Source: Acidobacteriota bacterium (GTDB taxonomy: Bacteria > Acidobacteriota > UBA6911 > RPQK01 > JAJDTT01). From it: 64,000 bases of DNA. Shown in pieces: positions 1-64,000 of this stretch. Positions within the stretch are counted from its first letter, which is position 1. The number at the start of each line of letters is the position of its first letter. Made by a program: the position numbers and the translations under genes. The DNA is taken from contig CBDCJH010000002.1 of assembly GCA_965217775.1 (NCBI GenBank), forward strand, positions 4,352,001 through 4,416,000, in the 5' to 3' direction. The notes beneath the pieces are model-generated. The model made no database searches. It saw only the letters and a program-made list of their open reading frames with translations, and was not told where the DNA came from.

Positions 1-454
1 GTTCCAGATGTTGCCGGAAACGGACGTTGATGGAACGGAAGCGTTCGGTCACCCCGTCTTCTCGGCCGCATTTGTCGCAACTGCCGGCGTGGTATTGCTG
101 GTGGGCGCAGTGGAGGCAGACGTGGGTCTCCTCCCCCACCGGGGTGGTGAAGGGGCCCTTGATGGCGACGCGAAGGTGCCGGATCGCCTCCACCGTCTCG
201 TCGGGAAACTCGCTGCCGTAGTGGTGCAGTCCCTCCAGGCCGGCATAGAGGGGACACCAGGAGATGCTGCGGCTGCCGCCGTAGGCTCGCTGCACCGCCC
301 CATCCACAACGTTGCGCATCACCGGGGTGATGTCCAGACCGATCCCGTCGCCCCGCAGGACGCCGATGATAGGGTTGTCGCCGACGACGAGGTGGCCGTC
401 CCGATATTCGATCAGGTCCCCCGCCGGGATCTTCACTGCCTTGAACTGAGCCAC
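1..454 (-). CDS. icd: NADP-dependent isocitrate dehydrogenase, 5' part (runs off window), with zinc-ribbon-like insertion
   Basis: Manual translation from GTG at 454 (GGAGG RBS at 461-465): ...NPIIGVLRGDGIGLDITP...AIKGPFTTPVG-[insert]-RFRSINVRFRQHL; matches IDH motifs GDGIG, KGPxTTP, RSxNV. Not in the ORF track. Confidence 0.9.
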   Translation of the reverse strand, partial: MAQFKAVKIPAGDLIEYRDGHLVVGDNPIIGVLRGDGIGLDITPVMRNVVDGAVQRAYGGSRSISWCPLYAGLEGLHHYGSEFPDETVEAIRHLRVAIKGPFTTPVGEETHVCLHCAHQQYHAGSCDKCGREDGVTERFRSINVRFRQHLE

Positions 455-586
455 GCGATTCCTCCTGAAGACTCCGCTGTCGAGTGTTTTTGCCCGTCGA
501 GTAACTGTCGCGGGCGGGTTGCAAGGAACTTTATTTTACGCCGCAGACCCTCGCCTTGGCCACTTCTCCGGAAAGTTTTTCCGTAA

Positions 587-744
587 CAGTCCGTGGTGAA
601 AGTCCCGCGAGCACCGAGACCGTTCCTGCGCCCGCCGGACAAGGCGCGATTCGGGTGCATACCGGGAGTATGTGCCCGAATCGCAACGCCGTCCGCCGGG
701 ATGCAGGGACGGTCGAATGCCGTGATGACTTTTGCCACGGGCTG
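587..744. mobile_element. 158-bp MITE-like element, copy 1
   Basis: Imperfect 18-bp terminal inverted repeats (CAGTCCGTGGTGAAAGTC / GACTTTTGCCACGGGCTG); near-identical inverted copy of the same length at 15014-15171. Confidence 0.8.
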
Positions 745-830
745 GTAAAGGAGATGACACCGATTGGGGAAGATATCCGGTAACCCCGCATCCGGTTGCC
801 AGCAACTCGGTCTTGTGTTTCCATTTCCCC

Positions 831-1733
831 ATGAATCAGCAAAGAGTGGCATATGTGAACGGCCGGATCGTCCCCGAGAGCGAGGCTCGGATCTCCATCG
901 TGGACCGCGGCTTCATCCTGGGAGACGCCGTCTTCGACACGACGCGGACGTTCGGACACAAGATCTTCCGTCTCGAAGAGCATTTGGACCGGCTCTTCGA
1001 CTCCCTCCGCTACACCCGCATCGATCCGGGCATGAGCCGGGCCAAGCTGGCGGAGTTGACCCTGCAGGTGCTGGAGGCCAACCTGCCCCTGCTGGACCCG
1101 GAGGACGACTACTGGGTCACCCAGCGGGTCACCCGGGGCACTCCCAGCGGAGACGGGGGATACGATCCCACGGTGATCGTCGACTGCCAGCCTCTCCCCT
1201 TTCTGGAACGCTCCCGTTACTATCGCGACGGTCTGCCCGTCCGGACCCCCTCGGTGCGGCGGACCCCGCCCGAGTCCATGAGCCCCCGGGCCAAGACCCA
1301 CAACTACCTGAACCTGGTGATGGGCGACCTGGAGGTGAAGGCGGCGGATCCCCAGGCCCTTTCCATCCTCCTGGACCTGGACGGCAACCTCTGCGAGGGG
1401 ATGGGCAGCAACATCTTCCTCGTCCGGGACGGGGAGCTGGCCACGCCGCTGGACCGGTACGTCCTGGCCGGCATCAGCCGCAGTGTCACCTTCGAGCTGG
1501 CCGCAAGCCTGAACCTGCCGGTCCATCAGATGGACATCGATCTGTTCGATGCCTACGCGGCGGACGAGGTCTTCATCACCTCCACCAGCTGGTGCATCTG
1601 CCCGGTCTCGACCATCAACGGGTCTGTCGTGGGCGCGGGCCGGGTCCCGGGACCCGTGACGCAACGGCTGCAGGAAGCGTACAGCGAGCTCGTGGGCATC
1701 GACATCATCCGGCAGTACACCCGTTGTCTGTAG
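831..1733 (+). CDS. PLP-dependent aminotransferase class IV (IlvE/D-amino-acid aminotransferase family)
   Basis: DRGFILGDAVFDTTR, HLDRL, AKTHNYL (PLP lysine), EGMGSNIF, LAGISR, ADEVFITST; start placed at ATG 831. Confidence 0.9.
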   Translation: MNQQRVAYVNGRIVPESEARISIVDRGFILGDAVFDTTRTFGHKIFRLEEHLDRLFDSLRYTRIDPGMSRAKLAELTLQVLEANLPLLDPEDDYWVTQRVTRGTPSGDGGYDPTVIVDCQPLPFLERSRYYRDGLPVRTPSVRRTPPESMSPRAKTHNYLNLVMGDLEVKAADPQALSILLDLDGNLCEGMGSNIFLVRDGELATPLDRYVLAGISRSVTFELAASLNLPVHQMDIDLFDAYAADEVFITSTSWCICPVSTINGSVVGAGRVPGPVTQRLQEAYSELVGIDIIRQYTRCL

Positions 1734-1783
1734 CCTGAATTTCTCAACCGGTCCAGGCCGGGCGCCGGTGATTCATATCGGCC

Positions 1784-2713
1784 ATGAGAATTCTCTATCT
1801 TACGTCGCCGGGTGAAGATTACCTTCAGGATCAGATCCTGCTGGGACTGCGGGAGTCCCTGGGGGCGCAGGTTCTGGACTACCCCCGAAAAAGCGTCCTC
1901 TACCGGAACTGCCCCGTTCCTCGAAAGGAACTGTATGGCCGGGGGTTCACTGTCTGGAAACTGCTGGATGACATTGACGTGGATCGGGGGGACCTGAACC
2001 GCCGGATCGAAGACGGCGACTTCGAGACCCTGATCTTCGGCAACATCTGGCGCCAGCGCCGGGAGTTCCGGGAATTCCGTGCCAGAGGTTACCTGCGCCG
2101 CTGTTTCCGCCGGGTGGGATTCCTGGACGGCGAGGACCACAAACGGCCCTACCTCCCGGCCCTGTGTTACGGCCTCTACTTCAAGCGGGAATTGAGACTC
2201 ATGCTTCCTGTTCCACGCTCCCGGAGGATCGGGTTCTCCATCCCAGGAGCCAAGATTCGGGCGCAGCCCCTGGAGAAGGACCAGCTCTTCGCCCGGCACG
2301 TCCAGTGCAAGGAAGCGTACAAGCTGGAGCAGATCCGCCGGCACTGTCGGAAGTCCTATCTGTTCGAGAAGGAGGAGGACTATTACCGGGACTTGGCCCG
2401 TTCCCAGTACGCGGTCACCATGAAGAAGATGGGGTGGGAGTGCCAGCGGCACTACGAGATCGCCGCCAATCATACGGTTCCCTGCTTCTACCGTCTGAGC
2501 CGCAAGCCGCGCCGGTGCGCGCCCCATGGTCTGGTTGACGGAGAGAACGTCCTGGCCTTCGATTCTGCCGATGAACTTCAGGAGAAGATCAACGAGGTCC
2601 GGCGAACCGGGCGGTATGCCGAATTGCGGGAGGGGGCCTTCCAATGGGCGGTTCGGAACAGTTGCCGCCGGGTGGCCGAGAGGTTATTGAACGCTCTTGA
2701 AGCGGTAGACTGA
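1784..2713 (+). CDS. Putative glycosyltransferase (GT-B, CgeB/Glyco_trans_1_2-like)
   Basis: C-terminal YYRDLARSQYAV...GWECQRHYEIAA...F-DSADEL pattern of GT1-like proteins. Confidence 0.6.
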   Translation: MRILYLTSPGEDYLQDQILLGLRESLGAQVLDYPRKSVLYRNCPVPRKELYGRGFTVWKLLDDIDVDRGDLNRRIEDGDFETLIFGNIWRQRREFREFRARGYLRRCFRRVGFLDGEDHKRPYLPALCYGLYFKRELRLMLPVPRSRRIGFSIPGAKIRAQPLEKDQLFARHVQCKEAYKLEQIRRHCRKSYLFEKEEDYYRDLARSQYAVTMKKMGWECQRHYEIAANHTVPCFYRLSRKPRRCAPHGLVDGENVLAFDSADELQEKINEVRRTGRYAELREGAFQWAVRNSCRRVAERLLNALEAVD

Positions 2714-4063
2714 GTGGGAACGATGCGGGGTTTGGTAAAACGGCCGGGAATAGCGATTCTTCTACTTCTGGCCTCCACTTGGGTCCTCCCTCAGTCCAGC
2801 TTTGACCGGGATCTCCTGAGCATGGCCGGGAAAGGGCAGACGGCCATCGTCAAGGTGTTGGTCGGGGCGGGAGCCGATCTGAACGCGCGGGACGATCAGG
2901 GTCGGACACCCTTGATGCTTGCAGCGGCCAACGGGCACAGGGAGACGGTCCTGATGCTGATCGACGCCGGGGCGGAGGTGGGGGCGACCGACTCCAAGGG
3001 GAGAACGGCCAAAACTCTGGCTGAGGCCGCCGGTCATAAGGTGATCGCCGAGTTGCTGGGGGCCGGAGGTGGGGGCGACAACCCCTGGAACGAGGCCAAG
3101 GAGGAGAGTCTGGTCCGGGCCACCAGCCTCTTCGACCTGGCCGAAATTCAGCGGGAGCAGCGCAACTACGCTGAGGCCGAACCCCTTTACCAGAGGGCAC
3201 TGGACATTTACGAACAAGTTCTGGGACCGGAGCATCCGGACGTGGCCGCCAGCCTCAACAACCTGGCACTGATCCACCGGGCTCAGGGAGACTATTCCAA
3301 GGCGGAAGACCTCTATACGCGGGCCCTGGACATCGTGGAAAAGGCGCTGGGGCCGGAGCATCCCGACGTGGCCACCAGCCTCAACAACCTGGCGTTCCTG
3401 CACCGGCACCAGCACCGGTACGCCCAAGCCGAAGCCCTCTACACACGGGCCATCGGGATCTACCGAAAAGCCCTGGGGGAGGAGAACCGGCAAGTCGCCG
3501 CGGGCCTGGAGAATCTGGCCGACCTGCACCGAATCCAGGGGAACGCGGACCAAGCCGAGCCCTTCTACCGGCAGGCCCTGGACATTTACGAACAAGTTCT
3601 GGGACCGGAACATCTCCAGACGGCCCCGAGCCTGTTCTCTCTGGCGGAGCTCCATCGAGTCCAGGGCAAGTACGGGCAGGCCGAGCCCCTTTACCGCAGG
3701 GCCATCGCCATCTACGAGAAGGTGCTGGGACCGGAGCATCCCGACGTGGCCAGAAGCCTGGGCGGCCTGGCCGAACTCTTTCGGGCGCAGGGGAAGTTCT
3801 CCGAAGCCGAACCTCTCTTCAAGCAGTCGCTGGAGATTTCCCGGAAGGCTCTGGCGCCGGGGCATCCGCAGGTGGCGTGGAGTCTCGGCAACCTGGGGTT
3901 CCTCTATCGGGACCAGCAAAGAGACGCCGAAGCCGAGCCGCTCCTGCGGGAGGCCCTGGACATCGGGAAGCAGAGCCTGGGCCCCGGACACGCCCTAGTG
4001 ACGGCGATCGAGAAGGCCTATTCGCAGTTGCCGCAGCAGGGTCAGGGCGGCGCGACGCAGTAG
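2714..4063 (+). CDS. Secreted ankyrin-repeat plus kinesin-light-chain-type TPR protein
   Basis: Hydrophobic N-terminus; ANK motifs (GRTPLMLAAANGH); about 7 42-aa TPR units (AEPLYQRALDIYEQVLGPEHPDVAASLNNLA). Confidence 0.9.
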   Translation: MGTMRGLVKRPGIAILLLLASTWVLPQSSFDRDLLSMAGKGQTAIVKVLVGAGADLNARDDQGRTPLMLAAANGHRETVLMLIDAGAEVGATDSKGRTAKTLAEAAGHKVIAELLGAGGGGDNPWNEAKEESLVRATSLFDLAEIQREQRNYAEAEPLYQRALDIYEQVLGPEHPDVAASLNNLALIHRAQGDYSKAEDLYTRALDIVEKALGPEHPDVATSLNNLAFLHRHQHRYAQAEALYTRAIGIYRKALGEENRQVAAGLENLADLHRIQGNADQAEPFYRQALDIYEQVLGPEHLQTAPSLFSLAELHRVQGKYGQAEPLYRRAIAIYEKVLGPEHPDVARSLGGLAELFRAQGKFSEAEPLFKQSLEISRKALAPGHPQVAWSLGNLGFLYRDQQRDAEAEPLLREALDIGKQSLGPGHALVTAIEKAYSQLPQQGQGGATQ

Positions 4064-4082
4064 GCGCTACCCCTCTTGAGAG

Positions 4083-5288
4083 CTATCCCACCAGGGAGGC
4101 GGCGACGGCGTTGGAGACGATTCCCAACTCCCGGTCGCTGTAGGGCTTGTTGCTGAACAGGGTCATGAAGAGGCCGGTCTCGGGGTCGGCCCAGACCGAG
4201 CAGCCCGTCACACCGTAGTGACCGAAGGCCCGCGGTGAGACCAGGCTCCCCATAAACTGGAAGTGCCCGTTGTCCCGCAGTTGCCAACCCAGGCCCGTGG
4301 CGTGGGCGATCCGGTGAGTCCGGCTCAAACCGGGGAGCCGCGGGATCTGGTTGCCGGTCATCATCCGGACCGTGGCCGGACTGAAGATGCGCACGCCCCG
4401 GTATTCTCCGCCGTTCAGGAGCATCTGGAGAAACCGGGCGTAGTCTTGCACGGTGGAGAAGAGTCCGCCCCAGGGGTTGGCCAGGCGGTGGAAGTAGTCG
4501 GTGTTCCAGTTGCTGACCGCCGTCGCCAGATCGGGGGGAAGGGCACAATCGGAGATCCGGCTCCGGTCCTGATCGGTCCGGCCCAGGAAGGAGTCGGGCA
4601 TATCCAGGGGCCGGAAGAACTCCTTTTCCAGGAAATCCGGGGTGGGCATGCCGCCGGCGCGGGAGATCGCTTCGCTCAAGAGGAGGAAACCGGCGTTGCA
4701 GTATTTGACTCCGGTGCCCGGCGTGAAGTCGAACTTCCTCCGCTTGAACATCTCGCGGAGGAACCGGTCCAGGGGTTGACGGGTGGCCCGGAATTCCTGG
4801 TTGCGGGGGATGGAACCGAAACCGGAGGTGTGGGTCATGAGGTGGATGAGGCGAATTCCGTTCTGCTCTTCCGCCACTTCCGGAATGATCTCGTGAAGGG
4901 GTTGGTTCAGTTCCAGGAGCCCGCGTTCGATCAGCAGGCAGGCGGCGCTGGCGACGATGGGCTTGGTGCAGGAGGCGATGAGGAAGATGGTGTCGGCCGT
5001 CACGGGCAGTGCGGTGGCGGCACCCATGCGCCCGAAGACGCGGGGGGCGAGGGTGCGGTCGCCACGGCCGATCAGGATGGCGGCGCCGTATGCGGGCCGG
5101 GGGGACAGCATGCGTTGGACCAGGGCGTAGGCGCGGTCGAGACGGGTGGGGTCGAGGCCGAGGTCTTGGGGGTGGGCGTGGGGGTCCGGTTCGGAGGCGG
5201 CCTGGAGGGACGGCGGCGCGGCTGAGAGTAGGGCGCCGGCGCTCAGGTGGGTGAGAAAGAGGCGTCTGGTGGAGGTTGGTGGAGACAT
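4083..5288 (-). CDS. Serine hydrolase, beta-lactamase class C-like, Tat-exported
   Basis: TRRLFL Tat signal; SxxK (ASCTK); LMTHTSG; YCN; FGHYG. Confidence 0.88.
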   Translation of the reverse strand: MSPPTSTRRLFLTHLSAGALLSAAPPSLQAASEPDPHAHPQDLGLDPTRLDRAYALVQRMLSPRPAYGAAILIGRGDRTLAPRVFGRMGAATALPVTADTIFLIASCTKPIVASAACLLIERGLLELNQPLHEIIPEVAEEQNGIRLIHLMTHTSGFGSIPRNQEFRATRQPLDRFLREMFKRRKFDFTPGTGVKYCNAGFLLLSEAISRAGGMPTPDFLEKEFFRPLDMPDSFLGRTDQDRSRISDCALPPDLATAVSNWNTDYFHRLANPWGGLFSTVQDYARFLQMLLNGGEYRGVRIFSPATVRMMTGNQIPRLPGLSRTHRIAHATGLGWQLRDNGHFQFMGSLVSPRAFGHYGVTGCSVWADPETGLFMTLFSNKPYSDRELGIVSNAVAASLVG

Positions 5289-5399
5289 GGCAATTCTGAG
5301 AAAAGAGTAAAGAGAAAATAGGAAAGAGGGAAGAGGGGGTGTTTGGGGAATTGTCGATGGTCCGGGGTTTCTTGCTATTTTGAATCGTTTGAGGCGTTC

Positions 5400-8300
5400 C
5401 TATTGGAAGTCGCGGCTTTTGAGGCGGACCGGGGCGTTGTCCAGCTTGGGCCTCCAGATCTTGTCGACCACCAGGTGGGTGACTCTTTCCGCCACCTGGA
5501 GATTGCCGGTGACTCCCATGCAGGAGAGGGTCTTGGCCAGGACGGAATAGTGCTGGAAGGTCTGTTGCCAGATGACCAGGTTCACGAATCCCGTCTCGTC
5601 TTCCAGGGTCATGAAAGTGACGCCCCGTGCGGTCCCCGGCCGCTGGCGGCAAATGACCATGCCCGCATAGTGGACCCGGCGTCCATCCGGCATCCGGTTG
5701 AGTTGACGGGCGGTGGGCAGGCCCCAGGCGGCCAGCACGGGCCGCAGCGGTTTCAGGAGGTGGGCCTGGGAGCTGTGGCTGGTGACCCGATGGTCCCAGA
5801 CGATGCTCTCCAGCCGGCTCAGAGGGGGGAAGGGGGGCGCCGGAGCACGGCTGTTCAACGGCAACCGGGGCGGCCTGCGGCCGGCGAGGCCCTGGATCTG
5901 CCAGAGGGCGCTCCGGCGGTCCAGGCCGAAGCACTCGAAGGCGCCGGCCTCGGCCAGGGTCTCCAGCTTGTCCTGGCGGAGCCCGCTCCTCCGGACGACG
6001 TCCGGGAGATCGCTGAACGGAGACTGCCGGGCGGCCGCGTCCAACTTGTTCCAGTCCCCTTCCCCCATCCCCTTGACGTAGCGCAGGCCCATGCGGACCG
6101 CGAATCTGGAGGGCCGATCGGGAACGGCCGGACTTGGGACCAGAGTGCAGTCCCAGCGGCTGTGGAGAATGCTGACGGGCCGGATCTCGATCCCATGGAT
6201 CCGGGCGTCGTTGACGATGGTGGAGGGGGAGTAGAACCCCATGGGCTGGGCGTTCAGCAGGGCACAGGTGAACTCCGCCGGATGGTGGCACTTGAGATAG
6301 GCGGTGGCGTAGGCGATATGGGCAAAGCTGGCGGCATGGCTCTCGGGGAAGCCGTAGTCGCCGAATCCACGGATCTGCTGAAAGACGCGCTCGGCGAACT
6401 CCTCCCGGATCCCCTTCTTCACCATGCGGTCCACCAGCTTCCGGTGGTGCCGCTCGATCCGCCCCGAACGCCGCCAGGCCGCCATGTCCCGCCGCAACTG
6501 GTCGGCCTCGCCCGGCGTGTAGTCGGCGGCCACCATGGCCAGTTGCATCACCTGCTCCTGGAACAGGGGGATCCCCAGGGTCTTCTGCAGGACGGGAACG
6601 AGGGAGGGGTGGGGGTATTCGACCGCTTCCTCCCCTTTCCGCCGCCGCAGGTAGGGATGCACCATGCCTCCCGTGATCGGTCCGGGACGGACGATGCTGA
6701 TCTCGATCACCAGGTCGTAGTAGTTGCGCGGCTTGAGGCGTCCCAACATGGCCATCTGGGCGCGGCTCTCGATCTGGAACACCCCCACCGTATCGGCGCG
6801 GCAGACCATGTCGAAGGTGGCCGCGTCCTCCTTGGGGAGGGTGGCCAGGGAGAGGTCCCGGCGCCGGTGCCGGCGCAGGAGATCGAAGCAGAGATGCAGA
6901 TGGGTGAGGGCGCCCAGCCCCAGCAGGTCCACCTTGAACAGGCCCGCCTGCTCCACGTCCTCCTTGTCCCACTGGATGACGGTCCGGCCCTTCATGGTGG
7001 CGTTCTCGATGGGCACCAAGTCGTGGACGGGCCGGTGACCCAGCAGAAAGCCTCCGGGATGGATGGAGAGATGGCGGGGGAAATCCTGAATCTCCTGCAC
7101 CAGGGTCACCAGATGGCCCAGGGCCGTGCTCCGGGAGTCGAGTCCGGCCTGCTCCACCAGTTCCTCGCTCCAGCGTTCGTGGGAGACCAGCTTGGCCAGG
7201 CGGTCCAGGCTGGTGGCTGAAATCCCCAGCACCTTCCCCACTTCCCGGATGGCGGATCGATAACGGTAACGGACCACGTTGGACACCATGGCGGCGCGGT
7301 CGCGCCCGTACTTCCGGTACACGTGCTGGATCACCTCTTCCCGGCGGTTGTGCTCGATGTCCAGATCGATGTCGGGGGGCTCGGCCCGCTCCCGGGACAG
7401 AAAACGCTCGAAGAGGAGGTCCACCTGGGTCGGGTCCACGCTGGTGATTCCCAAGGCGAAACAGACGGTGGAGTTGGCGGCCGATCCCCGGCCCTGGCAG
7501 AGGATGCCGTGGCGGCGGCAGTACTCGACGATCTCGTGCATGGTCAGGAAATAGCCCTCGTACTCCAGCTCCCGGATCAGATCCAGTTCCTTCTCCAACT
7601 GCGGGACCTGGCTCCGGAACTTCCCGCCCAGGCGGCGCTCGGCCCCTTCGAAGGTCCGCCGGTGCAGGTACCGGTTGGAGTCCATTCCTTCCGGCAGGCG
7701 TTCCAGCGGATAGCGGTAACGCAACTCCTGGAGCGAGAAGGAACAGCGGGCGGCCACCTGACGGGTCCGTTCGACCGATTCCGGATCATCGGCAAAGAGG
7801 CGAGCCAGATCGTCGGGACTCTTCAGGGCGTGCTGATCGTTGGGCCGGATGAGCCGGCCGGCCGCGGGCAGAGTCACTCCTTCCCGGATACAGGTCAGGA
7901 CGTCCTGCAGGCGGCTCCGTTGAGGACAAGGGTAGAGGACCTCCACGGCGGCCACCGTGGGGAGCCTGAAGCGGTCTGCCAACTCCCGGAGACGGACCTC
8001 CCGCAGCACTTCCTCCGCCCGGCGGTGTCTGGGGATCAGGACGTAGAGGCGATCCTGAAAAGCGGCATGGATCCGTTTCAGGACAGGCTCGGCGTCCGTC
8101 TGGGAATCAGATCCGGGGTCCGGCGGCGGGATGCCCCAGAGGGCGATCAGGCCGGGACTTGAACGGCAGACCTCCCGCCAGCCCAGCCGGCACTCTCCCT
8201 TGGAGGAACGGAGGTGCCCGCCGGTCAGCAGGCGGCAGAGATTGCGGTAGCCCTCCTGGTTCCGGACCAGCAGCAGAAGCTCCGATCCGTCCCGGAGGTC

Positions 8301-8639
8301 GATCTGGGAGCCTACGATCAGGTGGATGCCCAAGCGGCGGGCGCGGACGTGGGCCCGGACGATTCCGTAGACTCCGTTGCGATCGGTGAGGGCCAGGGCG
8401 GGAATTCCCTTTTCATGGCAGGCCTCCACCAGTTCCTCGGGGTGGCTGGCCCCTTCCAGGAAGGAGTAGTTGCTCTTGCACCAGAGGGGGACGTAGGGAT
8501 GGGGAGCGGCGGTTTTCAGCCGCCGGGCTCCGGAGTGACAACTTGGCGCCGAAGAACGGGCGATTGGGAAATCGCCCTTCCTGTGGGCGACTGGAAATCG
8601 CCCCTCCTGTGGGCGACTGGAAATCGCCCCTCCGGTCAC
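5400..8639 (-). CDS. dnaE2: Error-prone DNA polymerase DnaE2 (ImuC)
   Basis: PHP domain (SNYSFLEGASHPEEL), GRGSAANS, PPDIDLD, C-terminal SRDF; probable GTG start at 8639 overlapping the imuB TGA (GTGA). Confidence 0.95.
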   Translation of the reverse strand: MTGGAISSRPQEGRFPVAHRKGDFPIARSSAPSCHSGARRLKTAAPHPYVPLWCKSNYSFLEGASHPEELVEACHEKGIPALALTDRNGVYGIVRAHVRARRLGIHLIVGSQIDLRDGSELLLLVRNQEGYRNLCRLLTGGHLRSSKGECRLGWREVCRSSPGLIALWGIPPPDPGSDSQTDAEPVLKRIHAAFQDRLYVLIPRHRRAEEVLREVRLRELADRFRLPTVAAVEVLYPCPQRSRLQDVLTCIREGVTLPAAGRLIRPNDQHALKSPDDLARLFADDPESVERTRQVAARCSFSLQELRYRYPLERLPEGMDSNRYLHRRTFEGAERRLGGKFRSQVPQLEKELDLIRELEYEGYFLTMHEIVEYCRRHGILCQGRGSAANSTVCFALGITSVDPTQVDLLFERFLSRERAEPPDIDLDIEHNRREEVIQHVYRKYGRDRAAMVSNVVRYRYRSAIREVGKVLGISATSLDRLAKLVSHERWSEELVEQAGLDSRSTALGHLVTLVQEIQDFPRHLSIHPGGFLLGHRPVHDLVPIENATMKGRTVIQWDKEDVEQAGLFKVDLLGLGALTHLHLCFDLLRRHRRRDLSLATLPKEDAATFDMVCRADTVGVFQIESRAQMAMLGRLKPRNYYDLVIEISIVRPGPITGGMVHPYLRRRKGEEAVEYPHPSLVPVLQKTLGIPLFQEQVMQLAMVAADYTPGEADQLRRDMAAWRRSGRIERHHRKLVDRMVKKGIREEFAERVFQQIRGFGDYGFPESHAASFAHIAYATAYLKCHHPAEFTCALLNAQPMGFYSPSTIVNDARIHGIEIRPVSILHSRWDCTLVPSPAVPDRPSRFAVRMGLRYVKGMGEGDWNKLDAAARQSPFSDLPDVVRRSGLRQDKLETLAEAGAFECFGLDRRSALWQIQGLAGRRPPRLPLNSRAPAPPFPPLSRLESIVWDHRVTSHSSQAHLLKPLRPVLAAWGLPTARQLNRMPDGRRVHYAGMVICRQRPGTARGVTFMTLEDETGFVNLVIWQQTFQHYSVLAKTLSCMGVTGNLQVAERVTHLVVDKIWRPKLDNAPVRLKSRDFQ
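8503..8633. repeat. REP-like hairpin cluster (one GGAGCGGCGG...CCGCC unit plus three tandem GGGCGACTGGAAATCGCCCCTCC units)
   Basis: Units start at 8503, 8558, 8585, 8611; same family recurs at many intergenic sites. Confidence 0.8.
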
Positions 8640-10138
8640 TCGACTCGGCCCTGGGAGTACCAGCGCCGCCTCTTTTGGTCGTAATAGACCCAGAGGATCT
8701 CGCCCCGGCCGGTGGCGACGAACCGGTAGTCCCGCCGGACCTCCCGGCTCCACCATCCTCCGCTGATGAGATAGCCCAGCAGGCGTCCCAGTCCCGGGGA
8801 CCGCTTCCACCGGCCCGCCGACTCCAAGGGAGACCGTTCCAGAGGCCGGGGACGGCCGTGGGCGCGGCGCACCAGGGGGCGCAGGGAGACCGAACGGGGG
8901 CTGGCCGCCGGGAGCTTCTCCAGGGGCCGCCACTCGGAACGGGCTTCCGGAAGATGCCCCGATTTGAGCCGGGCCGAGAGCACCGAATCGGGGCCGAATT
9001 CGGCTCGGATCCGGGCCAGAGCGCGCAGGGCCGCCTCCAGGTTCCGGCGCGGATTCCGTTGCAGGAGGCTCAGCACCTGGGGGGAGGCGGACACCCCCTC
9101 CACTTCCAGGGAAAGCTCCACCGGAGGAACCGGCAGGGAGAGGCTCTCCAGGCGCAATCGGACCAGATCCAACAGGACCGAAACCTTCAAGGTGGGCCGG
9201 GCCGGCTGGATCAGCTCGAGGCGGCGGTCTCCGTCCTCCAGCAGAAGCTGCAACCGGAGGGTGGCCACCTTCTGGCTTCTGTCCGCCGCCGCCATCAACA
9301 AGGGGTCCAGCAACTGCTTGATCCGGAAAAGGAGTCTTGCCGCGTTGGATTCGGGCTCCTCCAGTTCCGTCCGGACACGGAGAGGCTCGGGGATCATTCG
9401 GGGCTGGAGCGGCATCGAAAGCTCACCCGCCGCCAGACGGTACAGGGTCCAGGCCTGGCGTCCAAGATGCCGGTCGATGCCGCCCTGGGGAAGATCCAGG
9501 AAGTCTCCGACGGTGTGAATCCCCAGCTTCTCCAGCCGGTCGCGCAAGTTCGGGGCGATCCGCAGATGCTGCAGGCGCACCTTGCGGCTGCAGACCTCCT
9601 CCAGCTCGAAGGAAGGGAGCACCGTCACCCGGTTCTCCGCCTTGGCGATGGCATAGCTGCCGAAACGGCTGAAGCCGACCACGATGCTCGCCGGCAGCTC
9701 CAGCCGGGAGAAACCGGAGGCCATCTCCCGGGTCCAGTCCTCGAAAGAGCCGTAGAGCCGGTCGAGCCGGGTGGCGTCGACCCAGAAAACCCCGGGTTCG
9801 TCTTCAGAGGGCTCGACCCCGGGACTGAAATCGGCCAGCAGCTCGTGCACCTGCCGGACCGCGGCCCCGATCTCCTCCTCCGAAACCGTGCCCGCACACA
9901 GGTTCCGGTCCAGGGAGAGGCCGGAGGCATAGCGCATCCCCGGCCGAATGCCGGCCCCGGCAGCCGCGGAGTTGACCCCCAGGATGGGACTCTGAGGTTT
10001 CTCCTGCTCCACCACCGCCACCGGCCGCTGCCTCCACTCCGGATGCCTCCTCATCAGGAGCCGTAGCGGCAGCGCCCGGATGTTAATGCAGGCCGTCCGG
10101 TCCACGGCAGATCTCGGTGTGGCGCCAATCCGGTCCAT
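8636..10138 (-). CDS. imuB: ImuB, inactive Y-family polymerase
   Basis: Y-family N-terminus (AAAGAGIRPGM, FSPGVE), LGIHTVGDF, C-terminal GGWW...RRDY; between imuA and dnaE2. Confidence 0.9.
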   Translation of the reverse strand: MDRIGATPRSAVDRTACINIRALPLRLLMRRHPEWRQRPVAVVEQEKPQSPILGVNSAAAGAGIRPGMRYASGLSLDRNLCAGTVSEEEIGAAVRQVHELLADFSPGVEPSEDEPGVFWVDATRLDRLYGSFEDWTREMASGFSRLELPASIVVGFSRFGSYAIAKAENRVTVLPSFELEEVCSRKVRLQHLRIAPNLRDRLEKLGIHTVGDFLDLPQGGIDRHLGRQAWTLYRLAAGELSMPLQPRMIPEPLRVRTELEEPESNAARLLFRIKQLLDPLLMAAADRSQKVATLRLQLLLEDGDRRLELIQPARPTLKVSVLLDLVRLRLESLSLPVPPVELSLEVEGVSASPQVLSLLQRNPRRNLEAALRALARIRAEFGPDSVLSARLKSGHLPEARSEWRPLEKLPAASPRSVSLRPLVRRAHGRPRPLERSPLESAGRWKRSPGLGRLLGYLISGGWWSREVRRDYRFVATGRGEILWVYYDQKRRRWYSQGRVE

Positions 10139-10718
10139 GACGTCTGTCCTTCAAGATCTCGATCCGGTACTGGAAACGATCGACCTCCAGACGGCGGCAG
10201 GAGGTCTGCCCCCGCAGCGAGACCATCGATCCCAGCGACGGCGCCCTCCGGGCCTTGGAGGTCAGGCAGAGGAGGGCGGCATCGTGGGTCCGCGCCTGCT
10301 GGACCAGACGCGCCTGCAGCGGTACGGAAATGGTGGGATTGAAGTTCAGGTCCATCACGATCAGGCCGAAGGCTCCCGATCTCAGGAGGCGGTCCGCCGC
10401 GCGCCCCGCGGCCTGAGCGTCCGGGACGCGAATCACCACCAGGGCATCCAGGTCCACGCCGTTCTCGGCCGCATCCGGAGCGAAGAAGGTGTCCGTCCCG
10501 ACCGCGATCCAGGCCGCCGGCTCCCCCTCCAGTTGTGCGTCCAGCACCAGCCGAAAGGCGGACGTCAGCAGCGCGGCTCCGGAAATCGAGGAGAGCTCGC
10601 AGAGGCGGCCGGCCAACTGCTCCCGGGACCAGAGCGGAGTTTTCGTTCGCGGCGTTGCCGCCGCCCAATCGAGGTGGGTCCTGAGACCCTGCAGATCGAT
10701 GGCTTGCAAGGCTGACAT
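10083..10718 (-). CDS. imuA: ImuA / RecA-like protein
   Basis: GRLCELS, AENGVDLDAL, LLRSGAFGLIVMD; ATG 10718 with AAAGGAGG RBS; operon context. Confidence 0.85.
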   Translation of the reverse strand: MSALQAIDLQGLRTHLDWAAATPRTKTPLWSREQLAGRLCELSSISGAALLTSAFRLVLDAQLEGEPAAWIAVGTDTFFAPDAAENGVDLDALVVIRVPDAQAAGRAADRLLRSGAFGLIVMDLNFNPTISVPLQARLVQQARTHDAALLCLTSKARRAPSLGSMVSLRGQTSCRRLEVDRFQYRIEILKDRRHGPDWRHTEICRGPDGLH

Positions 10719-10728
10719 GCTTCCTCCT

Positions 10729-11346
10729 TTAGTCCAGACTCCTTCTGACTTCGATGACCTTGCCCAGGATCGAGAACGGCTCTCCGTCCTCTCGAGGGAC
10801 GATGGGCTCGAAGGCATCGTTTTCGGGATGCAGCTCGACCCGGCCCTGCTCTTCCCGGTAACGCTTGACGGTCGCCTCTTCCCCCACCAGGGCCACCACG
10901 ATCTCCCCCGGCCTGGCGGCTGGCTGCCGGCGGACGATCACGGTGTCTCCCGGCAGGATGCCGGCCCGGAGCATGCTCTCCCCCTGAACGGTCAGGGCGA
11001 AGAGCTCCCGGTCGTCGAAGGGGCTCTTCTGCACCAGGAGATAGTCGCCCGGGTCCTGCAGGGCCGTGGTCAACTCTCCCGCCTGGACCCGGCCCAGCAT
11101 GGGGATCAGCCGGGTGGAAAGAGACCGCCCCAACTCCGGCAGGCGGTGGGACCGGGCCTTGCCCGAGTCCTTGACCAGCTTCCCCTCGGCCACCAGCGCC
11201 TCCAGATGCTGGCGCGCCGACTGGACCGCCCGGAACCCGAAGGCCTGCTGCACCTCCCGGACGGTGGGCGGAGATCCGTTCAGGATCCTCTCCCGCACGA
11301 ACTCGTAGACTTTTTTGCGCGTCTCCCCAGGTGGCGTATAGGCCAT
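10729..11346 (-). CDS. lexA: LexA repressor
   Basis: wHTH PPTVREV; Ala-Gly cleavage site (GRVQAG); Ser (GESM) and Lys (TVKR) catalytic dyad. Confidence 0.95.
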   Translation of the reverse strand: MAYTPPGETRKKVYEFVRERILNGSPPTVREVQQAFGFRAVQSARQHLEALVAEGKLVKDSGKARSHRLPELGRSLSTRLIPMLGRVQAGELTTALQDPGDYLLVQKSPFDDRELFALTVQGESMLRAGILPGDTVIVRRQPAARPGEIVVALVGEEATVKRYREEQGRVELHPENDAFEPIVPREDGEPFSILGKVIEVRRSLD

Positions 11347-11399
11347 GTCTCCCTCCCTGGCCGTTGACGGCAGAGCGATCGGAAAACTCAGGAAAAGAA

Positions 11400-11429
11400 A
11401 GAATAACAGACATTTGTCTGTTATGTCAA
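11400..11429 (-). promoter_or_regulatory. lexA promoter with palindromic operator candidate ATAACAGACA-TT-TGTCTGTTAT
   Basis: Minus-strand TTGACA at 11424-11429, TATTCT at 11400-11405; perfect 10-bp inverted repeat 11403-11424 across the spacer. Confidence 0.7.
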
Positions 11430-11528
11430 GAATTTCTTGATCCGATCATCACTTTTTTGTCGTGCACCCTTGATTTCATCTCAGGGACTTGTCCAACTCA
11501 TTGAAAACAGGAGCGGGAGCGGCAGCTT

Positions 11529-11610
11529 GGAGCGGCGTCTTTCCAGGCGCCGAATTCCAAAACACAGTACGCCAAAAAGGGCTCGGGAGACTGGAAAGTC
11601 CCCCTCCTGT
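11529..11610. repeat. REP-like hairpin pair
   Basis: GGAGCGGCGTCTTTCCAGGCGCCG and GGGAGACTGGAAAGTCCCCCTCC, same family as 8503-8633. Confidence 0.65.
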
Positions 11611-11628
11611 TGGGAAAGTTCAGCCTTA

Positions 11629-11648
11629 CCTTACCGATATAAGTAAGG
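11629..11648. promoter_or_regulatory. Candidate AbrB-antitoxin operator CCTTAC-N8-GTAAGG
   Basis: Inverted repeat in AT-rich DNA just upstream of the AbrB-family gene. Confidence 0.45.
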
Positions 11649-11685
11649 AATTAATCTATATTGTAAGTCGATTTCAGGTATTGCC

Positions 11686-11919
11686 ATGATCGAATCTTCC
11701 ATTACCGGGAAGGGCCAGACGACACTCCCCAAGGCCGTGCGAGAGACGCTCGGTCTACGGGCCGGGGACCGGGTGCGCTACGTCATCTCCGGCGCCGAGG
11801 TGCGAATTCTGCCGGTGCGTCCCATCGGCCGGCTCTTCGGCGCGCTCAGGCATGACGGGCCCGCCATCAGAGTTGAGGAACTGGAGCAGGCCGTAGCCGG
11901 CAGGGCGGTTGAGGAGTGA
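11686..11919 (+). CDS. AbrB/MazE-family antitoxin (VapB-like)
   Basis: SSITGKGQTTLPKAVRETLGLRAGDRV motif. Confidence 0.9.
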   Translation: MIESSITGKGQTTLPKAVRETLGLRAGDRVRYVISGAEVRILPVRPIGRLFGALRHDGPAIRVEELEQAVAGRAVEE

Positions 11920-13031
11920 TCACGGTCGACACCCATGACCTCGTCCGTTATCTGGCATGCGACCAAGCCGAGCAGGCGGGCAGGGCGGGTTTTTCCGATG
12001 CCATCGGGGACGCGGCCGTTTCGGGCTCGGCGGCGGCTGCGCGGGAGCGGAAGGACGGAAGCCTCTTCCGCATCGATGCCCAGAGTCACATGGTCCCGCC
12101 ACCCGTCCTCGAGTTCATGATGACCCGTGACACCGTCCCCCGGGCCTACGAGCAGGAGGGCGCCTACTACACCCTCACGGGGGAATGGCGCCGGCGCGTC
12201 CGGCCGCAACACCTGGACGTGGACGCCAAGATCGCCGACATGGACCGGGCCGGCATCCGGACCGCCGCCCTCAGCATCAACGACCCCGGACCCGAGTGCT
12301 TCGGCGCCGACGGCCCCAAGGTGGCCAAGCTGGCGCATGATTTCATTCGAGATGCCGCCGAGTCGTATCCGGGCCGTTTCTTCGGGTTGGCGACGCTGCC
12401 GCTCCATCAGATGGAGGAGGCGCTCAAGGAACTGGACCGCTGTGTCGACAAGCTCGGCTTTCGCGGCATCCTGCTCTACTCGAACCTGGCGGGCCGCTTC
12501 CCCGACGAAGACGAGTTCCGTCCTCTGTTCCAGCGCGCCGAGGAGATGGACGTCCCCATCCTGCTGCACCCGGCCTACCCCATGACCTACGATGCCGTGA
12601 AGGGGCGCTCCCTGGTGGGCGGCCTGGGGCTGATGTTCGACACCACCATCGCCCTGGCCCGGATCATCCTTTCCGGGATCCTGGACCGGCACCCCCGGCT
12701 CAAGCTGCTCTGCCCGCACGTGGGCGGAGCGCTCCCCTATCTGATCGGCCGCATGGACCATCAGACCCAGGTGCTCAAGCGGGGCGCAGAGAACATCAGC
12801 CGGCCGCCCAGCGAGTACCTGCGCCAGATCTATCTCGACACCGTCTCGCCCATCGCCCTGGCCATCCGGTACGGCTACGACTTCGCCGGTCCCGACCGGC
12901 TGCTCTATGCCAGCGACCACCCCTGGGTGGACCCCAACCTGATCGTGTCGAAAATCGACAGTCTCGACCTGCCGGCTGCGGATCGGAAGAAGATCTACAC
13001 CGGCAACGCGAAGAAGCTCTTCCAGCTATGA
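11916..13031 (+). CDS. Amidohydrolase (ACMSD-like) fused in frame to a VapC N-terminal remnant
   Basis: N-terminus MITVDTHDLVRYL resembles a PIN start (MIxVDTNVLVRYL); body IDAQSH, ILLHP, PHVGG, LLYASDHPW. Confidence 0.8.
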   Translation: MITVDTHDLVRYLACDQAEQAGRAGFSDAIGDAAVSGSAAAARERKDGSLFRIDAQSHMVPPPVLEFMMTRDTVPRAYEQEGAYYTLTGEWRRRVRPQHLDVDAKIADMDRAGIRTAALSINDPGPECFGADGPKVAKLAHDFIRDAAESYPGRFFGLATLPLHQMEEALKELDRCVDKLGFRGILLYSNLAGRFPDEDEFRPLFQRAEEMDVPILLHPAYPMTYDAVKGRSLVGGLGLMFDTTIALARIILSGILDRHPRLKLLCPHVGGALPYLIGRMDHQTQVLKRGAENISRPPSEYLRQIYLDTVSPIALAIRYGYDFAGPDRLLYASDHPWVDPNLIVSKIDSLDLPAADRKKIYTGNAKKLFQL

Positions 13032-13924
13032 GACCGGCGTCCGGCCGTCCCCAAGAGGCGTCTGCGGCAAGGACTCCTCCCGAGCCCTCTTCCTACCGAT
13101 TCCGGCTCGCCATCTGCAGCGGGACGTTCCAGGGCTGGAGCTTCGCCGAGGCCTGCAAGGGAGCGGTCCGGACCGGCTACGAGGCGATCGAGATCGCACC
13201 CCACCTGCTCTCGGACGATCCCAACTCCCTCTCCGCCGGCCGGCGCAGGGAACTGCGGGACATCCGCGAGTCCGAGGGCCTCCTCTACGCCGGGATGCAC
13301 AACCTGCTCAAGGCCCCCGGCTGGCTTCACCTGACGACGCCGGACCGGACCCGGCGAGAGAGAAGCTGGGACTACTTTCGGGGCCTGGTCGATTTGTGCG
13401 CCGACCTGGGCGACGGCGGTCTGATGATCCTGGGATCGGCCCGGCAGCGCAACGCGGTGAACGGAGCGACGCGCCGGGAGGCCAGGGGCCGCTTGGCCGA
13501 GGGTCTGGCCGCGGTGGCGCCCGATGCCGAGGCACGCGGGGTGCGGATCCTCCTGGAGCCCTTGGCGCCGCATCTTTGCGACGTGGTCAACAATCTGGAG
13601 GAGGCAGTCGCCATCGTCGAGCGGGTCGGCAGCCCGGTAGTGCAGTCCATGTTCGACACCCACAACGCCGTCGACGAGAAGCTGCCCCATGGTGAAGCGA
13701 TCCGGAAACACTACCGCTACCTCAAGCACGTCCACGTCAACGAGCTGGACGGCCGCCACCCGGGCACCGGCGACTACGACTTCAGGCCGGTCCTACAGGC
13801 GTTGAAGGACCTGGCATATCCAGGCTGGGTGTCCCTTGAGGTATTCCACTTCGGTCACGGCCCCGCAAACATCGCTCGAGATTCGGCGAGGTTCATCCGG
13901 GACCTGGAGAAGAAGCTGGTCTAG
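13028..13924 (+). CDS. Sugar phosphate isomerase/epimerase (xylose-isomerase-like TIM barrel)
   Basis: ILLEPL, MFDTHN, HVHVNE, PGTG, WVSLEVF. Confidence 0.88.
   Translation: MRPASGRPQEASAARTPPEPSSYRFRLAICSGTFQGWSFAEACKGAVRTGYEAIEIAPHLLSDDPNSLSAGRRRELRDIRESEGLLYAGMHNLLKAPGWLHLTTPDRTRRERSWDYFRGLVDLCADLGDGGLMILGSARQRNAVNGATRREARGRLAEGLAAVAPDAEARGVRILLEPLAPHLCDVVNNLEEAVAIVERVGSPVVQSMFDTHNAVDEKLPHGEAIRKHYRYLKHVHVNELDGRHPGTGDYDFRPVLQALKDLAYPGWVSLEVFHFGHGPANIARDSARFIRDLEKKLV
13761..13924 (+). repeat. Direct repeat copy 1 (3' end of epimerase gene)
   Basis: About 165 bp similar to 14803-14966. Confidence 0.9.
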
Positions 13925-13995
13925 CAGTTCGCGGCACAAGTCGTCATGTCATTCGACCAGCGTTGCATCTCAGCGGACTGCGTTGTTCCTCCGGC
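13925..13995. mobile_element. Degenerate partial copy of the 158-bp MITE
   Basis: Follows CTAG; CAGTTCGCGGCACAAGTCGTCATGTCATTCGACC resembles the 15014 copy start. Confidence 0.6.
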
Positions 13996-14081
13996 ACGTG
14001 CAGCTAGAAGGAATCTCGCCAGAGAGTAGCCTCACAAATATGCACTTGATGTCATATGATGTGAGAGTCATAATTTAACCT

Positions 14082-14450
14082 GTGAACTGGGAGGTCCGAT
14101 TCGGTCCGGTCTTCGACTCGGAATTCGATAGCCTGTCAACCACTGTGCAGGATGAGCTGCTTGCGTTAGCAACGCTCCTTGAGAGATTCGGTCCGGCTCT
14201 GGGTCGCCCCCGTGTGGATACCTTGAAAGGGTCACGCCACACGAACATGAAAGAACTGCGGTTTCAGGTCGACAACGGTGTGTGGCGGGTCGCTTTTGCC
14301 TTCGATCCTGAGCGGAAAGCCATCCTGCTTGTGGCTGGTGACAAATCCGGATCAAGCAAAAGGCGATTCTACAGACGGCTGATCAGGAAGGCGGATGAAA
14401 GGTTTGATGCGCATCTCGACAGATTGAATGACGAAAGGAGGGCAAGATGA
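14082..14450 (+). CDS. RelE/HigB-family toxin (Gp49-like)
   Basis: GPALGRPRVDTLKGS...MKELRF...WRVAFAFDPERKAILLVAGDK. Confidence 0.9.
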   Translation: MNWEVRFGPVFDSEFDSLSTTVQDELLALATLLERFGPALGRPRVDTLKGSRHTNMKELRFQVDNGVWRVAFAFDPERKAILLVAGDKSGSSKRRFYRRLIRKADERFDAHLDRLNDERRAR

Positions 14451-14785
14451 CGACTCTCACTGAGAGAATCAACAAACTCCCCGCGTCGCGTCGGAAAAGA
14501 GTGGAGGAGCGGGCGAAGGCGCTGATTGCCGAAGAGATGTGTCTCCGAGACCTGCGCAGGGCTCGGAGACAGACGCAGGTGCAGGTTGCAAAGGAACTCG
14601 GGATCAACCAGGAAAACGTGTCCCGTATCGAAAAACGTAGCGACCTGCTGATATCGACCCTCAGTGGCTACGTCCAAGCCATGGGCGGGAGATTGAGCTT
14701 GGTGGCGGAATTCCCCGATCGTCCACCCATCGCACTGACTGGTATTTCAGCTCTGGGTGATGAAACCCCGCCGACAAAGTCATAG
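14447..14785 (+). CDS. XRE/HigA-type antitoxin
   Basis: HTH LRDLRR...TQVQVAKELGINQENVSRIEKRSD; ATGA overlap with toxin. Confidence 0.9.
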   Translation: MTTLTERINKLPASRRKRVEERAKALIAEEMCLRDLRRARRQTQVQVAKELGINQENVSRIEKRSDLLISTLSGYVQAMGGRLSLVAEFPDRPPIALTGISALGDETPPTKS

Positions 14786-14802
14786 TCCTGAAGATGTAGC
14801 AT

Positions 14803-14966
14803 CGGTCACCGCCGACTATGATTTCAGGCCGGTCCTACAGGCGTTGAAGGACCTGGCATATCCAGGCTGGATATCGCTCGAGGTGTTCCACTTCGATCAC
14901 GGCCCCGCAAACATCGCTCGAGATTCGGCGACGTTCATCAAGGACCTGGAAAAGGAGTTGGACTAG
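14803..14966 (+). repeat. Direct repeat copy 2 (duplicated epimerase 3' end)
   Basis: Encodes DYDFRPVLQALKDLAYPGWISLEVFHF...KDLEKELD*. Confidence 0.9.
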
Positions 14967-15009
14967 GAGTCTGCGCCGTAGGGTAGATCAATTTCTGCGG
15001 CGCAGGCTC
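14967..15009. repeat. 43-bp inverted-repeat element flanked by CTAG
   Basis: GAGTCTGCGCCGTAG...CTGCGGCGCAGGCTC; CTAG at 14963-14966 and 15010-15013. Could also act as a terminator. Confidence 0.55.
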
Positions 15010-15013
15010 CTAG

Positions 15014-15171
15014 CAGCCCGTGGCAAAAGTCGTCACGGCATTCGACCGTCCCTGCATCCCGGCGGACTGCGTTGCGACTCGGTCACATACTCCCGGTATG
15101 CTCCCTCATCGCGCCTTGTCCGGCGGGCGCAGGAACGGTCTCGGTGCTCGCGCGACTTTCACCACGGACTG
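15014..15171. mobile_element. 158-bp MITE-like element, copy 2, CTAG target duplication
   Basis: Inverted copy of 587-744; CTAG on both sides. Confidence 0.85.
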
Positions 15172-16218
15172 CTAGGGTTCAGGACTGGACATGGTCCAGA
15201 GCTCCCCAAAGTCCTCCGTCAGAACCTGCTCCAGTTCCTGAGCGACCCGGACGGGGTCCCACTCCGTGGATTCCTTTTCCCACTCATGATGCTGTTGCCG
15301 GCCATCGGTAATCTCCGAGTGGGGCGAGGGCACCCAGAGTCTATCCTTGCGGATGAGCACGTTGGCCAAGATGATGAGCTTGCGCAAGACGGCCGCAAGG
15401 GCCAGCCTCGGCGGTTTACCCCGAGCGCGAAGAGCTCCGTACCTCCCAAGCATTTCGGGGTTGCGGCAAATCATGTAGAGAGACGACAGGTAAATGAGTC
15501 GGCGTACGCTCGCCCTTCCAGACCGGCGCCCCCGCCGAGAGCTAGATCGCTGCTTGCCGGGAGCCACCCCCGCCAGACTGGCTGCGGCCTTGGAATTCAG
15601 CGTGCCGAGTTCCGGCATCTCGGCGATCAGGCCCGCCGCGGTCGTGCTCGGGATGCTCGGGATGGACGTCAGAATTTCGACCCGCCGAGCCAGGGTCCCA
15701 TCCCCTTCCACAATTCGTTGAATCCTTTTGTCGATGGCACCGAGATGCCGTTCGATCTGCTGCAGCAGTTCCTCGGTCTGGCGTTTGATCAGATCGTGGC
15801 GCAGGCTCCAATGGAGGACTCGGTTCCTTGCACGATCCTCGATGAGCGTATCCCGCCCCTCCTGCAGTTCTTTCAGGCTGCACAGCCTCGCCCAGTAGGC
15901 CCTCGCCATCTTGGCCAGTCCCCGCGCATCGACCGTGCCGGTCCTGGCCCACCAACCCAGCGTTTGCACGAATCTCCGCGACTTTGGCAGATGCAACCGC
16001 GTCAATGGCACTCTGCTGCTCTGCAATGCCTCTTCGAACTCGAGATGAAACGATTCGACGGGGACATAGGCCACGCAGGCGACCTTCCGGTCGATCTCTC
16101 CGATCAGCGCGCCGAACCCGGCCGCGTCGTTGGGAAAACGGTCCGACCTCCCCTCGGGCGCCCAATAGACGTCCAGGTGGTCTTTCGAGATGGACACGCC
16201 TACGGTATGAACTTTCAA
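15172..16218 (-). mobile_element. IS110-family recombinase, open frame but catalytically degenerate
   Basis: DEDD-like N-terminus (GVSISKDHLDV, FPNDAAG, RTGTVDA) and Transposase_20 C-terminus (LTSIP...LIAEMPELG...LAGVAP...LRKL). Confidence 0.85.
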
Positions 16219-16586
16219 CTTTTCCCCTCTCCCGTGCGTTTCTTGCGAGCCGTGACGCTCATGTATTTCAAGACGTGGTAAAGGAAGGTGGCTGACCCGA
16301 CTTTCAGACGGCCCCTTCCGGCCAAGGGAATCATGATTCCACTACCCCCAACCACCGGCATTCCATTTCATGCGACGGGGACGGAGCCTTTCTCCAAGTC
16401 CACATTCGTATTCTAACCCGTCGCAACAGTCATCACGACATTCGGCCGGGACGACGGAGGGAGACGCTGTTTACGAAACGTCCATCTGAAAGACTTCGGC
16501 CGCTACGAGGGATCGGCCAAACCGTAGCTCGTGCTGCGGCCCCTTCCCGGATTGCGGGCGAGGAGACCGCGCCGGACCAGGTCGGT

Positions 16587-16736
16587 CAGGAATTTCTGCG
16601 TCACGAGTTGGAACGGATTGCCTCTCGACCGTCACTTGACCTTTGGCTCCAACGCGTTCGCGAGCGCAAGGAAACGGCGGGCACTCGCGTTCGACCCTCC
16701 AGCATTTTGCGCGCCCGGGATGCGGACCGGACGTGA
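16587..16736 (+). pseudogene. 3' remnant of FitA/RHH-type antitoxin
   Basis: QEFLRHELERIASRPS...ILRARDADRT*, stop overlaps the vapC GTG; no start codon recognised upstream. Confidence 0.6.
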
Positions 16737-17131
16737 CGGTCGTCGTCGATGCGTCCGTGTTGGTTGCGGCCCTGGTCGACTCGGGGCGCGAAGGGGTGTG
16801 GGCGGAATCGACGATGGCCGAGGGCTCGCTGGCCGGTCCGGAATTGGTCCTGGCGGAGGTGAGCAACATCTTGCGCCGGTTGGAACGGATCGGGGAAATC
16901 TCGAGGCTCGAGGCCAACAGCGCACACCGCGATCTGCTTCGGCTCGATCCGGACCTGTTCCCATTCGCGCCATTCGCCGACCGGGTGTGGGCTTTGCGGA
17001 GCAACTTGACCAGCTACGACGCGTGGTACGTGGCCTTGGCCGAAGCGTTGGAGTGTCCGCTGGTGACACTTGACCGGAGGCTCAACCGAGCCACCGGCCC
17101 TGTTTGCGAGATTCTCACCCCACCCGGTTAG
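16733..17131 (+). CDS. vapC: VapC PIN-domain toxin
   Basis: VVVDASV, AEV, SYDAWYVALAE, LVTLDRRL. Confidence 0.9.
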   Translation: MTVVVDASVLVAALVDSGREGVWAESTMAEGSLAGPELVLAEVSNILRRLERIGEISRLEANSAHRDLLRLDPDLFPFAPFADRVWALRSNLTSYDAWYVALAEALECPLVTLDRRLNRATGPVCEILTPPG

Positions 17132-17221
17132 TTTGGTTCGAAGAGTAAATTTCCTGACTCTTTGTGGAAAAGTCTGTGGGAAAAGTGTGAATGTCCACAT
17201 TTTTGCCTCTGGAGATCCCGG

Positions 17222-17641
17222 TTGAGGGGCTATCTCCTGGACACCAACGTGGTTTCGGAGCTGACCAGAAACGCTCCGGCTCCTCCCGTCGTCACATTCT
17301 TGTCCGGACACCACGATCTGTGGCTCTCGACGATCGTGTTGCATGAGTTGGAATTCGGCTTGCGACTGCTGCCGCTGGGACAACGGCGCGCTCGCTTGCG
17401 TGCGGCGCTGTCGGATTTCATTACCCGATACGAGCAACGCGTCCTGCCCTTGGAGAGCACGGGCGCGGAGTGGGCTGCCCACTTTCGCGCGCAGGCGCAT
17501 CGTGCCGGCCGCGTGTTGGACCTGGGAGAGGCACTGATTGCCGGAACCGCCAAGGCCCACGACTTGGCGCTCGCAACCGGGAACGTCTCCGACTTCGGGA
17601 GCTTGGACCTCGACCTGGTCAATCCCTGGGAGACGCCGTGA
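17222..17641 (+). CDS. vapC: VapC PIN-domain toxin, orphan
   Basis: YLLDTNVVSEL...ELEFG...ALIAGTA...LATGNVSDF...NPW; TTG start; no antitoxin directly upstream. Confidence 0.85.
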   Translation: MRGYLLDTNVVSELTRNAPAPPVVTFLSGHHDLWLSTIVLHELEFGLRLLPLGQRRARLRAALSDFITRYEQRVLPLESTGAEWAAHFRAQAHRAGRVLDLGEALIAGTAKAHDLALATGNVSDFGSLDLDLVNPWETP

Positions 17642-17647
17642 CGGGGG

Positions 17648-18607
17648 TCAGCGGATCAGGCGCTCAGCCAACTCCAGCGCGTCCACCGGCCAGAAGCACT
17701 CCGGGCGAGGCCGGAAGACGTTGGCCCGGCCAGCCTCGGGACGGCAGTTGAGCACGCACTCGGCCCACTGGGACGGAACGGCGTCCCGGCCGTAGACGGC
17801 GCCCAGAAGCGCCCCGCAGATGGCCGCGTTGGTGTCGGTGTCACCGCCGCGCATGACCGTGTCCACCACCCCCTCTTTCAGATCCGGTGCATGGTTGAGT
17901 TGCCAGAGGGCGTTGCGGAAGGCCGTCAGGACCCAGCCCTGTTGATGGACGTAGTCGGCAGGCGGAGCCACGGCGGCGCCGTGGGCGGCGTCCAGCAGGG
18001 AGCGCTCCACCCCCATTTCTTCGGCCCAACCGGCGACGCGCTGATAGAGATCTCGAGGATTGCTCTCCACGCGGACGGCCTGGGCGATCGCCATGGCGAA
18101 GAGGGCGTTGGCCTGCCGGCAGACCGGGTGCGGATGAGTGAGCGCCGCGTCCCGGCGTGCCCACTCGGCCACCTGCGACCGCTCGCGGCGGGCTCCGAAG
18201 ATGCCCAGCGGGCTGATCCTCATCAGGGCGCCGTTGGCTTGGCTGTCCGGATTGGGCCGGCTCCGCAGACCACGGTAGATCGTGCCGCCGCAATCGAAGG
18301 GAACCGATTCCAACCAGAAGACGTAGGCCTTGCGGGCTTCCTCGGGATCGTACCTTCCCTGCTCCGCCAGCGTTCGGGCCAGCGACAACGCCATCTCGGA
18401 ATCGTCCGTGGGTTGCCCGGCGATGGTGTTCCAGGTTCCGCCGTCGGCCAGTTCCCGGACACCGGCGGGATACGCCAGTCGAATATCCTCGGGCCTCTGG
18501 AACTCCACCAGGCTGCCCAGCGCATCTCCGGCGAGTTGGCCCAGCAGGCACCCTTGGGCCCGGGCCAGGACGCCGGCATCTACGGATTCAGGCTTGATCC
18601 CGGTCAT
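17648..18607 (-). CDS. ADP-ribosylglycohydrolase (DraG/ARH family)
   Basis: GDALG, TDDSEM, NGALMR, THPH, GGDTDTNAAI. Confidence 0.93.
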   Translation of the reverse strand: MTGIKPESVDAGVLARAQGCLLGQLAGDALGSLVEFQRPEDIRLAYPAGVRELADGGTWNTIAGQPTDDSEMALSLARTLAEQGRYDPEEARKAYVFWLESVPFDCGGTIYRGLRSRPNPDSQANGALMRISPLGIFGARRERSQVAEWARRDAALTHPHPVCRQANALFAMAIAQAVRVESNPRDLYQRVAGWAEEMGVERSLLDAAHGAAVAPPADYVHQQGWVLTAFRNALWQLNHAPDLKEGVVDTVMRGGDTDTNAAICGALLGAVYGRDAVPSQWAECVLNCRPEAGRANVFRPRPECFWPVDALELAERLIR

Positions 18608-18868
18608 CGGTCCTGCTTTACACTCCTATCTCGTCCAGCATGCCGAGGGCCATGGAAGGCCGTTCGACACTCGCGAATGGCATCGCCACCAGACAGATGT
18701 CCAGGACGGGATTCCAATCAGGAGGGCAATTCCGGGTTCATGGCAAGTGTTTGGTCTACACCCGTCAACAAGCGTCTTTGGCCTGGGTCGTCAGTTGCTG
18801 ACCAGTGATTTAGCGAAGTCTACCCTGCGAAGACCGAGTTGGGAGACACGCCCCCGAAAAAATACGGC

Positions 18869-19198
18869 CTAAAGATACTCCACATGCCCCATCATCTCGT
18901 CGGCTTCCAATACCTGATGGATCATCATCAAACCACGAATGATCTCGCCGATCGTATTCTCTTGACTCGCAAAAACGATCCCTGAATGCCTTGATCCAGC
19001 CGCCGCCAGACGTAGGAAATCATCATCCTGCGTGACGATGACCCGTCCTTCTTCTCCCGCCCGTTGCAACTGATCCGCGTCTGATGCTCCCAGTGTTCCC
19101 GCTTCTGGAACGGTCAAGACATCCACACCCCGTCGTCGAAGCCCTAACACCACCGCTTTGGAAACCTGCTCATCCATGAAGAACCGGATCCTCGCCAT
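18869..19198 (-). CDS. DUF5615 PIN-like toxin
   Basis: RFFMDEQV...GVDVLTV...SDADQL...IVTQDDDF...HSGI. Confidence 0.88.
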   Translation of the reverse strand: MARIRFFMDEQVSKAVVLGLRRRGVDVLTVPEAGTLGASDADQLQRAGEEGRVIVTQDDDFLRLAAAGSRHSGIVFASQENTIGEIIRGLMMIHQVLEADEMMGHVEYL

Positions 19199-19508
19199 GC
19201 CGATCCTGCTCTCGAATCTTCCCAGGCAGCTTTGAAACGTTCTGGTGGCGTAGGGCTGCTATTAACTCTCTACTTTTTTCGATTGATCGGTCTATCTCGG
19301 CTCGATGGTCGAAATAGAAGGCTAATGCCGCATAAACATCTGCCAACGTCAGATCGTATTCGGTGGCGATTTCATCGGCACTCTTTCCCAAGTGCTCGTG
19401 CCAAATCGCAATGTTCGCGACTGTAATTCGGCGTCCGGAAATACGAGGTTTTCCACCTGATATGCCAAGCGTAATCTCAATATGTTGATTAACTGTGTCC
19501 GTTGCCAT
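19170..19508 (-). CDS. DUF433 antitoxin
   Basis: GGKPRISGRRITV...IATEYDLTLADVYAALAFY; overlaps the DUF5615 gene. Confidence 0.9.
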   Translation of the reverse strand: MATDTVNQHIEITLGISGGKPRISGRRITVANIAIWHEHLGKSADEIATEYDLTLADVYAALAFYFDHRAEIDRSIEKSRELIAALRHQNVSKLPGKIREQDRHGEDPVLHG

Positions 19509-19758
19509 TTGGGAACATCCTTTTCCGTTTCATATAGGGACAACACCTAAAGTGCCGACCCTTCTGGCCACCGAACCTCCACAATGACCGCGGAGGCCGT
19601 GTGCCAACTCGGTGTCCCGATCAAGTCCAACTTGTTGTCAGGCTGCCAACTCTTCTTTGGAGGTAGGTTACACCATTTGGATTGAAATCCGCGTGATCCT
19701 AAAAAGCTCTCCCACCGGCCGGGAGCCAGCGCGACCCGGCTAGAAAAAGGGCGGTTTG

Positions 19759-19836
19759 GGAGCGGGGATTTTTAAGCCCCCGATTTCCGGACGTGCGGGG
19801 GACAAGAATGTCCCCGCTCCAAATCGCCCCTCCTGG
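19759..19836. repeat. REP-like hairpin cluster
   Basis: GGAGCGGGGATTTTTAAGCCCCCG, GGGGACAAGAATGTCCCCGCTCC, AAATCGCCCCTCC. Confidence 0.7.
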
Positions 19837-19840
19837 CTGG

Positions 19841-22801
19841 TCAGCCAATATAGAGAAATTCGTTGGTGAGGAACAGGAGGTGACAGAAGCTTTCCAGAGC
19901 TTTCTTCTCCGCCACTGCCTCCTCGGCGTTGGCCTTGAGATAGAGATCCTTCTGGCGAGCCAGATGCGCTCCGGCGATCTGTGCTTCCTCGCGTGAGGGC
20001 CGGCGGGAGAGAGCCAGCAGGTAGGCGTTTTCGATCGCTTCTTCCGGATCGCCGTGGGACAGGCCGGCGACCCGCTGGGCGAAGGCCTGGGCGTTTTCGA
20101 CGACGAAATCATCGTTCATCAGCGTGAGCGACTGGAGCGGCGAAACCGAGTTCAACCGCCGGCTGCAGTTGGTCTGCATGAGGGGAGCGTCGAAGGTCTC
20201 CAGGAAGCCCAACGGGAAGTAACGCCGCGCCAGCAGGTACACGCTGCGCCGCCAGATTCCCGTGGCCTGGGCGTCGGCCGGCTCGCCGGGGCTGTCGGTG
20301 TGCGGGTTCAGTGTCTTCAGGCCGTCGGCCATCAGCGGGCCCTCGATCGGGGGTCCCCCCATGGTCCAGTCCAGCTTGCCGCTGGTGGCGATGATGGAGT
20401 CGCGCAAGATTTCCGCTTCCAGCCGGCGCAGGTTCATGCGCCACAAGAGCCGGTTTCCCGGATCCATCCGGAGCGCGAGCGAACCGGCCGGAGGCCCTTG
20501 GGACGATTGGCGGTAAGCCGTCGAGGTCATGATCAGCTGGTGGAGCTTCTTGATGCTCCAGCCCCGTTGCACGAACTCCACCGCCAGCCAATCCAGCAGC
20601 TCGGGATGGGACGGAGGCTTGCCCTGCTTCCCGAAATTGTCCTGGGTCTCCACGATGCCTCGCCCGAAGTGATGCTGCCACACCTGGTTCACGAACACCC
20701 GGGCGGTGAGAGGATGGTCGGGCCGGGCCAGCCAGCGGGCAAAGGCCAGTCGTTGGCCGCTGGTCTCTCCCTTGGTCCCGGACGGCCGGACCGCATCGGT
20801 CTCTCCGGGTGCACTGACCACCTGCAGGAAACCCGGCCGGACCGGGGGACCCGGACGCTCCACCTCGCCGCGCTGCAGCAGTCGGATCTTGGGCGGTGCC
20901 GCGAGGTCCCACAGGGCCTGGACCTTGTCCCAGGAACGGCGATAGCCGTTCAGGATTCGGATCCTTTCGCTCAACTTCTTGTGCGTGGCGAGGTGCTCCT
21001 CGTTCAGGGCCTTGACCACTTCCTCCGGGGTGACGGTCAGTTGTTCCTCGAACTTGGAGGCCAGGAATTTCTGCACCTCGTTCCGGTCGCCTTCGGGCGT
21101 GGCCAGAGCCTCTTTCGTCTCCGGGCGGATATTCTCCGGCAGGTCCTTGAGCTTGGCGTCCAGCAGGCCGTCGCGATAGGGGCGGTAGACCGCCTCGAGC
21201 CGCTCCTTGAGCTTGGCCACCGGCTTGTCGATCTCCGCATTGTGGCGCTCGATCTCCTGCTGCTCCCGTTTGGAGACACTGGGCAGGTGATGGTTCTTGG
21301 GCTGCAACCAGCGCACCGGGTTGTAGCCGGAGGCGAAGACGGACAGCATGCGATAGTAGTCCCGCTGCGGGATGGGGTCGTACTTGTGGCTGTGGCAGCG
21401 GGCACAGCCCATGGTCAACCCCATCAGGCCGGTGGAGACCTTCTCCATCAGATGGAAGAGCACGTCGTACCGCTCTCCCACCAGATTCACCACGTCCTGG
21501 TCGGTGCGGTCGAAAACGGAGCGGAGATAGCCCGTGGCGACGAGCTTGTCCAGGATTTCCGGCGTGTACGTTTCGGCCGAGCGCCAGTCCACCAGTTCGT
21601 CACCGGCCAACTGTTCCACCAGGAAACGGTCGTAGGGCAGGTCCTGGTTGAAGGCCCGGATCACCCAGTCCCGGTAACGCCACATCCCGTCGATGACGAT
21701 CACGTTTTCAACGGCGGAGTCGAACCCGGTGACGTCGCTGTAGCCGGCCGCATCCAGCCAATGGCGGCCCCACCGCTCACCGTAGTGCTTCGACTCGAGC
21801 AGCGTGTCGATGAGCCTCTCGTAGGCATCGGGTCTCTTGTCCTCCAAGTGGGCCCGGATGTCTTTCGGAGAAGGCGGAACTCCGATCAGGTCCAGCCAGG
21901 CGCGGCGCAGCAACGTGAGCTTGGAGGCATCGGGAGAGAAACCGAGTCCCTCGGATTCGAGCCGTTTCAACAGGAAGGCGTCGATCGGCGTGCGAACCCG
22001 CTTCCGATTCTTCACCTGCGGGACGGGTGCGGCCACGGGCTTCCGGAAGGACCAGAATTGGCGGTCCTCCTCGGTCACCGGCGGCGCTTCCGCCGGGTTG
22101 AAGCTGGTGCGCTCCAGGTGGGGCCGCAGGAGCCGGAAGTCCGAAGCGTCGATCCAGCGGGCCAGGGTCCGGATCTCGCCGTCGCTCAGCGGCTGCCCCA
22201 TGCCCGGGGGCGGCATCTCACGAGAGGTCAACTTGCGGATCAGGATGCTCTTGATGGAACCGAGGTCGGAGATCACGGGACCGCCTTCGCTTCCCTTCAA
22301 CACCGACTGCACCGTGCGCAGGTCGAGCCCGCCCATGGGCGTGTCCGTAGCGTGACAGGCGAAGCAGCGGTCCTCGAATATGGGAAGCGCCAACTCTTCG
22401 AACCGCGCGGTTTCCTCTTCCCGCTTGCCGGCGATGGTGGCTTCCTCATCCGAGGGGGCGCCCGCCTCGATCCAGCGCCGGACGGTGTCGATCTCCGAAT
22501 CGGTCAGCTTCAGGTTGAACGCGGGCGGCGGCATCATTCGCCGGGAGACCTTCCGGTAGAGCAGGCTTGCTTCGGGCGCGTGCTTCGCCACCACCGGCCC
22601 CTCATGGCTGCCGCGCAGAATGGAGGTGGCCGTGCGCAGATCCAGCCCGACCATGGCGGTGCCGCCATGGCAACTGTAGCAATTGGTCTTGAAGATGGGC
22701 TCCACGTCCCGTTCGAAGCTGGGTTGTGCGAAGACGGCCGCCATCGACAGCGCGCCCCAAATCGAAAGCGGGACCAGCAGACGAGAAAGCCGCACGGTCA
22801 A
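19841..22801 (-). CDS. Planctomycete cytochrome c / DUF1549 / DUF1553 (PSCyt-PSD1) protein
   Basis: CxxCH motifs (CYSCH, CFACH, CARCH), [35 protein letters not shown]. Confidence 0.92.
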
Positions 22802-24234
22802 GCCTCCCGCGGAGGATTCTTGAGGATGTCCGAGACGATACGCGCGCCGGTGATGCTGGCGTTGGTGGGGGTCTCTTCCCGGCCCTCGTGGCGGACAGTC
22901 AGCCGCTTGTGATCGATTCCGAGTTGGTTCAGCAGGGTGGCCTGCAGGTCGGCGACCCCGACGCGGTTCACCGTGGACCGGTAGCCAAACTCGTCGGTCG
23001 CTCCGTAGACCAGGCCCTTCTTGAAGCCGCCGCCGGACAGCCAGAGGCTGAACGCGTTCCGGTTGTGGTCCCGGCCGTCGGAGTTCTGGGTGGTGGGAAG
23101 ACGTCCGAATTCGCCCGCCCAGAGCAGGATCGTGCTCTCCAGCAGGCCGCGGCTCTTCAGGTCCTTCAACAGCCCGGCTACGGGCTGGTCGGTCTTGGCG
23201 CAGATCGCGCTCAGTTTCTCCCTGAGCTTGGCGTGATTATCCCAGGGCTGTCCCGGTCCCGGATGGATCTGCACGAATCGGACGCCGGCCTCGATCAGGC
23301 GGCGCGCCATCAGGCAGCGCTGGCCGTAGCCGGCGGAGACGGGGTTGTCCATCCCATAGAGCTTCTTCGTCGCTTCCGATTCCTTGGAGACGTCCAGCAC
23401 GTCCGTCGCGGCCAGTTGCATGCGCGCGGCCAGTTCGTAGTTCTGGATGCGGGCCTCCAATTCCGAGTCTCCAGGGTGGCGGCCCAGATGCAAGCGGTTC
23501 AGCTTGGCCAGAGTGTCCAGCTCCGCCCGCTGCGCGCCGGGCGGCGGCGGCACCCGGGGATGCAGGTGCCGGACCGGGGTCCCGCTGGAGCTGAACTCCA
23601 CCCCCTGGTAGAGCGCCGACAGGAAGCCGCTGGTCCAGAGCTGCTTGCCCAGCGTCGAGTACCCCTCCGGATCGCGCAACACCACAAAGGAGGGGAGGTT
23701 CTGGTTCTCCGTTCCCAGTGCGTACGACACCCACGACCCCAGCACCGGCCGGCCCGCGAAGATGTGGCAGGTCAGCAGCATGTGCAGGCCTTCCGAGTGG
23801 TTGTTGTGCTCGGTGTGCATGGAGCGAATGAGGCAGATGTCGTCGACGACGGTCGCGATGTGAGGAATGGTCTCGCCCAGCTCCATGCCACTCTGGCCAT
23901 GCCGGCTGAACTGGAACGGGCTGGCCAGCAGCACGTTGGCGTTGTTGGGCTGATGGATCTCGACCCCGTCCGGGTGCGGCTTGCCGGACCACTTCGTCAG
24001 CTCGGGCTTGGGATCGAACAGGTCCATCTGGCTGGGGCCGCCATTCTGGACGAACTGGATCACCGCTTTCGCCGGAGCCGGAAAGTGGCCGTCCCGCGGC
24101 TTCAGATCGTTGTAGGCAAGGCGGTCCTCTTCGGCTTTCAGCATGCTGCTGAGAGCCACGCCGCCCATGCCGAGAGCACTCATTTCCAGTAGTTTGCGGC
24201 GGGAGATGGTATGCGGAAGAACGTCCCAGATCAT
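22798..24234 (-). CDS. DUF1501 protein, Tat-exported
   Basis: SRRKLL, GGPSQMDLFDPKP, ARRLIEAGVRFV, GEFGR, GRDHN, GATDE. Confidence 0.92.
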   Translation of the reverse strand: MIWDVLPHTISRRKLLEMSALGMGGVALSSMLKAEEDRLAYNDLKPRDGHFPAPAKAVIQFVQNGGPSQMDLFDPKPELTKWSGKPHPDGVEIHQPNNANVLLASPFQFSRHGQSGMELGETIPHIATVVDDICLIRSMHTEHNNHSEGLHMLLTCHIFAGRPVLGSWVSYALGTENQNLPSFVVLRDPEGYSTLGKQLWTSGFLSALYQGVEFSSSGTPVRHLHPRVPPPPGAQRAELDTLAKLNRLHLGRHPGDSELEARIQNYELAARMQLAATDVLDVSKESEATKKLYGMDNPVSAGYGQRCLMARRLIEAGVRFVQIHPGPGQPWDNHAKLREKLSAICAKTDQPVAGLLKDLKSRGLLESTILLWAGEFGRLPTTQNSDGRDHNRNAFSLWLSGGGFKKGLVYGATDEFGYRSTVNRVGVADLQATLLNQLGIDHKRLTVRHEGREETPTNASITGARIVSDILKNPPREA

Positions 24235-24285
24235 GGCTCGAAGTCCCTGAGTCCAGAGTTTTTATCTGCCCAAATGCTACGCCAA

Positions 24286-24446
24286 GGAGCGCCGACTTTC
24301 CAGCCGCCCAGGAGCGGCGGCTTTCTTGCCGCCGACTGGGACCGGCGACTTTCTTGTCGCCGGACTCCGGTGGAACAAAGGGGCGAGGAGGAAACGGGGC
24401 AACGCAAGAGCGGGCGACAAGGAAGTCGTCCCTCCTGTTCCCCCTG
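24286..24446. repeat. REP-like cluster containing an unoccupied group II intron target
   Basis: 24323-24362 is identical (40 bp) to the 3' exon of both introns. Confidence 0.85.
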
Positions 24447-24524
24447 TGAATCCCAGGATTGGACCTCCCGTTCCATACAAACTAGTCTTATACCTCGTCA
24501 GCATCAGCTCAACTGGAGGAGCTT

Positions 24525-24785
24525 GTGAATAACGTCTGGCAAGTAAAGGATGCCATGGCGCGCTTCATCGAACTCTTGGAGACAACCCTCGCCGAAGGAC
24601 CGCAAATCGTTACCAAGCGAGGGGTGGAGACGGCCGTGCTTGTCCCGATCGAGCAGTGGCGCCGACTGGAGAAACTGGCGAAGCCTGACCTCAAGGAACT
24701 TCTACTCGCTCCCGAGCCGCGCACTGAAGCACTTGCACCGCCACGTCGAAAACTCCGTCAACGGGCGGCTCCCCAACTCGATTAG
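24525..24785 (+). CDS. Phd/YefM antitoxin, orphan
   Basis: WQVKDAMARFIELL...GPQIVTKRG...AVLV; no toxin follows. Confidence 0.88.
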   Translation: MNNVWQVKDAMARFIELLETTLAEGPQIVTKRGVETAVLVPIEQWRRLEKLAKPDLKELLLAPEPRTEALAPPRRKLRQRAAPQLD

Positions 24786-24804
24786 ATCAGTTGAGCGGCG
24801 GGTT

Positions 24805-24902
24805 GGAGCGGCGGTTTCCAACCGCCGGACTCCCAAGGGAACAACGGGGCGGGAGTGTACGGGTGAATGGAAGAGGGGGCGATTGGAAATCGCCCCTCCT
24901 GG
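24805..24902. repeat. REP-like hairpin pair
   Basis: GGAGCGGCGGTTTCCAACCGCCG and GGGGCGATTGGAAATCGCCCCTCC. Confidence 0.75.
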
Positions 24903-24942
24903 TACACTACGGAGCAACCACCTGTCCGGGAGTTGAAGCGCC

Positions 24943-25695
24943 ATGAAACACCGTCTGAAGTACTTTCTACCCTTGTCTTTAGTCTGGCTGGCTGCGTGCA
25001 ACGTGGCGGTCACCGACGGCCCCTCCCAGTCCGATCCTCCGGAACGTGGGCCTCGCGTCCAGCCCGGCACCGGCATGGAGATCTATGCCCCGGAACAGCA
25101 CGACCTGTACGACGGCCGCTTCATCATCTCGGGGGCCCGCATCTACCAGGTCGGCACCCTGAACGACGAGAGCCCTTGGGACCACATGGGCAATGACGGA
25201 ACGAATCTGCGGCCGGTGGAGGGTACCGTCGATTTCGACGTCGACGAGATCAACAACACGGGGACCTTCCGCGCCGACCTCCAACTGCCCGAGGGCAACT
25301 ACGTCATCGACCTCGATGAATTCAAGGAGTTCTCACCGTGTCAGGACGGCGGCATCGCCGCCTGGCTGTTCGAGCACGGCGATTCCGGCTGCGGCGATGC
25401 CAATTGGCCCAAGAGCATTCTCTACGTGGCGGGCTGGGGGATCGGCTCCGCCACCTTGAACGGGGAGCCGCTCTACCAGGACTACCAGATCCATTTCATG
25501 GTCACCCAGGGCATGCGCGACCGGAACCTGGTAGCCCGCTATCCCCTCGACGGGAAGAGTACAGAAGCCGGCGCCGTGAACCCGGCCCTTCAACAACTGG
25601 ACTTCTACATCCGGAGCCCCGAGGCCAACGAGGCCAACCATCCCCAGCGGGAGGTTTTCGACCACTTCTTCGCCATGGAGGTCACCTGGAAATAG
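24943..25695 (+). CDS. Lipoprotein of unknown function
   Basis: Lipobox LAAC; GC3-rich coding bias. Confidence 0.7.
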   Translation: MKHRLKYFLPLSLVWLAACNVAVTDGPSQSDPPERGPRVQPGTGMEIYAPEQHDLYDGRFIISGARIYQVGTLNDESPWDHMGNDGTNLRPVEGTVDFDVDEINNTGTFRADLQLPEGNYVIDLDEFKEFSPCQDGGIAAWLFEHGDSGCGDANWPKSILYVAGWGIGSATLNGEPLYQDYQIHFMVTQGMRDRNLVARYPLDGKSTEAGAVNPALQQLDFYIRSPEANEANHPQREVFDHFFAMEVTWK

Positions 25696-25753
25696 TCTCG
25701 CCAGCGGCTCCGCGAGCGGCCGCTGACGACTGATTCACCAGGAGACGGCAGCG

Positions 25754-27787
25754 ATGAGATTCACATTACTCCTTCTCTTTTTCCTTCCTCCCGCGTTGGC
25801 CTCCGCGCAGACCACCGAACAAGTGGGCGCGATCCTCGAACTGCCGGTTCAATCTGCCGAAACAGTCGAGTTCCAGCTACGCCAGTACCTGATGGAACGC
25901 GTGCCTCCCCTGCCCACTCCTCGAAACGCCCGGGAATGGGAGACCGAAGCTCGGGAATTAAGGGAACGGGTACTGAAAGACGTGATCTTCCACGGTTGGC
26001 CTTCCAACTGGGTGGAAGCGGAACCCAAGTTCGAAGATCTGGGAATCATCCACTCCGGGAGGGGCTACCGGCTGCGCGGACTTCGCTACGAGATCATCCC
26101 CGGTTTCCAGACGACAGCCCTCCTCTATGAGCCGGAGAACCTGGCCGGGAAGGTCCCTGCCATCGTCAACGTGAACGGCCACACCCCCGTCGGTAACGCT
26201 ACCGGCTACAAGCAGATACGCTGCATCAATTACGCACAGCGAGGCATGCTGGCCCTGAGTCTGGAATGGTTCAACTGCGGGGAACTGTACCTCCCCGGGA
26301 ACGACCACTGGTTCGGCGGCCACATGAACTTGGCGGGTATGAGCGCCACCGGCCTTTTCTATCTGGCCATGCGTAAGGGCTTGGACTACCTGGAACGCCA
26401 CCCTCATGCCGACCGGGACCGCCTGGGGGTCACGGGCTTGTCGGGGGGAGCCTGGCAGACCGGGGTCTTGAGCGGACTGGATGAACGGGTAACCGCCGCG
26501 GCCCCGGTTTCCGGGTATTTCGCCTTCCTCTCGGCGATCGAGCGGAACGCCGATGTGGGAGACATGGAGTACAACCCGCCCGATCTGGGCATCGATTACA
26601 CCCATCTCACCGCCCTGCGGGCGCCGCGACCCACCCTGCTGATGTTCTCCGCCGAGGACAATTACTACGTGGGCCGGGCGGTCCTCACCAAGCCCTACCT
26701 TTACGACCAGATCATGCCCTTCTTCGCGTTGTTCGGGAAAGAGGAGGTCTTTGAATGGCACGAGAACACCGACCCGGGAACGCACAACTACGAGCTGGAC
26801 AATCGGCAACAGTCCTATCGCTTTTTCAGCCGCCACTTCGGATTGCCCGTGCAGGCCGAGGAGATCCCGGTGGATGCAGAGGTCAAGACCGCCCAAGAGC
26901 TGCGGCTGGGAATCCCTGAGGACAATCTCACCATCCTGGCTCTAGCGCGAAAGCTGGCCGGAGAGATCGAACAAGAGTCTCCACCCGGCGAACCGGAGCG
27001 GAAACGAGCCTGGGTCGGACGCAAGAGGCAACGGCTCCAGGAACTGGTCCGTTATCACTCTCGGAGTGTCAAACACCCCTGGGGCGTGGCCAATACCAAG
27101 AAGAAGGGTCTCGAGAGTGTTTCCTATCGTCTGGAATTCGACAACGATCTCAGCGCCTCGGCAATCTGGCTGAAAGCCATCGCCAGCCCTTCGGATGCTC
27201 CCGCGACGATCGTTCTGCATGACCGGGGTTATGCGACGGCAGCTTCACAGGTCTTCGAGCTCTTGAATCAAGGGACTCAGGTCTTGGCGCTGGATCTGAT
27301 CTTTACCGGCAATGCCGCCCCTGAAGGCCCGTTGCGGCCCGAGGGTTCACGGGCCAACGATCCTGCCCTGAATCAACTTCTGGAGGAGAGCAAGAACAAA
27401 TCGATGGCCGCCTGGATGGTCAGCCGGCCCCCTTCGGCGCTGTACGGACAACTGCTGGCGCCTCTGGGAGAGCGCCCACTCGGAATCAGGGCCGCCCAAC
27501 TGGTGGCCGCGGTTCGCTGGCTGGAAGAGACGACAGGCATCCGCCGCATCCGTCTGGAAACCAGCGGCATCCGCAGCCAAGTGGTGGCACTGGTCGCCTC
27601 GGCCCTGGAACCCGAGTTGTTCTCGCAGGTTCGGATTCGCCAGGGGATGAACAGCCTGAGTCATTTGTACGCCGTTCCCGTCACCTATCAGCAGGCTCCC
27701 GACCTCTTCTGCCGGGATCTCTTCAAGGAGTTCGACCTGGGTCAGATTGAGGTTCTGGCCCAGCCCACGGAGATTCGTCGAGAGTGA
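25754..27787 (+). CDS. Secreted alpha/beta-hydrolase (acetylxylan-esterase-like)
   Basis: Signal peptide; nucleophile GLSGG; APRP; THNY. Confidence 0.75.
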   Translation: MRFTLLLLFFLPPALASAQTTEQVGAILELPVQSAETVEFQLRQYLMERVPPLPTPRNAREWETEARELRERVLKDVIFHGWPSNWVEAEPKFEDLGIIHSGRGYRLRGLRYEIIPGFQTTALLYEPENLAGKVPAIVNVNGHTPVGNATGYKQIRCINYAQRGMLALSLEWFNCGELYLPGNDHWFGGHMNLAGMSATGLFYLAMRKGLDYLERHPHADRDRLGVTGLSGGAWQTGVLSGLDERVTAAAPVSGYFAFLSAIERNADVGDMEYNPPDLGIDYTHLTALRAPRPTLLMFSAEDNYYVGRAVLTKPYLYDQIMPFFALFGKEEVFEWHENTDPGTHNYELDNRQQSYRFFSRHFGLPVQAEEIPVDAEVKTAQELRLGIPEDNLTILALARKLAGEIEQESPPGEPERKRAWVGRKRQRLQELVRYHSRSVKHPWGVANTKKKGLESVSYRLEFDNDLSASAIWLKAIASPSDAPATIVLHDRGYATAASQVFELLNQGTQVLALDLIFTGNAAPEGPLRPEGSRANDPALNQLLEESKNKSMAAWMVSRPPSALYGQLLAPLGERPLGIRAAQLVAAVRWLEETTGIRRIRLETSGIRSQVVALVASALEPELFSQVRIRQGMNSLSHLYAVPVTYQQAPDLFCRDLFKEFDLGQIEVLAQPTEIRRE

Positions 27788-27790
27788 AAT

Positions 27791-27843
27791 AGGAGCGGGG
27801 GTTGTTAACCCCCGCCTCTTGGGGGGACAAGACTGTCCCCCCC
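27791..27843. repeat. REP-like hairpin pair
   Basis: AGGAGCGGGGGTTGTTAACCCCCG also present at 31973. Confidence 0.75.
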
Positions 27844-27900
27844 TAGTGAAAATTGCAGCGGAGATCAGTCGGTCCCTCTCGATTGTCACGGAGAATGCGA

Positions 27901-29679
27901 ATGCGCCACCTGATCATTGGCCTGTTCCTCTTGGCGCCCGGCGGGATCTTGGCGGAGGACCGTCCCAACGTCATCCTGATCCTGACCGACGACCAGGGCT
28001 ACGGCGACCTGGGCAGTCAGGGCAATCCCTTCATTCAAACGCCCCACCTCGACCGGCTCTACGCGGAGAGCGTTCGCCTCACGGATTTCCATGTCGATCC
28101 GGTCTGCACGCCGACCCGGGCGGCCTTGTTGACCGGGCGTTACTCCGTTCGCACCGGCGCCTGGCGGACGGGGGCCGGGCGGGCCTTCCTGCGGCGGGAC
28201 GAGGTCACCCTTGCCGATGTCTTTCGAGCGGCAGGCTATCGCACCGGCATGTTCGGGAAATGGCACCTCGGCGACAATTTTCCCTACCGGCCACATGATC
28301 GTGGCTTCCAGGAGGCAGTGTGGCACCGCCACGGCGCGATCGGAATGTCGGGGGATGCCTGGGGGAACGACTACTCCGACGATATCTACCAGCGGAATGG
28401 GGAGCGCGAACAGTTCACCGGATACTGCACCGACATCTTCTTCGACGAAGCCTTCAAATTTATTGAGGTGAACCGGGACAGGCCCTTCTTCGTGTACCTG
28501 TCGACCAACGCACCGCACAATCCTTACATCGTGCCGGATCAGTATTCCGCGCCTTATCGGAGGATGGGACTGTCTGCCCCGCTGGCCAACTTCATGGGGA
28601 TGGTCACCAACATCGACGAGAACGTGGGCCGGTTAGTGAGAAAACTGAAGGAGTGGGATCTGGAAGACAACACCATCCTGATCTTCATGACCGATAACGG
28701 CGCCCTCGGCGGCATCCGAATGGAAAAGGGAGACTCAGACGGTTTTCCGCTCAAGCCATGGAACCGCTTCGGGGCCAACATGCGCGGACGAAAGGGGTCG
28801 CCTTACGAAGGCGGCCACCGGGTCCCCTTTTTCATACGCTGGCCGCAGGGCGGGCTGGGCGGAGGTAAGGATGTCGCGGGGCTGACGTCTCACATCGACC
28901 TGATGCCGACGCTGATGGAGTTCTGCGGCGTGGAGACTCCCTCGCCGGTAGAAATCGACGGCATCAGCCTGGCGCCGCTTCTCCGCGGACAGGCCTCGGC
29001 CAGGGAACGGACGCTGTTCGTCGCGCACCTGGGCGGCAGCTACGCCAATCCAACTTTCGAATTGCTCCCCTACGACATCTCCGCCGTCTTGACGTCCCGC
29101 TGGCGCCTGGTCTTTGGCAAGGAGCTGTACGACATCACTCGCGACCCCATGCAGAGAAGGGATGTTGCCGATCAGCATCCGGAGGTTGTGAGGGTATTAA
29201 GGAAGAAACACGATCGCTGGTTTTCCGACGTCACCCGGCTGATTGCCGAACCCTGCCGGATCGTGCTGGGCGACCCGGCGGAAAACCCCGTCCACCTGAA
29301 TCTGCAGGACTGGTACATGTCGAAAGGGAATGCTCCCTGGTATCAGAGGCCTTTCGGGCCGTATGCGCACGTAAGCAGCACACCAGCACCCTATGTGAAC
29401 GGCAAATGGATGGTGGAGGTCGCACGATCCGGCCGCTTTGAGATCACGTTCCGGCAACTTCCGAAGGAAGCGGCCTTTGCGATTCAGGCCGTCGAGGCTC
29501 GGATCAAGGTCGGCCAGGTGGACAAGACCAGGGCGGTCCCCGATGGAGCCACGGCCGTGAAGTTTGCGGTGGAGCTCAGCGCCGGGCCGCAGTCCTTGCA
29601 GACGTGGTTCACCCAGGCCGGCGGCAAATCCCGCGGAGCCTTTTACGTCGAGGTCCGACGGGTGGATGAAGTGGGCTGA
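27901..29679 (+). CDS. Arylsulfatase
   Basis: PNVILILTDDQG, CTPTR formylglycine motif, GKWHLG, TDNG, GGHRVP. Confidence 0.93.
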   Translation: MRHLIIGLFLLAPGGILAEDRPNVILILTDDQGYGDLGSQGNPFIQTPHLDRLYAESVRLTDFHVDPVCTPTRAALLTGRYSVRTGAWRTGAGRAFLRRDEVTLADVFRAAGYRTGMFGKWHLGDNFPYRPHDRGFQEAVWHRHGAIGMSGDAWGNDYSDDIYQRNGEREQFTGYCTDIFFDEAFKFIEVNRDRPFFVYLSTNAPHNPYIVPDQYSAPYRRMGLSAPLANFMGMVTNIDENVGRLVRKLKEWDLEDNTILIFMTDNGALGGIRMEKGDSDGFPLKPWNRFGANMRGRKGSPYEGGHRVPFFIRWPQGGLGGGKDVAGLTSHIDLMPTLMEFCGVETPSPVEIDGISLAPLLRGQASARERTLFVAHLGGSYANPTFELLPYDISAVLTSRWRLVFGKELYDITRDPMQRRDVADQHPEVVRVLRKKHDRWFSDVTRLIAEPCRIVLGDPAENPVHLNLQDWYMSKGNAPWYQRPFGPYAHVSSTPAPYVNGKWMVEVARSGRFEITFRQLPKEAAFAIQAVEARIKVGQVDKTRAVPDGATAVKFAVELSAGPQSLQTWFTQAGGKSRGAFYVEVRRVDEVG

Positions 29680-29746
29680 CGTGGCTTTCGTCGTCAGAAA
29701 TTAGAAATTGTTCCCTGAGAAGGGGACAGTCACGTTCTCGCCCCGT

Positions 29747-31747
29747 TCAGGACACCCCCGCGCCCAGCAGGAAATCGATCTCATCACTCAGCTTCCGGGT
29801 CAGGTCCACCTCTGAATCGAACCCCACATGGCGGTACTGAATCCGGCCCTCCCGGCCGATGAGTACGATCGTCGGTATCGCGGACACTCCGAAATCATCG
29901 TCGACCTTGCCATCTCTGGCGACCGGAAAATCGTATTCGTTCTTCTTCATGAACCTGCGGACCACGTCCTCATCCTCGTCCACGCTGACGGCGAGAAAAA
30001 CGACTTCAGGCCGGTCCGACCACCGATCGACCGTCGCCTGGAACTGGGGCAGTTCCTCGACACACGGTCCGCACCACGTCGCCCAGAAATCGAGGACCAC
30101 GACCTTTCCCTTGAGATCCGCCGATCTGACGCTTTCGCCTCCCAGAGTCTCCAGATTGAATTCCGGTGCCTCGCCCGAGGAAAGCCCGCGCGCCCGCAGT
30201 ATTGCCTCGTCCAGACTGAGCGCGGTTGGAGCGCCAACAGCCACGCTCCCTTCGGTCTTGGCCTGAGTCACGTGGTCCAGGACATACTGGTTCAGACCGT
30301 CAATCGAACCGTGCACCTTTGCGAACAGGGATTCCAGGGGTTCCCGCGCAGGATCGTGCAGATAGTCAATCAGGGAACTCGCGTAGTGCTTCAGTGCCTC
30401 CTGGTGCTGCCCGGTGACTTCGTACGCGGCGGCAAGTTCAAGATGGATCAGGTCCCCCGCTCGATCCCACACGCCTACCACGGGCAGAAGCACGGCGATT
30501 GCCTCCTGGTGTCTCCGATTCTTGTTGAGCACCTTGCCCAACTCGTAGGAAACCCCGGTTCGCACTTGTCCCCCCACTTCTTCCAACAGCTCACGGCTCG
30601 GCTCACTGCTGGTGAATAGAACGGTCCCGTGGACACTGTCCGGGTTCGCAAAAACGAGGGCTCGTTCAAGGAACCGGATGGCACGCTCCGTCTGCCCCTC
30701 CTTCGCGTAGCGGACTGCGACTTGCGTATATGCCATCGGATTCGGATATCCCGATTCCAGGAGTTCCTGCACAAGTTCCTCTTCCTTCCGAACCTCTCCG
30801 GACTTCCAATAGAGATCGAACAACGCTTGGTAGGCATAATTCTTGAGCCTCTTGTCATCCGGGATTTCTTCTTTCTCCAGGCACTCCCGGGCGAGGGCTT
30901 CCGTCTTCTCCGGATCCGTTTCCACATAGTGTTTCAAGAGGTAATCGTAGACGTGCACAATATTGGGACCCGTGGGGTAATCTTCGATGAAGCGATTCCA
31001 GAGCCGGACCTTCTGGTCCTGGTCCTCCAGGGATTCCGCCATCTCGTACAGGGCAAGGCCCCCATTGCGGGGGTCGGATCTGAACCGCTCATAGATTTGC
31101 TGCAAGAGACTTGCGGCGTCGGTGTCCCGCTCAGCCTTCTCGTAGGCGCGCATGAGACCCCAATAACCGCGGGCGACGTCCGGCAACTCTGAGATCATCT
31201 TCCGATAGGCGGCAATTTCGTCCTCCCGCCGGCCCATGCGTCCGAAAGTTCGCGCCAGTCCCCGATGGCCCAGTTCACTCGTGGGCTCAAGGGCAAGGAC
31301 CCTCTGGTAGTTGGTCAATGCCTCGTCGAAGGACCGGCGGTCTTCCAGCAACTCACCCAGACCCAGGTAGCCCCAGGGGGAGCCGGGATCCAACACGATC
31401 GCCTTCTCGTAATGGGCCTGCTTCGCGTCGCCCGCGGCGACTTCGCCGAGCAGGTAGTGGAAGACGACACTGTCCGGATTCTCCTGGACGCGCCATTCGT
31501 ACTCTTGGCGCAGCAGTTCCTTGTCTTCCGTGAGGCGGATGATCTCGCGGTGCGCTTCGGTGAACTCCGGGTCGTGTTCGATTGCTTGCCTGCAAAGCTC
31601 CAAAATTCGATCGGCATCATCGCCCCGATCGAGAGACCTGGCCTCCCGATAGAGCCTGCGGGCCGTTTCCGGATCGGGAGCGGTAGGACCCGTGCAGGAT
31701 GAGCCGATGACAAGAAGAGAGCAGCAGAGAATCTGGATCAGTCTCAT
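29747..31747 (-). CDS. TPR lipoprotein with C-terminal TlpA-like redoxin domain
   Basis: Lipobox-like IGSSC; TPR helices; DFWATWCGPC, IPT. Confidence 0.88.
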   Translation of the reverse strand: MRLIQILCCSLLVIGSSCTGPTAPDPETARRLYREARSLDRGDDADRILELCRQAIEHDPEFTEAHREIIRLTEDKELLRQEYEWRVQENPDSVVFHYLLGEVAAGDAKQAHYEKAIVLDPGSPWGYLGLGELLEDRRSFDEALTNYQRVLALEPTSELGHRGLARTFGRMGRREDEIAAYRKMISELPDVARGYWGLMRAYEKAERDTDAASLLQQIYERFRSDPRNGGLALYEMAESLEDQDQKVRLWNRFIEDYPTGPNIVHVYDYLLKHYVETDPEKTEALARECLEKEEIPDDKRLKNYAYQALFDLYWKSGEVRKEEELVQELLESGYPNPMAYTQVAVRYAKEGQTERAIRFLERALVFANPDSVHGTVLFTSSEPSRELLEEVGGQVRTGVSYELGKVLNKNRRHQEAIAVLLPVVGVWDRAGDLIHLELAAAYEVTGQHQEALKHYASSLIDYLHDPAREPLESLFAKVHGSIDGLNQYVLDHVTQAKTEGSVAVGAPTALSLDEAILRARGLSSGEAPEFNLETLGGESVRSADLKGKVVVLDFWATWCGPCVEELPQFQATVDRWSDRPEVVFLAVSVDEDEDVVRRFMKKNEYDFPVARDGKVDDDFGVSAIPTIVLIGREGRIQYRHVGFDSEVDLTRKLSDEIDFLLGAGVS

Positions 31748-31972
31748 GGCAGACCTCCGTAGGCAGCCTGTTGCGCCAGTCCGGGGCAGGTGGGAACTGG
31801 CAAATAAGACGAATATGTCCAAGATAGCACCATGGAAGTGGGGGCGTAACCGGCCGGAGGACTGGAATTTCCCCATTTAATGGGGAGTCAGAGAACGATC
31901 AGATCTTGGTTGGAACGGGAATCGGTTCCAGTGAGAGAACCCAGTGACAGGCACAAAGACAGGACAAGCGTC

Positions 31973-32037
31973 AGGAGCGGGGGTTGTTAACCCCCGATTC
32001 AGGGGGGTGTAGCGGGGACTGGAAATCCCCCCTCCTG
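31973..32037. repeat. REP-like hairpin pair
   Basis: Matches 27791 unit plus GGGGACTGGAAATCCCCCCTCC. Confidence 0.75.
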
Positions 32038-32179
32038 TTCCGGCCCCTGGCCACCGAATAGAGAATTTAACTGTCCCCTATTTGTTCTGTTCCCCATTTC
32101 TTGACACTGGAACGCTTCGTGGCGAAGCTTCAACGCGCGGAGTAAAAAAGGTGACTGTCCTCTTCTCCTCCCTTGCCAA

Positions 32180-32638
32180 TCACAGAATGGTGTTCAAGTC
32201 GTCAAGAAGTACAATCCGGTCATCCAGCTCCTGGACTTGTTCGGCAAGACGTTTGGCTCTTGAAATCAGATCTTGTGCTGCCTTCCTGTCTCCTTGCAGC
32301 GCCTTCGCGCGTGCGCTCGCCTTGTAGCCATAGCCGACAAAGTAGGGAGGCAGATCGTTGGTCTCACCGACCTCGACACATCGCTGGGCGAAATATTCCG
32401 CGCGCTCCGGGAGTCCCGCCACGGCGTAGACGCGAGCCAGTTGCCAGCTCCCAATTGAGATGTTCAACGGTGTGTGATCCTCAACCTGATTCCAAGGCCA
32501 GAAGGAAGCATGGGAGACGTGAATCATCTCTTCAGCTTCCTTGGCGGTGAGCTCCGGTTTACGCAGATACTCCCACGTCTGGTTGAAGCAGGAAGCGGCC
32601 AATCTGCGGTGAGTCAGATTGTCTGATTGATTGTTCAT
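32180..32638 (-). CDS. Conserved hypothetical alpha-helical protein
   Basis: ATG 32638 with GGAG RBS; HRRLAASCFNQTW...WQLARVYA...ARA pattern. Confidence 0.65.
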   Translation of the reverse strand: MNNQSDNLTHRRLAASCFNQTWEYLRKPELTAKEAEEMIHVSHASFWPWNQVEDHTPLNISIGSWQLARVYAVAGLPERAEYFAQRCVEVGETNDLPPYFVGYGYKASARAKALQGDRKAAQDLISRAKRLAEQVQELDDRIVLLDDLNTIL

Positions 32639-32812
32639 GTCGTCTCCAATGCATGGGTGCAAGAACGTGTCTGTCCCCCTTCTCCTGCAGTGAAGATCGT
32701 GAATCTGACGCCACGACATTTGCTGGGTGAAACAATCATGCATCGTTGGATCTTTCCCACGTTCATTATCTCGGTCCGGTCACGGCAGCCAGGGGTGGCA
32801 GGTCGCGCTTGA

Positions 32813-32861
32813 GAATAAGCCGGAATAAACCGGAATAAGCCGGAATAAGCCGGAATAAGCC
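32813..32861. repeat. 10-bp tandem repeat (GAATAAGCCG) x about 5
   Basis: Directly visible. Confidence 0.85.
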
Positions 32862-32872
32862 AACCCACAGTT

Positions 32873-33709
32873 TTACAAGCGATTCCAGCGCGCTCCCCGA
32901 CCATGGCCCGTAGGTGTGATCAAACCTCGAGCCTTTAGAGTGGCGAGGTCTTCACGCAGTCGCCGCTTGTTGATTTGCGGTCCCAACTCGGCGAGGATCT
33001 CGCGCAGTGCCATGGCGCGATCCGCCTGATCGATTAGCGCAAGGATCTCCCGTTGCCGCTCGGTCAAAAGGGTCACCTTGACACGATCCGTTTGCGAGAG
33101 GGAAGCGGACCGTCACGCACCCTCCAGCGTTCTCGATCTCGGGAAGTGGCAGACCGGCAGAGGTCGTCAGCTCCGCCATCTTGAGAGTCCCGCGTCCCCA
33201 CTCCTCAATGATGCCTCACCGATAGAACGTACGGGCGATCAGTGGGTTCCACGGCAAGGATTCGTGCGGTGCGAACAGCTTTTCCGGGGTCAACCCGAAA
33301 TGCAAGGTGCCGGACGACGTCACCTCCAGGCGGTCATCAAGGCCAAGGTGGTGTTCCCAACCCGACGATACGCTATGCCTCGGTAAACGTACGGCCTTGC
33401 AGACCCGCGGCTTACGCGCACCACGACCACCTCACGGTCCCCCGCTATGGGAACCCGCTCGATCTCTGGAAAGGACGGCGGATCGATCCTTTGGATCTCG
33501 CCGCTCACGCCCTCAATCGTCCGGTCGCTCACTTGCTGTCCAGCCATGTCTCCATTGGGTGTGACACCGAACAGCACATACCCACCGCGTTGGTTGAGCA
33601 TGGCGCATACGGTTCGGGCTGCCTCACGGCGCTCTCCCGTCGTGCTCTTGAACTCCAGAGTCTGTGACTCGTGGGTGGAGACCAGCGCCGCAAGTCGCTC
33701 AGACGTCAT
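32873..33709 (-). pseudogene. AlbA_2/Schlafen + HATPase + wHTH (RecG-like regulator), deleted and frameshifted
   Basis: ESQTLEFK, CAMLNQRGG..LFGV; GLPLPEI; terminal wHTH GHGRGARW, in three frames. Confidence 0.8.
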
Positions 33710-34150
33710 CGGGCTTCCTCGACCACACGCATGGGATTATGGCGTATATCCACAAAATGGCTCTCATCTGCAACCATTCGTTCAGTGCGTCGAAGACCTT
33801 TTTGGAAGTGATCGAGTTCCTGCTCATTCCCTGATACGCACGTGAGTTTCATATACCCAAGTCTGCACCGACGATGTGTCAGCCGGGTAAATCCGTCTCG
33901 GGGCGCTCGAAGGCGCCAACTCCGAGCACAGGAAGCAGCGACAGCATTTCGGCCAGATAGCCGTCCATCACAGCTCGATCCGGGTCCGCCAACATGGGGC
34001 GTTGCGGATTTCTGAATCACCAATGGACGCGGATCGGTCATGTCCCCCGCCAAGGATGCGCGCCGGAAGATCCTCCGCCATCCGGTCAACCGCGACGATT
34101 CCTACCAGGAGCACTGCAGCACTCAAGAGATCCCGACTCGGCTTCCCACC

Positions 34151-34339
34151 CTATGACAAATTATTTTCCTTGCGTCGGCTCGCCAAACGCCGCAGAACCG
34201 GGTCCGTATATCGGTGCGCATGAAGCCAGTGATCAAGCTCGTCATGGGTCTTCCCCACGATCTCCGCGCTGACGCGATCCCGAATCTCCCGCATGGTCTT
34301 TACGCCATCGAATCCCCTCTTTTTCATTTTCTCAATCAT
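34151..34339 (-). CDS. Small protein, likely partner of a PIN toxin
   Basis: FDGVKTMREIRDRVSAEI; start overlaps the stop of a PIN remnant. Confidence 0.6.
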   Translation of the reverse strand: MIEKMKKRGFDGVKTMREIRDRVSAEIVGKTHDELDHWLHAHRYTDPVLRRLASRRKENNLS

Positions 34340-34412
34340 CGCATATCTCCCTCGGCGTCCGGATCTCGACTCCTGCCACCGTGGCAACGGCGATATGCAG
34401 GCCGTCGGCCAA
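34332..34412 (-). pseudogene. PIN toxin C-terminal remnant
   Basis: LADGLHIAVATVAGVEIRTPREICDD*. Confidence 0.55.
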
Positions 34413-34451
34413 CCCTCGTGAGCTGAGCGTAAGCAAAGCGAGAATTGCGGT

Positions 34452-35688
34452 CTAGCGATTCCAACGACGCTTGAGGTAGAGGGGCACAAGCGCCAACAAC
34501 ACGGCAACGCTCAGATGAATCCATGGTTCGATTTTCCTACTGTTGCCGCTATTCCTCACAATCAGCATGCGAACTTGACGTCTCGCTTGGACTAGCTCCA
34601 GGCCCAGGGTGCTCTTGATGGCATGAGCAATCGAAGAATGATCTTCAGGATCGAACTGTAGCTTGATGCGATAAGAACCATAGAGTCTTGTCTCATCGAG
34701 CACCGGCCGATCCAGCCTTGATGCGACCACGTGCGCAAGACTCTCGACGCTGGAGGCCTCGAGTTCTCCTCTGGACGCACGGGAGTAACTCCCCTGGACC
34801 GCCGGTAGAGGCTCGAGCTTCGTCTCAGGCGATTTCCGCAATACGTAAGCGTCCACCATCCGGTTTTCCCAGACCGCTTCGATTCCCAGGGCGGCCGAGA
34901 CGGCCTGTTGCATCATGGGTGCCAAGAGATCCTGTCTGCCAGCCGTGTTGATCACGACATCGTACTTCTGTTTGGGCAACTCGGCCTCGATCAAGAATTG
35001 GCCTGGTCGAGCATTGAATGCGACTGGGAGAATATGTTCCGGAAGAAAGGAAATGATTTTGATCTCGCTGTGGCTGCGGCTCATTCCGCTACGATCACTC
35101 GTGGACGGGCGGATGAGTACTTGAAAAACCGGTTCCGGCCCGTCATCTCCCACCGCGAGGAGGGTGCCCGTGGACTTCTCCGGGACATCGGGCCGCCGCC
35201 CGGCCAAAAGATCGAGCAGAACCGTCTTGGTCACGTGATGGGGTTGTGTGACCGCTTGGATGACACCCTCCTTGTCGACCAGCACGGTGGCCGGAATGCC
35301 CATCACGGCATAGTCCCGGAATACGGATCGATCAAGATCGAGCCCAACCCAACCGGCGATGGGTTGAGAATCCAAGAAGGGTTCAATGATGCTCTCTTCC
35401 TCGTCCGATATGGAGAGGAACCGAACCGGCTGATCCGAGAATTCCTCCGCTAGTTCGTTGAAGTGGGGAATGGCTCCGATAACACGGCCCGCACCAAGTG
35501 GCCCAGAACTCCAGGACCAGCGCCTGACCCTTGAGGGCTTTCCAGCTCAAATCATTGTCGACCGGACCCTTCAGCATCGTATCGATGGCGAGTTCTGGAG
35601 CTCGGTCGCCGATCTTCGGTGGCGCACCGAGCACCAAGGCCGCAGTCATCATTATGTTGGCGAGCGTCCCGATCGAGATTCTTGGCAT
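34452..35688 (-). pseudogene. TlpA redoxin + TIGR03435/DUF3738-like protein, frameshifted near 35481
   Basis: FWATWCGPC then one extra base before IGAIPHFNEL; C-terminal RPVLDETRLYGSY...LGLEL. Confidence 0.75.
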
Positions 35689-35794
35689 CGTACGGCCTCC
35701 GCTAGTTCGTCGAATTCCATAGTGTCAGGCAAAGCGAGAATGTGACTATCACCTTTTCCTGCTCCGTCCCCTTCTCCTGCCCTCTCGCCTGGCT

Positions 35795-37477
35795 TCAGTC
35801 GGCTTCGTTGCGGGGGGACAACACCAGTGCTTCGTAGGTCGTGGGTTCGGAAACTCGCTCCATGGTCACGCCGAAGTTCTCGCGCAAGTATTTGAGCGCC
35901 ACCTCCCAGCCATCGGAGAAATCGACGGAAATGTCCACCCTGTGGTGGAAGGGATTGGCCGCCGCCGCACCCTCCCATTTCATTTCGACTTCGTCGAGAA
36001 GCTCGTTGTAGCCCTTCGCTAGATCGTTGAGTGCCGCATTTGTGAGCATGGTTCGTATCGCGTTAAAAAGCGGGAGCCCTGTGCCGTGAAGGTTTTTCCC
36101 ATTGGTGCTAGATGATTCTTCCCGCGCAGCGCTGATCGGAAAATCGGTTCCGTCCTGGGTAAATATCCAGCGGGTCCTGGTTCCCTGCCGCTCCTTCAAA
36201 TCGGTGACAAAACCGAAGCGCTGGCCAAGCCGCTTCACCCGCTTCAAGGGGTCCACAGTGATTCGGAGGGCAATTCGCGCCGAGTAGCGCCGTTTAGACA
36301 ACACCGAATCTGAAGTCTCCACCGGCATGTCTCCGAGAGTCTGTGCGATCTCGATCAACGGCGTACGGTGAAATTCGTACCGCACGATCCCGCCGCTCGC
36401 ATTCGACGACATACTTTGAACTCCCTTTGTCGGGTCATTCCAAGGGGGATGAACCACGATTTCCATCCCCTCCAGCGGCATGTAAAAGACACGGTTGTGC
36501 CAACGCCCAAATGGAGCCGACGCTCTGGCGAACGGGTCTGCTCTCAACACATCCTTGGGAGCCGGCTGGACGGCATCATCGGCCACCTCAAAGAACTCGT
36601 CAGCAAGCGGTACATTGTAGTTCCGATATCTCAATTCGTTGACTAGCTCCCATTCCTGCTGGCCCCCGTCCAAATAAACGCGGGAGTGGTTGGGCAATCG
36701 CGTCTGCGCGTCGACTTCGATTTCAAATCGGATGTCCGACGGTGTCTTCCTGCCCAACGAGGAGCTTCGCCAGATTGAAAAAAGAACTGTCTGTCTCCGT
36801 TCCTCCCGATCGATCTGATACGACAACCCCTCAAGTTGCTCGCGCCCGGGCAGGACCAGATTCTTGCTGACCTTATCCACGGACCAAGCGCCTGGCCAGG
36901 GGAGGTTCTTCCGGTACCAGGCACCCTCAATGTTCATGTACACGGACTTGTCATCGGACAGAACCACCTGCCGGGCGGGGCCGGTACCGACCTCGGCGCG
37001 GAAATAGTGAGGGGCCTGGAACCAGTGCTTCACCGGCACCCGCTCTCCCCTTTCCCCGCGGAACCAGCCCTCCGTGCGCACCGAAGAGAGTTTGCGCACT
37101 TCCTCGACCACCTGCGCCCACGCCAGCGTGGATGTTCCGCGCCAAAGTACGCCGAGAAACAGGCCGGCCAGTGCGATAGCAAGCGCCGACATCCAGGCCG
37201 GTCGCGGCAACGCCAGCCAAAATCCCGACTGTCGCGGCTGCTCATGCTCCGAGCGAATTGCCTTCAGGGTGCTGGCACGGGCCGCAGCCAGGAGTTGGGC
37301 GGGTGGCTCCGACGCGCTGATGTCGGCACTCAGTTCCAGGATCGTGCGTGCTGCCTCGACGTCGCCGGCCGTTTCGGGGTGAGCAGCCAGATAGTCATCG
37401 AATTCCCGCGCGACCGCATTCGGCAACTCGCCCCGCACGTAGTCGGTCAATCTTCTCTCAAAATCGATTCTGTCCAT
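35795..37477 (-). CDS. Putative anti-sigma factor with TM helix and LolA-like periplasmic region
   Basis: LTDYVRGEL N-terminus, TM, LAWAQVVE; directly downstream of ECF sigma. Confidence 0.65.
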   Translation of the reverse strand: MDRIDFERRLTDYVRGELPNAVAREFDDYLAAHPETAGDVEAARTILELSADISASEPPAQLLAAARASTLKAIRSEHEQPRQSGFWLALPRPAWMSALAIALAGLFLGVLWRGTSTLAWAQVVEEVRKLSSVRTEGWFRGERGERVPVKHWFQAPHYFRAEVGTGPARQVVLSDDKSVYMNIEGAWYRKNLPWPGAWSVDKVSKNLVLPGREQLEGLSYQIDREERRQTVLFSIWRSSSLGRKTPSDIRFEIEVDAQTRLPNHSRVYLDGGQQEWELVNELRYRNYNVPLADEFFEVADDAVQPAPKDVLRADPFARASAPFGRWHNRVFYMPLEGMEIVVHPPWNDPTKGVQSMSSNASGGIVRYEFHRTPLIEIAQTLGDMPVETSDSVLSKRRYSARIALRITVDPLKRVKRLGQRFGFVTDLKERQGTRTRWIFTQDGTDFPISAAREESSSTNGKNLHGTGLPLFNAIRTMLTNAALNDLAKGYNELLDEVEMKWEGAAAANPFHHRVDISVDFSDGWEVALKYLRENFGVTMERVSEPTTYEALVLSPRNEAD

Positions 37478-37490
37478 TGCTCTTGTCCTT

Positions 37491-37991
37491 TCAGCCCGTG
37501 CCCATCGAAGCCCGGATTTTCTTCAGTGCCTTGTACTCGCTGGACCTTGCCGAACCCGCGCTGCACCCCAGTTGCGCGGCAATTTCGGCGTAGGTCCATC
37601 CCTCAAAGTTGCGCAGAGCAAAGACGGTGCGCTGGCGCTCGGGCAAATCGGCTGCCAAGTCGCGTACCCGGTCCATGAGCAAGCGACGCTCTACGTCCAT
37701 GTCGACGTTGGCTTCCACCGCGGAATGCTCTTCAATGCCAACCGTCACTCGTTGCCGGCGCCGTGCGTTGAAGGCGACGTTCGTCGCCACTCGACAGAGC
37801 CAAGCCTTGGGATAGGCGATCACCTCGCCGCGTGTGCAAGCGGCATGGAAGCGGAGAAAGGTCTCCTGGAAGATCTCCTGAGCCTGGTCGGCGTTAGGGA
37901 CAATCTTGTAGGCGACCTTGAGGACTAGCCGTCCATAATCGTCTATGGCCTTGGCGCTGATGTCGGCCGATCTCTTTGCGAATACCTTCAT
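37491..37991 (-). CDS. ECF RNA polymerase sigma factor
   Basis: AQEIFQETF, AWLCRVATN, LPERQRTVFAL, YAEIA. Confidence 0.9.
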   Translation of the reverse strand: MKVFAKRSADISAKAIDDYGRLVLKVAYKIVPNADQAQEIFQETFLRFHAACTRGEVIAYPKAWLCRVATNVAFNARRRQRVTVGIEEHSAVEANVDMDVERRLLMDRVRDLAADLPERQRTVFALRNFEGWTYAEIAAQLGCSAGSARSSEYKALKKIRASMGTG

Positions 37992-38243
37992 TTCGTTTGG
38001 CCGCCGGGAGTACATCGAACCGGATCGTGCTCGCCAGCGTCTTCTCCCTATATGACCCGCGAACCGCAATTTTGTGAACCCACAAAATCCTTCTGGACCG
38101 CAAAGCATGGTTTGTCGGAGAGAGATGAACGTGACTGCCCCCTATTCCTGGGCGCGGATGGACCTACTTGGAGCACCCGGCGTGGAGGCGCGCGACAAGT
38201 AGTAGGGATTACAGACTGGGCACTGATAGGTTACACTTTACAA

Positions 38244-38522
38244 GTGATTGTCCGCTTCCGGCACAAGGGTCTCCAGCTTCTCTTCGAGAAAGGGGATCGA
38301 CAGCGGGTGGCGCCAGCGTACGTTGCCAAGGTGGAGCGTATCTTGGCACGTCTGGACGAGGCGACGGCTCCCACCGGCATGGATCTGCCGGGATTCCGGC
38401 TGCATCCTCTGAAAGGCGATCTTGCCGGTTATTGGGCGGTTACCGTGTCCGGCAACTGGCGCATCGTCTTTCGCTTCGCGGGCACGGATGCCACTGACGT
38501 GGACTTGATCGATTACCACTGA
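38244..38522 (+). CDS. higB: HigB toxin
   Basis: FRHKGL...LHPLKG...[11 protein letters not shown]...DYH. Confidence 0.92.
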
Positions 38523-38536
38523 AGGAGAACCATGAC

Positions 38537-38827
38537 ATGCCGATGAAAAAACCACCCCACCCCGGTTTTTCCGTCCGTCACGATTGCCTGGAACCTTTAG
38601 GACTGAGCGTGACGGAAGCTGCAAGGAAGCTCGGGGTCAGCCGCAAGCAGATGTCCGATGTGGTCAATGGCCATTCGGGGATCTCACCGGAGATGGCGAT
38701 CCGCCTTGACAAAGCCTTCGGTGGAGGCGCGAACACGTGGTACCGATTGCAGGCGGCCTACGACTTGGCGCAGGCGATGAAGAAAGCCGATCAGATCAAA
38801 GTGGAGCGGCTGTCGACGGTCGCATAG
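38537..38827 (+). CDS. higA: HigA antitoxin
   Basis: PPHPG...ISPEMAIRL...LQAAYDL. Confidence 0.92.
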
Positions 38828-38925
38828 CCCGCATTCCTCACCGGGGGACGCGATAATCGCACAGGATTTGTCCCCTCAGGAACGAATAGAGAAGGTAATT
38901 GTCCCCTTTTCCCGCGCACAAATAG

Positions 38926-38988
38926 TGGATCACGTTTGAAGAACAGGACGGATACATCGACCTCTTGAACTTGGAGAATTACCACTGA
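38926..38988 (+). pseudogene. HigB C-terminal remnant
   Basis: WITFEEQDGYIDLLNLENYH*, stop overlaps next higA start; begins just after the junction motif at 38895. Confidence 0.7.
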
Positions 38989-39293
38989 TGGCGACCAATG
39001 GGATCAAAGTGAACATGACCCCTTCCCATCCGGGCGACTTCATCCGTACGGGCGTCATCGAGGAGTTGGGTCTGACCGTGATGAAGGTGGCCCAGATCCT
39101 GGGAGTTCGCCGGGCAACGCTTTCGGATCTGCTGAACGGCAAGGCTGCGCTGTCGCCGGAGATGGCCTTACGCATCGAAAAGGCTTTTGGCGTGAGCATG
39201 GATATGCTGCTGCGGATGCAGGCCTGGTACGACGCCTCGCAGATGCGGGCCCGTGCAAGTGAGATCACCGTCCAGCGATACGTGCCCGCCTGA
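38988..39293 (+). CDS. higA: HigA antitoxin, second copy
   Basis: PSHPG...LSPEMALRIEKAFG...MQAWYD. Confidence 0.9.
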   Translation: MATNGIKVNMTPSHPGDFIRTGVIEELGLTVMKVAQILGVRRATLSDLLNGKAALSPEMALRIEKAFGVSMDMLLRMQAWYDASQMRARASEITVQRYVPA

Positions 39294-39354
39294 ACGACAA
39301 CCATTTTCCGGCGCAAACGGTGATCCAGAAGGGGGACTGTCCCCTTCTTTTCCC

Positions 39355-39618
39355 TTTGACGCCTGGGCGGACACTACGACGCCTTCTATCCGCATCTACA
39401 AGGGACACGCACAGGAGGCTGAAGAGCATGATGCCGAACTCCACACCTCCGGCATCCTCAAAATCTACATTCAGGACTTCCTGAGGTAACTCATGACGTC
39501 ACGGACGGAGGGAGCGGATTTGCAGGAGCGCATGGCCGCCCTGAACTGGATTGGCCAGCTCTTCTTTGGCAAGCTCTGGGACATCTACGCCAAGCATTTC
39601 ATCGAGTACGGACCCTGA
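39355..39618 (+). pseudogene. C-terminal remnant resembling cholesterol-oxidase-associated domain
   Basis: DAWADTTT...GILKI...DFLR*LMT...LFFGKLWDIY with internal TAA; begins right after the motif at 39333. Confidence 0.5.
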
Positions 39619-39629
39619 GGAGGAGTGGA

Positions 39630-40994
39630 ATGAAAATCATTCTGGTTCCGCACACTCCATACAAGTATCGGGCTTCGGTTTGGGCAGCAGCGGTCGGAAC
39701 CGACAGCCCTCCGCAGGGCCTCATCATCACCCTGCAGCCTGAAGGCAGGTCTATTGCCGTCTCAGACAGGTCCTGGCGAAAGCTATCGTACTCGGAGGCA
39801 AGTGGGCACAACGTCTTCGTGCAGGTTATCACCGTGCGGGATTTGGAGCCGGGAAGGAGATATGAGCTGACATCGCACGGAGGAAGCAGAGCCAGGATTT
39901 CCACTCTGCCTTCCTCACTGCCCGAGGAAGGAGGGAGGCCTTTCACAGTTCTTCTGGGATCCTGCTTTCACCAGGGAACCGACCAAGAGGGACAATACGG
40001 AAGGGCCGTCAAGTTGCTCCCAGAGGAACAGAAGCCGGACCTGAAGATTCTGTCTGGAGACCAGGTCTATCTCGATATCCCGATCTTTACAGTGAAAAGG
40101 GCGAAAGAGAAGCTTCTGGCAAAGGACTTCATGGAGAAGTATTTGAGAAGCTGGACGCAGAGGGGGAGTCTCGGCGAAGGCTTTCTGAGCGTCCTCGAAA
40201 CCGGAGGCACCTTTTTTACTGCCGATGATCACGAATTCTGGAACAACTACCCAAACTGGACAACCCTCATCCCTCTCTCTTGGACCAAGTCAGGACGCAG
40301 AACGTGGCAGAGGGTGTCCAGGACCCTCTATGGGGACTTTCAGTCAGATGACCCGGCGCAGACAGGCCGATGCCGGCGCTTTGATGTTGGCGAGCTTTCG
40401 TTTTTTGTTGCGGACACACGTTATTTTCGGGAAGAAGGCAATCAGCGTTTCATGAAGGATTGTGACATGTATCAGCTTGGAGTCTGGGTGAGAGGGCTGG
40501 AGGGACCGGGTATTCTGGTCGTGGGTCAGCCCATCTTTGACGGGCCCTCAGGCTGGTTCAGCTCAAGGTTTGAAGACCGCTCTCTTGCGGACTACGAACA
40601 GTACAAGGAACTGGTGAAGATCCTCCATGAGAGTACCCACTCGATAGTTCTGCTGACTGGCGACGTGCACTATGGCCGGATGGTATCCGTCTCCCTTAAC
40701 ATCAGGCCGGAGCCGATCAAGATCATCGAAGTCATCTCCTCGCCTACGTCTCTGGTTAATCCCTTTGTCGGCGGAAGCGCAAAGGACCCGCCCGAAAAGT
40801 TCCCACCCGTAGCGATTCCAGGAATTGTTCCCTCGGCTCCCACAAATCACTACATGACAGCAGAGGATAATTTTGCCACCCTTCATTTCAACAAACGGGG
40901 AGGAAAGGTCCGGATGAGGATTCGGTACTGGTTTCCGAAGCAGGCGTCAGCGAGTGTTCTGGCAGGACACTGTCTACCACCCTTGGATCTCTGA
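39630..40994 (+). CDS. PhoD-like metallophosphatase, no signal peptide
   Basis: GSC, GDQVYLD, DDHEFWNN, DTR, LTGDVHY. Confidence 0.85.
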   Translation: MKIILVPHTPYKYRASVWAAAVGTDSPPQGLIITLQPEGRSIAVSDRSWRKLSYSEASGHNVFVQVITVRDLEPGRRYELTSHGGSRARISTLPSSLPEEGGRPFTVLLGSCFHQGTDQEGQYGRAVKLLPEEQKPDLKILSGDQVYLDIPIFTVKRAKEKLLAKDFMEKYLRSWTQRGSLGEGFLSVLETGGTFFTADDHEFWNNYPNWTTLIPLSWTKSGRRTWQRVSRTLYGDFQSDDPAQTGRCRRFDVGELSFFVADTRYFREEGNQRFMKDCDMYQLGVWVRGLEGPGILVVGQPIFDGPSGWFSSRFEDRSLADYEQYKELVKILHESTHSIVLLTGDVHYGRMVSVSLNIRPEPIKIIEVISSPTSLVNPFVGGSAKDPPEKFPPVAIPGIVPSAPTNHYMTAEDNFATLHFNKRGGKVRMRIRYWFPKQASASVLAGHCLPPLDL

Positions 40995-41003
40995 GGAAGA
41001 ACT

Positions 41004-41762
41004 ATGATCTCATCACGACAGTCTGTTGCGGCCGAGCCAAATCCCGGTCTAAAGCCGGAGTCGCGGGAGCAGGCAGAATCGAATGCGGGATGGCTCGAAC
41101 GTGTACTTGGAGACAAGAAACCCGAGGGATGGATTTGTCTTTTCGGCGGCGCCAATCTGACGGATTTCAGGTTGCGGGTGGCTCAGTCGCATGTACGAAA
41201 TGACCTGCTGCCGAGCTTCTGGTCTCATGTCGCCATTGTCGAGAGCGCGAAATCGGATTCTCCGATGGAGTGGAAGCTTGACGAGGTGAGACTGGACCCC
41301 TTGGAGGGATTTGGAAACGTTGCTGCAAACAACGGCGTGCAGCAGAGTAGCTTCAGGCGCTACGCCGATCCCGGCCTTTTCCCCAACATCGGGATCGTTA
41401 ACTTTCACGTTGATGCTGAACTCATCAAGGAATCCAAGGACAAGTTCAGAAGTCAGCGCAACCTTATCGATGTTCCGGGGCTGATGGTTGATTGGCTAGC
41501 TTATGCCTGGGGCGTGGCGGACCGCGGCAATCCTCTCCTCGAGGCAGTCGGAATACCTAGTGCGTCGTTTGTCGAGGGCGTCTTTGCAATTGCCGGGTTG
41601 GATCTCACCCCAGGCCTGTCCGCCAGGTCAAGTTGCCCGGAGGCAATCTGGCAGGCGGCAAAGTGGTGGCACCGGTTTTACTCCTCTGAGGCGGGCCTCA
41701 CAAAGAGGGCGCCGGAAGGCTGTTACGCCATAGGCCAGGAAGCCGCAGCAGTCCTCATGTAA
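41004..41762 (+). CDS. Hypothetical protein, possible permuted papain-like (NlpC/P60, C92) enzyme
   Basis: WSHVAIV followed later by SCPEAI (His before Cys). Confidence 0.5.
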   Translation: MISSRQSVAAEPNPGLKPESREQAESNAGWLERVLGDKKPEGWICLFGGANLTDFRLRVAQSHVRNDLLPSFWSHVAIVESAKSDSPMEWKLDEVRLDPLEGFGNVAANNGVQQSSFRRYADPGLFPNIGIVNFHVDAELIKESKDKFRSQRNLIDVPGLMVDWLAYAWGVADRGNPLLEAVGIPSASFVEGVFAIAGLDLTPGLSARSSCPEAIWQAAKWWHRFYSSEAGLTKRAPEGCYAIGQEAAAVLM

Positions 41763-42006
41763 CCAAAGCGAGAGATTCTACAGCCAAGAGCATCGTGAAA
41801 CAGGTCTATTTATCTGATTTGAACGCGCACGCACGAAGTTGACTGTCCCCTTTTCGCACCCACAGTCGCTGTGAATTACGTGGCCGCCCGGAGTCGGGAC
41901 ACCATGCTGGGAGAGCTTCCTCGGATCGAAGAAGAGCGATCGAGAAGGTGACTGTCCCCTACTCTTCCCGCAGGAAGGACAAGTACAAAGACGTGGAGAT
42001 ATAACC

Positions 42007-42618
42007 ATGATAGTCGTTACAAGAGAGACCATCGCCGGAAAACGCATCCGAAAGACGTTGGGGCTCGTGCGCGGCAACACCGTGCGCGCCCGTCACGTGG
42101 GCAAGGACATCCTGGCGTTATTGAGGAATCTGGTGGGCGGTGAGGTTCATGAGTACGGGAAGCTACTGCCCGAAAGCCGAGAGCAGGCCCTCGATCGCAT
42201 GGTCAGCGAGGCTGACGCGCTCGGGGCCAACGCCGTCGTGGCCACGCGCTTCACGACCTCAATGATGATGGGCGGCGCCGCCGAACTACTGGCGGTGGGT
42301 ACCGCTGTGGTGATCGAAAACGAAGATTGGAGGGAAGCAGAGCGACCCGCGCGCCGTTTGCTTCGCTCGATGACGGCGCCCACAATCGCAACTGAAAACG
42401 TAAACGTGACTGTCCCCTTTTCGCGGTCTCCTTGTATTGGCGAACGGTTTGCCTCGACGGAGATGGCGCTCACGGTCGCGCCGATGATGCAGCAGCTTTC
42501 GGTGGAACTGACACCAGGTCAGGGCAAACCGAAGTTGCGGGTTTTGGTGTCGCTGCGCCCAAAAGACGGGCTGCACGTCGTCTGGAAGAGTAGGGCAGCG
42601 TGCTTCGCACCGTCCTAG
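42007..42618 (+). CDS. YbjQ/UPF0145 protein reading through the junction motif into a P450 fragment
   Basis: GLVRGNTVR...GGEV..Y...AREQ-like, LGANAVV, GTAV in the first ~107 aa. Confidence 0.8.
   Translation: MIVVTRETIAGKRIRKTLGLVRGNTVRARHVGKDILALLRNLVGGEVHEYGKLLPESREQALDRMVSEADALGANAVVATRFTTSMMMGGAAELLAVGTAVVIENEDWREAERPARRLLRSMTAPTIATENVNVTVPFSRSPCIGERFASTEMALTVAPMMQQLSVELTPGQGKPKLRVLVSLRPKDGLHVVWKSRAACFAPS
42422..42618 (+). pseudogene. Cytochrome P450 C-terminal fragment
   Basis: CIGERFASTEM (heme-Cys motif) and SLRPKDGL, starting immediately after the motif at 42406. Confidence 0.7.
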
Positions 42619-42753
42619 ATTTTCTCGACCGAGGGACAATATGGAAAAAAAGGAATCCCGCCATTGGGACCGCGGAACAACTGGATTACGCGTGTGTTCT
42701 AACCTTCAGAGAGTGGATTACGCGTATTCTGTACTTTCTCCAGGAAAGCAATA

Positions 42754-43212
42754 ATGAAAACCCGCGTGCCATTTGATGAAGACTATGTGAGGTTGGTCGG
42801 AACAGCCGTATATCTCTTTGCGTATTATGAGTGGGCGATCATATACATCGTGGATCGATTGGAACCGGGATTTGTAAACGAGTATTGCCGCAACAAACCT
42901 ATGATGTCGGGGCAAGTTTGTCAGCGGCTGAAGAAGGCAGTGGCAAGTTACAGAGGAAATCAAGGTGTAACAAAGGCGGACATTGAATGCTGCTCCGACG
43001 AGTTCGCTAACCTAATCCAAAAACGCAATGCACTCATTCACGCACATCCGATTACTGATGTCGACGGAGCGCAGATTTTGAACTATCAGAGTATGCCGAC
43101 ACGACCGATCGCTGACATGAAATGGGATGCAGTTGATATTGAGAATTTCGTCGAAGAAGTCGATTCCGCTGCCTGTCGGGCCAATGAACTTCTACATAGT
43201 ATCGTCCCGTAG
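42754..43212 (+). CDS. Low-GC hypothetical protein, HEPN-like
   Basis: RNALIH (Rx4H) in a helical protein. Confidence 0.55.
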   Translation: MKTRVPFDEDYVRLVGTAVYLFAYYEWAIIYIVDRLEPGFVNEYCRNKPMMSGQVCQRLKKAVASYRGNQGVTKADIECCSDEFANLIQKRNALIHAHPITDVDGAQILNYQSMPTRPIADMKWDAVDIENFVEEVDSAACRANELLHSIVP

Positions 43213-43313
43213 ATAGGCCGCCAAGCAGCAAAAAGGAGATCTACATAATCAGGGCGGCGATTAGCCAAGGCAGGGAGTAAAGAAGGTAACTGTCCCCTTC
43301 TCTTCCGCACGCC

Positions 43314-44233
43314 AGGCAATCAGCTCGTGCACGACGTTGCCGTAAATGTCGGTCAGGCGGAAGTCGCGGCTATTGTGGCGGAAGGTGAGCCGCGTGTGAT
43401 CCAGGCCCAGGAGGTGGAGGATGGTGACGTGGAGATCGTGACGCGAGACGCGGTCCTTGATGGCGTGCATGCCGAGTTCGTCGGTCGCGCCGCGCGTGAT
43501 CCCCGGCTTGACGCCGCCGCCCGCCATCCACATTGAGAAACCGTAGTGGTGATGGCCGCGACCGAGGGATTCCTCCTTGCGCGCCTCCTCAAACGGCGTG
43601 CGACCGAACTCAGTGGCCCAGACGACGAGGGTCTCGTCCAGCAGACCGCGTGACTTCAGGTCCATGATGAGGGCCGTGATGCCCTGATCGGTGCGCGCCG
43701 CATTCGTGCGGTGGTTCTTGATGAGCCCGCTGCGGTTGCCGTGGGCGTCCCATTGCCGCCCGTGGGCGCCGTCGAGAATCTCCACGAAACGGACGCCGCT
43801 CTCCACCAGCCGTCTCGCCAGCAGGCACTTTCTCCCGAAGTCGGTGTCGCCGTAAAGCGCCTTCACCGAGTCCGGCTCGTTGCGGATATCGAAGAACTCC
43901 GGCGCTTCCATCTGCATTCAAAACGCCGTCTCGAATGCAGCGAAGCGCGCGTCGAACTCGGGCTGTGTACGATGCATGTCGCGATGGAGGCGATTCAACT
44001 TTCGCACCAGATCCAACTGCCGGCGACGCTGCTCTGGGCTCAGAAACGCCGGTGCCTTGATATGCGGCACCGGTGGATTCCCGGGCTTGACGTCCGCCAG
44101 CGTGGCCTGATGGTAACCAGGGAGGAATCCGGCATCATGAAGCGCGTGCCCGCCGTCCGGCCGTCCGACCGTCCATCATCACCACGAATCCCGGCATGTT
44201 CCGGTTCTCCGTCCCCAGCCCGTAGTCACCCAC
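43314..44233 (-). pseudogene. DUF1501 3' fragment, frameshifted, bounded by inverted junction motifs
   Basis: Close paralog of 51810-53282 and 55295-56776; 5' part missing; normal stop lost. Confidence 0.88.
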
Positions 44234-44271
44234 GAGAAGGGGACAGTCACGTTCTCGCACAGGAATTGTCT

Positions 44272-44991
44272 CTACCGGGCTGAATGGATCCCACTTCCGG
44301 TTCCTTGACGATAGGTCCGCGCAAAATTGTGGTCCGAGAGCCATTTCCGAAATGAAGAATTGTCGCTGTACTGCTTGAAGAGCTCGGTGTGGTCGGAAAG
44401 CAGGTCGATCACGGCTCGTTCGAGAGCCTTGTCGTGCTCGATCCGGGCATTCTGCCTGTCAGAGTTCTTCATCGCGTTCTGATAAGCCTTGTCGTCGGCG
44501 ACCTTTTTCGGCAACTCCTCGGCGATGACCTTGCCGATCTTGTCCTCGTCCTTCCACTCGATGTCACCGAACAGATCGTTGAAGATCTTAAGGATGGAGC
44601 TTAGGTAGTCGACCTCCGGCTCCGGTTTTCCTCCGCCGCCGTTTGTGGGCACGGGTCCGATCTCACCGTCCTCGTCGGGCACGACGATCGACCGTTTTGC
44701 CCGCACTTCGGCTCGATAACTGTCCATGTCGATGTTCTCGAGAATCCCCTTGGACAGATCTTGTTCCTCCGGCGCCGGCAGCTTGGGGGTCAAGAAGGTC
44801 AGAAAGATGGACAGCCGCTCCCACTCCGCATTCGTGTACGGCAGGATCAGGGAGAGGAACCCATAAGCCCGTGTGAACGCCTTCGCCTTGCCCTTGAAAT
44901 CTACTTGGCCGTCCTCGTCGAGGTCGGATCTGTAATTCACGACACATCTATCCAGGATCGGATCGAGCTTGTTTCGGTCTGCTCCCGTCAC
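44272..44991 (-). pseudogene. hsdR: Type I restriction enzyme R subunit C-terminal remnant
   Basis: DFKGKAKAF.R.Y.FL..ILPY, IDMDSYR, LSSILKIFNDLFG, ELFKQY; cut by IS1380. Confidence 0.8.
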
Positions 44992-44997
44992 GTAAAG

Positions 44998-46981
44998 CCC
45001 AGATTATTCATGGGACATGTTGATAAGGGCTTCCGACCCGGCGTTTTCGTGCGGTCGGAGCCCGGTTTCTCTTGAAGCTCTGTCGATTCGACTGAATCGG
45101 CTCGAAAACAGGACGATTGAACCAGTCATAAACCGTTTACCGGCCAGAGGGACCGTCACCCGCCGACAGGTTGACTTTCCGGTGAGAAATTCCCACCGTT
45201 TCGGTCCCTTCCACGGGCCCGATTCCTCCTCCGTCCCCTATCCCGGCGCCCAGGACACCCGCGCCAGTCTCTGCCACAACCGCTTCCAGTCCGTCGCCCC
45301 TTGACTGATGACGAAAATCAATCGCCTCCACTGACGCAGCGCCCGAGATGCCACTCGCAACACCCGCTCGCGAAAACGACGCAGACTCCAGCCCCGACGC
45401 GTCGCCTGCTCCATCAGCACCCGACCCAGGTGCAGGATCTCGTACCCCAGCAGATTCAGCAGGAACAAGACTTCGTTGTGGGGGCGAACCCCGGCCTCCG
45501 TCGTCGCTTCCGGCTTGGCTCCCGGCTTCAGCGGTTTGTCCCGATAGTGCGTCTTGGGCCGGCTCGCGGAGGACAAGGCCGGATCGAGCACGTCCATCAA
45601 CTCCCCCATGTGGCCTTCCGCCTTCCCCCGTTTGCGGTACTGCGCCAGCAACTCCCGAGCCTCGTATCGTTTCCGGCTCAGGCTCGTCAGCAACCAGAAA
45701 TGATCCGGATACAACTCCCCCGGTCGCTCCCGCACCACCAGCACCACCCGGCGCGCCCGATCCCAGCTCTCCGCCTGGTAGGTCAACTCATGGAACCAGA
45801 GCCTCGGCGGTGCATCCGGGGATCGCCCCGCCGGTTGAGTCAAGTCGGGCTTCGCCATCCGGTTCAGGACCTCATTCTTGCGGATTCGAGCGATATAGGG
45901 CACGCCTCTCGACTCCAGCCCCTGCAGCAGCCCCGGCTCCGGGAACCCCGCATCCATCCGCACGATCATCGAGCCGCACAGACGCCCCCGACAGTGGTCC
46001 ACCACCCGGAGCGTCAACTTCAGCGCCTTTTTCCCCAGGTAGCTGGCTCCCGGAAAAATCTCCCCGTCGATCAGGTCCCCCGTTTCGGCACAACTTGCCA
46101 CCAACCCGTGGTACATCCGCTGGCGATAGTATCCGTTCCATTCGCTTCCCGGGGGGTGTCCATGGACCTCCACCGGGAGACCGTCCACGTCCAGGACCAT
46201 CGTCTTTTTCCGTGAGGTCTTTTTCCCCCGTTTTCGCCGCCGGCCTTCGATCATCTCGATCCGACGGCACGCCAGCTCCGTCACCGCCTGGTGCAGGACC
46301 GGCAGGTTCTCCTCCCGGCTGAGCGTGTCCAGCAGTCGGGAAAAGGTCGGCTGTGACGCCAGCCCGTGGCCCTCCTCCAAGGCCGCCGTGCCCCGACGGG
46401 TCTGGCTCGCCACCCGCAAGCTCGGATCCTGACGCAGGCGGTCGGCGTCGGACTGGTCGCGCCAGCCCTGCCCCAACAGCAGGAGTCGAGTCCGCAGCAG
46501 ATCCGCCAGCGGATAGCGGATCGAACTCGGGTGTCGCGGATCGTGCAACCGCTCGGTCAACCAATCGATGAGGCCGCTGCGATCCATCATCTCCCGCTGC
46601 ACCAGGGCTCCCGTATCCGCACTGAGCAACTCGGGGCGGGTCTCGAGGCGGAGGGATCGGTTGAATGAGGGCCGGATCTGCGGTATCGTTTCAGGCATGG
46701 CGTGCTCCGTTTATTGTGGTTGTTTATTAGCACCATAATCATACCACAAATGACGGGCACGCCACCTCTTTCTGCCGCCCTTGGAAGGGACGCAAGCCGT
46801 GGAAATGCTTGGGTTTCGGCCCCACTTGAATCCTGGGGTTAAACCGACGTTGAAAACAAATATAGCGTTTCACCCAGGTCGGGTCCCAGCCGCTTTCTGT
46901 GGGTATCCGGTAACCCTCTGATCCGACTCGACCTGACGGGCACGCTTGCTCATTTTATGTTTGCGTGGTGAATAATCTGGG
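44998..46981 (-). mobile_element. IS1380-family insertion sequence
   Basis: Perfect inverted repeats CCCAGATTATTCA / TGAATAATCTGGG (extendable to 15 bp); no target duplication seen. Confidence 0.88.
45238..46698 (-). CDS. IS1380 transposase (DDE_Tnp_1_4)
   Basis: LSADTG, DPR, LASQPTFSR, LDVD, RMDAGF, YRKRGKAE. Confidence 0.92.
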   Translation of the reverse strand: MPETIPQIRPSFNRSLRLETRPELLSADTGALVQREMMDRSGLIDWLTERLHDPRHPSSIRYPLADLLRTRLLLLGQGWRDQSDADRLRQDPSLRVASQTRRGTAALEEGHGLASQPTFSRLLDTLSREENLPVLHQAVTELACRRIEMIEGRRRKRGKKTSRKKTMVLDVDGLPVEVHGHPPGSEWNGYYRQRMYHGLVASCAETGDLIDGEIFPGASYLGKKALKLTLRVVDHCRGRLCGSMIVRMDAGFPEPGLLQGLESRGVPYIARIRKNEVLNRMAKPDLTQPAGRSPDAPPRLWFHELTYQAESWDRARRVVLVVRERPGELYPDHFWLLTSLSRKRYEARELLAQYRKRGKAEGHMGELMDVLDPALSSASRPKTHYRDKPLKPGAKPEATTEAGVRPHNEVLFLLNLLGYEILHLGRVLMEQATRRGWSLRRFRERVLRVASRALRQWRRLIFVISQGATDWKRLWQRLARVSWAPG

Positions 46982-46984
46982 CTC

Positions 46985-47055
46985 AGGAAATCAGCCGTGT
47001 ATGACATTTCCGTGGACATCGGACAGGCGGAATTCGCGGCTTTGGTGGCGGAAGG
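46985..47055 (-). pseudogene. Tiny DUF1501 3' tail
   Basis: FRHQSREFRLSDVHGNVIH matches FRHNSRDFRLTDVYGNVVH of the full copies. Confidence 0.7.
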
Positions 47056-47195
47056 GAGCAAAAAAGCGTGACTGTCCTCTTCTCCCGCTCAGACAGTTCC
47101 GCTGGCGATGATGGGAGCCCACGTCTTGTGCACAGATTGGGTGGCAACCAAAACGGATCATTTCCACGGGTATCGATCAACGGATGCAACCACGG

Positions 47196-47645
47196 CTATT
47201 GACGACGCAAGATCCAGTGCCAGGTTCGAGTGAGATAGCGGCGCATCGACGTCACAATTGGGAGCCATTTCGCCGCAAAGTTTCCCGTCTCGGCGTCGGT
47301 ATTGGTGCTGAAGTACTGTTCGCGTTCCCACTCGCGTGCTCTTCTGGTCTTCAGGATCTCGTGCCTGGACAACTTTCTGGCCCATTGGATTTTGTTGTTG
47401 ATGATCCAGTAGTGAGATTGGCAGTTCTCACTCCAATTCCCAATGGACGGTGACAAGCTGACCGAAACGCCGTCGCATGTAAGCGTCCAACCTGTGGGAT
47501 GTAACGGGGTGTTGATCCCATTTCCGCAGCCACACGCACACAGGTGCTTGACGGCACGGTATCGACAACAGACATAAAGCTTGCCGGAGTCTAACGCTCG
47601 CGGGATCTCGTCTACAAATTCCGGTGTGACTTGTCGTATCTTCAC
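47196..47645 (-). CDS. DUF6527 Cys/His-rich protein
   Basis: HLCACGCG...PL.PTGW...SLSPSIGNW...CQSHYWI; GTGA-coupled to the E1 gene. Confidence 0.85.
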   Translation of the reverse strand: MKIRQVTPEFVDEIPRALDSGKLYVCCRYRAVKHLCACGCGNGINTPLHPTGWTLTCDGVSVSLSPSIGNWSENCQSHYWIINNKIQWARKLSRHEILKTRRAREWEREQYFSTNTDAETGNFAAKWLPIVTSMRRYLTRTWHWILRRQ

Positions 47646-48835
47646 GAGGGTTGGCCCAAGCAGTAGGAGTTGATGAGCCTGTTGCCATCAATGACGTACT
47701 CGCTGTTGAACTCCCGTGTCAGGTCGTTGTAGAAGCCCCTCGCTTTCTTCCACTTGATAACAGCGAGCGCGGCGTTCAGAGCATTCAGCTCGGCAAGCTG
47801 GGCGTTCCGCTCGTACTCGCCAGGCACGTCGTCCCCAGCAAAGTCGATGCAGGTATCGGCGTGCTTGTAGTTTTCCGAGCAGCACGTAGTCGTCCGGATG
47901 ACGCCTGCGATCGAATCGTTTATGCGATAAAGCCCCATACCTACGTCGATGAGCAAGGTGTTGTGGGCCATGCAGATTTCAAGGATCTGAGCCTTGATGG
48001 GATGTCCATCCATACAAAGAAACACCGTGTCAAATACGCCTAATTGCTGGACGTTGGTCTCGTCGATGCATGTGTTGTGCGCGATGAGCGCCTTGCGCAT
48101 GCGCGAGTATCTTTCGGCATGAAATGCCGACTTGATCGGTCCTCCGTCGAGTTCGTCGCGGGAGAAGGGGCCGGGCGACCGAAATGCGTTATGTTGGAGA
48201 AATCGGTCATCGTCGAAAAGATGGATTTCCCGTGCCCATGTCTTTGCGACGAGGTCGAGAACATAGGAGCCGGTACCGCCGACACCGACGATGGCAATTT
48301 GCTCGTTCTGGAGCTTTCGGGCGAGATCGGTGGTGTTCTGTCGAGCGGATGCAGTGTCCGCAAAATGAAAAACGCTGTCGTCGTCTTGGTCGGCCAAGAC
48401 TCTCCACTGTTGGGCTGTCGAATCCAGGGCGATGCAACGAGCCTCACGGCTAAGTATCTCCACATAAGTGATCACCTTGTGGTGATAGTCCCTGTACCCG
48501 CCGTGAGGTTTAGCCGAGAGCTGGTAAGTGGGCGAAATCAATTCAGAGAGGGAACTCTTTTTTGCATTTTCGTGGATCAATGCCAAGAGCTTGTTTCCGG
48601 TGGCTTCGTAAGGAAACTCGCCGGTCCAGTGGGCGACGTGGGTGTTTGGTTGGACCGTGCGGTCTCCACTCAAGGTCAGTTCCATAACTAACGTGGCCTG
48701 TCGGACTTCGCCTTGAGCCGTTACATACGGAACGTTCTCGATAACGAGATACCCGGCGTCAACGATGCGAAGCGTGTACCCCTCTTCCTCGAGCCTTCGA
48801 AGATCCGCATTACGAGCGATCAGTGCGTGTGACAT
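47642..48835 (-). CDS. E2-like (DUF6791-type) + ThiF/E1 adenylation fusion
   Basis: N-terminal DLRRLEEEGY...ENVPYV; ThiF motifs IAIVGVGGTGS, HLFDDD, HNAFR. Confidence 0.88.
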   Translation of the reverse strand: MSHALIARNADLRRLEEEGYTLRIVDAGYLVIENVPYVTAQGEVRQATLVMELTLSGDRTVQPNTHVAHWTGEFPYEATGNKLLALIHENAKKSSLSELISPTYQLSAKPHGGYRDYHHKVITYVEILSREARCIALDSTAQQWRVLADQDDDSVFHFADTASARQNTTDLARKLQNEQIAIVGVGGTGSYVLDLVAKTWAREIHLFDDDRFLQHNAFRSPGPFSRDELDGGPIKSAFHAERYSRMRKALIAHNTCIDETNVQQLGVFDTVFLCMDGHPIKAQILEICMAHNTLLIDVGMGLYRINDSIAGVIRTTTCCSENYKHADTCIDFAGDDVPGEYERNAQLAELNALNAALAVIKWKKARGFYNDLTREFNSEYVIDGNRLINSYCLGQPS

Positions 48836-49067
48836 TGAACACGGTCCCGTCTTTGACTTTTGCTTCTTGGCCTTCGGTCAGCTTGCCTTCCGGAGGCCGA
48901 CCGGCACTGTCGTAAAAGTCCACCGTATAAGTAATAAGTGGACCTCGACCGCCATCGGGATAAGCGATATCGACGACTTGATCGAAAGAGACCTCGTCGT
49001 TGGGGACGGAATAGTATGTGCCGTTGACGATGATGTTGAAGTCTTTGTCGGTGCCAGGTCTGGTCAT
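48810..49067 (-). CDS. Ubiquitin-like (multi-ubiquitin family) beta-grasp protein
   Basis: FNIIVNG...VSFDQVVDIAY...YTV...GKL..GQ..KVKDGTVFNV; ends TDRS; GGAGG RBS. Confidence 0.85.
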   Translation of the reverse strand: MTRPGTDKDFNIIVNGTYYSVPNDEVSFDQVVDIAYPDGGRGPLITYTVDFYDSAGRPPEGKLTEGQEAKVKDGTVFNVTRTDRS

Positions 49068-49178
49068 TGGAAATCCTCCTTAGAATCGTCTTCTCAAAAC
49101 CCCCGATCCATTGTTCGGATGATGTTTCCTCGGATCAATTTTGATGCGTAAACCCCCAAGGTTCCCGCTCATGTATCC

Positions 49179-49206
49179 ATTATACAGCTAAAAAATAGCT
49201 AGTCAA
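49179..49206 (-). promoter_or_regulatory. Sigma70 promoter for Ubl operon with palindrome AGCTA-N5-TAGCT
   Basis: Minus-strand TTGACT (49201-49206), 16 bp, TATAAT (49179-49184); palindrome 49186-49200 in spacer. Confidence 0.7.
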
Positions 49207-49231
49207 GAGCTATAGAAAATATTTTTTCTGT

Positions 49232-49260
49232 TTGACAGGAAGCCACAAATACCTTATAAT
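49232..49260 (+). promoter_or_regulatory. Consensus sigma70 promoter for RHH-GNAT-HTH-peptidase operon
   Basis: TTGACA-17 bp-TATAAT. Confidence 0.85.
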
Positions 49261-49294
49261 CTGTACAATGTCGAGGCGATCTATGGGGGAGGGA

Positions 49295-49516
49295 ATGATG
49301 GGTGCTAGGAGTAGGAAGACGATGACACTCAACCTCACAGTAGCAGAGATGGAGACGCTGGAGGCGTTGAGCGAGAAGAAGGACTTGAGCAAGACGGCCC
49401 TTCTACGTCAGGCGTTGCGTATCTATCAAGTGATCGAGGCAAGGCTTGAGAGTGGCGACAAACTGTTTTTCGAGGATGAGAAGAACAAGCAAAAGGTCGA
49501 GGTCATGATGCTATGA
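49295..49516 (+). CDS. Ribbon-helix-helix (CopG-like) protein
   Basis: MTLNLT..E...LE.L......SKTALLRQAL. Confidence 0.8.
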   Translation: MMGARSRKTMTLNLTVAEMETLEALSEKKDLSKTALLRQALRIYQVIEARLESGDKLFFEDEKNKQKVEVMML

Positions 49517-50145
49517 CAGCAGGGGTTTCGGAAGTCCACCTCTTCAACGTGGCGCGCAGCGAACAGGAAACAGCCGAGCTGTGGGACGCCATCACGGAAG
49601 AGCAGCTCGCTGATTGGGAGGCCGAGTGGAGGCCTGCGTTGTTCGACTCGATACGGCGCCTCAAGATCGCGGGGATTGAGCGTCGACAGTGGCCGCAGAG
49701 CCGCCACTGGGATTGGAGCAGAAAGGTTGAGGCGCAAGGGGGGATGTTGGCCAATCCTGGCTTCAGCATTGTCTGCGACGGCCTGACACAAGGCATGATG
49801 ATCGTTGACACGGCGAAGCACCGATGCCGGATCGATGGACAGAAAGGCAAGCATCTGGTGTACGTAGAGTTCGTCGAGAACGCCCCTTGGAACCGCGCGG
49901 AGTTGTTCACTCCTCCGCGATACCGAGGCGTCGGTAGCATTCTGATCAGGGCTGCCGTCGCGCTGAGCGAAGAGTTGGAGTTTCACGGACGAATCGGTCT
50001 CCACTCGCTGCCCCAGGCGAATAGATTCTATGCTGATACCTGCGGCATGACGGATCTTGGGACTGATCGCGACCGTCAGGGTCTGCGCTACTTCGAGATG
50101 ACGCCCGAACAGGCGCAGGCCTTCGTCAAGAAAGGGAGGAGGTAG
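49513..50145 (+). CDS. GNAT acetyltransferase
   Basis: Motif A RYRGVGSILI; LHSLPQANRFY...GM; ATGA overlap with RHH gene. Confidence 0.85.
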   Translation: MTAGVSEVHLFNVARSEQETAELWDAITEEQLADWEAEWRPALFDSIRRLKIAGIERRQWPQSRHWDWSRKVEAQGGMLANPGFSIVCDGLTQGMMIVDTAKHRCRIDGQKGKHLVYVEFVENAPWNRAELFTPPRYRGVGSILIRAAVALSEELEFHGRIGLHSLPQANRFYADTCGMTDLGTDRDRQGLRYFEMTPEQAQAFVKKGRR

Positions 50146-50147
50146 CT

Positions 50148-50633
50148 ATGAAGTTGAGAATCAGCAAGGAGTGGTGCATGCGCATGGCCCAGCTTGAGGG
50201 TGACGCCGAAATTGGCGCCGGTCGCCTGGCGATCAATCCGGTGTTGGACGGTGATGCTACCCCAGTTGTCGACAGAGACGACGAAGAACCGAACATCGTC
50301 TTCGGCCGTTTAATCAATCTTATGCGCCGACACCGGCGGGTCAGCCTTGAGCAGCTTGCCAAGGACGCGGACGTGACCGTGACGGAACTAGTCGAGATTG
50401 AAAGCGACATGCGCTATAAGGCTTCGTTGCGCACAACCTACCAACTTGCCAACTACTTCAATATGCCTCGGTCCGGTTTCATGCAAGTGGCCGGATTGAC
50501 CGCACGGAAGAATGCACGGCTGTCCGACGAGGCAGTTCGCTTTGCCGCACGTGCGGAGCCAACAGCAGAACTGACGCTGGAAGAGAACGCGGCTTTGGAA
50601 GCGTTCGTTGCCGTTCTCAGCAAGCAGAAATAA
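50148..50633 (+). CDS. XRE-family HTH regulator
   Basis: FGRLINLMRR...SLEQLAKDADV...LVEIE. Confidence 0.85.
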   Translation: MKLRISKEWCMRMAQLEGDAEIGAGRLAINPVLDGDATPVVDRDDEEPNIVFGRLINLMRRHRRVSLEQLAKDADVTVTELVEIESDMRYKASLRTTYQLANYFNMPRSGFMQVAGLTARKNARLSDEAVRFAARAEPTAELTLEENAALEAFVAVLSKQK

Positions 50634-50650
50634 CGAAATGGAAATCTGTT

Positions 50651-51586
50651 TTGACCAGAAATTTCATAATTGCCGCCAAGACAACCAACGACATTGACAG
50701 GCGCATCGAGCGTGTTCTGCGGGGGCTCGACTATCCCGACCCACCGCTCTGTCTGGAGGATGTGCGCGAGTTATTGCAGCTTGATCGTAAATTCTACACT
50801 GCGGAAAACCCAAGCGTCGTAAAGGAGGTCATCAGTCGAATGCGTGTTGCCGGAATCCAAGTGTACAAAAGGCCGACGTTGCTCATTGATGCGATCAAGA
50901 AGTCTTCGCTCAGAGCTCTATATCTTCCGGACCGCAAGCGAATTCTGCTGGACAAGACGTTGCCTAAACTTAAGCACCGCTGGAACGAGGCACACGAAAT
51001 CGGGCACAGCATAATCCCATGGCATCATGACATCATGCTCGGGGACAACCGTCTCACGCTCTCCCAAGATTGCCAAGAGCAGGTAGAGGCCGAAGCCAAT
51101 CTCGCGGCCGGCAGGCTGCTTTTTCTCGGTGACCGCTTCAGCGAGGAAGCCGAATCTCTAGAACCCACAATCGCGACCATACGAGAATTAAAAAAGACGT
51201 TTGGAAACACCCTTTCTACAACGCTTTACAGGTTCGTCGAGTCTGTCGGCGACAATCTTCCCGTCGCAGGTATGATCACGCGCCATCCGCACCCGTCGCG
51301 AAGAGCGGACAACTTCGATCCCTTGGATCCATGTCGACATTTCATTCGATCAGCAGCTTTCGAGCGAAATTTTAGGACAATATCTGAAGCAGTACTGTTT
51401 GCTGAGGTAGCTGGATATTGCGGCGCTCAACGTGGTGGGCCTTTGGGTGAAGACGAGGTTGTGCTTACAGACGATAACGGAAACCGCCACTGCTTCTACT
51501 TCGAGACGTTCTTTAATCGATACGACGCTCTGACGCTGGGTCGATATCTTCACCCTGTGTACCTTAGCACGCCAATATCGACGTAG
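50651..51586 (+). CDS. ImmA/IrrE (CapP-like) metallopeptidase
   Basis: RWNEAHEIGH (HExxH) and EAEANLAAGRLL. Confidence 0.88.
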   Translation: MTRNFIIAAKTTNDIDRRIERVLRGLDYPDPPLCLEDVRELLQLDRKFYTAENPSVVKEVISRMRVAGIQVYKRPTLLIDAIKKSSLRALYLPDRKRILLDKTLPKLKHRWNEAHEIGHSIIPWHHDIMLGDNRLTLSQDCQEQVEAEANLAAGRLLFLGDRFSEEAESLEPTIATIRELKKTFGNTLSTTLYRFVESVGDNLPVAGMITRHPHPSRRADNFDPLDPCRHFIRSAAFERNFRTISEAVLFAEVAGYCGAQRGGPLGEDEVVLTDDNGNRHCFYFETFFNRYDALTLGRYLHPVYLSTPIST

Positions 51587-51809
51587 ATTCGGCGCGCTTA
51601 CGTATTGTCGCAGCGAGAGACGCCAAAGGGAGGCACTCCAAATCGTGGCTGCGAAAGAGGGTTTCAGCTGCTCCAATCATCAGGGCGGAGAATGGTCCGT
51701 ATTCACACTTGTACTCCTGCGTTCAGGAGTTGCCCGAAAGACGCAAGGCACTGGCGGCGAAAAAGGGCGATGGAGTAAAGGAGGTAACGGGGCCCCTTCT
51801 CCCTGGCTA

Positions 51810-53282
51810 TCAGGCAATCAGCTCGTGCACGACGTTTCCGTAGACGTCTGTCAAACGAAAATCCCGGCTGTTGTGGCGGAAGGTGAGCCGTTCATGATCC
51901 AGGCCCAGCAGGTGAAGAATCGTGGCGTGGAGATCGTGATGCGAGACGCGGTCCTTGATGGCGTGCATGCCAAGATCGTCGGTGGCGCCGTGGGTGATCC
52001 CCGGCTTGACGCCGCCGCCCGCCATCCACATGGAGAAGCCGTAGTGGTGATGGCCGCGGCCGAGGGATTCCTCCGTACGAGCCTCCTCCATCGGAGTGCG
52101 GCCGAACTCGGTGGCCCAAACGACGAGCGTCTCGTCCAGCAGCCCGCGTGACTTCAGGTCCATGATGAGGGCCGTGACGCCTTGATCGGTGCGCGCCGCG
52201 TTTGTGCGGTGGTTGTCGATGAGCCCGCCGCGATTTCCGTGCGCGTCCCATCGCCGCCCGTGGGCGCCGTCGAGAATCTCCACGAAACGGACCCCGCTCT
52301 CCACCAGCCGTCTCGCCGTCAGGCACTTCCTCCCGAATTCGGTGTCGCCGTAGAGCGCCTTCACCGACTTCGGTTCGTTTCGGATATCGAAGAGTTGCGG
52401 CGCTTCCATCTGCATGCGAAACGCCGTCTCGAATGCGGCGATACGCGCGTCGAGCTCGGGCTGAGTGGCGTGCATGCCGCGGTGGAGGCGATTCAACTTC
52501 CGCACCAGATCCAACTGCTTGCTCTGCTGGCCTCGGGTGAGAAATTTCGGCGCCGTGATGTGCGGCACGGGCGGTGTCCCGGCCTTGACGTCCGCCAACG
52601 TGGCCTGGTGGATTCCCGGGAGGAATCCGGCATCGTAAAGCGCACGCCCGCCGGACGGAAGGCCGTCCTTCATCACCACGAATCCCGGCATGTTCCGATT
52701 CTCTGTCCCCAGCCCGTAGGTTACCCAGGAGCCAAGACTAGGGTGGCCCTGTATGGAATAACCCGTGTGCATGAGGATCTGGCCGGTGGAGTGAATCGCC
52801 GAATCGGTGTGCATCGAGTTGATGAACGCGATTTCGTCGACCACTTTCGTCAGGTTCGGGAAGATCTCGCTGACCCAGGCGCCGCTCTGGCCGTAGCGCT
52901 TGAAGGAGAACACCGGCGGAACGATACGCGTGTTGGTGTAGTCCTTCTCCGGGTTCAGGCCTTCCAGGTCTTCCTTGGAGAAGATCTCTCGCGCCAATTT
53001 TCCGGCGTATTTGTTCAGAAGCGGCTTGTGGTCGAAGGTCTCAAGCTGGCTTGCGCCGCCGACCATGAACAGCAAGATGACGTTCTTCGCCTTGGGAGCG
53101 AAGTGTGGCTGTCTGGGTGCGAGTGGCTCGCTGAGGTCGGCCGCGGGTACGGCCGGCGCACCGATTGCCGTCTCGTCCGTGAGCAGGCTGGCCAGAGCGA
53201 TGCCGCCCAGGCCGAGTTCCTTGAGGAACCCACGGCGATCCCAACCGACCGGTGGAGTTCCGTAGTTTGCGTCAGTCAACAT
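51810..53282 (-). CDS. DUF1501 protein (paralog)
   Basis: DRRGFL Tat signal, GGASQLETFDHKP, ATEFGRTP, GATDD. Confidence 0.92.
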   Translation of the reverse strand: MLTDANYGTPPVGWDRRGFLKELGLGGIALASLLTDETAIGAPAVPAADLSEPLAPRQPHFAPKAKNVILLFMVGGASQLETFDHKPLLNKYAGKLAREIFSKEDLEGLNPEKDYTNTRIVPPVFSFKRYGQSGAWVSEIFPNLTKVVDEIAFINSMHTDSAIHSTGQILMHTGYSIQGHPSLGSWVTYGLGTENRNMPGFVVMKDGLPSGGRALYDAGFLPGIHQATLADVKAGTPPVPHITAPKFLTRGQQSKQLDLVRKLNRLHRGMHATQPELDARIAAFETAFRMQMEAPQLFDIRNEPKSVKALYGDTEFGRKCLTARRLVESGVRFVEILDGAHGRRWDAHGNRGGLIDNHRTNAARTDQGVTALIMDLKSRGLLDETLVVWATEFGRTPMEEARTEESLGRGHHHYGFSMWMAGGGVKPGITHGATDDLGMHAIKDRVSHHDLHATILHLLGLDHERLTFRHNSRDFRLTDVYGNVVHELIA

Positions 53283-53326
53283 GGGTGAACCCGCTCAGGC
53301 TCGTGAGGGTGTAACGGTATTGTACA
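53272..53326 (-). pseudogene. Degenerate 3' end of a PSD1 gene
   Basis: Aligns to 56766-56820; ends next to the junction motif at 53338. Confidence 0.55.
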
Positions 53327-53416
53327 GGAGAGGGGAGGTGGCTGTCCCACTCTCAGTCCCCTTCTCACACGGAAGACGGCGACAAGAAAGTCGCCGGTCC
53401 CAGTCGGCGGCAAGAA

Positions 53417-54059
53417 GTCGCGGTAGGGACGCCGGTTGCCCAGCGCCCCCCGCGCAGATCCGTGCGTTCCCGTTAAGGCACACGGCTCCTACCTCAGGTA
53501 GTGACGGCCGGCCGCGACGCCCACCGTATCCGACCCCCGCCTGTGTCACGCCAACCCGGCTCTGAGTCCGGTCCGTACTTTGGTGAGCCGAAATTCCCTT
53601 TGGTTCCACCCCTTCGCTCCACGGACTCCGCAGAGAGTTCCCCCTCCTTGTTCGCCCGCTTCATCACTACTATGGATGAATCCGATTGCTTCCTCTCTCC
53701 CCTCGTGGGGTACGGGTTCCTCCTTTCCCACAAGGCCCCGGCTCTCGCCGGGGTGAGAGCAAGCCCTCCCAGGTCCCGACACCAGATGTACGTACGTGCA
53801 TGGGTTCTTTGACACCGCAGAGCCCGGCTGCCCCTCACCCTGGCGGTCCAGCCGGTGTTGCCTTCGACCGCGACTACAGCCTCGGCACTTCCGATCAGGG
53901 AGCTTTCGATGCTCAATAGCCTGCCCATACGCACCGCTACCGACGCTTCGCCGACACCCTCACGGGTGCCCACGCTCGGCTCGCGGAGAAACGTGGATGG
54001 TTAGTCCTTCGTTTCAGCGGACTTTCACCGCCTATCTTGTGCCAGTTAGCCTGGCGCAC
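53417..54059 (-). ncRNA. ORF-less group II intron, copy 1 (643 bp)
   Basis: 5' GTGCG; domain V GAGCCGTGTGCCTTAACGGGAACGCACGGATC; domain VI ending CCCTACCGCGAC; no RT ORF. Confidence 0.92.
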
Positions 54060-54191
54060 AGTCGCCCCTCCTGGCAAGAAAGTCGGCGCTCCCGTGCGAT
54101 GCCGCGCAGGGTCGTGAGGTTGTGGCAATGGTGTACAAGGCGCGGAGAGAGGGGGCGAGTGTCCCCTTCTCCAGATAAGTCTCAATGTGAA

Positions 54192-54479
54192 TCAGATCAG
54201 GTCGTCGACGTCGACGCTGAGCGCCTCGGCGAGCGCGGCCAAGGTTCGAGCCGAGCCGGTGCGGACGCCCCTCTCGATTTGCGACAGATAGAGTGGATTG
54301 ATCCCAGCGGCACCGGCGAGCTGCTTCTGGGTCATGCCGCGATGGTCCCGGTATACCCTGACGGCGTTCTCTCCCGCCAGAAGGCGATCCGCTAACTTGA
54401 TTGGAAAAGACTTTCCCCCCACGGACTTGGCGTGATCGTAAAGCTCTTCGTCGGTTAGGCCTGCGGTGGCATCCAACAT
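54192..54479 (-). CDS. XRE HTH antitoxin-like protein, probably 5'-truncated
   Basis: GENAVRVYRDHRGMTQKQLA...YLSQIERG; junction motifs at 54157 and 54508. Confidence 0.75.
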   Translation of the reverse strand: MLDATAGLTDEELYDHAKSVGGKSFPIKLADRLLAGENAVRVYRDHRGMTQKQLAGAAGINPLYLSQIERGVRTGSARTLAALAEALSVDVDDLI

Positions 54480-54622
54480 CGTTAAGCGAGTGTACCCCTG
54501 AAAGATAGTGACTGTCCCCTTCTCGCCCTTCTCGCGCGCGCGTGTCCCCTACTCGCACGCTTCTCACTTCTCACGCGGAAGACGGCGACAAGAAAGTCGC
54601 CGGTCCCAGTCGGCGGCAAGAA

Positions 54623-55265
54623 GTCGCGGTAGGGACGCCGGTTGCCCAGCGCCCCCCGCGCAGATCCGTGCGTTCCCGTTAAGGCACACGGCTCCTACCT
54701 CAGGTAGTGACGGCCGGCCGCGACGCCCGCCGTATCCGACCCCCGCCTGTGTCACGCCAACCCGGCTCTGAGTCCGGTCCGTACTTTGGTGAGCCGAAAT
54801 TCCCTTTGGTTCCACCCCTTCGCTCCACGGACTCCGCAGAGAGTTCCCCCTCCTTGTTCGCCCGCTTCATCACTACTATGGATGAATCCGATTGCTTCCT
54901 CTCTCCCCTCGTGGGGTACGGGTTCCTCCTTTCCCACAAGGCCCCGGCTCTCGCCGGGGTGAGAGCAAGCCCTCCCAGGTCCCGACACCAGATGTACGTA
55001 CGTGCATGGGTTCTTTGACACCGCAGAGCCCGGCTGCCCCTCACCCTGGCGGTCCAGCCGGTGTTGCCTTCGACCGCGACTACAGCCTCGGCACTTCCGA
55101 TCAGGGAGCTTTCGATGCTCAATAGCCTGCCCATACGCACCGCTGCCGACGCTTCGCCGACACCCTCACGGGTGCCCACGCACGGCTCGCGGAGAAACGT
55201 GGATGGTTAGTCCTTCGTTTCAGCGGACTTTCACCGCCTATCTTGTGCCAGTTAGCCTGGCGCAC
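54623..55265 (-). ncRNA. ORF-less group II intron, copy 2 (643 bp)
   Basis: Near-identical to copy 1 (about three substitutions by eye). Confidence 0.92.
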
Positions 55266-55294
55266 AGTCGCCGCTCCCAGCGGGCGGCACCTGA

Positions 55295-56776
55295 TCAGGC
55301 GATGATGTCGTGGACGACGTTGCCGTAGACGTCGGTCAGGCGGAAGTCGCGGCTGTTGTGGCGGTAGGTGAGCCGTTCGTGATCCAGGCCCAGGAGGTGG
55401 AGGATGGTGGCGTGGAGATCGTGATGCGAGACGCGGTTCTTGATGGCGTGCATGCCGAGTTCGTCGGTGGCGCCATAGGTGATCCCCCGCTTGACGCCGC
55501 CGCCCGCCATCCACATGGTGAAGCCGTAATGGTGATGGCTGCGGCCAAGGGTTGTTTTGGTCAGTGACCTGTCCGCCTCCTCAAACGGCGTGCGGCCGAA
55601 CTCGGTGGCCCAGACGACGAGAGTCTCGTCCAGCAGGCCGCGTGACTTCAGGTCGATGATGAGCGCGGTGATGCCCTGATCGGTGCGCGCCGCGTTGGTG
55701 CGGTGGTTCTTGATGAGCCCGCCGCGGTTGCCGTGGGCGTCCCATTGCCGCCCGTGGGCGCCGTCGAGAATCTCCACGAAACGGACTCCGCTCTCCACCA
55801 TCCGTCTCGCCATCAGGCACTTCCTTCCGAAGTCGGTGTCGCCGTAGAGCGCCTTCACCGAGTCCGACTCGTTCCGGAAATCGAAGAGCCCCGGCGCTTC
55901 CATCTGCATGCGAAACGCCGTTTCGAAGGCAGCGATGCGGGCGTCGAGCTCGGGCTGCGTTGGATGTATCCCGCGGTGGAGGCGATTCAACTTCCGCAAC
56001 AGATTCAACTGCTGGCGATGCTGCCCCGGGTTCAGAAACGACGGCGCCTTGATGTGCGGCACCGGCGGATTTCCGGGCGTGACGTCCGCCAGCGTGGCCT
56101 GGTGGTAACCGGGGAGGAATCCGGAATCGTAAAGCGCGCGCCCACCGTCCGACCGTCCGTCCGTCATCACCACGAATCCCGGCATGTTCCGGTTTTCCGT
56201 CCCCAGCCCGTAGGTCACCCAGGAACCAAGACTGGGGTGGCCCTGCCTGGAATAGCCCGTGTGCATGAGGATCTGACCGGGGCCGTGAATCGGCACATCG
56301 GCATACATCGATTTGATGAATGTGATGTCGTCGACCACCTTCGTCAGGTGCGGGAAGATCTCGCTGACCCAAGCGCCGCTCTGGCCATAGCGCTCGAAAG
56401 AGAACACCGGCGGCACGATTTTCGAGCTGTAGAACGTCTTTGACGGATTCAGGCCGTCCAGATCCTCTTTAGGGAAGATGTCCTTGGCCTCTTTTCCGCC
56501 GTACTTTTTCAGAAGCGGCTTGTGATCGAACGTCTCAATCTGGCTTGCGCCACCGACCATGAACAGGAAGATGACGTTCCTCGCCTTGGGAGTGAAGTGA
56601 GGCTGCCGGGGCGCAAGTGGATCGCTGAGATCAACCGCCGGCACGGCCCCTGCGCCGCTCGCCTTCGGGTCCGCGACCAGGCTGGCCAGCGCGATGCTGC
56701 CCAGGCCGAGTTCCTTGAGAAACCCACGGCGGTCCGGTCCAACCGGTCCCGCTCCGTAGGCTGCGTCAGTGGACAT
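55295..56776 (-). CDS. DUF1501 protein
   Basis: Same motifs; overlaps upstream PSD1 gene. Confidence 0.92.
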   Translation of the reverse strand: MSTDAAYGAGPVGPDRRGFLKELGLGSIALASLVADPKASGAGAVPAVDLSDPLAPRQPHFTPKARNVIFLFMVGGASQIETFDHKPLLKKYGGKEAKDIFPKEDLDGLNPSKTFYSSKIVPPVFSFERYGQSGAWVSEIFPHLTKVVDDITFIKSMYADVPIHGPGQILMHTGYSRQGHPSLGSWVTYGLGTENRNMPGFVVMTDGRSDGGRALYDSGFLPGYHQATLADVTPGNPPVPHIKAPSFLNPGQHRQQLNLLRKLNRLHRGIHPTQPELDARIAAFETAFRMQMEAPGLFDFRNESDSVKALYGDTDFGRKCLMARRMVESGVRFVEILDGAHGRQWDAHGNRGGLIKNHRTNAARTDQGITALIIDLKSRGLLDETLVVWATEFGRTPFEEADRSLTKTTLGRSHHHYGFTMWMAGGGVKRGITYGATDELGMHAIKNRVSHHDLHATILHLLGLDHERLTYRHNSRDFRLTDVYGNVVHDIIA

Positions 56777-58967
56777 AGATGAACTCGTTCAGGTTCATGA
56801 GCGAATGGCAGTATTGCACCAATGGGCCTGGAGCATCCGAGGACCCGGTCTCCCCGCTTTCCTCCAACGCACCGGCGCGCCGTTGACCGAGAAACGACAG
56901 GCCGATCTCGCGTTCTTCCGCAGTCGGCGGCCGGGAAAGAGCGATCCCGTAGGCCGTCTCGACCTGCCGGCCGGGATCGTCTCCGACCCTTTCCCGCACC
57001 CGTTGTGCGAAGCGCTCAGCCTGCTCCCACACGAATGGCGCATTCAGCATGAAGGCCGTGCCGCTCGGGGTCGTGCTGACGTCACGAAGGCCGATGCTCT
57101 GGGTGTTGTCGGGCGGGTCGAAGATCTTCAGCACCGGATGGAGGTTCAACCGCGGAGCCATGAGGTAGACGGACCGGCGCCAGGTGTCCGGCGTGTCCTG
57201 GAACGGGTTCTTGCGGTTGCCGATGGGAATGCTGGGCCCGTACAGGCCGGGGCGCAGAGCTCCGGAGACGCTCAACATGTGATCGCGGATGATTTCAGAC
57301 TCCATGCGCACGGGCCGGCGGTGCCACAGGTACTCGTTGTAGGCATCCTGCCGGGCCTGAGCCAATTTGGTGCCAGCCGCCTGTTTGTAAGCTGCGCTGT
57401 TCATGATCAGCCGGTGGATCGGTTTCAGTCGCCAGCTTTCCCGGATGAGCTGGGACGCGAGCCAATCCAGCAGATCGGGATGCGTGGGCTCGGTGCCGAG
57501 TTTGCCGAAATCATTCGGGGTGCTGACGATGCCGCGCCCGAAATGATGCTGCCAGAGACGATTGACGATCACCCGGGCCAGCAACCCGCCGGCGCCATGC
57601 TCCACGTCGGTGAGCCAGTTGGCAAGCATCCGAAGCTTCGGCGCTTCAAGCTGCGCCTCGGGGCCAGCGGCGGCCTCGGGACGGGGCCGCCAATCCTCCG
57701 CGCTGCGCCCGTCCCCCATCAAGACGCGCAGGAACCCCGGCTCGACCGGCTTGACGGGGCTCTCCCAACTGCCAGCGGCCAGTAGATGGGGGGTGGTCAC
57801 CGCGAGGGCGACGAACTTGCCCCCTGCATCCGGTTCTTCCTCAGCTTCGTCGAAGAATACGGCCGTCAACTGGTAGTACTCTTCGGCCGTGATCGGGTCG
57901 ATCTTGTGGTCGTGGCACCGCGCACACCCGACCGTCATGGCAAGGAACGCTTGACCGGTCGCCGACACCATGTCGTCGAGGCGGTGAAACTTGCGTTCGT
58001 TGGGATTTTCGGTCGTGCCCAGGTTGGTTCCCATCTGAACGAACATGCCCAGGTCGCGAAGTGCGGCGGGGAAACCCTTCGGAGCCCCGGCAATCTGGCA
58101 GCGGACGAACTCATCGTAAGGAAGGTCGTCATTGAAAGCGCGAATCACGGCGTCGCGGTATCGATACGCGTCCTCTCGAATTGCGTTGTCCCCCTCATGG
58201 GCTCCTTTGCTCTCGCCAAAGCGAGCCACATCCAACCAGTGCCGTCCCCACCGTTCCCCGTAGTGCGGGTTGGCGAGCAGCCGGTCGACGAGTTCGTGAA
58301 AGGGATCCGCAGAGGAATCTCGAACGAACGCCTGGACTTCTTCGGGGGCGGGCGCGAGACCGATCAGGTCGAAGTAGGCGCGGCGAATCAGGGTGGGCCG
58401 ATCGGCCTCCTGCGCCGGGCGAAACTGCATCTCGTGCAGCTTGGCGAGGAGGAAACGATCGATGGGCGAGTCTGTCCACGCGGCCTCGTCCGAACTTGCC
58501 GCCGAGATCTGAGGCGGGTCGACAGCACGCAGGGGGTGGAAGGCCCAGTGCCGGCGTCCTGACTCGAGATCCGTTTTCCCGGGTTCAGCGGCCTGCGCAT
58601 CCCTCGGATACGGCGCGCCGAGGGTCACCCATTGGACGAAATCAGCGATGACCGAGTCAGACAGTTTGCCGCCGGGCGGCATTGCCAAGCTGCGATCGGT
58701 GTGCTTGAGGGCCTCGATCAGAATGGACTGGTCGGGTCGGCCCGGCACGACGGCGGGGCCCCGCGACCCGCCTTGCTCGACACCCTCCCGCGTGTCGAGC
58801 TGCAGTTTCCCAAACAGCATTCCCGCGCGGTCGGCCTCCGCCGAATGACACTGATAGCAGCGCTCCGACAGAACCGGACGGATCTTCTTTTCGAAGAAGT
58901 TGATACGGTTCTGCCTGGGTTCCTCGGGGGCTCCGAGCAGGCTGAGGGCAATTACGATAAGGATCAC
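56766..58967 (-). CDS. PSCyt/DUF1549/DUF1553 protein
   Basis: [39 protein letters not shown]. Confidence 0.92.
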   Translation of the reverse strand: MILIVIALSLLGAPEEPRQNRINFFEKKIRPVLSERCYQCHSAEADRAGMLFGKLQLDTREGVEQGGSRGPAVVPGRPDQSILIEALKHTDRSLAMPPGGKLSDSVIADFVQWVTLGAPYPRDAQAAEPGKTDLESGRRHWAFHPLRAVDPPQISAASSDEAAWTDSPIDRFLLAKLHEMQFRPAQEADRPTLIRRAYFDLIGLAPAPEEVQAFVRDSSADPFHELVDRLLANPHYGERWGRHWLDVARFGESKGAHEGDNAIREDAYRYRDAVIRAFNDDLPYDEFVRCQIAGAPKGFPAALRDLGMFVQMGTNLGTTENPNERKFHRLDDMVSATGQAFLAMTVGCARCHDHKIDPITAEEYYQLTAVFFDEAEEEPDAGGKFVALAVTTPHLLAAGSWESPVKPVEPGFLRVLMGDGRSAEDWRPRPEAAAGPEAQLEAPKLRMLANWLTDVEHGAGGLLARVIVNRLWQHHFGRGIVSTPNDFGKLGTEPTHPDLLDWLASQLIRESWRLKPIHRLIMNSAAYKQAAGTKLAQARQDAYNEYLWHRRPVRMESEIIRDHMLSVSGALRPGLYGPSIPIGNRKNPFQDTPDTWRRSVYLMAPRLNLHPVLKIFDPPDNTQSIGLRDVSTTPSGTAFMLNAPFVWEQAERFAQRVRERVGDDPGRQVETAYGIALSRPPTAEEREIGLSFLGQRRAGALEESGETGSSDAPGPLVQYCHSLMNLNEFIYVH

Positions 58968-59052
58968 GCGACTACCTTACACTTGTAATCGGGATTTTAT
59001 GTTGGATTGCAGAAGGAATTCCACCAGGCGAACGGACGCGTGCCCTGGAACC

Positions 59053-59925
59053 TCAGTACGTCCCGATCCCCAGCACATCCTTCTCCCAGGGCGTCAGTCG
59101 TTTGATCTGTTCGGGAGAAAGGGCGCGAACCTCCGTGTACTCGGGGATGGTCTCCTCGAGGCCGAGCAGCTTCCGCATTTCCGGGAGGAGGCGATCCTGC
59201 ACACCCTGTGGAATGACGCGGGCGTTGTCGATCATCCCCTTGACCCACCATCGCTGGAAAAAGGCCAGTATGGAATGCTGGACGTCGTCGCTGCGGTTGA
59301 TGCCGCTGGCGTGCCAAAGCGCCGCATCCCAAACGATGGCCGTACCCGCGGGAACGACCGCTTGGTGGGATCCCGGGGAGTCGGCATCCGGGTCGGGGAT
59401 CTCACAGGACTTGTGAGTGCCGGGCCAAACCAGGGTAGCTCCGTTCTCGGCGGTGAAATCCACAACCGCCCAGGCGACGTTGATCGCCATCGGGTAGTGC
59501 TTGCCGCCCTCGAAGGGCACGATGCTGAATGGAGACCGGTCGGCGTGAATCTGGAATCCGCGCCCGGGTTCTCTGCCCTCGCTGGGTCGAATCGAACGCG
59601 CCGTTGCGTCGTACAGGACCATGTCCCCACCCAGGTATTCACGGCACACGGAGAGGACCGGCGGGTTCAGGTAGAAGGTCTCGAAGCAAGGATGCTTGCC
59701 CACGATGCAGTGGGCGGACCAGCAGTGCTCGGACGAAGTTCCCAGGCGCAGAGCGATCTCGCTCTCCCGTTGGTAGATGTCTTCCGCCGCTTGGATGGCT
59801 GGAGCCAGAAACTCGGCGTCGAGAGCGTCCGGGATGATCGTGTAACCCTGCTCCCCAAGTTCTCCAACGTGGAACTCCAGTTCTGACGGCGTTAGCTCTC
59901 TACCGCTCGAGAAGCTGCTCTTCAT
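59053..59925 (-). CDS. Phytanoyl-CoA dioxygenase-family Fe/2OG enzyme
   Basis: HAD, DFTAENGAT, PGTH, WHASG. Confidence 0.9.
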   Translation of the reverse strand: MKSSFSSGRELTPSELEFHVGELGEQGYTIIPDALDAEFLAPAIQAAEDIYQRESEIALRLGTSSEHCWSAHCIVGKHPCFETFYLNPPVLSVCREYLGGDMVLYDATARSIRPSEGREPGRGFQIHADRSPFSIVPFEGGKHYPMAINVAWAVVDFTAENGATLVWPGTHKSCEIPDPDADSPGSHQAVVPAGTAIVWDAALWHASGINRSDDVQHSILAFFQRWWVKGMIDNARVIPQGVQDRLLPEMRKLLGLEETIPEYTEVRALSPEQIKRLTPWEKDVLGIGTY

Positions 59926-60121
59926 GAATCATGCCCTACAAATGCCGTTTTGGAAACGCCAATGCCAAGCGGTGCCTGCGTTAGTCAAACAGCCTACTAC
60001 ACGATTTGCTTCGCGAAAACACTTGGAGAAGGTGACTGTACCCTTCGCCTGCGGCAGAATTTGGTGCAGATGTGCAATCAGCCAAATGGATTATCCTCCA
60101 CGAAACAGTAACGATACCCCA

Positions 60122-61135
60122 TCATGGAAGCGAACATGACAACAATCGATCCACGTATGAAGAAATCCCAGTGGTAAACCAAGAGTCTGAGGAGAAGCGC
60201 TCCGATTCCAATCGCGGTGCTGGCCCCCTCGCATCACCTCGGATCAGCACTACCCCACCTTTTTCTACGACCTTACCGATTTGTACAACGTCGGCACCTA
60301 AATCAGCTGCGATATTAAGCATCGCCCGCGAGTCATTATGAGCGACTGCGACCAAGACGTTCCAGTCACCCCATCCTAGCCAGAATCTAGCAGGGTCAGC
60401 GATTCCAGTCTGTTCCCAGTTAGATACCGTCAGTCGCTCCAAATCGATCTCAATGCCCACTTTATTCGCATCTGCTAGCTGTCCTAACGAAGCAAGCAGA
60501 CCATCGCTGTTGTCAATAGAAGCCTTTATATGCCCTGCCCGGCCAAATTCTGGCAGTACCCGCAGTTGCGAAACGGGACGATAAAGTCTTGACACCCGTG
60601 AATCCACCTGGAAGCCAGCCTTTATCAGCAGCGCGTCTCTCCAAAAACTACCCCCTTTACCGATGCTGAATATCAGATCACCGACATCGGCACCTGACCT
60701 CGAAAGCCCTCCAGCCGACGGAACTGTCCCGACCGCTGTGCCCGTAGCCGAAAATTCCTTACCCTCTTTTAGATTGCCACCTAAATACTCAAGTTTCTCA
60801 GTGACACAAGCATCTGCGATGCCCTGCAGCAGCCGGTCCAGTTCCTTCACAGACGCGGCCGGTGGGGCCTCAATGGAAGCCACAAAACCACCCGGAGTCG
60901 CACCAGCCGCGGCTAGGTCGGACGCGTTGATCGTAACAAGGAGCCAGCCTTTCCAGTAAGGATCGGAGTCACCCGCAAGGACAAATGCTGCCGGCTCGGG
61001 TACCGGATCTGTCGTGATTGCTAATCGGCTTCCTGCCAGATCAAAAAGAGCACAGTCATCCCCTGCAACAGAGCAGTGCCTGCGGATGACTTCGTTAATG
61101 AGTCGCCGTTCACCAATGTCGTAAAGCTTCAACAT
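60122..61135 (-). CDS. ThiL-like kinase (AIR-synthase-related fold), divergent
   Basis: GE..LI, GDDCA, TTD, NASDLAAAGATP, GGN, DNSDGL; GWGDW replaces GGEDY. Confidence 0.82.
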   Translation of the reverse strand: MLKLYDIGERRLINEVIRRHCSVAGDDCALFDLAGSRLAITTDPVPEPAAFVLAGDSDPYWKGWLLVTINASDLAAAGATPGGFVASIEAPPAASVKELDRLLQGIADACVTEKLEYLGGNLKEGKEFSATGTAVGTVPSAGGLSRSGADVGDLIFSIGKGGSFWRDALLIKAGFQVDSRVSRLYRPVSQLRVLPEFGRAGHIKASIDNSDGLLASLGQLADANKVGIEIDLERLTVSNWEQTGIADPARFWLGWGDWNVLVAVAHNDSRAMLNIAADLGADVVQIGKVVEKGGVVLIRGDARGPAPRLESERFSSDSWFTTGISSYVDRLLSCSLP

Positions 61136-61144
61136 TAAGCCTAC

Positions 61145-62269
61145 CTATTTGGTGAGTATCAATACGTGCTCACCGGTGATGCTCGGGGTCTGCCGGCGCT
61201 GAGAGGATACGCGGCGATTTATATCGACTACCAAGTCAAATCCAGCAACCTTTAGAGATTCCTTCAGATCTGATATAACCGAATCTCGCGTTTTCGACTC
61301 GCCGATCACGATGACGCAAGCGCCATTCGGTCGCAAGCAACGATAAGTTTCCTCGAATACGGATCGTAGATCAGTCAAGTATTCTTTTCTCGCTGCCTTT
61401 CGATGCCTTTTACTCCGTGCTCCGATTTCGATCCGCCGTAGTGGCTCGATCTCAAAGCCAAACCACTCCATTGAGAGACGCTGAGACTTTACGTAGTCGC
61501 TCACTCCGAAGTAGGGTGGTGAGGTCACGACTAAATCGACACTATTTTCTCTAAATTTCTTCAGTGCGTGCCTCGCGTCACCGCAGATCACGTCTACCGG
61601 CGCTATGCTGTCGATCCCAGCCTCCACAATGTATTGGTCGCGGTCCCTATAGGCCTTGGCGAGTCGCTCAAGGAAAGCATTGTACAGTTTTAAGACATCA
61701 GCCGACTTATTGGCTTTAGGCGTAGAGTTGTCACAGATGTAACCCCAATGGCGATCTTCTCTGCAAGAGGGCAGAAGGCAAGCAGAAAACGCCGCTTCCG
61801 CAATCGTTTTTTGCGCGCCCTCAAATGCCCCGATCAAACCCCACATACTGGCGAGTCTCTCGAGGACCGATTCTGTGTACCACTTCTCTCCTTGCAGGCC
61901 TGCCGGCAAGGTTGTGGTCCACGACGCATCATTGTCGAGTGGTTGATAATCGGTTCCGATCAGTTCAGAAACGTATTCTTCGATGGTCGATGCTCTAGTT
62001 GGCAAAGTCTTAGCTTTACTGATCATATATGAAACAGGATTCACATCGATGCCGATAGCGTTTCGACCGAGCCGCTGAGCTTCAACAAGAGTTGTACCGG
62101 AGCCCATAAACGGGTCGAGAATTGTTTGCCCCGGCTTACTTAAAAGTCCGATCAAGCTGGTTGGCAACTGCGATACAAAGCGAGCCGGGTGCCAATGAAT
62201 AGTTGAGAACAGAGACTCACTCTGCGACCCAGCGAAATCCCAGTCAATCCTTTTAAGGCGCGAAATCAA
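61145..62269 (-). CDS. DNA methyltransferase, N4C/N6A alpha-type order
   Basis: DPFMGSGTT before TSPPY; TTG start overlapping HD gene end. Confidence 0.88.
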   Translation of the reverse strand: MISRLKRIDWDFAGSQSESLFSTIHWHPARFVSQLPTSLIGLLSKPGQTILDPFMGSGTTLVEAQRLGRNAIGIDVNPVSYMISKAKTLPTRASTIEEYVSELIGTDYQPLDNDASWTTTLPAGLQGEKWYTESVLERLASMWGLIGAFEGAQKTIAEAAFSACLLPSCREDRHWGYICDNSTPKANKSADVLKLYNAFLERLAKAYRDRDQYIVEAGIDSIAPVDVICGDARHALKKFRENSVDLVVTSPPYFGVSDYVKSQRLSMEWFGFEIEPLRRIEIGARSKRHRKAARKEYLTDLRSVFEETYRCLRPNGACVIVIGESKTRDSVISDLKESLKVAGFDLVVDINRRVSSQRRQTPSITGEHVLILTK

Positions 62270-63524
62270 ACGAGTAGTTAAAATTGTCGATTCTCCCTTT
62301 GGGCCCTATCCGTAGTTGCAATATGCGATCTTCTCCGAGCTTGCCTTCTTTAACAATCGATATGGCGGCACGCCGACAGTTCTTTAAACTAATGTTTGTG
62401 CCATGCTTCACGAACCCATAGACGATGGTGCTAGAACTCCATTTGCCATACTTCCAGCATTCCCCACTAGTCGGGTCTGTGAAGTTCACCTCCTTGGAAA
62501 ACGAGCCCCGATCCTCAAAAACGTACGCATAACAACATGTTGCCCGAAACGTACCGCTCACAATTCGATTGGTGACATTTTGTACTGCCTTTCTATCATC
62601 ATAGCCCAAATCGCTAATCGAGCCTGCCAGTTGCATAGCAAACACCATTGACGGCAGACGCCCCAAATACTCCTGGAGAAGTAACTTAGTCGTCGGTTTT
62701 TGCCGAAGGATTTCGATTAACTCCTCATCGTACAGGTCCCACCAGTCCTGATCTAAGACATCTTCCTGGAGTGCTACACTCAGTGCCTGAGAAAGGACTG
62801 CCTGCGCTGCCACCGTATAAGGGTCGAAGACTAGGGTCTCATAGACAGATTGGCGTACTTGCGCCCACTCTGCGACTAACGGGGACATTTCTTCGTGTAG
62901 CAAGAGTTTGCCATCCGTGGCGACATCCAACGAACGTGCGAGCTTAACAGCTAACCGGGGATTTGCCTCCATCCCGAGTGCCCAAGCCATTCTCATTACG
63001 TTGTCGAGATTGTCCAAGTCCATACTCCCGAATAAAAGCGGGGACATAGCATGTTTGGACTTTAGGATCTCCCGCACAAGATCTATATCGATGCCATGCT
63101 TCGCCATGATGTCACGGAACTCAAGGCTACGACCTCCAAACGGCTGGTGAGCCCGGTTCTCTGGAGCATGGCAACCAACCAAAACGAGATCTGGTACAGC
63201 CTCATGGTGCCAATACGAACGTTCCCGCAGATGGTATTCAAAAAGATGGCCGAATGGTGGAGTCCCAACGTCATGGAGCAGAACTGCCGCCATGAATGCA
63301 AGCCGCTCGTGATCTGAGAATTGAATCCGAACCATGTTCCCACAGAGATGCAGGACACCAAGAGTGTGAGAGTACCGACGGATTTCACCTAGCGTCGCAA
63401 GGCTCGGTGAGAATGTGTTTAGCAAACGAATTTGCGAGAGCCTTCGAACCTCCGGGCTAAACAGTAGCTTGTCAATTAACGCCGGGGTCTCGAACTGTCC
63501 ATAGAGGGGATCGAATACTCTCAT
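62253..63524 (-). CDS. HD-domain phosphohydrolase (SAMHD1/YdhJ-like)
   Basis: RRLSQIRLL, RYSHTLGV, LLHDVGTPPFGH, DLDNLD; ATG 63524 in ATGA overlap. Confidence 0.88.
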   Translation of the reverse strand: MRVFDPLYGQFETPALIDKLLFSPEVRRLSQIRLLNTFSPSLATLGEIRRYSHTLGVLHLCGNMVRIQFSDHERLAFMAAVLLHDVGTPPFGHLFEYHLRERSYWHHEAVPDLVLVGCHAPENRAHQPFGGRSLEFRDIMAKHGIDIDLVREILKSKHAMSPLLFGSMDLDNLDNVMRMAWALGMEANPRLAVKLARSLDVATDGKLLLHEEMSPLVAEWAQVRQSVYETLVFDPYTVAAQAVLSQALSVALQEDVLDQDWWDLYDEELIEILRQKPTTKLLLQEYLGRLPSMVFAMQLAGSISDLGYDDRKAVQNVTNRIVSGTFRATCCYAYVFEDRGSFSKEVNFTDPTSGECWKYGKWSSSTIVYGFVKHGTNISLKNCRRAAISIVKEGKLGEDRILQLRIGPKGRIDNFNYSFDFAP

Positions 63525-64000
63525 GGACGCCTCCGAAAGAGTTCGAAAATCGGCGGCCCGCAGATCCAGCCCACGATTAACACGCCAAGCTGCCCGCATA
63601 TGCGGGCGATTGTAGAGTTAATGTCTTCGAGAAAGCCGGCGAGGACAGTAACAAATGTCATCGCTACAATTGGGATAACGCGATCCCACCAAATTCCCGG
63701 ACCTCGTTCGCGGAGTAAGCTGTAGGTGAGCCTTCTCTGGACGCCAAGGGTGTGCCGACTTTGCTTGGCAAGCTTTAGGAGCAAAGCAAGCCATGCATTG
63801 TCTTTGCTGGCAGGTGCACGTTCCGGCTCAGGCCTATAGAGAAAATTATTCTTTTCCAGTTCGTGAACCAATGCGCCAAGAATTCGCTCAGCTCGAAGTC
63901 GGAGAAACGTGGGAGCGTTTGGCAGAAAGCCAGCGATCGCCAATAGGATCGCCTTCGGAACAATGAAATAGTCACGACCCCACCGCGGAGAGCCATTGGA
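63521..64000 (-). CDS. Partial hypothetical protein with two C-terminal hydrophobic segments
   Basis: Frame is open to the window edge; VIPIVAMTFVTVLAGFL and LGVLIVGWICGPPIF. Confidence 0.6.
   Translation of the reverse strand, partial: SNGSPRWGRDYFIVPKAILLAIAGFLPNAPTFLRLRAERILGALVHELEKNNFLYRPEPERAPASKDNAWLALLLKLAKQSRHTLGVQRRLTYSLLRERGPGIWWDRVIPIVAMTFVTVLAGFLEDINSTIARICGQLGVLIVGWICGPPIFELFRRRP

Follow-up and report, generated by a model that had tools for sequence, protein, structure and literature searches.

Within the window, by which we mean the whole 64,000-nt stretch of DNA analysed, a 25-nt motif stands where module order differs between related genomes and where genes are cut, confirming that the junction motif first noticed in an earlier note is real. 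As the best explanation, to which we give a probability of roughly 60%, we propose transposase-driven cutting and rejoining at the motif by a RAYT-like enzyme of the Y1/HUH type.

A palindromic motif concentrated in one island

Allowing up to 2 mismatches, we found 20 matches to GTGACTGTCCCCT in the window, compared with 1.69 on average and at most 6 in 100 dinucleotide-preserving shuffles of the same DNA. Nineteen fall within 29721-60044, and the twentieth, at 8442 with 2 mismatches, is at chance level. The tally of about 19 copies in the earlier note is reproduced by these island matches, but the 17 that it counted in one orientation become 16 on the plus strand, the remaining 3 being on the minus strand (29721, 33104 and 44238). 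We accept 18 copies in the window as credible, including weak ones at 32067, 33104, 53338 and 54155, and regard as doubtful the matches at 35742 and 38244 and one at 36787 that was found by the PWM only. PWM scores were 15.0-23.2 for the 11 copies in 29717-42422 and 15.1-27.9 for the 7 copies in 43277-60048.

29717-29742, minus strand: motif copy, left end of the island
32058-32083, plus strand: motif copy, weak
32142-32167, plus strand: motif copy
32658-32683, plus strand: motif copy; junction of modules C/D in G000 (the genome of the window), F/D in G006
33100-33125, minus strand: motif copy, weak
38122-38147, plus strand: motif copy
38886-38911, plus strand: motif copy
39324-39349, plus strand: motif copy
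41830-41855, plus strand: motif copy
41939-41964, plus strand: motif copy
42397-42422, plus strand: motif copy, P450 tail directly 3'
43277-43302, plus strand: motif copy, facing the minus-strand copy at 44234 across a DUF1501 fragment
44234-44259, minus strand: motif copy, facing the plus-strand copy at 43277
47059-47084, plus strand: motif copy
53329-53354, plus strand: motif copy, weak
54146-54171, plus strand: motif copy, weak
54499-54524, plus strand: motif copy
60023-60048, plus strand: motif copy, right end of a 1.84 kb segment copied at C2:4417734-4419572

The extended consensus proposed earlier holds, with conservation confined to positions -8 to +16 around the core (about 25 nt) in a logo of 121 genomic copies, and with the right half better conserved than the left. 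Its description as mostly non-palindromic proved wrong for the major variant, in which the 25-base consensus, GAGAAGGTGAC-T-GTCCCCTTCTC, forms an imperfect palindrome (11-1-11) with arms GAGAAGGTGAC and GAGAAGGGGAC and T in the centre. Predicted folding energies for the two strands are -7.7 and -9.8 kcal/mol (z-scores -2.6 and -3.9); compensatory covariation from arm to arm was absent (for example, 18 compensated changes compared with 16.7 expected by chance), so that the hairpin is without covariation support.

A palindrome with both strands able to fold, and with many copies just beyond gene ends (e.g., 29721 and 32151), could be mainly a regulatory or RNA signal, such as a dimeric repressor site, a terminator or an mRNA-stabilising hairpin, its position at borders being secondary. 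We hold this to be extremely improbable, as orientation goes by array rather than by gene strand (plus-strand copies bound plus-strand genes at 39630-41762 and minus-strand genes at 32180-32743 and 43261-43917), copies occur inside truncated reading frames, no T run follows the stem in the 121-copy logo, and both the link to Y1 genes and the breakpoints described below would be left unexplained.

Modules and cut genes at motif copies

The DNA between the motifs includes the following segments.

29747-31876, minus strand: module B, TPR and AhpC/thioredoxin-like gene (Pfam)
38912-39323, plus strand: module F, HTH_3 (Xre-type) gene at 38988-39293 (Pfam)
43303-44233, minus strand: module K, DUF1501 gene fragment, C-terminal half only (Pfam positions 198-390 of 390)
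53361-54071 and 54567-55277, plus strand: 711-bp direct repeat, two copies, 99.3% identical
54172-54498, minus strand: HTH_3 cassette, gene 54192-54479 (Pfam)
58181-60022, plus strand: donor-like segment, 5' part of an intact PSD1/PSCyt gene and gene 59053-59925, motif at the right end only

Module B is flanked by inverted motifs (29717 on the minus strand, 32058 and 32142 on the plus strand) and is present twice in each of G005 and G001, where its copies share 81-87% identity with the one in the window. For module K, identity with the intact DUF1501 gene (55296-56213) is 88.5%. Copies at cut genes, another claim of the earlier note, were found again at both ends of this fragment (43286 and 44238), at 42406, directly followed by a P450 C-terminal tail (Pfam positions 410-455 of 462), and near 53338, where the alignment of the DUF1501a-region paralogue ends after entering the PSD1 3' end by about 40 nt; a DUF1501 tail to the left of the 47068 copy was recognised by eye only. 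Each copy of the 711-bp repeat begins shortly past a motif, the pair enclosing the HTH cassette, and the second copy ends without a motif of its own; in the relatives' loci this segment was unaligned, except for about 55 nt at its start in G003. The donor-like segment has a 95.7% identical copy at C2:4417734-4419572 with motifs at both ends. Other mobile DNA in these islands comprises a DDE insertion sequence at 45238-46698, which has dozens of copies, as well as TnpB elements and a repeat of about 160 nt.

Breakpoints between genomes and their polarity

The same island occurs in six related genomes with a different order of modules. Module F precedes D in G006, G005 and G002 and follows D or E in G000, G001, G003 and G004, the position of both of its borders differing among genomes, and the HTH_3 cassette, which likewise switches place, directly follows module B in G001 and G004 and sits between the DUF1501 genes in G000, G002, G005 and G006. 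Synteny-block ends fell within 35 nt of a motif in 52 of 97 cases, compared with 4.0% of positions expected, an enrichment that bears out the proposal that motif copies lie at the edges of modules and at points of rearrangement; of the distinct block ends, about half are away from motifs. Block ends were located at 32164-32173, 32657-32681, 33101, 38143-38152, 38901-38927, 39308-39321, 41855, 43275-43325, 44235-44236 (in 6 of 6 relatives), 53348-53354, 54145-54157 and 54498-54524. Assembled contigs of other strains from 4 public runs, matched at 90% likeness, have joints at motifs as well: 32651>42403, 39284>32662, 38914>43277, 39309>44257, 29736>44233, 43296>32180 and 43302>39339.

These breaks have a polarity, in that the left flank stays attached to the motif and the break falls at the motif 3' edge, which is consistent with the "one-ended" process suggested in the earlier note. 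For pairs sharing the left flank only (33 pairs in 14 groups), identity remained above background through the motif and was at background at +17. In a gapped comparison, homology lay at most 4 nt from the motif in 46 of 101 left-only pairs and at most 5 nt from it in 12 of 83 right-only pairs, with similar numbers of left-only and right-only groups (30 vs 27) once gaps were allowed. Single segments recur before or behind different motif copies at 95-99% identity, and partial look-alikes of the motif are present at some donor breakpoints. At the 32667 junction, the right arm follows the right neighbour and the left arm the left neighbour.

Co-oriented arrays across the genome

Approximately 160-180 motif copies are present in the whole genome, and 138 of 182 are grouped in 23 clusters, within which neighbouring motifs share the same orientation in 99 of 115 pairs, forming co-oriented arrays that extend up to 25 kb. 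Spacing is irregular (5th-95th percentile, 55-5558 nt), and right-half copies (GTCCCCTTCTC) accumulate behind many motifs.

It is conceivable, though we judge it unlikely, that a REP-like motif was merely copied by Y1 into islands that were already variable, where deletion, replication slippage at palindromes, insertion sequence activity and recombination at short repeats made the module borders, cut the genes and did the shuffling, with no joining of modules by Y1. The DDE, TnpB and 160-nt elements, the block ends off motifs, the two variable borders of module F and the piled-up GTCCCCTTCTC right halves would all suit such a history, and the donor-site look-alikes also fit microhomology-mediated events. 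Passive insertion of 25 nt does not, however, predict the tight linkage of the left flank and the loose linkage of the right, and the uniform orientation over long arrays and the recurrence of one segment at different motif copies also speak against it.

A candidate enzyme of the Y1/HUH type

As the earlier note stated, no recombinase of the kind sought is encoded in the window: no candidate enzyme gene was found there, and the nearest Y1 copy is 477 kb away. Its suggestion of a trans-acting Y1/HUH enzyme now has a concrete candidate, a 311-aa RAYT-like protein whose motif-flanked genes lie elsewhere in the genome. G000 carries 11 full-length copies of this protein (83-100% identity), which matches Pfam Y1_Tnp at 37.3 bits (cut-off 23) and has HUH histidines H63 and H65 and tyrosine Y162 invariant in 51 sequences. 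For its structural model (mean pLDDT 83), the top PDB match is 4er8_A, the E. coli RAYT in complex with a REP hairpin (E = 5e-7, TM-score 0.65 normalised on the target), followed by the IS200, IS608 and ISDra2 transposases. Homologues are named "REP element-mobilizing transposase RayT" in one source.

An opposite-oriented motif is found 121-302 nt upstream of all 11 Y1 copies in G000 and a same-oriented motif 181-316 nt downstream of 8, and the similarity among the copies begins and ends at these flanking motifs, defining a unit of about 1.45 kb. Of 44 Y1 loci of at least 75% identity in other genomes, 38 are accompanied by the upstream motif and 24 by the downstream one. The motif variants at the Y1 ends in G000 are TAGAC or CAGAC on the left and GAGAC...CCCTTTCC on the right, compared with GTGAC in the array consensus. 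Only 5 of the 23 arrays contain or abut a Y1 gene, and trans action must therefore be assumed.

In searches of first 41 and then 76 genomes, the multicopy motif was confined to the genus (9 of 9 genomes including G000) and G023, and among the 41, Y1 homologues of at least 73% identity are present in exactly the motif-bearing genomes. Genomes of the genus have 3-11 Y1 matches each; identity is 79% for G023, which belongs to another family, and 44-54% for the sister genus. In G023, each of the two Y1 copies is followed, 232 nt downstream, by the exact array-type motif, and in the sister genus a 53% identical homologue is flanked by a motif variant of its own, GGGACAGACTGTT, with 21-37 copies clustered around the Y1 gene. 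Y1 clade and motif variant thus change together, an association across genomes that represents about three independent lineages.

The other enzymes considered were tyrosine and serine site-specific recombinases, for which the motif would be the core site, with two inverted arms around a 7-bp overlap GACTGTC, as in integron attC arrays or the Xer/dif-like modules of Acinetobacter plasmids, and the Y1 genes just one kind of cargo. An imperfectly palindromic site, cassette-like arrays with toxin-antitoxin-like HTH genes, arms at the 32667 junction that would fit a central crossover, and many tyrosine recombinases in the genome (28 matched stretches) would suit such a system. Nonetheless, none of the 28 stretches passes as the integron integrase IntI, a tyrosine recombinase with an insertion specific to IntI (TIGR02249, best 80.6 bits vs a cut-off of 265), none of the 23 arrays has an intact tyrosine recombinase inside it or within 4 kb, and the single serine recombinase (C2:2195904) is far from all of them. 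Most breaks, moreover, are at the motif 3' edge and not at its centre, the motif variant tracks the Y1 clade, and the Y1 units themselves end in the motif, making this reading very improbable in our view.

Proposed mechanism

Under the transposase reading, the motif would be the cognate end or recognition sequence of the multicopy RAYT-fold Y1/HUH transposase, whose genes lie at other sites of the genome and whose action on the arrays would be in trans. One strand would be cut at the motif 3' edge on the plus strand, which on the opposite strand corresponds to the 5' edge of GAGAAGGGGACAGTCAC, and the cut end would be joined again, either to a second motif copy or to a site that is unrelated or only resembles the motif. 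Many such events would relocate, duplicate, delete and truncate segments with a motif at their end ([X + motif]), and the outcome would be co-oriented arrays by which variable islands are partitioned into modules, gene pieces among them. Y1 catalysis, a single-stranded substrate, the cut position and the route by which new DNA is captured are inferred; a few cases suggest the capture of new genes. A biochemical precedent is TnpA-REP, which, as described in PMC8266576, cleaves on the 5' or the 3' side of REPs and links the resulting end to oligonucleotides with little dependence on their upstream sequence. Three observations do not fit a simple [X + motif] unit, namely the two variable borders of module F, the 711-bp repeat to the right of two motifs and the similar numbers of left-only and right-only groups. 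The differing motif variants at the Y1 ends, the absence of arm covariation and the small share of arrays next to a Y1 gene also count against the transposase reading.

The cellular role of RAYT-type transposases and the spread of REP-like repeats are still open, and the abstract of the same paper calls the dissemination mechanisms "poorly understood". Here a RAYT-like family is multicopy, and its motif is exactly where module order differs and genes are cut. If the enzyme makes these joints, such repeats would drive modular rearrangement, possibly including gene capture, rather than being passive passengers, and the system would then offer another path to cassette-like islands, with a mechanism unrelated to that of integrons. 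The system is directly testable, since the substrate (25 nt) and the protein (311 aa) are defined and the cut position is predicted.

Comparison with known systems

The earlier note proposed an undescribed system. The enzyme and motif belong instead to the known world of REP/RAYT (REPtron) and IS200-like elements, and it is the architecture of co-oriented arrays and modules for which no description was found in the literature searched. Like a REPtron, the Y1/HUH protein has HUH and Tyr motifs and a RAYT-like fold, and its gene lies between inverted copies of an imperfect palindrome that has many copies in the genome. RAYTs are typically single-copy according to the abstract of 10.1101/119735, whereas the Y1 gene here is multicopy (11, and 3-11 in relatives). 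Further differences are that no conserved GTAG or CGTC tag stands beside the motif in the 121-copy logo, the protein scores 50.7 bits against the NCBIfam REP_Tyr_transpos equivalog cut-off of 80 and has about double the length, including a C-terminal extension of 130 aa, and the motif copies lie mostly in co-oriented arrays (138 of 182 in 23) rather than dispersed inverted doublets and bound gene-sized modules and gene fragments.

With the IS200/IS605 family (IS200, IS608 and ISDra2), the system shares the Y1 transposase fold and the occurrence as multicopy units, here about 1.45 kb long, in which similarity stops at a structured motif close to each end. Elements of that family have structured subterminal ends and lack classical terminal inverted repeats and target duplications. 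The mechanism of that family is strand-specific and uses single strands, which would explain orientation-uniform arrays. In contrast to IS200/IS605, both ends here are inverted copies of one motif, most motifs are solo and far from transposase genes, unrelated DNA modules lie between them, and neither a target sequence nor a distinction between left and right ends could be defined. Class 3 TnpA-Y1 genes (Quentin et al. 2018) are described in PMC6006769 as rare, principally from Planctomycetes, Acidobacteria and Proteobacteria, and intermediate between IS and REPtron with several closely related copies per genome; multicopy Y1 genes with atypical flanking structures are noted there in Acidobacteria and Planctomycetes, and its main text uses none of the words "cassette", "array" and "direct repeat". 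Rare, multicopy Y1 genes are shared with class 3, the near relatives of G000 being Acidobacteriota MAGs, but the Y motif is YVELNA here compared with the class 3 signature Y----Q.

Similar to integrons, there are co-oriented arrays of a recombination-type repeat, each copy tied to a segment on one side, module content that varies among relatives at a fixed chromosomal locus, and toxin-antitoxin-like modules. Integron attC sites are imperfect inverted repeats of 55-140 nt with R''/L'' and L'/R' boxes (GTTRRRY), and no GTTRRRY or RYYYAAC box is present in the motif logo. Unlike in integrons, the modules here comprise genes of either orientation as well as gene fragments and non-coding DNA, the genome has 23 arrays rather than one platform, and the candidate enzyme is an HUH transposase. 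A CRISPR array, with identical repeats at regular intervals and unique spacers of similar length, was ruled out by the irregular spacing and by spacers that hold genes. Xer/dif-like modules have a 28-bp site (11-6-11) in alternating orientation, which the symmetric 11-1-11 motif and the direct arrays do not match. The statement in the earlier note that the repeat is unlike attC, dif and CRISPR repeats agrees with these results, namely no passing integrase, about 25 nt of conservation and irregular spacing.

A broader and more tentative reading, which we consider possible but doubtful, is an HUH-based analogue of the integron, in which the 25-nt hairpin motif would serve the RAYT-like Y1 as a universal joint. 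The enzyme would shuffle [segment + motif] units between arrays and make new modules from chromosomal DNA by one-ended joining at look-alikes, the system would be transferable between bacterial families, and variable islands would accumulate toxin-antitoxin and defence-like genes.

For IS91/ISCR, a search for Y2 transposases (PF04986) had no match in G000, nor in any of 14 control genomes, which makes the negative a weak one, and no transposase gene adjoins the 25-nt motif that forms the fixed end here. The likeness to IS91/ISCR lies in one fixed and one variable end and in the pickup of host DNA, as with 58181-60022 and its copy on C2.

Shape and distribution of the motif

Allowing up to 2 mismatches, GTGACTGTCCCCT was found 20 times in the window, whereas dinucleotide-preserving shuffles (n = 100) averaged 1.69 matches and never exceeded 6; 19 of the 20 matches lay within 29721-60044, 16 on the forward strand and 3 on the reverse strand. 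A logo of 121 genomic copies with at most 1 mismatch was conserved only from -8 to +16 relative to the motif core (GAGAGAAsGTGACTGTCCCCTTCTC), with no conservation outside this span, so the motif is not the tip of a longer conserved element. While the earlier note had called it mostly non-palindromic, the consensus read from its centre is imperfectly palindromic (11-1-11), its arms being GAGAAGGTGAC and GAGAAGGGGAC, and folding is possible for both strands (-7.7 and -9.8 kcal/mol). Deviations in the left arm are not matched by compensating changes in the right one, and we found no covariation between the arms (18 compensated changes for one arm pair, with 16.7 expected by chance); their pairing therefore has no support from covariation. 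The right half of the motif, CTGTCCCCTTCTC, is better conserved than the left.

The genome under study (G000) consists of two contigs, C1 and C2, the window being C2:4352001-4416000. After de-duplication, a position-weight scan yielded 159 copies at scores of at least 18 and 182 at scores of at least 17; the reversed-matrix control gave about 8 matches at 18 or above, compared with 237 raw matches for the true matrix. Most of the 182 copies (138) fall into 23 clusters, which span 2.9% of the genome when clustered without de-duplication. Neighbouring copies inside clusters share the same orientation in 99 of 115 pairs, orientation over the whole genome is balanced (92 forward versus 90 reverse), and spacing is irregular (5th to 95th percentiles, 55 to 5558 nt). 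The array in the window continues past the window end, to C2:4432424. Replication-linked polarity of the Chi or KOPS kind was rejected, as the chromosome shows forward and reverse arrays in alternation and no two-arm pattern. The motif can also be read as a promoter, ribosome-binding site and start codon (GGAG-N8-GTG/ATG ACT GTC...), a reading that we rejected because position 2 of the supposed start codon varies freely (GCG, GAG, GGG, GTA) and because motif orientation is independent of gene strand; a purely regulatory role for the motif strikes us as extremely improbable.

A multicopy Y1 transposase flanked by the motif

A search of G000 for Y1_Tnp identified a 311-aa gene at C2:2626206-2627138. 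Upstream of it lie two motif-like copies in reverse orientation, and downstream there are two forward ones. This gene (Y1) is present in 11 full copies of 83-100% identity; an opposite-oriented motif lies 121-302 nt upstream of all 11 and a same-oriented motif 181-316 nt downstream of 8, which makes it a candidate for the motif-flanked recombinase gene that the earlier note had suggested looking for. Similarity among the copies starts and stops at the flanking motifs, giving a unit of about 1.45 kb. The alternative that the motif is an insertion target and not the end of this unit was rejected, given the full core at both unit ends and the absence of half-sites there. Y1 copies lie in or next to five of the 23 arrays; the window has none, the nearest being 477 kb away.

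The protein scores above the Pfam Y1_Tnp cut-off (37.3 bits versus 23) and under that of the NCBIfam RAYT equivalog (50.7 versus 80), and relatives are named "REP element-mobilizing transposase RayT" in one source. The homologues collected for it number 554. H63, H65 and Y162 are kept in 51 of 51 aligned relatives. A structure model built from the 51-sequence alignment reached a mean pLDDT of 83 (an 11-sequence alignment gave an unusable model, mean pLDDT 50), and its best fold match was the Escherichia coli RAYT in complex with a REP hairpin (4er8_A, E = 5e-7), followed by the IS200, IS608 and ISDra2 transposases. These matches came from the fold search only, as PDB sequence searches with the single protein and with a profile returned no transposase. 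Two other Y1_Tnp-family genes in G000 (C2:5635604-5635789 and 4665981-4666208, in frames of 240 and 225 aa) have no array-type motif beside them.

Other recombination enzymes were also considered. No integron integrase was detected, the best TIGR02249 match scoring 80.6 bits against a cut-off of 265. Copies of a 1.25-kb TnpB element (OrfB_IS605 / Cas12f-like TNB) lie inside array modules at C1:22575-23820, C2:1186796-1187986 and C2:1514826-1516016; the C1 copy is missing from the otherwise 97% identical C2:5279113-5284842, and TnpB was rejected as a link to the motif since the element is an independent insertion inside a module. Adjacent tyrosine-recombinase genes occur in groups of two or three at C2:2807128-2809459, 1689251-1691318, 2397205-2399262 and 3540252-3542004, which we take to resemble "recombinase in trio" elements; none of these groups in G000 is near a motif array. 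That an unrelated conservative recombinase acts on the motif seems very unlikely to us.

Modules, breakpoints and rearrangement

Whole genes identified with Pfam lie between motif copies on either strand, and two of the cut genes that the earlier note had described at motif copies (the P450 tail and the DUF1501 fragment) were recovered with Pfam, as listed below.

Pfam features of the window in relation to the motif copies
29747-31876, reverse strand: TPR/AhpC gene, whole
37491-38108, reverse strand: ECF sigma factor gene, whole
39630-41762, forward strand: PhoD-like pair, whole genes
directly after the copy at 42406: P450 gene, tail only (410-455 of 462 positions)
between the copies at 43286 and 44238: C-terminal half of a DUF1501 gene (198-390 of 390 profile positions)
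45238-46698: DDE insertion sequence with DDE_Tnp_1_4 transposase
47642-51586: E1-like DUF6791/ThiF gene with an HTH/M78 pair, whole genes
between motif copies: HTH_3 genes, whole
between motif copies: YbjQ gene, whole
between motif copies: two full DUF1501 genes and one PSD1/PSCyt gene

Six complete genomes of the genus share the island at this locus, but its modules (the segments between motif copies) are ordered differently. Module F (38912-39323) precedes module D in G006, G005 and G002 and follows D or E in G000, G001, G003 and G004; the HTH cassette (54192-54479) stands directly after module B in G001 and G004, and there are two copies of module B in each of G005 and G001. Of the 97 synteny-block ends located between 29.8 and 59.9 kb, 52 fall within 35 nt of a motif, compared with 4.0% of positions, in line with the enrichment at breakpoints for which the earlier note had proposed a test; by our count, the block ends represent some 12-13 separate places with a motif and some 14 without one. 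One explanation is that the enzyme merely spreads the motif and that ordinary rearrangements end at its copies, which we regard as unlikely.

Duplicated segments within G000 likewise end at motifs. Window positions 58181-60022, holding part of an intact PSD1 gene and its neighbour, have a motif at the right end only, and their copy at C2:4417734-4419572, 95.7% identical, is bounded by motifs on either side. Nine public runs, all in contig form, were compared, with uncovered stretches and depth not counted as evidence. Among contigs of four of these runs (at most four studies, 90% likeness), the joints 32651>42403, 39284>32662, 38914>43277, 39309>44257, 29736>44233, 43296>32180 and 43302>39339 are all at motifs. 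The joint 39284>32662 matches the arrangement of G006, and these joints are arrangements of other strains, not intermediates. Joints inside the DUF1501 fragment and inside 44364-44882 were set aside as probable paralogue or repeat effects.

Polarity of the junctions

For 286 oriented sites from G000 and the loci of its six relatives, ungapped comparison found only the left flank in common in 33 pairs (14 groups) and only the right flank in 6 pairs (5 groups). Pairs that share the left flank remain more alike than background across the variable positions of the motif, and their identity drops to background at +17, directly 3′ of TTCTC. With gaps allowed the counts even out (101 left-only pairs in 30 groups versus 83 right-only pairs in 27 groups), yet in 46 of the 101 left-only pairs the homology ends no more than 4 nt from the motif, whereas in only 12 of the 83 right-only pairs does it end no more than 5 nt away. 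This difference in geometry argues that the left segment is welded to the motif and that neighbours change in a zone just to its right, which often holds extra right-half copies, GTCCCCTTCTC. There are exceptions: both borders of module F vary between genomes, and a 711-bp segment forms a 99.3% identical repeat behind two different motifs, the second copy having no motif of its own. For a few donor/copy pairs, the sequence at the donor's break shows an apparent likeness to part of the motif.

Enzyme and motif across genomes

Among 41 related genomes, a 17-mer of the motif is multicopy in all nine genomes of the genus, G000 included (16-84 copies), and in G023 from another family (57 copies), while the remaining genomes have 0-2 copies; G016, an unpublished genome, was counted only among those without the motif. 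At least 4 exact copies of a 15-mer were found only in the same 10 genomes among 76 of the order, and, among the 41, Y1 homologues of at least 73% identity are present in exactly these 10. The G023 enzyme is 79% identical, versus 44-54% in the sister genus, a pattern pointing to transfer of the enzyme-motif pair between families. Both Y1 copies of G023 have an exact array-type motif 232 nt downstream, and its arrays consist of two non-coding units, complete or truncated, shuffled in tandem, with a motif closing each. One dense non-coding array (G023:C1:1487500-1490000) alternates two units of about 130-200 nt, some truncated, each ending in AAATGATGACTGTCCCCTTCTC.

At Y1 loci of at least 75% identity in other genomes, a motif was present upstream in 38 of 44 and downstream in 24 of 44. 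Around more distant homologues, the flanking inverted repeats are related to the motif but not the same.

Flanking inverted repeats of distant Y1 homologues
GGGACAGACTGTT: homologue at 53% identity
GGGACACTGTTTATCTC: homologue at 46% identity
GGAAAGGGACAGAGTG: homologue at 45% identity

The first of these, the sister-genus variant, occurs 21-37 times per genome versus once in G000, and its copies are concentrated in islands of 50-100 kb that surround the sister genus's own Y1 gene.

Islands of the sister-genus variant
G009:C4:1241047-1306417
G011:C2:465305-538093
G011:C3:1641433-1745235
G012:C18:18371-69278

The association of enzyme and motif spans few lineages, about three, and close relatives do not count as independent.

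Proposed mechanism and relation to known systems

On the most parsimonious reading, Y1 uses the motif as its substrate, and its cutting at the 3′ edge and rejoining would move units of a segment plus its motif; we give this a probability of roughly 0.6. Y1 would cut at the 3′ edge of the motif, ...CCCCTTCTC, which corresponds to the 5′ edge on the opposite strand; the cut end would be rejoined to other motif copies, or to look-alike or arbitrary ends; repeated rounds could then move, copy, delete or truncate the units. Such cutting and rejoining agrees with PMC8266576, where TnpA-REP is described as cutting next to the hairpin and joining to oligonucleotides whose sequence is little constrained. 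The main weaknesses of this account are that Y1 would act in trans, that the array motif, of the GTGAC type, differs in G000 from the gene-flanking variants, that arm covariation is absent, and that the joints seen in contigs are not intermediates.

The pair belongs to the REP/RAYT and IS200 world, and a 2018 study (PMC6006769) noted Y1 genes of Acidobacteria and Planctomycetes that are multicopy and have atypical structures beside them. Our literature search found no description of long co-oriented arrays partitioning variable islands into gene-sized modules and gene fragments, of between-species rearrangement breakpoints at the motif, or of the one-sided junction, although Additional file 2 of PMC6006769 might list the motif; motif strings matched only unrelated primers or antibody sequences.

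Other features of the window

The region 47642-51586 looks like a defence-type ubiquitin-like module with a CapH/CapP-style regulator, as judged from model matches: the DUF6791/ThiF gene weakly matches PADLOC E1-E2 models, and the adjacent HTH and M78-peptidase pair matches capP and HTH models. Of 10 island proteins, 7 had no PADLOC match. A reading frame that looks by eye like a higB-like toxin gene is followed by an HTH_3 antitoxin gene (38537-38827), and the two form a single motif-bounded module at 38230-38827. The insertion sequence at 45238-46698 occurs dozens of times in G000 and G006 at 95-97% identity and is also present in other genomes of the genus. The window abounds in families named after planctomycetes (PSD1, PSCyt1/2, DUF1501), although its near relatives are Acidobacteriota. 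Finally, a repeat of about 160 nt at 587-744 (C2:4352587-4352744), unrelated to the motif, looks MITE-like and has very many copies of 95-100% identity across the chromosome and C1.

What the first reader, a model, noticed from the sequence alone, without database searches (positions are those of the whole stretch)
53361..55290. Twin ORF-less group II introns programmed to insert into REP hairpins
Seen: two 643-bp near-identical introns 1206 bp apart with no RT. Removing them restores REP hairpins (GGCGGCAAGAA^AGTCGCC). The intron loop sequence AGTCGC (53870-53875) complements 5' exon GCGACT, and GCTCCC (53898-53903) complements exon GGGAGC (perfect in copy 2). 5' exons differ beyond 7 bp while about 56 bp of 3' exon is shared. 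Inference: a non-autonomous retroelement using an abundant intergenic repeat as safe harbour, mobilised by a trans RT; a parasite of a parasite.
Basis: partly seen in the sequence, partly recalled or inferred. Interest (0 to 1): 0.85.

Follow-up and report, generated by a model that had tools for sequence, protein, structure and literature searches.

The report
REP-hairpin-homing ORF-less group II introns
Two small self-splicing-type introns that have lost their own reverse transcriptase sit inside short palindromic repeats between genes, and they belong to a family that is base-pair-guided to such repeats and follows the repeat variants across related bacteria.

Summary
Two 643-nt group II introns lie on the minus strand at 53417-54059 and 54623-55265. 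They differ at 3 bases and have no RT domain. Each splits a GGCGRC-TTTCTT-GYCGCC hairpin, which has 109 exact copies in the genome. The genome also holds 10 intact 1917-nt RT-encoding relatives, two more ORF-less copies and two fragments. All four ORF-less copies share one deletion junction. In 44 copies from five species, EBS1 pairs 6/6 with its own 5' exon in 41. There are seven EBS1 variants, and each matches a different hairpin or target. EBS2 sits one base upstream. A single EBS3 base covaries with the first 3'-exon base in 34 of 35 copies. 33 of 44 copies sit in perfect hairpins, against 3% of random sites. 15 of 16 copies in this genome point with the replication fork, while empty repeats are unbiased. 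ORF-less copies show recent bursts in two relatives, and one of those genomes lacks the cognate RT. Splicing and mobility were not shown. The twin pair could be a local DNA duplication. The closest precedent is the Thermosynechococcus ORF-less intron family. I found no report of systematic REP-loop homing in the library searched. I rate it a new variant of a known kind.

The parts
53417..54059 (-). ORF-less group II intron copy 1 (OL1), 643 nt, GUGCG...CGAC
   Evidence: RF02005 160.7 bits at 53803-54025; RF00029 28.8 bits at 53417-53490
54623..55265 (-). ORF-less group II intron copy 2 (OL2), 643 nt, 3 differences from OL1
   Evidence: RF02005 168.6 bits at 55009-55231
53870..53875 (-). EBS1 (AGUCGC) of OL1; the same element in OL2 is at 55076-55081
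   Evidence: In the terminal loop of the RF02005 consensus. It pairs 6/6 with the 5' exon GCGACU. It covaries with the exon across 7 variants.
53898..53903 (-). EBS2 (GCUCCC) of OL1; in OL2 at 55104-55109
   Evidence: In an internal-loop stretch of the RF02005 consensus that is not conserved. It pairs 4/6 with the OL1 exon and 6/6 with the OL2 exon.
53810..53810 (-). EBS3 candidate (A, intron position 250) of OL1; in OL2 at 55016
   Evidence: This alignment column complements the first 3'-exon base in 34 of 35 copies: A with T, G with C, U with A.
54060..54072 (-). 5' exon target of OL1: IBS2 AGGAGG (54072..54067), one spacer G, IBS1 GCGACU (54065..54060). IBS1 is the 5' arm of the split REP plus the first loop base.
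55266..55278 (-). 5' exon target of OL2: IBS2 GGGAGC (55278..55273), one spacer G, IBS1 GCGACU (55271..55266)
53406..53416 (-). 3' exon start of OL1: UUCUU loop remainder plus the 3' arm GCCGCC of the split REP; in OL2 at 54612-54622
53378..53395 (-). Intact neighbouring REP1 unit GGCGACTTTCTTGTCGCC; its twin is at 54584-54601. A degenerate unit lies at 54074-54088.
53457..53488 (-). Domain V of OL1, with the AGC triad. The G of the triad faces an A, as in all relatives examined.
53417..53456 (-). Domain VI of OL1, with a bulged A at 53424, 8 nt from the 3' end
   Evidence: compensatory changes in the stem
53513..53706 (-). Domain IV remnant: the first ~64 codons of the lost RT gene (start codon gone), ending at the deletion junction 53513|53512. 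It includes a 30-nt island that is 97% identical to the RT-encoding copies (53655-53684).
54192..54479 (-). HTH (XRE-type) gene between the two introns, 95 aa. It is the truncated antitoxin of a ParE-like toxin/antitoxin pair that is intact in relatives.
55295..56776 (-). DUF1501 gene B. Its stop codon is 29 nt upstream of OL2, in the same orientation.
51810..53282 (-). DUF1501 gene A, a paralogue of B. Its start is 134 nt downstream of OL1.

Best explanation
OL1 and OL2 are non-autonomous group II introns of IIB-like architecture, with EBS1, EBS2 and EBS3. They descend from an RT-encoding, endonuclease-less intron through one internal deletion of about 1.27 kb in domain IV. The whole family, both RT-encoding and ORF-less, homes by RNA-DNA base pairing into the top of REP-type hairpins. 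EBS2 pairs with the conserved 5' flank of the repeat (GGGAGC). EBS1 pairs with the last five bases of the 5' stem arm plus the first loop base (GCGACU). EBS3 pairs with the next loop base. Insertion happens between the first and second loop bases, so splicing would restore the hairpin in the RNA. I infer that the ORF-less copies are spliced and mobilised by the RT/maturase of the full-length copies acting in trans. I also infer that priming comes from the replication fork, because the protein has no endonuclease domain and the copies are co-oriented with fork movement. Shown here: the anatomy, the single deletion junction, covariation of targeting across species, the hairpin context, the strand bias, and recent multi-site bursts of ORF-less copies. 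Inferred: splicing, trans-mobilisation, fork priming, and whether this particular pair arose by two retrohoming events.
For: Ribozyme identity: RF02005 at 160.7 and 168.6 bits. The match to the DV/DVI model is full length. The ends are 5' GUGCG and 3' AC, and there is a bulged A 8 nt from the 3' end. Nine DV/DVI pairs show compensatory double changes across 14 sequences.

Autonomous relatives: there are 10 copies of 1917 nt. Each has an open frame of 522-526 codons. Three of them are identical although they sit at different loci. The 519-aa protein matches RVT_1 at 5e-35, and its best solved relatives are group II RTs.

Single origin: all 4 ORF-less copies in this genome share one junction. 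The 19 ORF-less copies fetched from G005, G006 and G007 align end to end with OL1, apart from the truncated L049. In the ribozyme tree they form one clade against the full-length copies.

Targeting: EBS1-IBS1 is 6/6 in 41 of 44 copies and 5/6 in the other 3. The seven EBS1 classes are AGUCGC, AGUCCC, AAUCGC, GGUCGC, GGGUGC, AACCCC and GGAUGC, and each pairs best with its own exon class. EBS3 complements the first 3'-exon base in 34 of 35 copies.

Hairpin context: 33 of 44 copies have 6/6 stem pairs across the insertion point, against 3% at random positions.

Repeat families: REP1 has 109 exact copies, in arrays with a 28-nt period. REP2 has about 80 loci. Both are depleted in crude ORF calls: 28/106 and 21/79, against 77% of the genome covered.

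Strand bias: in 15 of 16 copies the sense strand is the leading strand, against 56 of 106 empty REP1 units. Binomial p = 5e-4 and Fisher p = 0.002.

Recent activity of ORF-less copies: five ~100% identical copies in G005 and three in G006 have different flanks.

Pairing-guided ectopic sites: FL8 and G005_L047 have IBS1 6/6 but no 3' repeat arm.

Retained protein-binding candidate: a 30-nt island in DIV is 97% identical between ORF-less and full-length copies, while its surroundings are 67-83% identical.
Against: There is no direct evidence of splicing or mobility. The laid contigs gave no exon-exon joint that can be assigned to this genome.

OL1 and OL2 share 57 nt of 3' flank (56/57), and nothing else in the genome matches beyond the first 41 nt. 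That is what a DNA-level duplication or gene conversion would leave.

DV/DVI scores below Rfam's gathering threshold (28.8 against 40). The triad G faces an A instead of a U. All relatives share this feature, including the evidently recently copied full-length elements.

Some ORF-less copies are clearly dead. OL3 and its orthologue in G007 begin with GAGCG. OL4 and its orthologue carry a 113-nt insertion in DI. L047 has broken pairs.

G006 is a single contig rated 97% complete. It has three identical ORF-less copies but no RT closer than 31-36% identity. The simple 'cognate RT in trans' model is therefore incomplete there.

The origin and terminus were inferred from GC skew only. OL1 and OL2 may not be independent events (14 of 15 if counted once).

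The EBS3 column was picked as the best of about 330 columns.
Confidence: 0.8

Rival explanations
1. The twin arrangement in this window is not two retrohoming events. One intron together with about 57 nt of downstream REP array was copied at the DNA level, by segmental duplication or gene conversion between paralogous intergenic modules of this locus. Under this reading the two copies say nothing about current activity.
For: The 3' flanks are identical at 56 of 57 nt. The last 16 nt of that stretch occur nowhere else in the genome. The locus is visibly rearranged compared with relatives. Two DUF1501 paralogues share 91% identical stretches. The ParE-like toxin and the antitoxin N-terminus are deleted. 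Similar intergenic modules recur before each gene. The metagenome contigs show alternative arrangements of the locus.
Against: The 5' flanks diverge 7 nt from the intron (AGGAGG-G against GGGAGC-G). A conversion tract would therefore have to end exactly at the intron boundary. Both 3' modules have their own intron-free counterparts in relatives: G002 and G004 downstream of DUF1501-B, and G006 after the X module. The 41-nt REP doublet also occurs 100% identical at an unrelated empty site in this window's contig, at C2 4376323-4376362. So much of the shared flank is repeat sequence that was there already.
Confidence: 0.35
2. The unit 'REP arm - intron - REP arm' moves as DNA. It would be carried by whatever spreads the repeats (a REP-associated Y1 transposase or recombination between repeats). 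EBS-IBS matching would then be kept only because splicing is selected.
For: The split hairpin arms look like terminal inverted repeats. The genome has three Y1_Tnp-like genes. G006 has identical ORF-less copies without a cognate RT. Single-strand transposases also prefer the lagging-strand template, a point I recall rather than tested.
Against: Copies with the same intron sequence have different arms and loops, for example G006 L033, L034 and L035. This shows that the arms belong to the site and not to the element. Ectopic copies (FL8, L047) have IBS1 and IBS2 matches but no 3' arm. Relatives have intron-free REPs at corresponding intergenic positions. Empty REP1 units show no strand bias, while introns do. 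None of the Y1 genes has REP1 or REP2 within 1.5 kb.
Confidence: 0.05
3. The ORF-less copies are immobile leftovers, splicing-only or inert. Their distribution reflects old insertions made before the ORF was lost, plus vertical inheritance.
For: OL3 and OL4 are old. Both have orthologues with identical flanks and identical defects in G007. Several copies are decayed.
Against: All ORF-less copies share one deletion junction yet sit at different loci in different species. Five copies in G005 and three in G006 are about 100% identical to each other at unrelated sites. EBS1, EBS2 and EBS3 were retargeted within the ORF-less clade.
Confidence: 0.05

Closest known systems
ORF-less TeI3 introns of Thermosynechococcus elongatus (Mohr, Ghanem, Lambowitz 2010, PMC2882425; abstract and passages read)
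   Same: One ancestral ORF deletion with identical breakpoints, followed by proliferation. Remnants of the ORF ends are retained. The copies diverged into families with different EBS/IBS specificities. In that system the RTs of related introns were shown experimentally to mobilise the ORF-less copies. Those introns also prefer non-essential repeated DNA.
   Different: The T. elongatus introns encode proteins with D and En domains and insert into other introns, an IS element and intergenic sites. They do not insert into REP hairpins. Here the protein lacks En, the target is the loop of abundant palindromic repeats, and specificity follows the repeat variants across several species. Nothing here has been tested experimentally.
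Class C (IIC) group II introns and the IIC-attC variants (Zimmerly and Semper 2015, PMC4424553; passages read)
   Same: They are endonuclease-less introns whose insertion sites are defined by DNA stem-loops (terminators, attC). They also show an orientation bias relative to replication.
   Different: That review describes IIC introns as inserting after terminator motifs or at attC sites. I recall, rather than read, that they lack EBS2 and have ribozymes of roughly 400 nt. The elements here have a 6-nt EBS2 and a ~640-nt ribozyme, match RF02005, and insert inside the loop. The stem arm itself serves as IBS1. They are not IIC.
RmInt1-type En-less IIB introns homing into a repeated mobile element (class D; recalled, with the search listing and the review passage on fork priming)
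   Same: The protein has RT and maturase parts only. Targeting uses EBS1, EBS2 and EBS3. The orientation is consistent with priming at the replication fork. The homing site is itself multi-copy DNA.
   Different: RmInt1's homing site is inside an insertion sequence, not a REP. I did not establish the phylogenetic class of the present protein.
Insertion sequences that target REPs (ISPpu9, ISPpu10, ISPsy8, ISPa11, IS1397; Tobes and Pareja 2006, PMC1525189; table passage read)
   Same: Mobile elements use REPs as specific, harmless landing sites.
   Different: Those are DNA transposons. In the same table the Pseudomonas putida KT2440 group II intron is REP-associated in only 2 of 9 copies. Here 33 to 40 of 44 copies lie in hairpins, always at one fixed position in the hairpin.

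Membership tests
Group II intron ribozyme | Domain I-IV architecture recognisable by a covariance model | tested here: met
   RF02005 scores 160.7 and 168.6 bits against a gathering score of 49, over model positions 1-225 of 225.
Group II intron ribozyme | Domain V with a catalytic triad, domain VI with a bulged branch A, and GUGYG/AY ends | tested here: met
   The ends are GUGCG and AC. The alignment to RF00029 is full length but scores 28.8 bits, below the gathering score of 40. The AGC triad is present, with its G opposite an A. A bulged A lies 8 nt from the 3' end. Nine helix pairs show compensatory changes across 14 sequences.
Group II intron ribozyme | Self-splicing or protein-assisted splicing activity | not testable with these tools
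   Only assembled contigs of public runs were available, and none gave a joint assignable to this genome.
IIB-like target recognition | EBS1-IBS1 and EBS2-IBS2 pairings with the 5' exon | tested here: met
   EBS1 pairs 6/6 in 41 of 44 copies and 5/6 in 3. EBS2 pairs 4 to 6 of 6. There are seven covarying EBS1 classes. Both elements fall in loop positions of the RF02005 consensus.
IIB-like target recognition | EBS3-IBS3 pairing with the first 3'-exon base, rather than a delta base next to EBS1 | tested here: met
   One DI column complements the +1 base in 34 of 35 copies, with three pair types. The base 5' of EBS1 is U in both the +1 T type (OL1) and the +1 C type (OL3), as seen in the alignment.
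Mobile (autonomous) group II intron | RT/maturase gene in domain IV | tested here: not met
   OL1 and OL2 have no RT, only a ~64-codon remnant with no start codon. The feature is met by the 10 full-length relatives.
Class C (IIC) introns | No EBS2, a short ribozyme, and insertion downstream of a terminator hairpin | tested here: not met
   EBS2 is present and covaries with its target. The ribozyme is about 640 nt. Insertion is inside the loop.
REP (repetitive extragenic palindrome) | A short GC-rich imperfect palindrome, present at about 100 or more copies, often clustered | tested here: met
   There are 109 exact copies of the 18-nt hairpin, arranged in arrays of 28-nt units. A second family, REP2, has about 80 loci.
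REP (repetitive extragenic palindrome) | Extragenic location | tested here: met
   28 of 106 units fall inside crude GC3-filtered ORF calls, which cover 77% of the contig. The gene calls are crude.
REP (repetitive extragenic palindrome) | Association with a REP-associated Y1 transposase (RAYT) | tested here: inconclusive
   There are three Y1_Tnp matches at 22 to 39 bits. None has REP1 or REP2 within 1.5 kb.

The most novel reading that the evidence does not exclude
A lineage of RT-less group II introns has become a specialised, RNA-guided parasite of REP repeats. It co-evolves with them, retuning EBS1, EBS2 and EBS3 to jump between REP families (REP1, the GGGGGAC type, the GGCGAT type, the GTAG-tagged REP2). 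It can keep proliferating in a genome that no longer carries its cognate RT (G006), so it would be mobilised by a distantly related intron protein (31-36% identity) or by some other host factor. In that case the hairpin structure itself, and not only the sequence, would be part of what is recognised.
Probability: 0.2. Interest if true: 0.75.

Novelty: new variant of a known kind. Interest (0 to 1): 0.58.

Why it matters
[quoted passage not shown] The review I read lists three known target specificities: ordinary homing sites, terminators and attC (PMC4424553). This family uses a fourth kind of landing place, the loop of abundant intergenic palindromes. It supplies natural 'compensatory mutation' series for all three guide elements. 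That makes the targeting rules directly testable, and the element could be reprogrammed in the way existing intron-based gene-targeting tools are. It also shows how a retroelement can multiply without saturating its targets or damaging genes. This genome still has 48 unoccupied sites that match the relaxed target pattern. Splicing would restore the hairpin in the RNA. The genus also offers a natural experiment on what mobilises an RT-less intron when the partner RT is absent.

Tried and rejected
I first took the organism for a planctomycete because of the DUF1501, PSD1 and PSCyt genes. The record titles of relatives name Acidobacteriota MAGs, so I dropped that idea.

Public reads. Only Logan contigs were available. 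All four runs hold mixtures of relatives. The joint 53416->55266 has a 24-nt side made of REP sequence. The 13-17-nt loose end at 53416 also matches generic REP sequence. Neither can be assigned to spliced RNA or to an empty site of this genome. Intron contigs in the RNA libraries have higher word depth than the flanking genes, but the element is multi-copy and DNA carry-over cannot be excluded. I draw no conclusion on expression or splicing.

Phylogenetic class of the protein: not determined. Pfam finds only RVT_1. The best solved relatives are IIC-type RTs at about 1e-46, which does not assign a class. The paper on En-less classes mentions no Acidobacteria-specific group in the text I searched, and its supplementary tables were not available. 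I found no published mapping of RF02005 to a class.

The single-sequence MFE fold does not reproduce the canonical domain layout, so I did not use it. I used the Rfam alignment and covariation instead.

The global pairwise alignment of OL1 against FL1 misplaced the 3' 95 nt. Only its first ~540 positions are used.

Gene orientation. By crude GC3-filtered ORFs, 8 of 14 copies, one of them ambiguous, have a co-oriented ORF ending within 135 nt upstream. Two have an opposite-strand ORF, and four have none nearby. This is too rough to carry weight.

More distant relatives of the protein (41-57% identity; Bryobacterales and other Acidobacteriota). I could locate both ends for only one of them, and it showed no hairpin. 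REP homing therefore looks specific to this genus, but the sample is tiny.

Literature. The searches were 'group II intron' + 'repetitive extragenic palindromic' (9 papers), a six-term REP/REPIN/palindromic-repeat search, 'group II intron' + 'Planctomycetes', and an ORF-less search. None turned up a report of systematic REP-loop homing. Subscription journals are not covered.

Full report
WHAT IS THERE. The region holds two copies of a 643-nt element on the minus strand, at window 54059..53417 (OL1) and 55265..54623 (OL2). They lie 1206 nt apart and differ at 3 positions. Each begins with GUGCG and ends with AC. Rfam's group-II-D1D4-6 model (RF02005) matches both over its whole length, at 160.7 and 168.6 bits against a threshold of 49. 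The DV/DVI model RF00029 aligns full length to the 3' end but scores only 28.8 bits, below its threshold of 40. Domain V has the AGC triad. Domain VI has a bulged A 8 nt from the end. No reverse transcriptase is encoded. The one long frame inside the element has no Pfam match. It contains the first ~64 codons of an intron-protein gene whose start codon is gone.

THE FAMILY IN THIS GENOME. The window lies in a 6.43-Mb, 62% G+C genome. Record titles of its relatives name Acidobacteriota MAGs. BLAST of OL1 against the genome finds:
- ten 1917-nt copies that match the first ~547 nt at about 87% and the last 95 nt at about 79%, with 1.27 kb in between;
- one such copy truncated at its 5' end;
- two further ORF-less copies, OL3 at 92% and OL4 at 94%. 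OL4 is interrupted by a 113-nt insertion with inverted ends;
- a 68-nt 5' fragment.

All ten long copies keep an open frame of 522-526 codons, and three of them are identical although they sit at different loci. The protein is 519 aa and matches RVT_1 at 5e-35. No other Pfam domain is found, so no endonuclease. Its closest solved relatives are group II intron RTs. All four ORF-less copies share exactly the same deletion junction. The ORF was therefore lost once and the shortened element then spread.

THE TARGET. With the intron removed, each window copy restores GGCGAC-TTTCTT-GCCGCC, a 6-bp stem with a 6-nt loop. The pattern GGCGRC-TTTCTT-GYCGCC occurs 109 times exactly, often in tandem arrays of 28-nt units with the consensus ..GGGAGC GGCGRCTTTCTTGYCGCC... 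Only 28 of 106 units fall inside crude ORF calls, which cover 77% of the contig. This is a REP-like family. Nine of the ten long copies, three of the four ORF-less copies and both fragments (each with its one available flank) sit at the same position in such a hairpin or a close variant, between the first and second loop bases. OL3 sits at the equivalent position of a second palindrome family, cGTAGG GGGCRCCC CTTGT GGGYGCCC, which has about 80 loci.

HOW THE TARGET IS READ. The Rfam alignment puts AGUCGC (53875..53870) in a terminal loop. It puts GCUCCC (53903..53898) in a non-conserved internal-loop stretch. These are the places of EBS1 and EBS2 in IIB-type introns, a point I recall rather than tested. 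EBS1 pairs with the last six 5'-exon bases, GCGACU, which are the stem arm plus the first loop base. After one spacer base, EBS2 pairs with GGGAGC, the conserved left flank of the repeat.

Natural variation provides the test. I collected 45 copies: 23 ORF-less and 22 RT-encoding, from this genome and from G002, G004, G005, G006 and G007. Two further G002 loci were dropped because my 5'-end anchor did not match, and one had no readable EBS1. Of the 44 with a readable EBS1, it pairs 6/6 with its own exon in 41 and 5/6 in 3, counting G-U as a pair. There are seven EBS1 versions, and each fits its own exon class best:
- AGUCGC with GCGRCU;
- AGUCCC with GGGACU, the GGGGGAC...GTCCCCC hairpins;
- AAUCGC with GCGAUU;
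- GGUCGC with GCGACC;
- GGGUGC with GCACCC, which is REP2;
- AACCCC with GGGGUU;
- GGAUGC with GCAUCU, a non-hairpin site in G004.

EBS2 changes in step: CCUACG with CGUAGG for REP2, and CAUGCA with UGCAUG in G004. One column of domain I (window 53810, in GGUGUC[A]AAGAAC) complements the first 3'-exon base in 34 of 35 copies, as A/T, G/C and U/A. This is an EBS3. For that test I left out seven of the ten long G000 copies, the two insertion-bearing copies, the truncated L049 and the two unanchored G002 loci. The column was the best of about 330 scanned. The only exception is FL8, an ectopic copy.

Across the insertion point, 33 of 44 copies have a perfect 6-bp stem and 40 have at least 5/6, against 3% and 26% at 50,000 random positions. 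The copies are not all independent: OL3 and OL4 have orthologues in G007.

IS THE ORF-LESS LINEAGE ALIVE? In a tree of ribozyme sequences the ORF-less copies form one clade apart from the long copies, and the sub-clades follow EBS specificity. Five copies in G005 and three in G006 are about 100% identical to each other but have different flanks. That indicates recent multi-site spread after ORF loss. DV and DVI differ between lineages by compensatory changes, with 9 pairs showing double changes across 14 sequences. A 30-nt stretch at the start of the former ORF is 97% identical to the long copies, while neighbouring windows are 67-83% identical. That fits a retained protein-binding site in domain IVa, which I infer. 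Some copies are dead. OL3 and its G007 orthologue start with GAGCG, OL4 and its orthologue carry the insertion, and L047 has broken pairs.

MECHANISM OF INSERTION. By cumulative GC skew the origin is near 5.0 Mb and the terminus near 1.69 Mb of contig C2. In 15 of 16 copies the intron's sense strand is the leading strand, meaning the intron lies in the lagging-strand template. Empty REP1 units show 56 of 106 in that orientation (binomial p = 5e-4, Fisher p = 0.002; 14 of 15 if the twins count once). This fits what has been reported for endonuclease-less introns that use the replication fork for priming (PMC4424553 passage; PMC8919778 passage). Two ectopic copies, FL8 and G005_L047, have good IBS1 and IBS2 matches but no right-hand repeat arm. 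Base pairing is therefore sufficient to define a site. With FL8 removed in silico an 834-codon frame opens across the junction, so FL8 may sit in a gene.

THE TWIN PAIR. In the intron's orientation the order is: DUF1501-B, then 29 nt, then OL2 inside a REP, then two REP units, then a 95-aa HTH gene, then OL1 inside a REP array, then DUF1501-A. Relatives G002, G004 and G005 have the same gene order without introns. Between DUF1501-B and the HTH gene they carry a ParE-like toxin gene and a longer HTH antitoxin. This genome has lost the toxin and the antitoxin's N-terminus.

The 5' flanks of OL1 and OL2 agree only in GGCGACT. The 3' flanks agree in 56 of 57 nt. The first 41 nt are a REP doublet that also occurs identically at an empty site elsewhere. 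The last 16 nt are unique to the pair. Both 3' modules have intron-free counterparts in relatives. I cannot decide between two retrohoming events into paralogous modules and one DNA-level copy event. I put the latter at about one in three. The family-level conclusions do not depend on this.

DISTRIBUTION. Intron DNA was found in 8 of 8 other genomes of the genus and in 0 of 6 of the sister genus. Two more distant genomes show weak hits to the 3' end only. Each genome had at most 14 candidates scored, so copy numbers are lower bounds. G005 has one RT-encoding copy and at least 11 ORF-less ones. G006, a single contig rated 97% complete, has at least 7 ORF-less copies and no RT closer than 31-36% identity. 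That is unexplained. The partner may have been lost recently, may lie on an unbinned replicon, or a distant intron protein may serve.

COMPARISON WITH WHAT IS KNOWN. The closest precedent is Thermosynechococcus elongatus. There, 17 ORF-less introns share one deletion, have diverged in target specificity, and were shown to be mobilised by related intron proteins (PMC2882425, abstract and passages). A review states that ORF-less introns are rare in bacteria. It lists three target specificities: homing sites, terminators and attC (PMC4424553). REPs are known targets of insertion sequences. In the same survey the Pseudomonas putida group II intron was REP-associated in only 2 of 9 copies (PMC1525189). 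Four full-text searches found no report of a group II intron family that homes into REP loops. The library does not cover most subscription journals. I therefore rate this a new variant of a known kind: a known mechanism (RNA-guided retrohoming, trans-mobilised ORF-less derivatives) with a target and a co-variation pattern that I did not find reported.

LIMITS. Nothing here shows splicing or mobility directly. The public runs gave only mixed contigs. The protein's phylogenetic class is undetermined. The gene calls used for 'extragenic' and orientation statements are crude. The origin and terminus come from skew alone.

Noticed in passing
G000:C2:1903834-1904588 (OL4) and L051 (G007:C27:73860-75014): An ORF-less intron copy sitting in a REP is itself interrupted in domain I by a 113-nt AT-rich insert with ~17-nt inverted ends, which looks like a MITE. 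The same insert is present in the orthologous copy of G007, so the nesting is old.
   Followed up: partly
G000:C2:3929720-3931636 (FL8; locus L003): One of three identical RT-encoding copies is at a non-REP site with good IBS1 and IBS2 matches. Removing it in silico opens an 834-codon frame across the junction (GC3 0.68). It may be a recent insertion into a protein-coding gene, in the sense orientation.
   Followed up: partly
window 54192-54623, compared with L054, L055 and L052: Relatives carry a ParE-like toxin gene (86 aa) and a 123-aa HTH antitoxin between the two DUF1501 paralogues. This genome has lost the toxin and the antitoxin's first ~28 codons, leaving a 95-aa HTH ORF between the introns.
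   Followed up: partly
G006 (whole genome; L033-L039, L100, L104): At least seven ORF-less copies are present, three of them ~100% identical at different REP sites. The single-contig genome has no cognate RT gene. The nearest RTs are 31-36% identical and belong to other intron families, and some have in-frame stops.
   Followed up: partly
L002:1048-2607 (full-length copy FL1), and likewise the other nine: The RT frame runs through domains V and VI and stops at a TGA that overlaps the last four bases of the intron (..GTGAC). The last ~35 residues are therefore encoded by the catalytic domains. Pfam does not detect a maturase (GIIM) domain.
   Followed up: no
window 51810-53282 and 55295-56776; also 56766-58967: Two DUF1501 paralogues have 91-93% identical stretches (for example 52081-52380 against 55575-55874). 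The upstream one follows a PSCyt1/PSCyt2/PSD1 gene. Both paralogues are conserved in four relatives.
   Followed up: partly
G000:C2:5635604-5635789, 4665981-4666208, 2626245-2626505: Three Y1_Tnp (IS200/RAYT-like) matches at 22-39 bits. None has a REP1 or REP2 unit within 1.5 kb, so it remains open what spreads the repeats. REP2 carries the GTAG tag typical of classical REPs (PMC3733652, search listing only).
   Followed up: partly
window ~24316-24362 (G000:C2:4376316-4376362): An unoccupied REP1 doublet. Its 40 nt at C2 4376323-4376362 are identical to the 3'-flank repeat sequence of OL1 and OL2, and an IBS2-like AGGAGC lies upstream. It is a potential empty target about 29 kb from the twins.
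   Followed up: no
OL1 against FL1, intron positions 1-210 compared with 256-375: Domain I is 93-100% identical between the ORF-less and RT-encoding lineages, while domains II-IV are 67-90% identical. This could be strong constraint on DI or exchange of DI between the lineages.
   Followed up: no
L076-L078 (G004): Three RT-encoding copies of a sister subfamily share fully retargeted guides (EBS1 GGAUGC, EBS2 CAUGCA, EBS3 U). All three sit at the same non-hairpin sequence TGCATG-G-GCATCT^A(T/C)AAGG, which is probably another repeated element.
   Followed up: no
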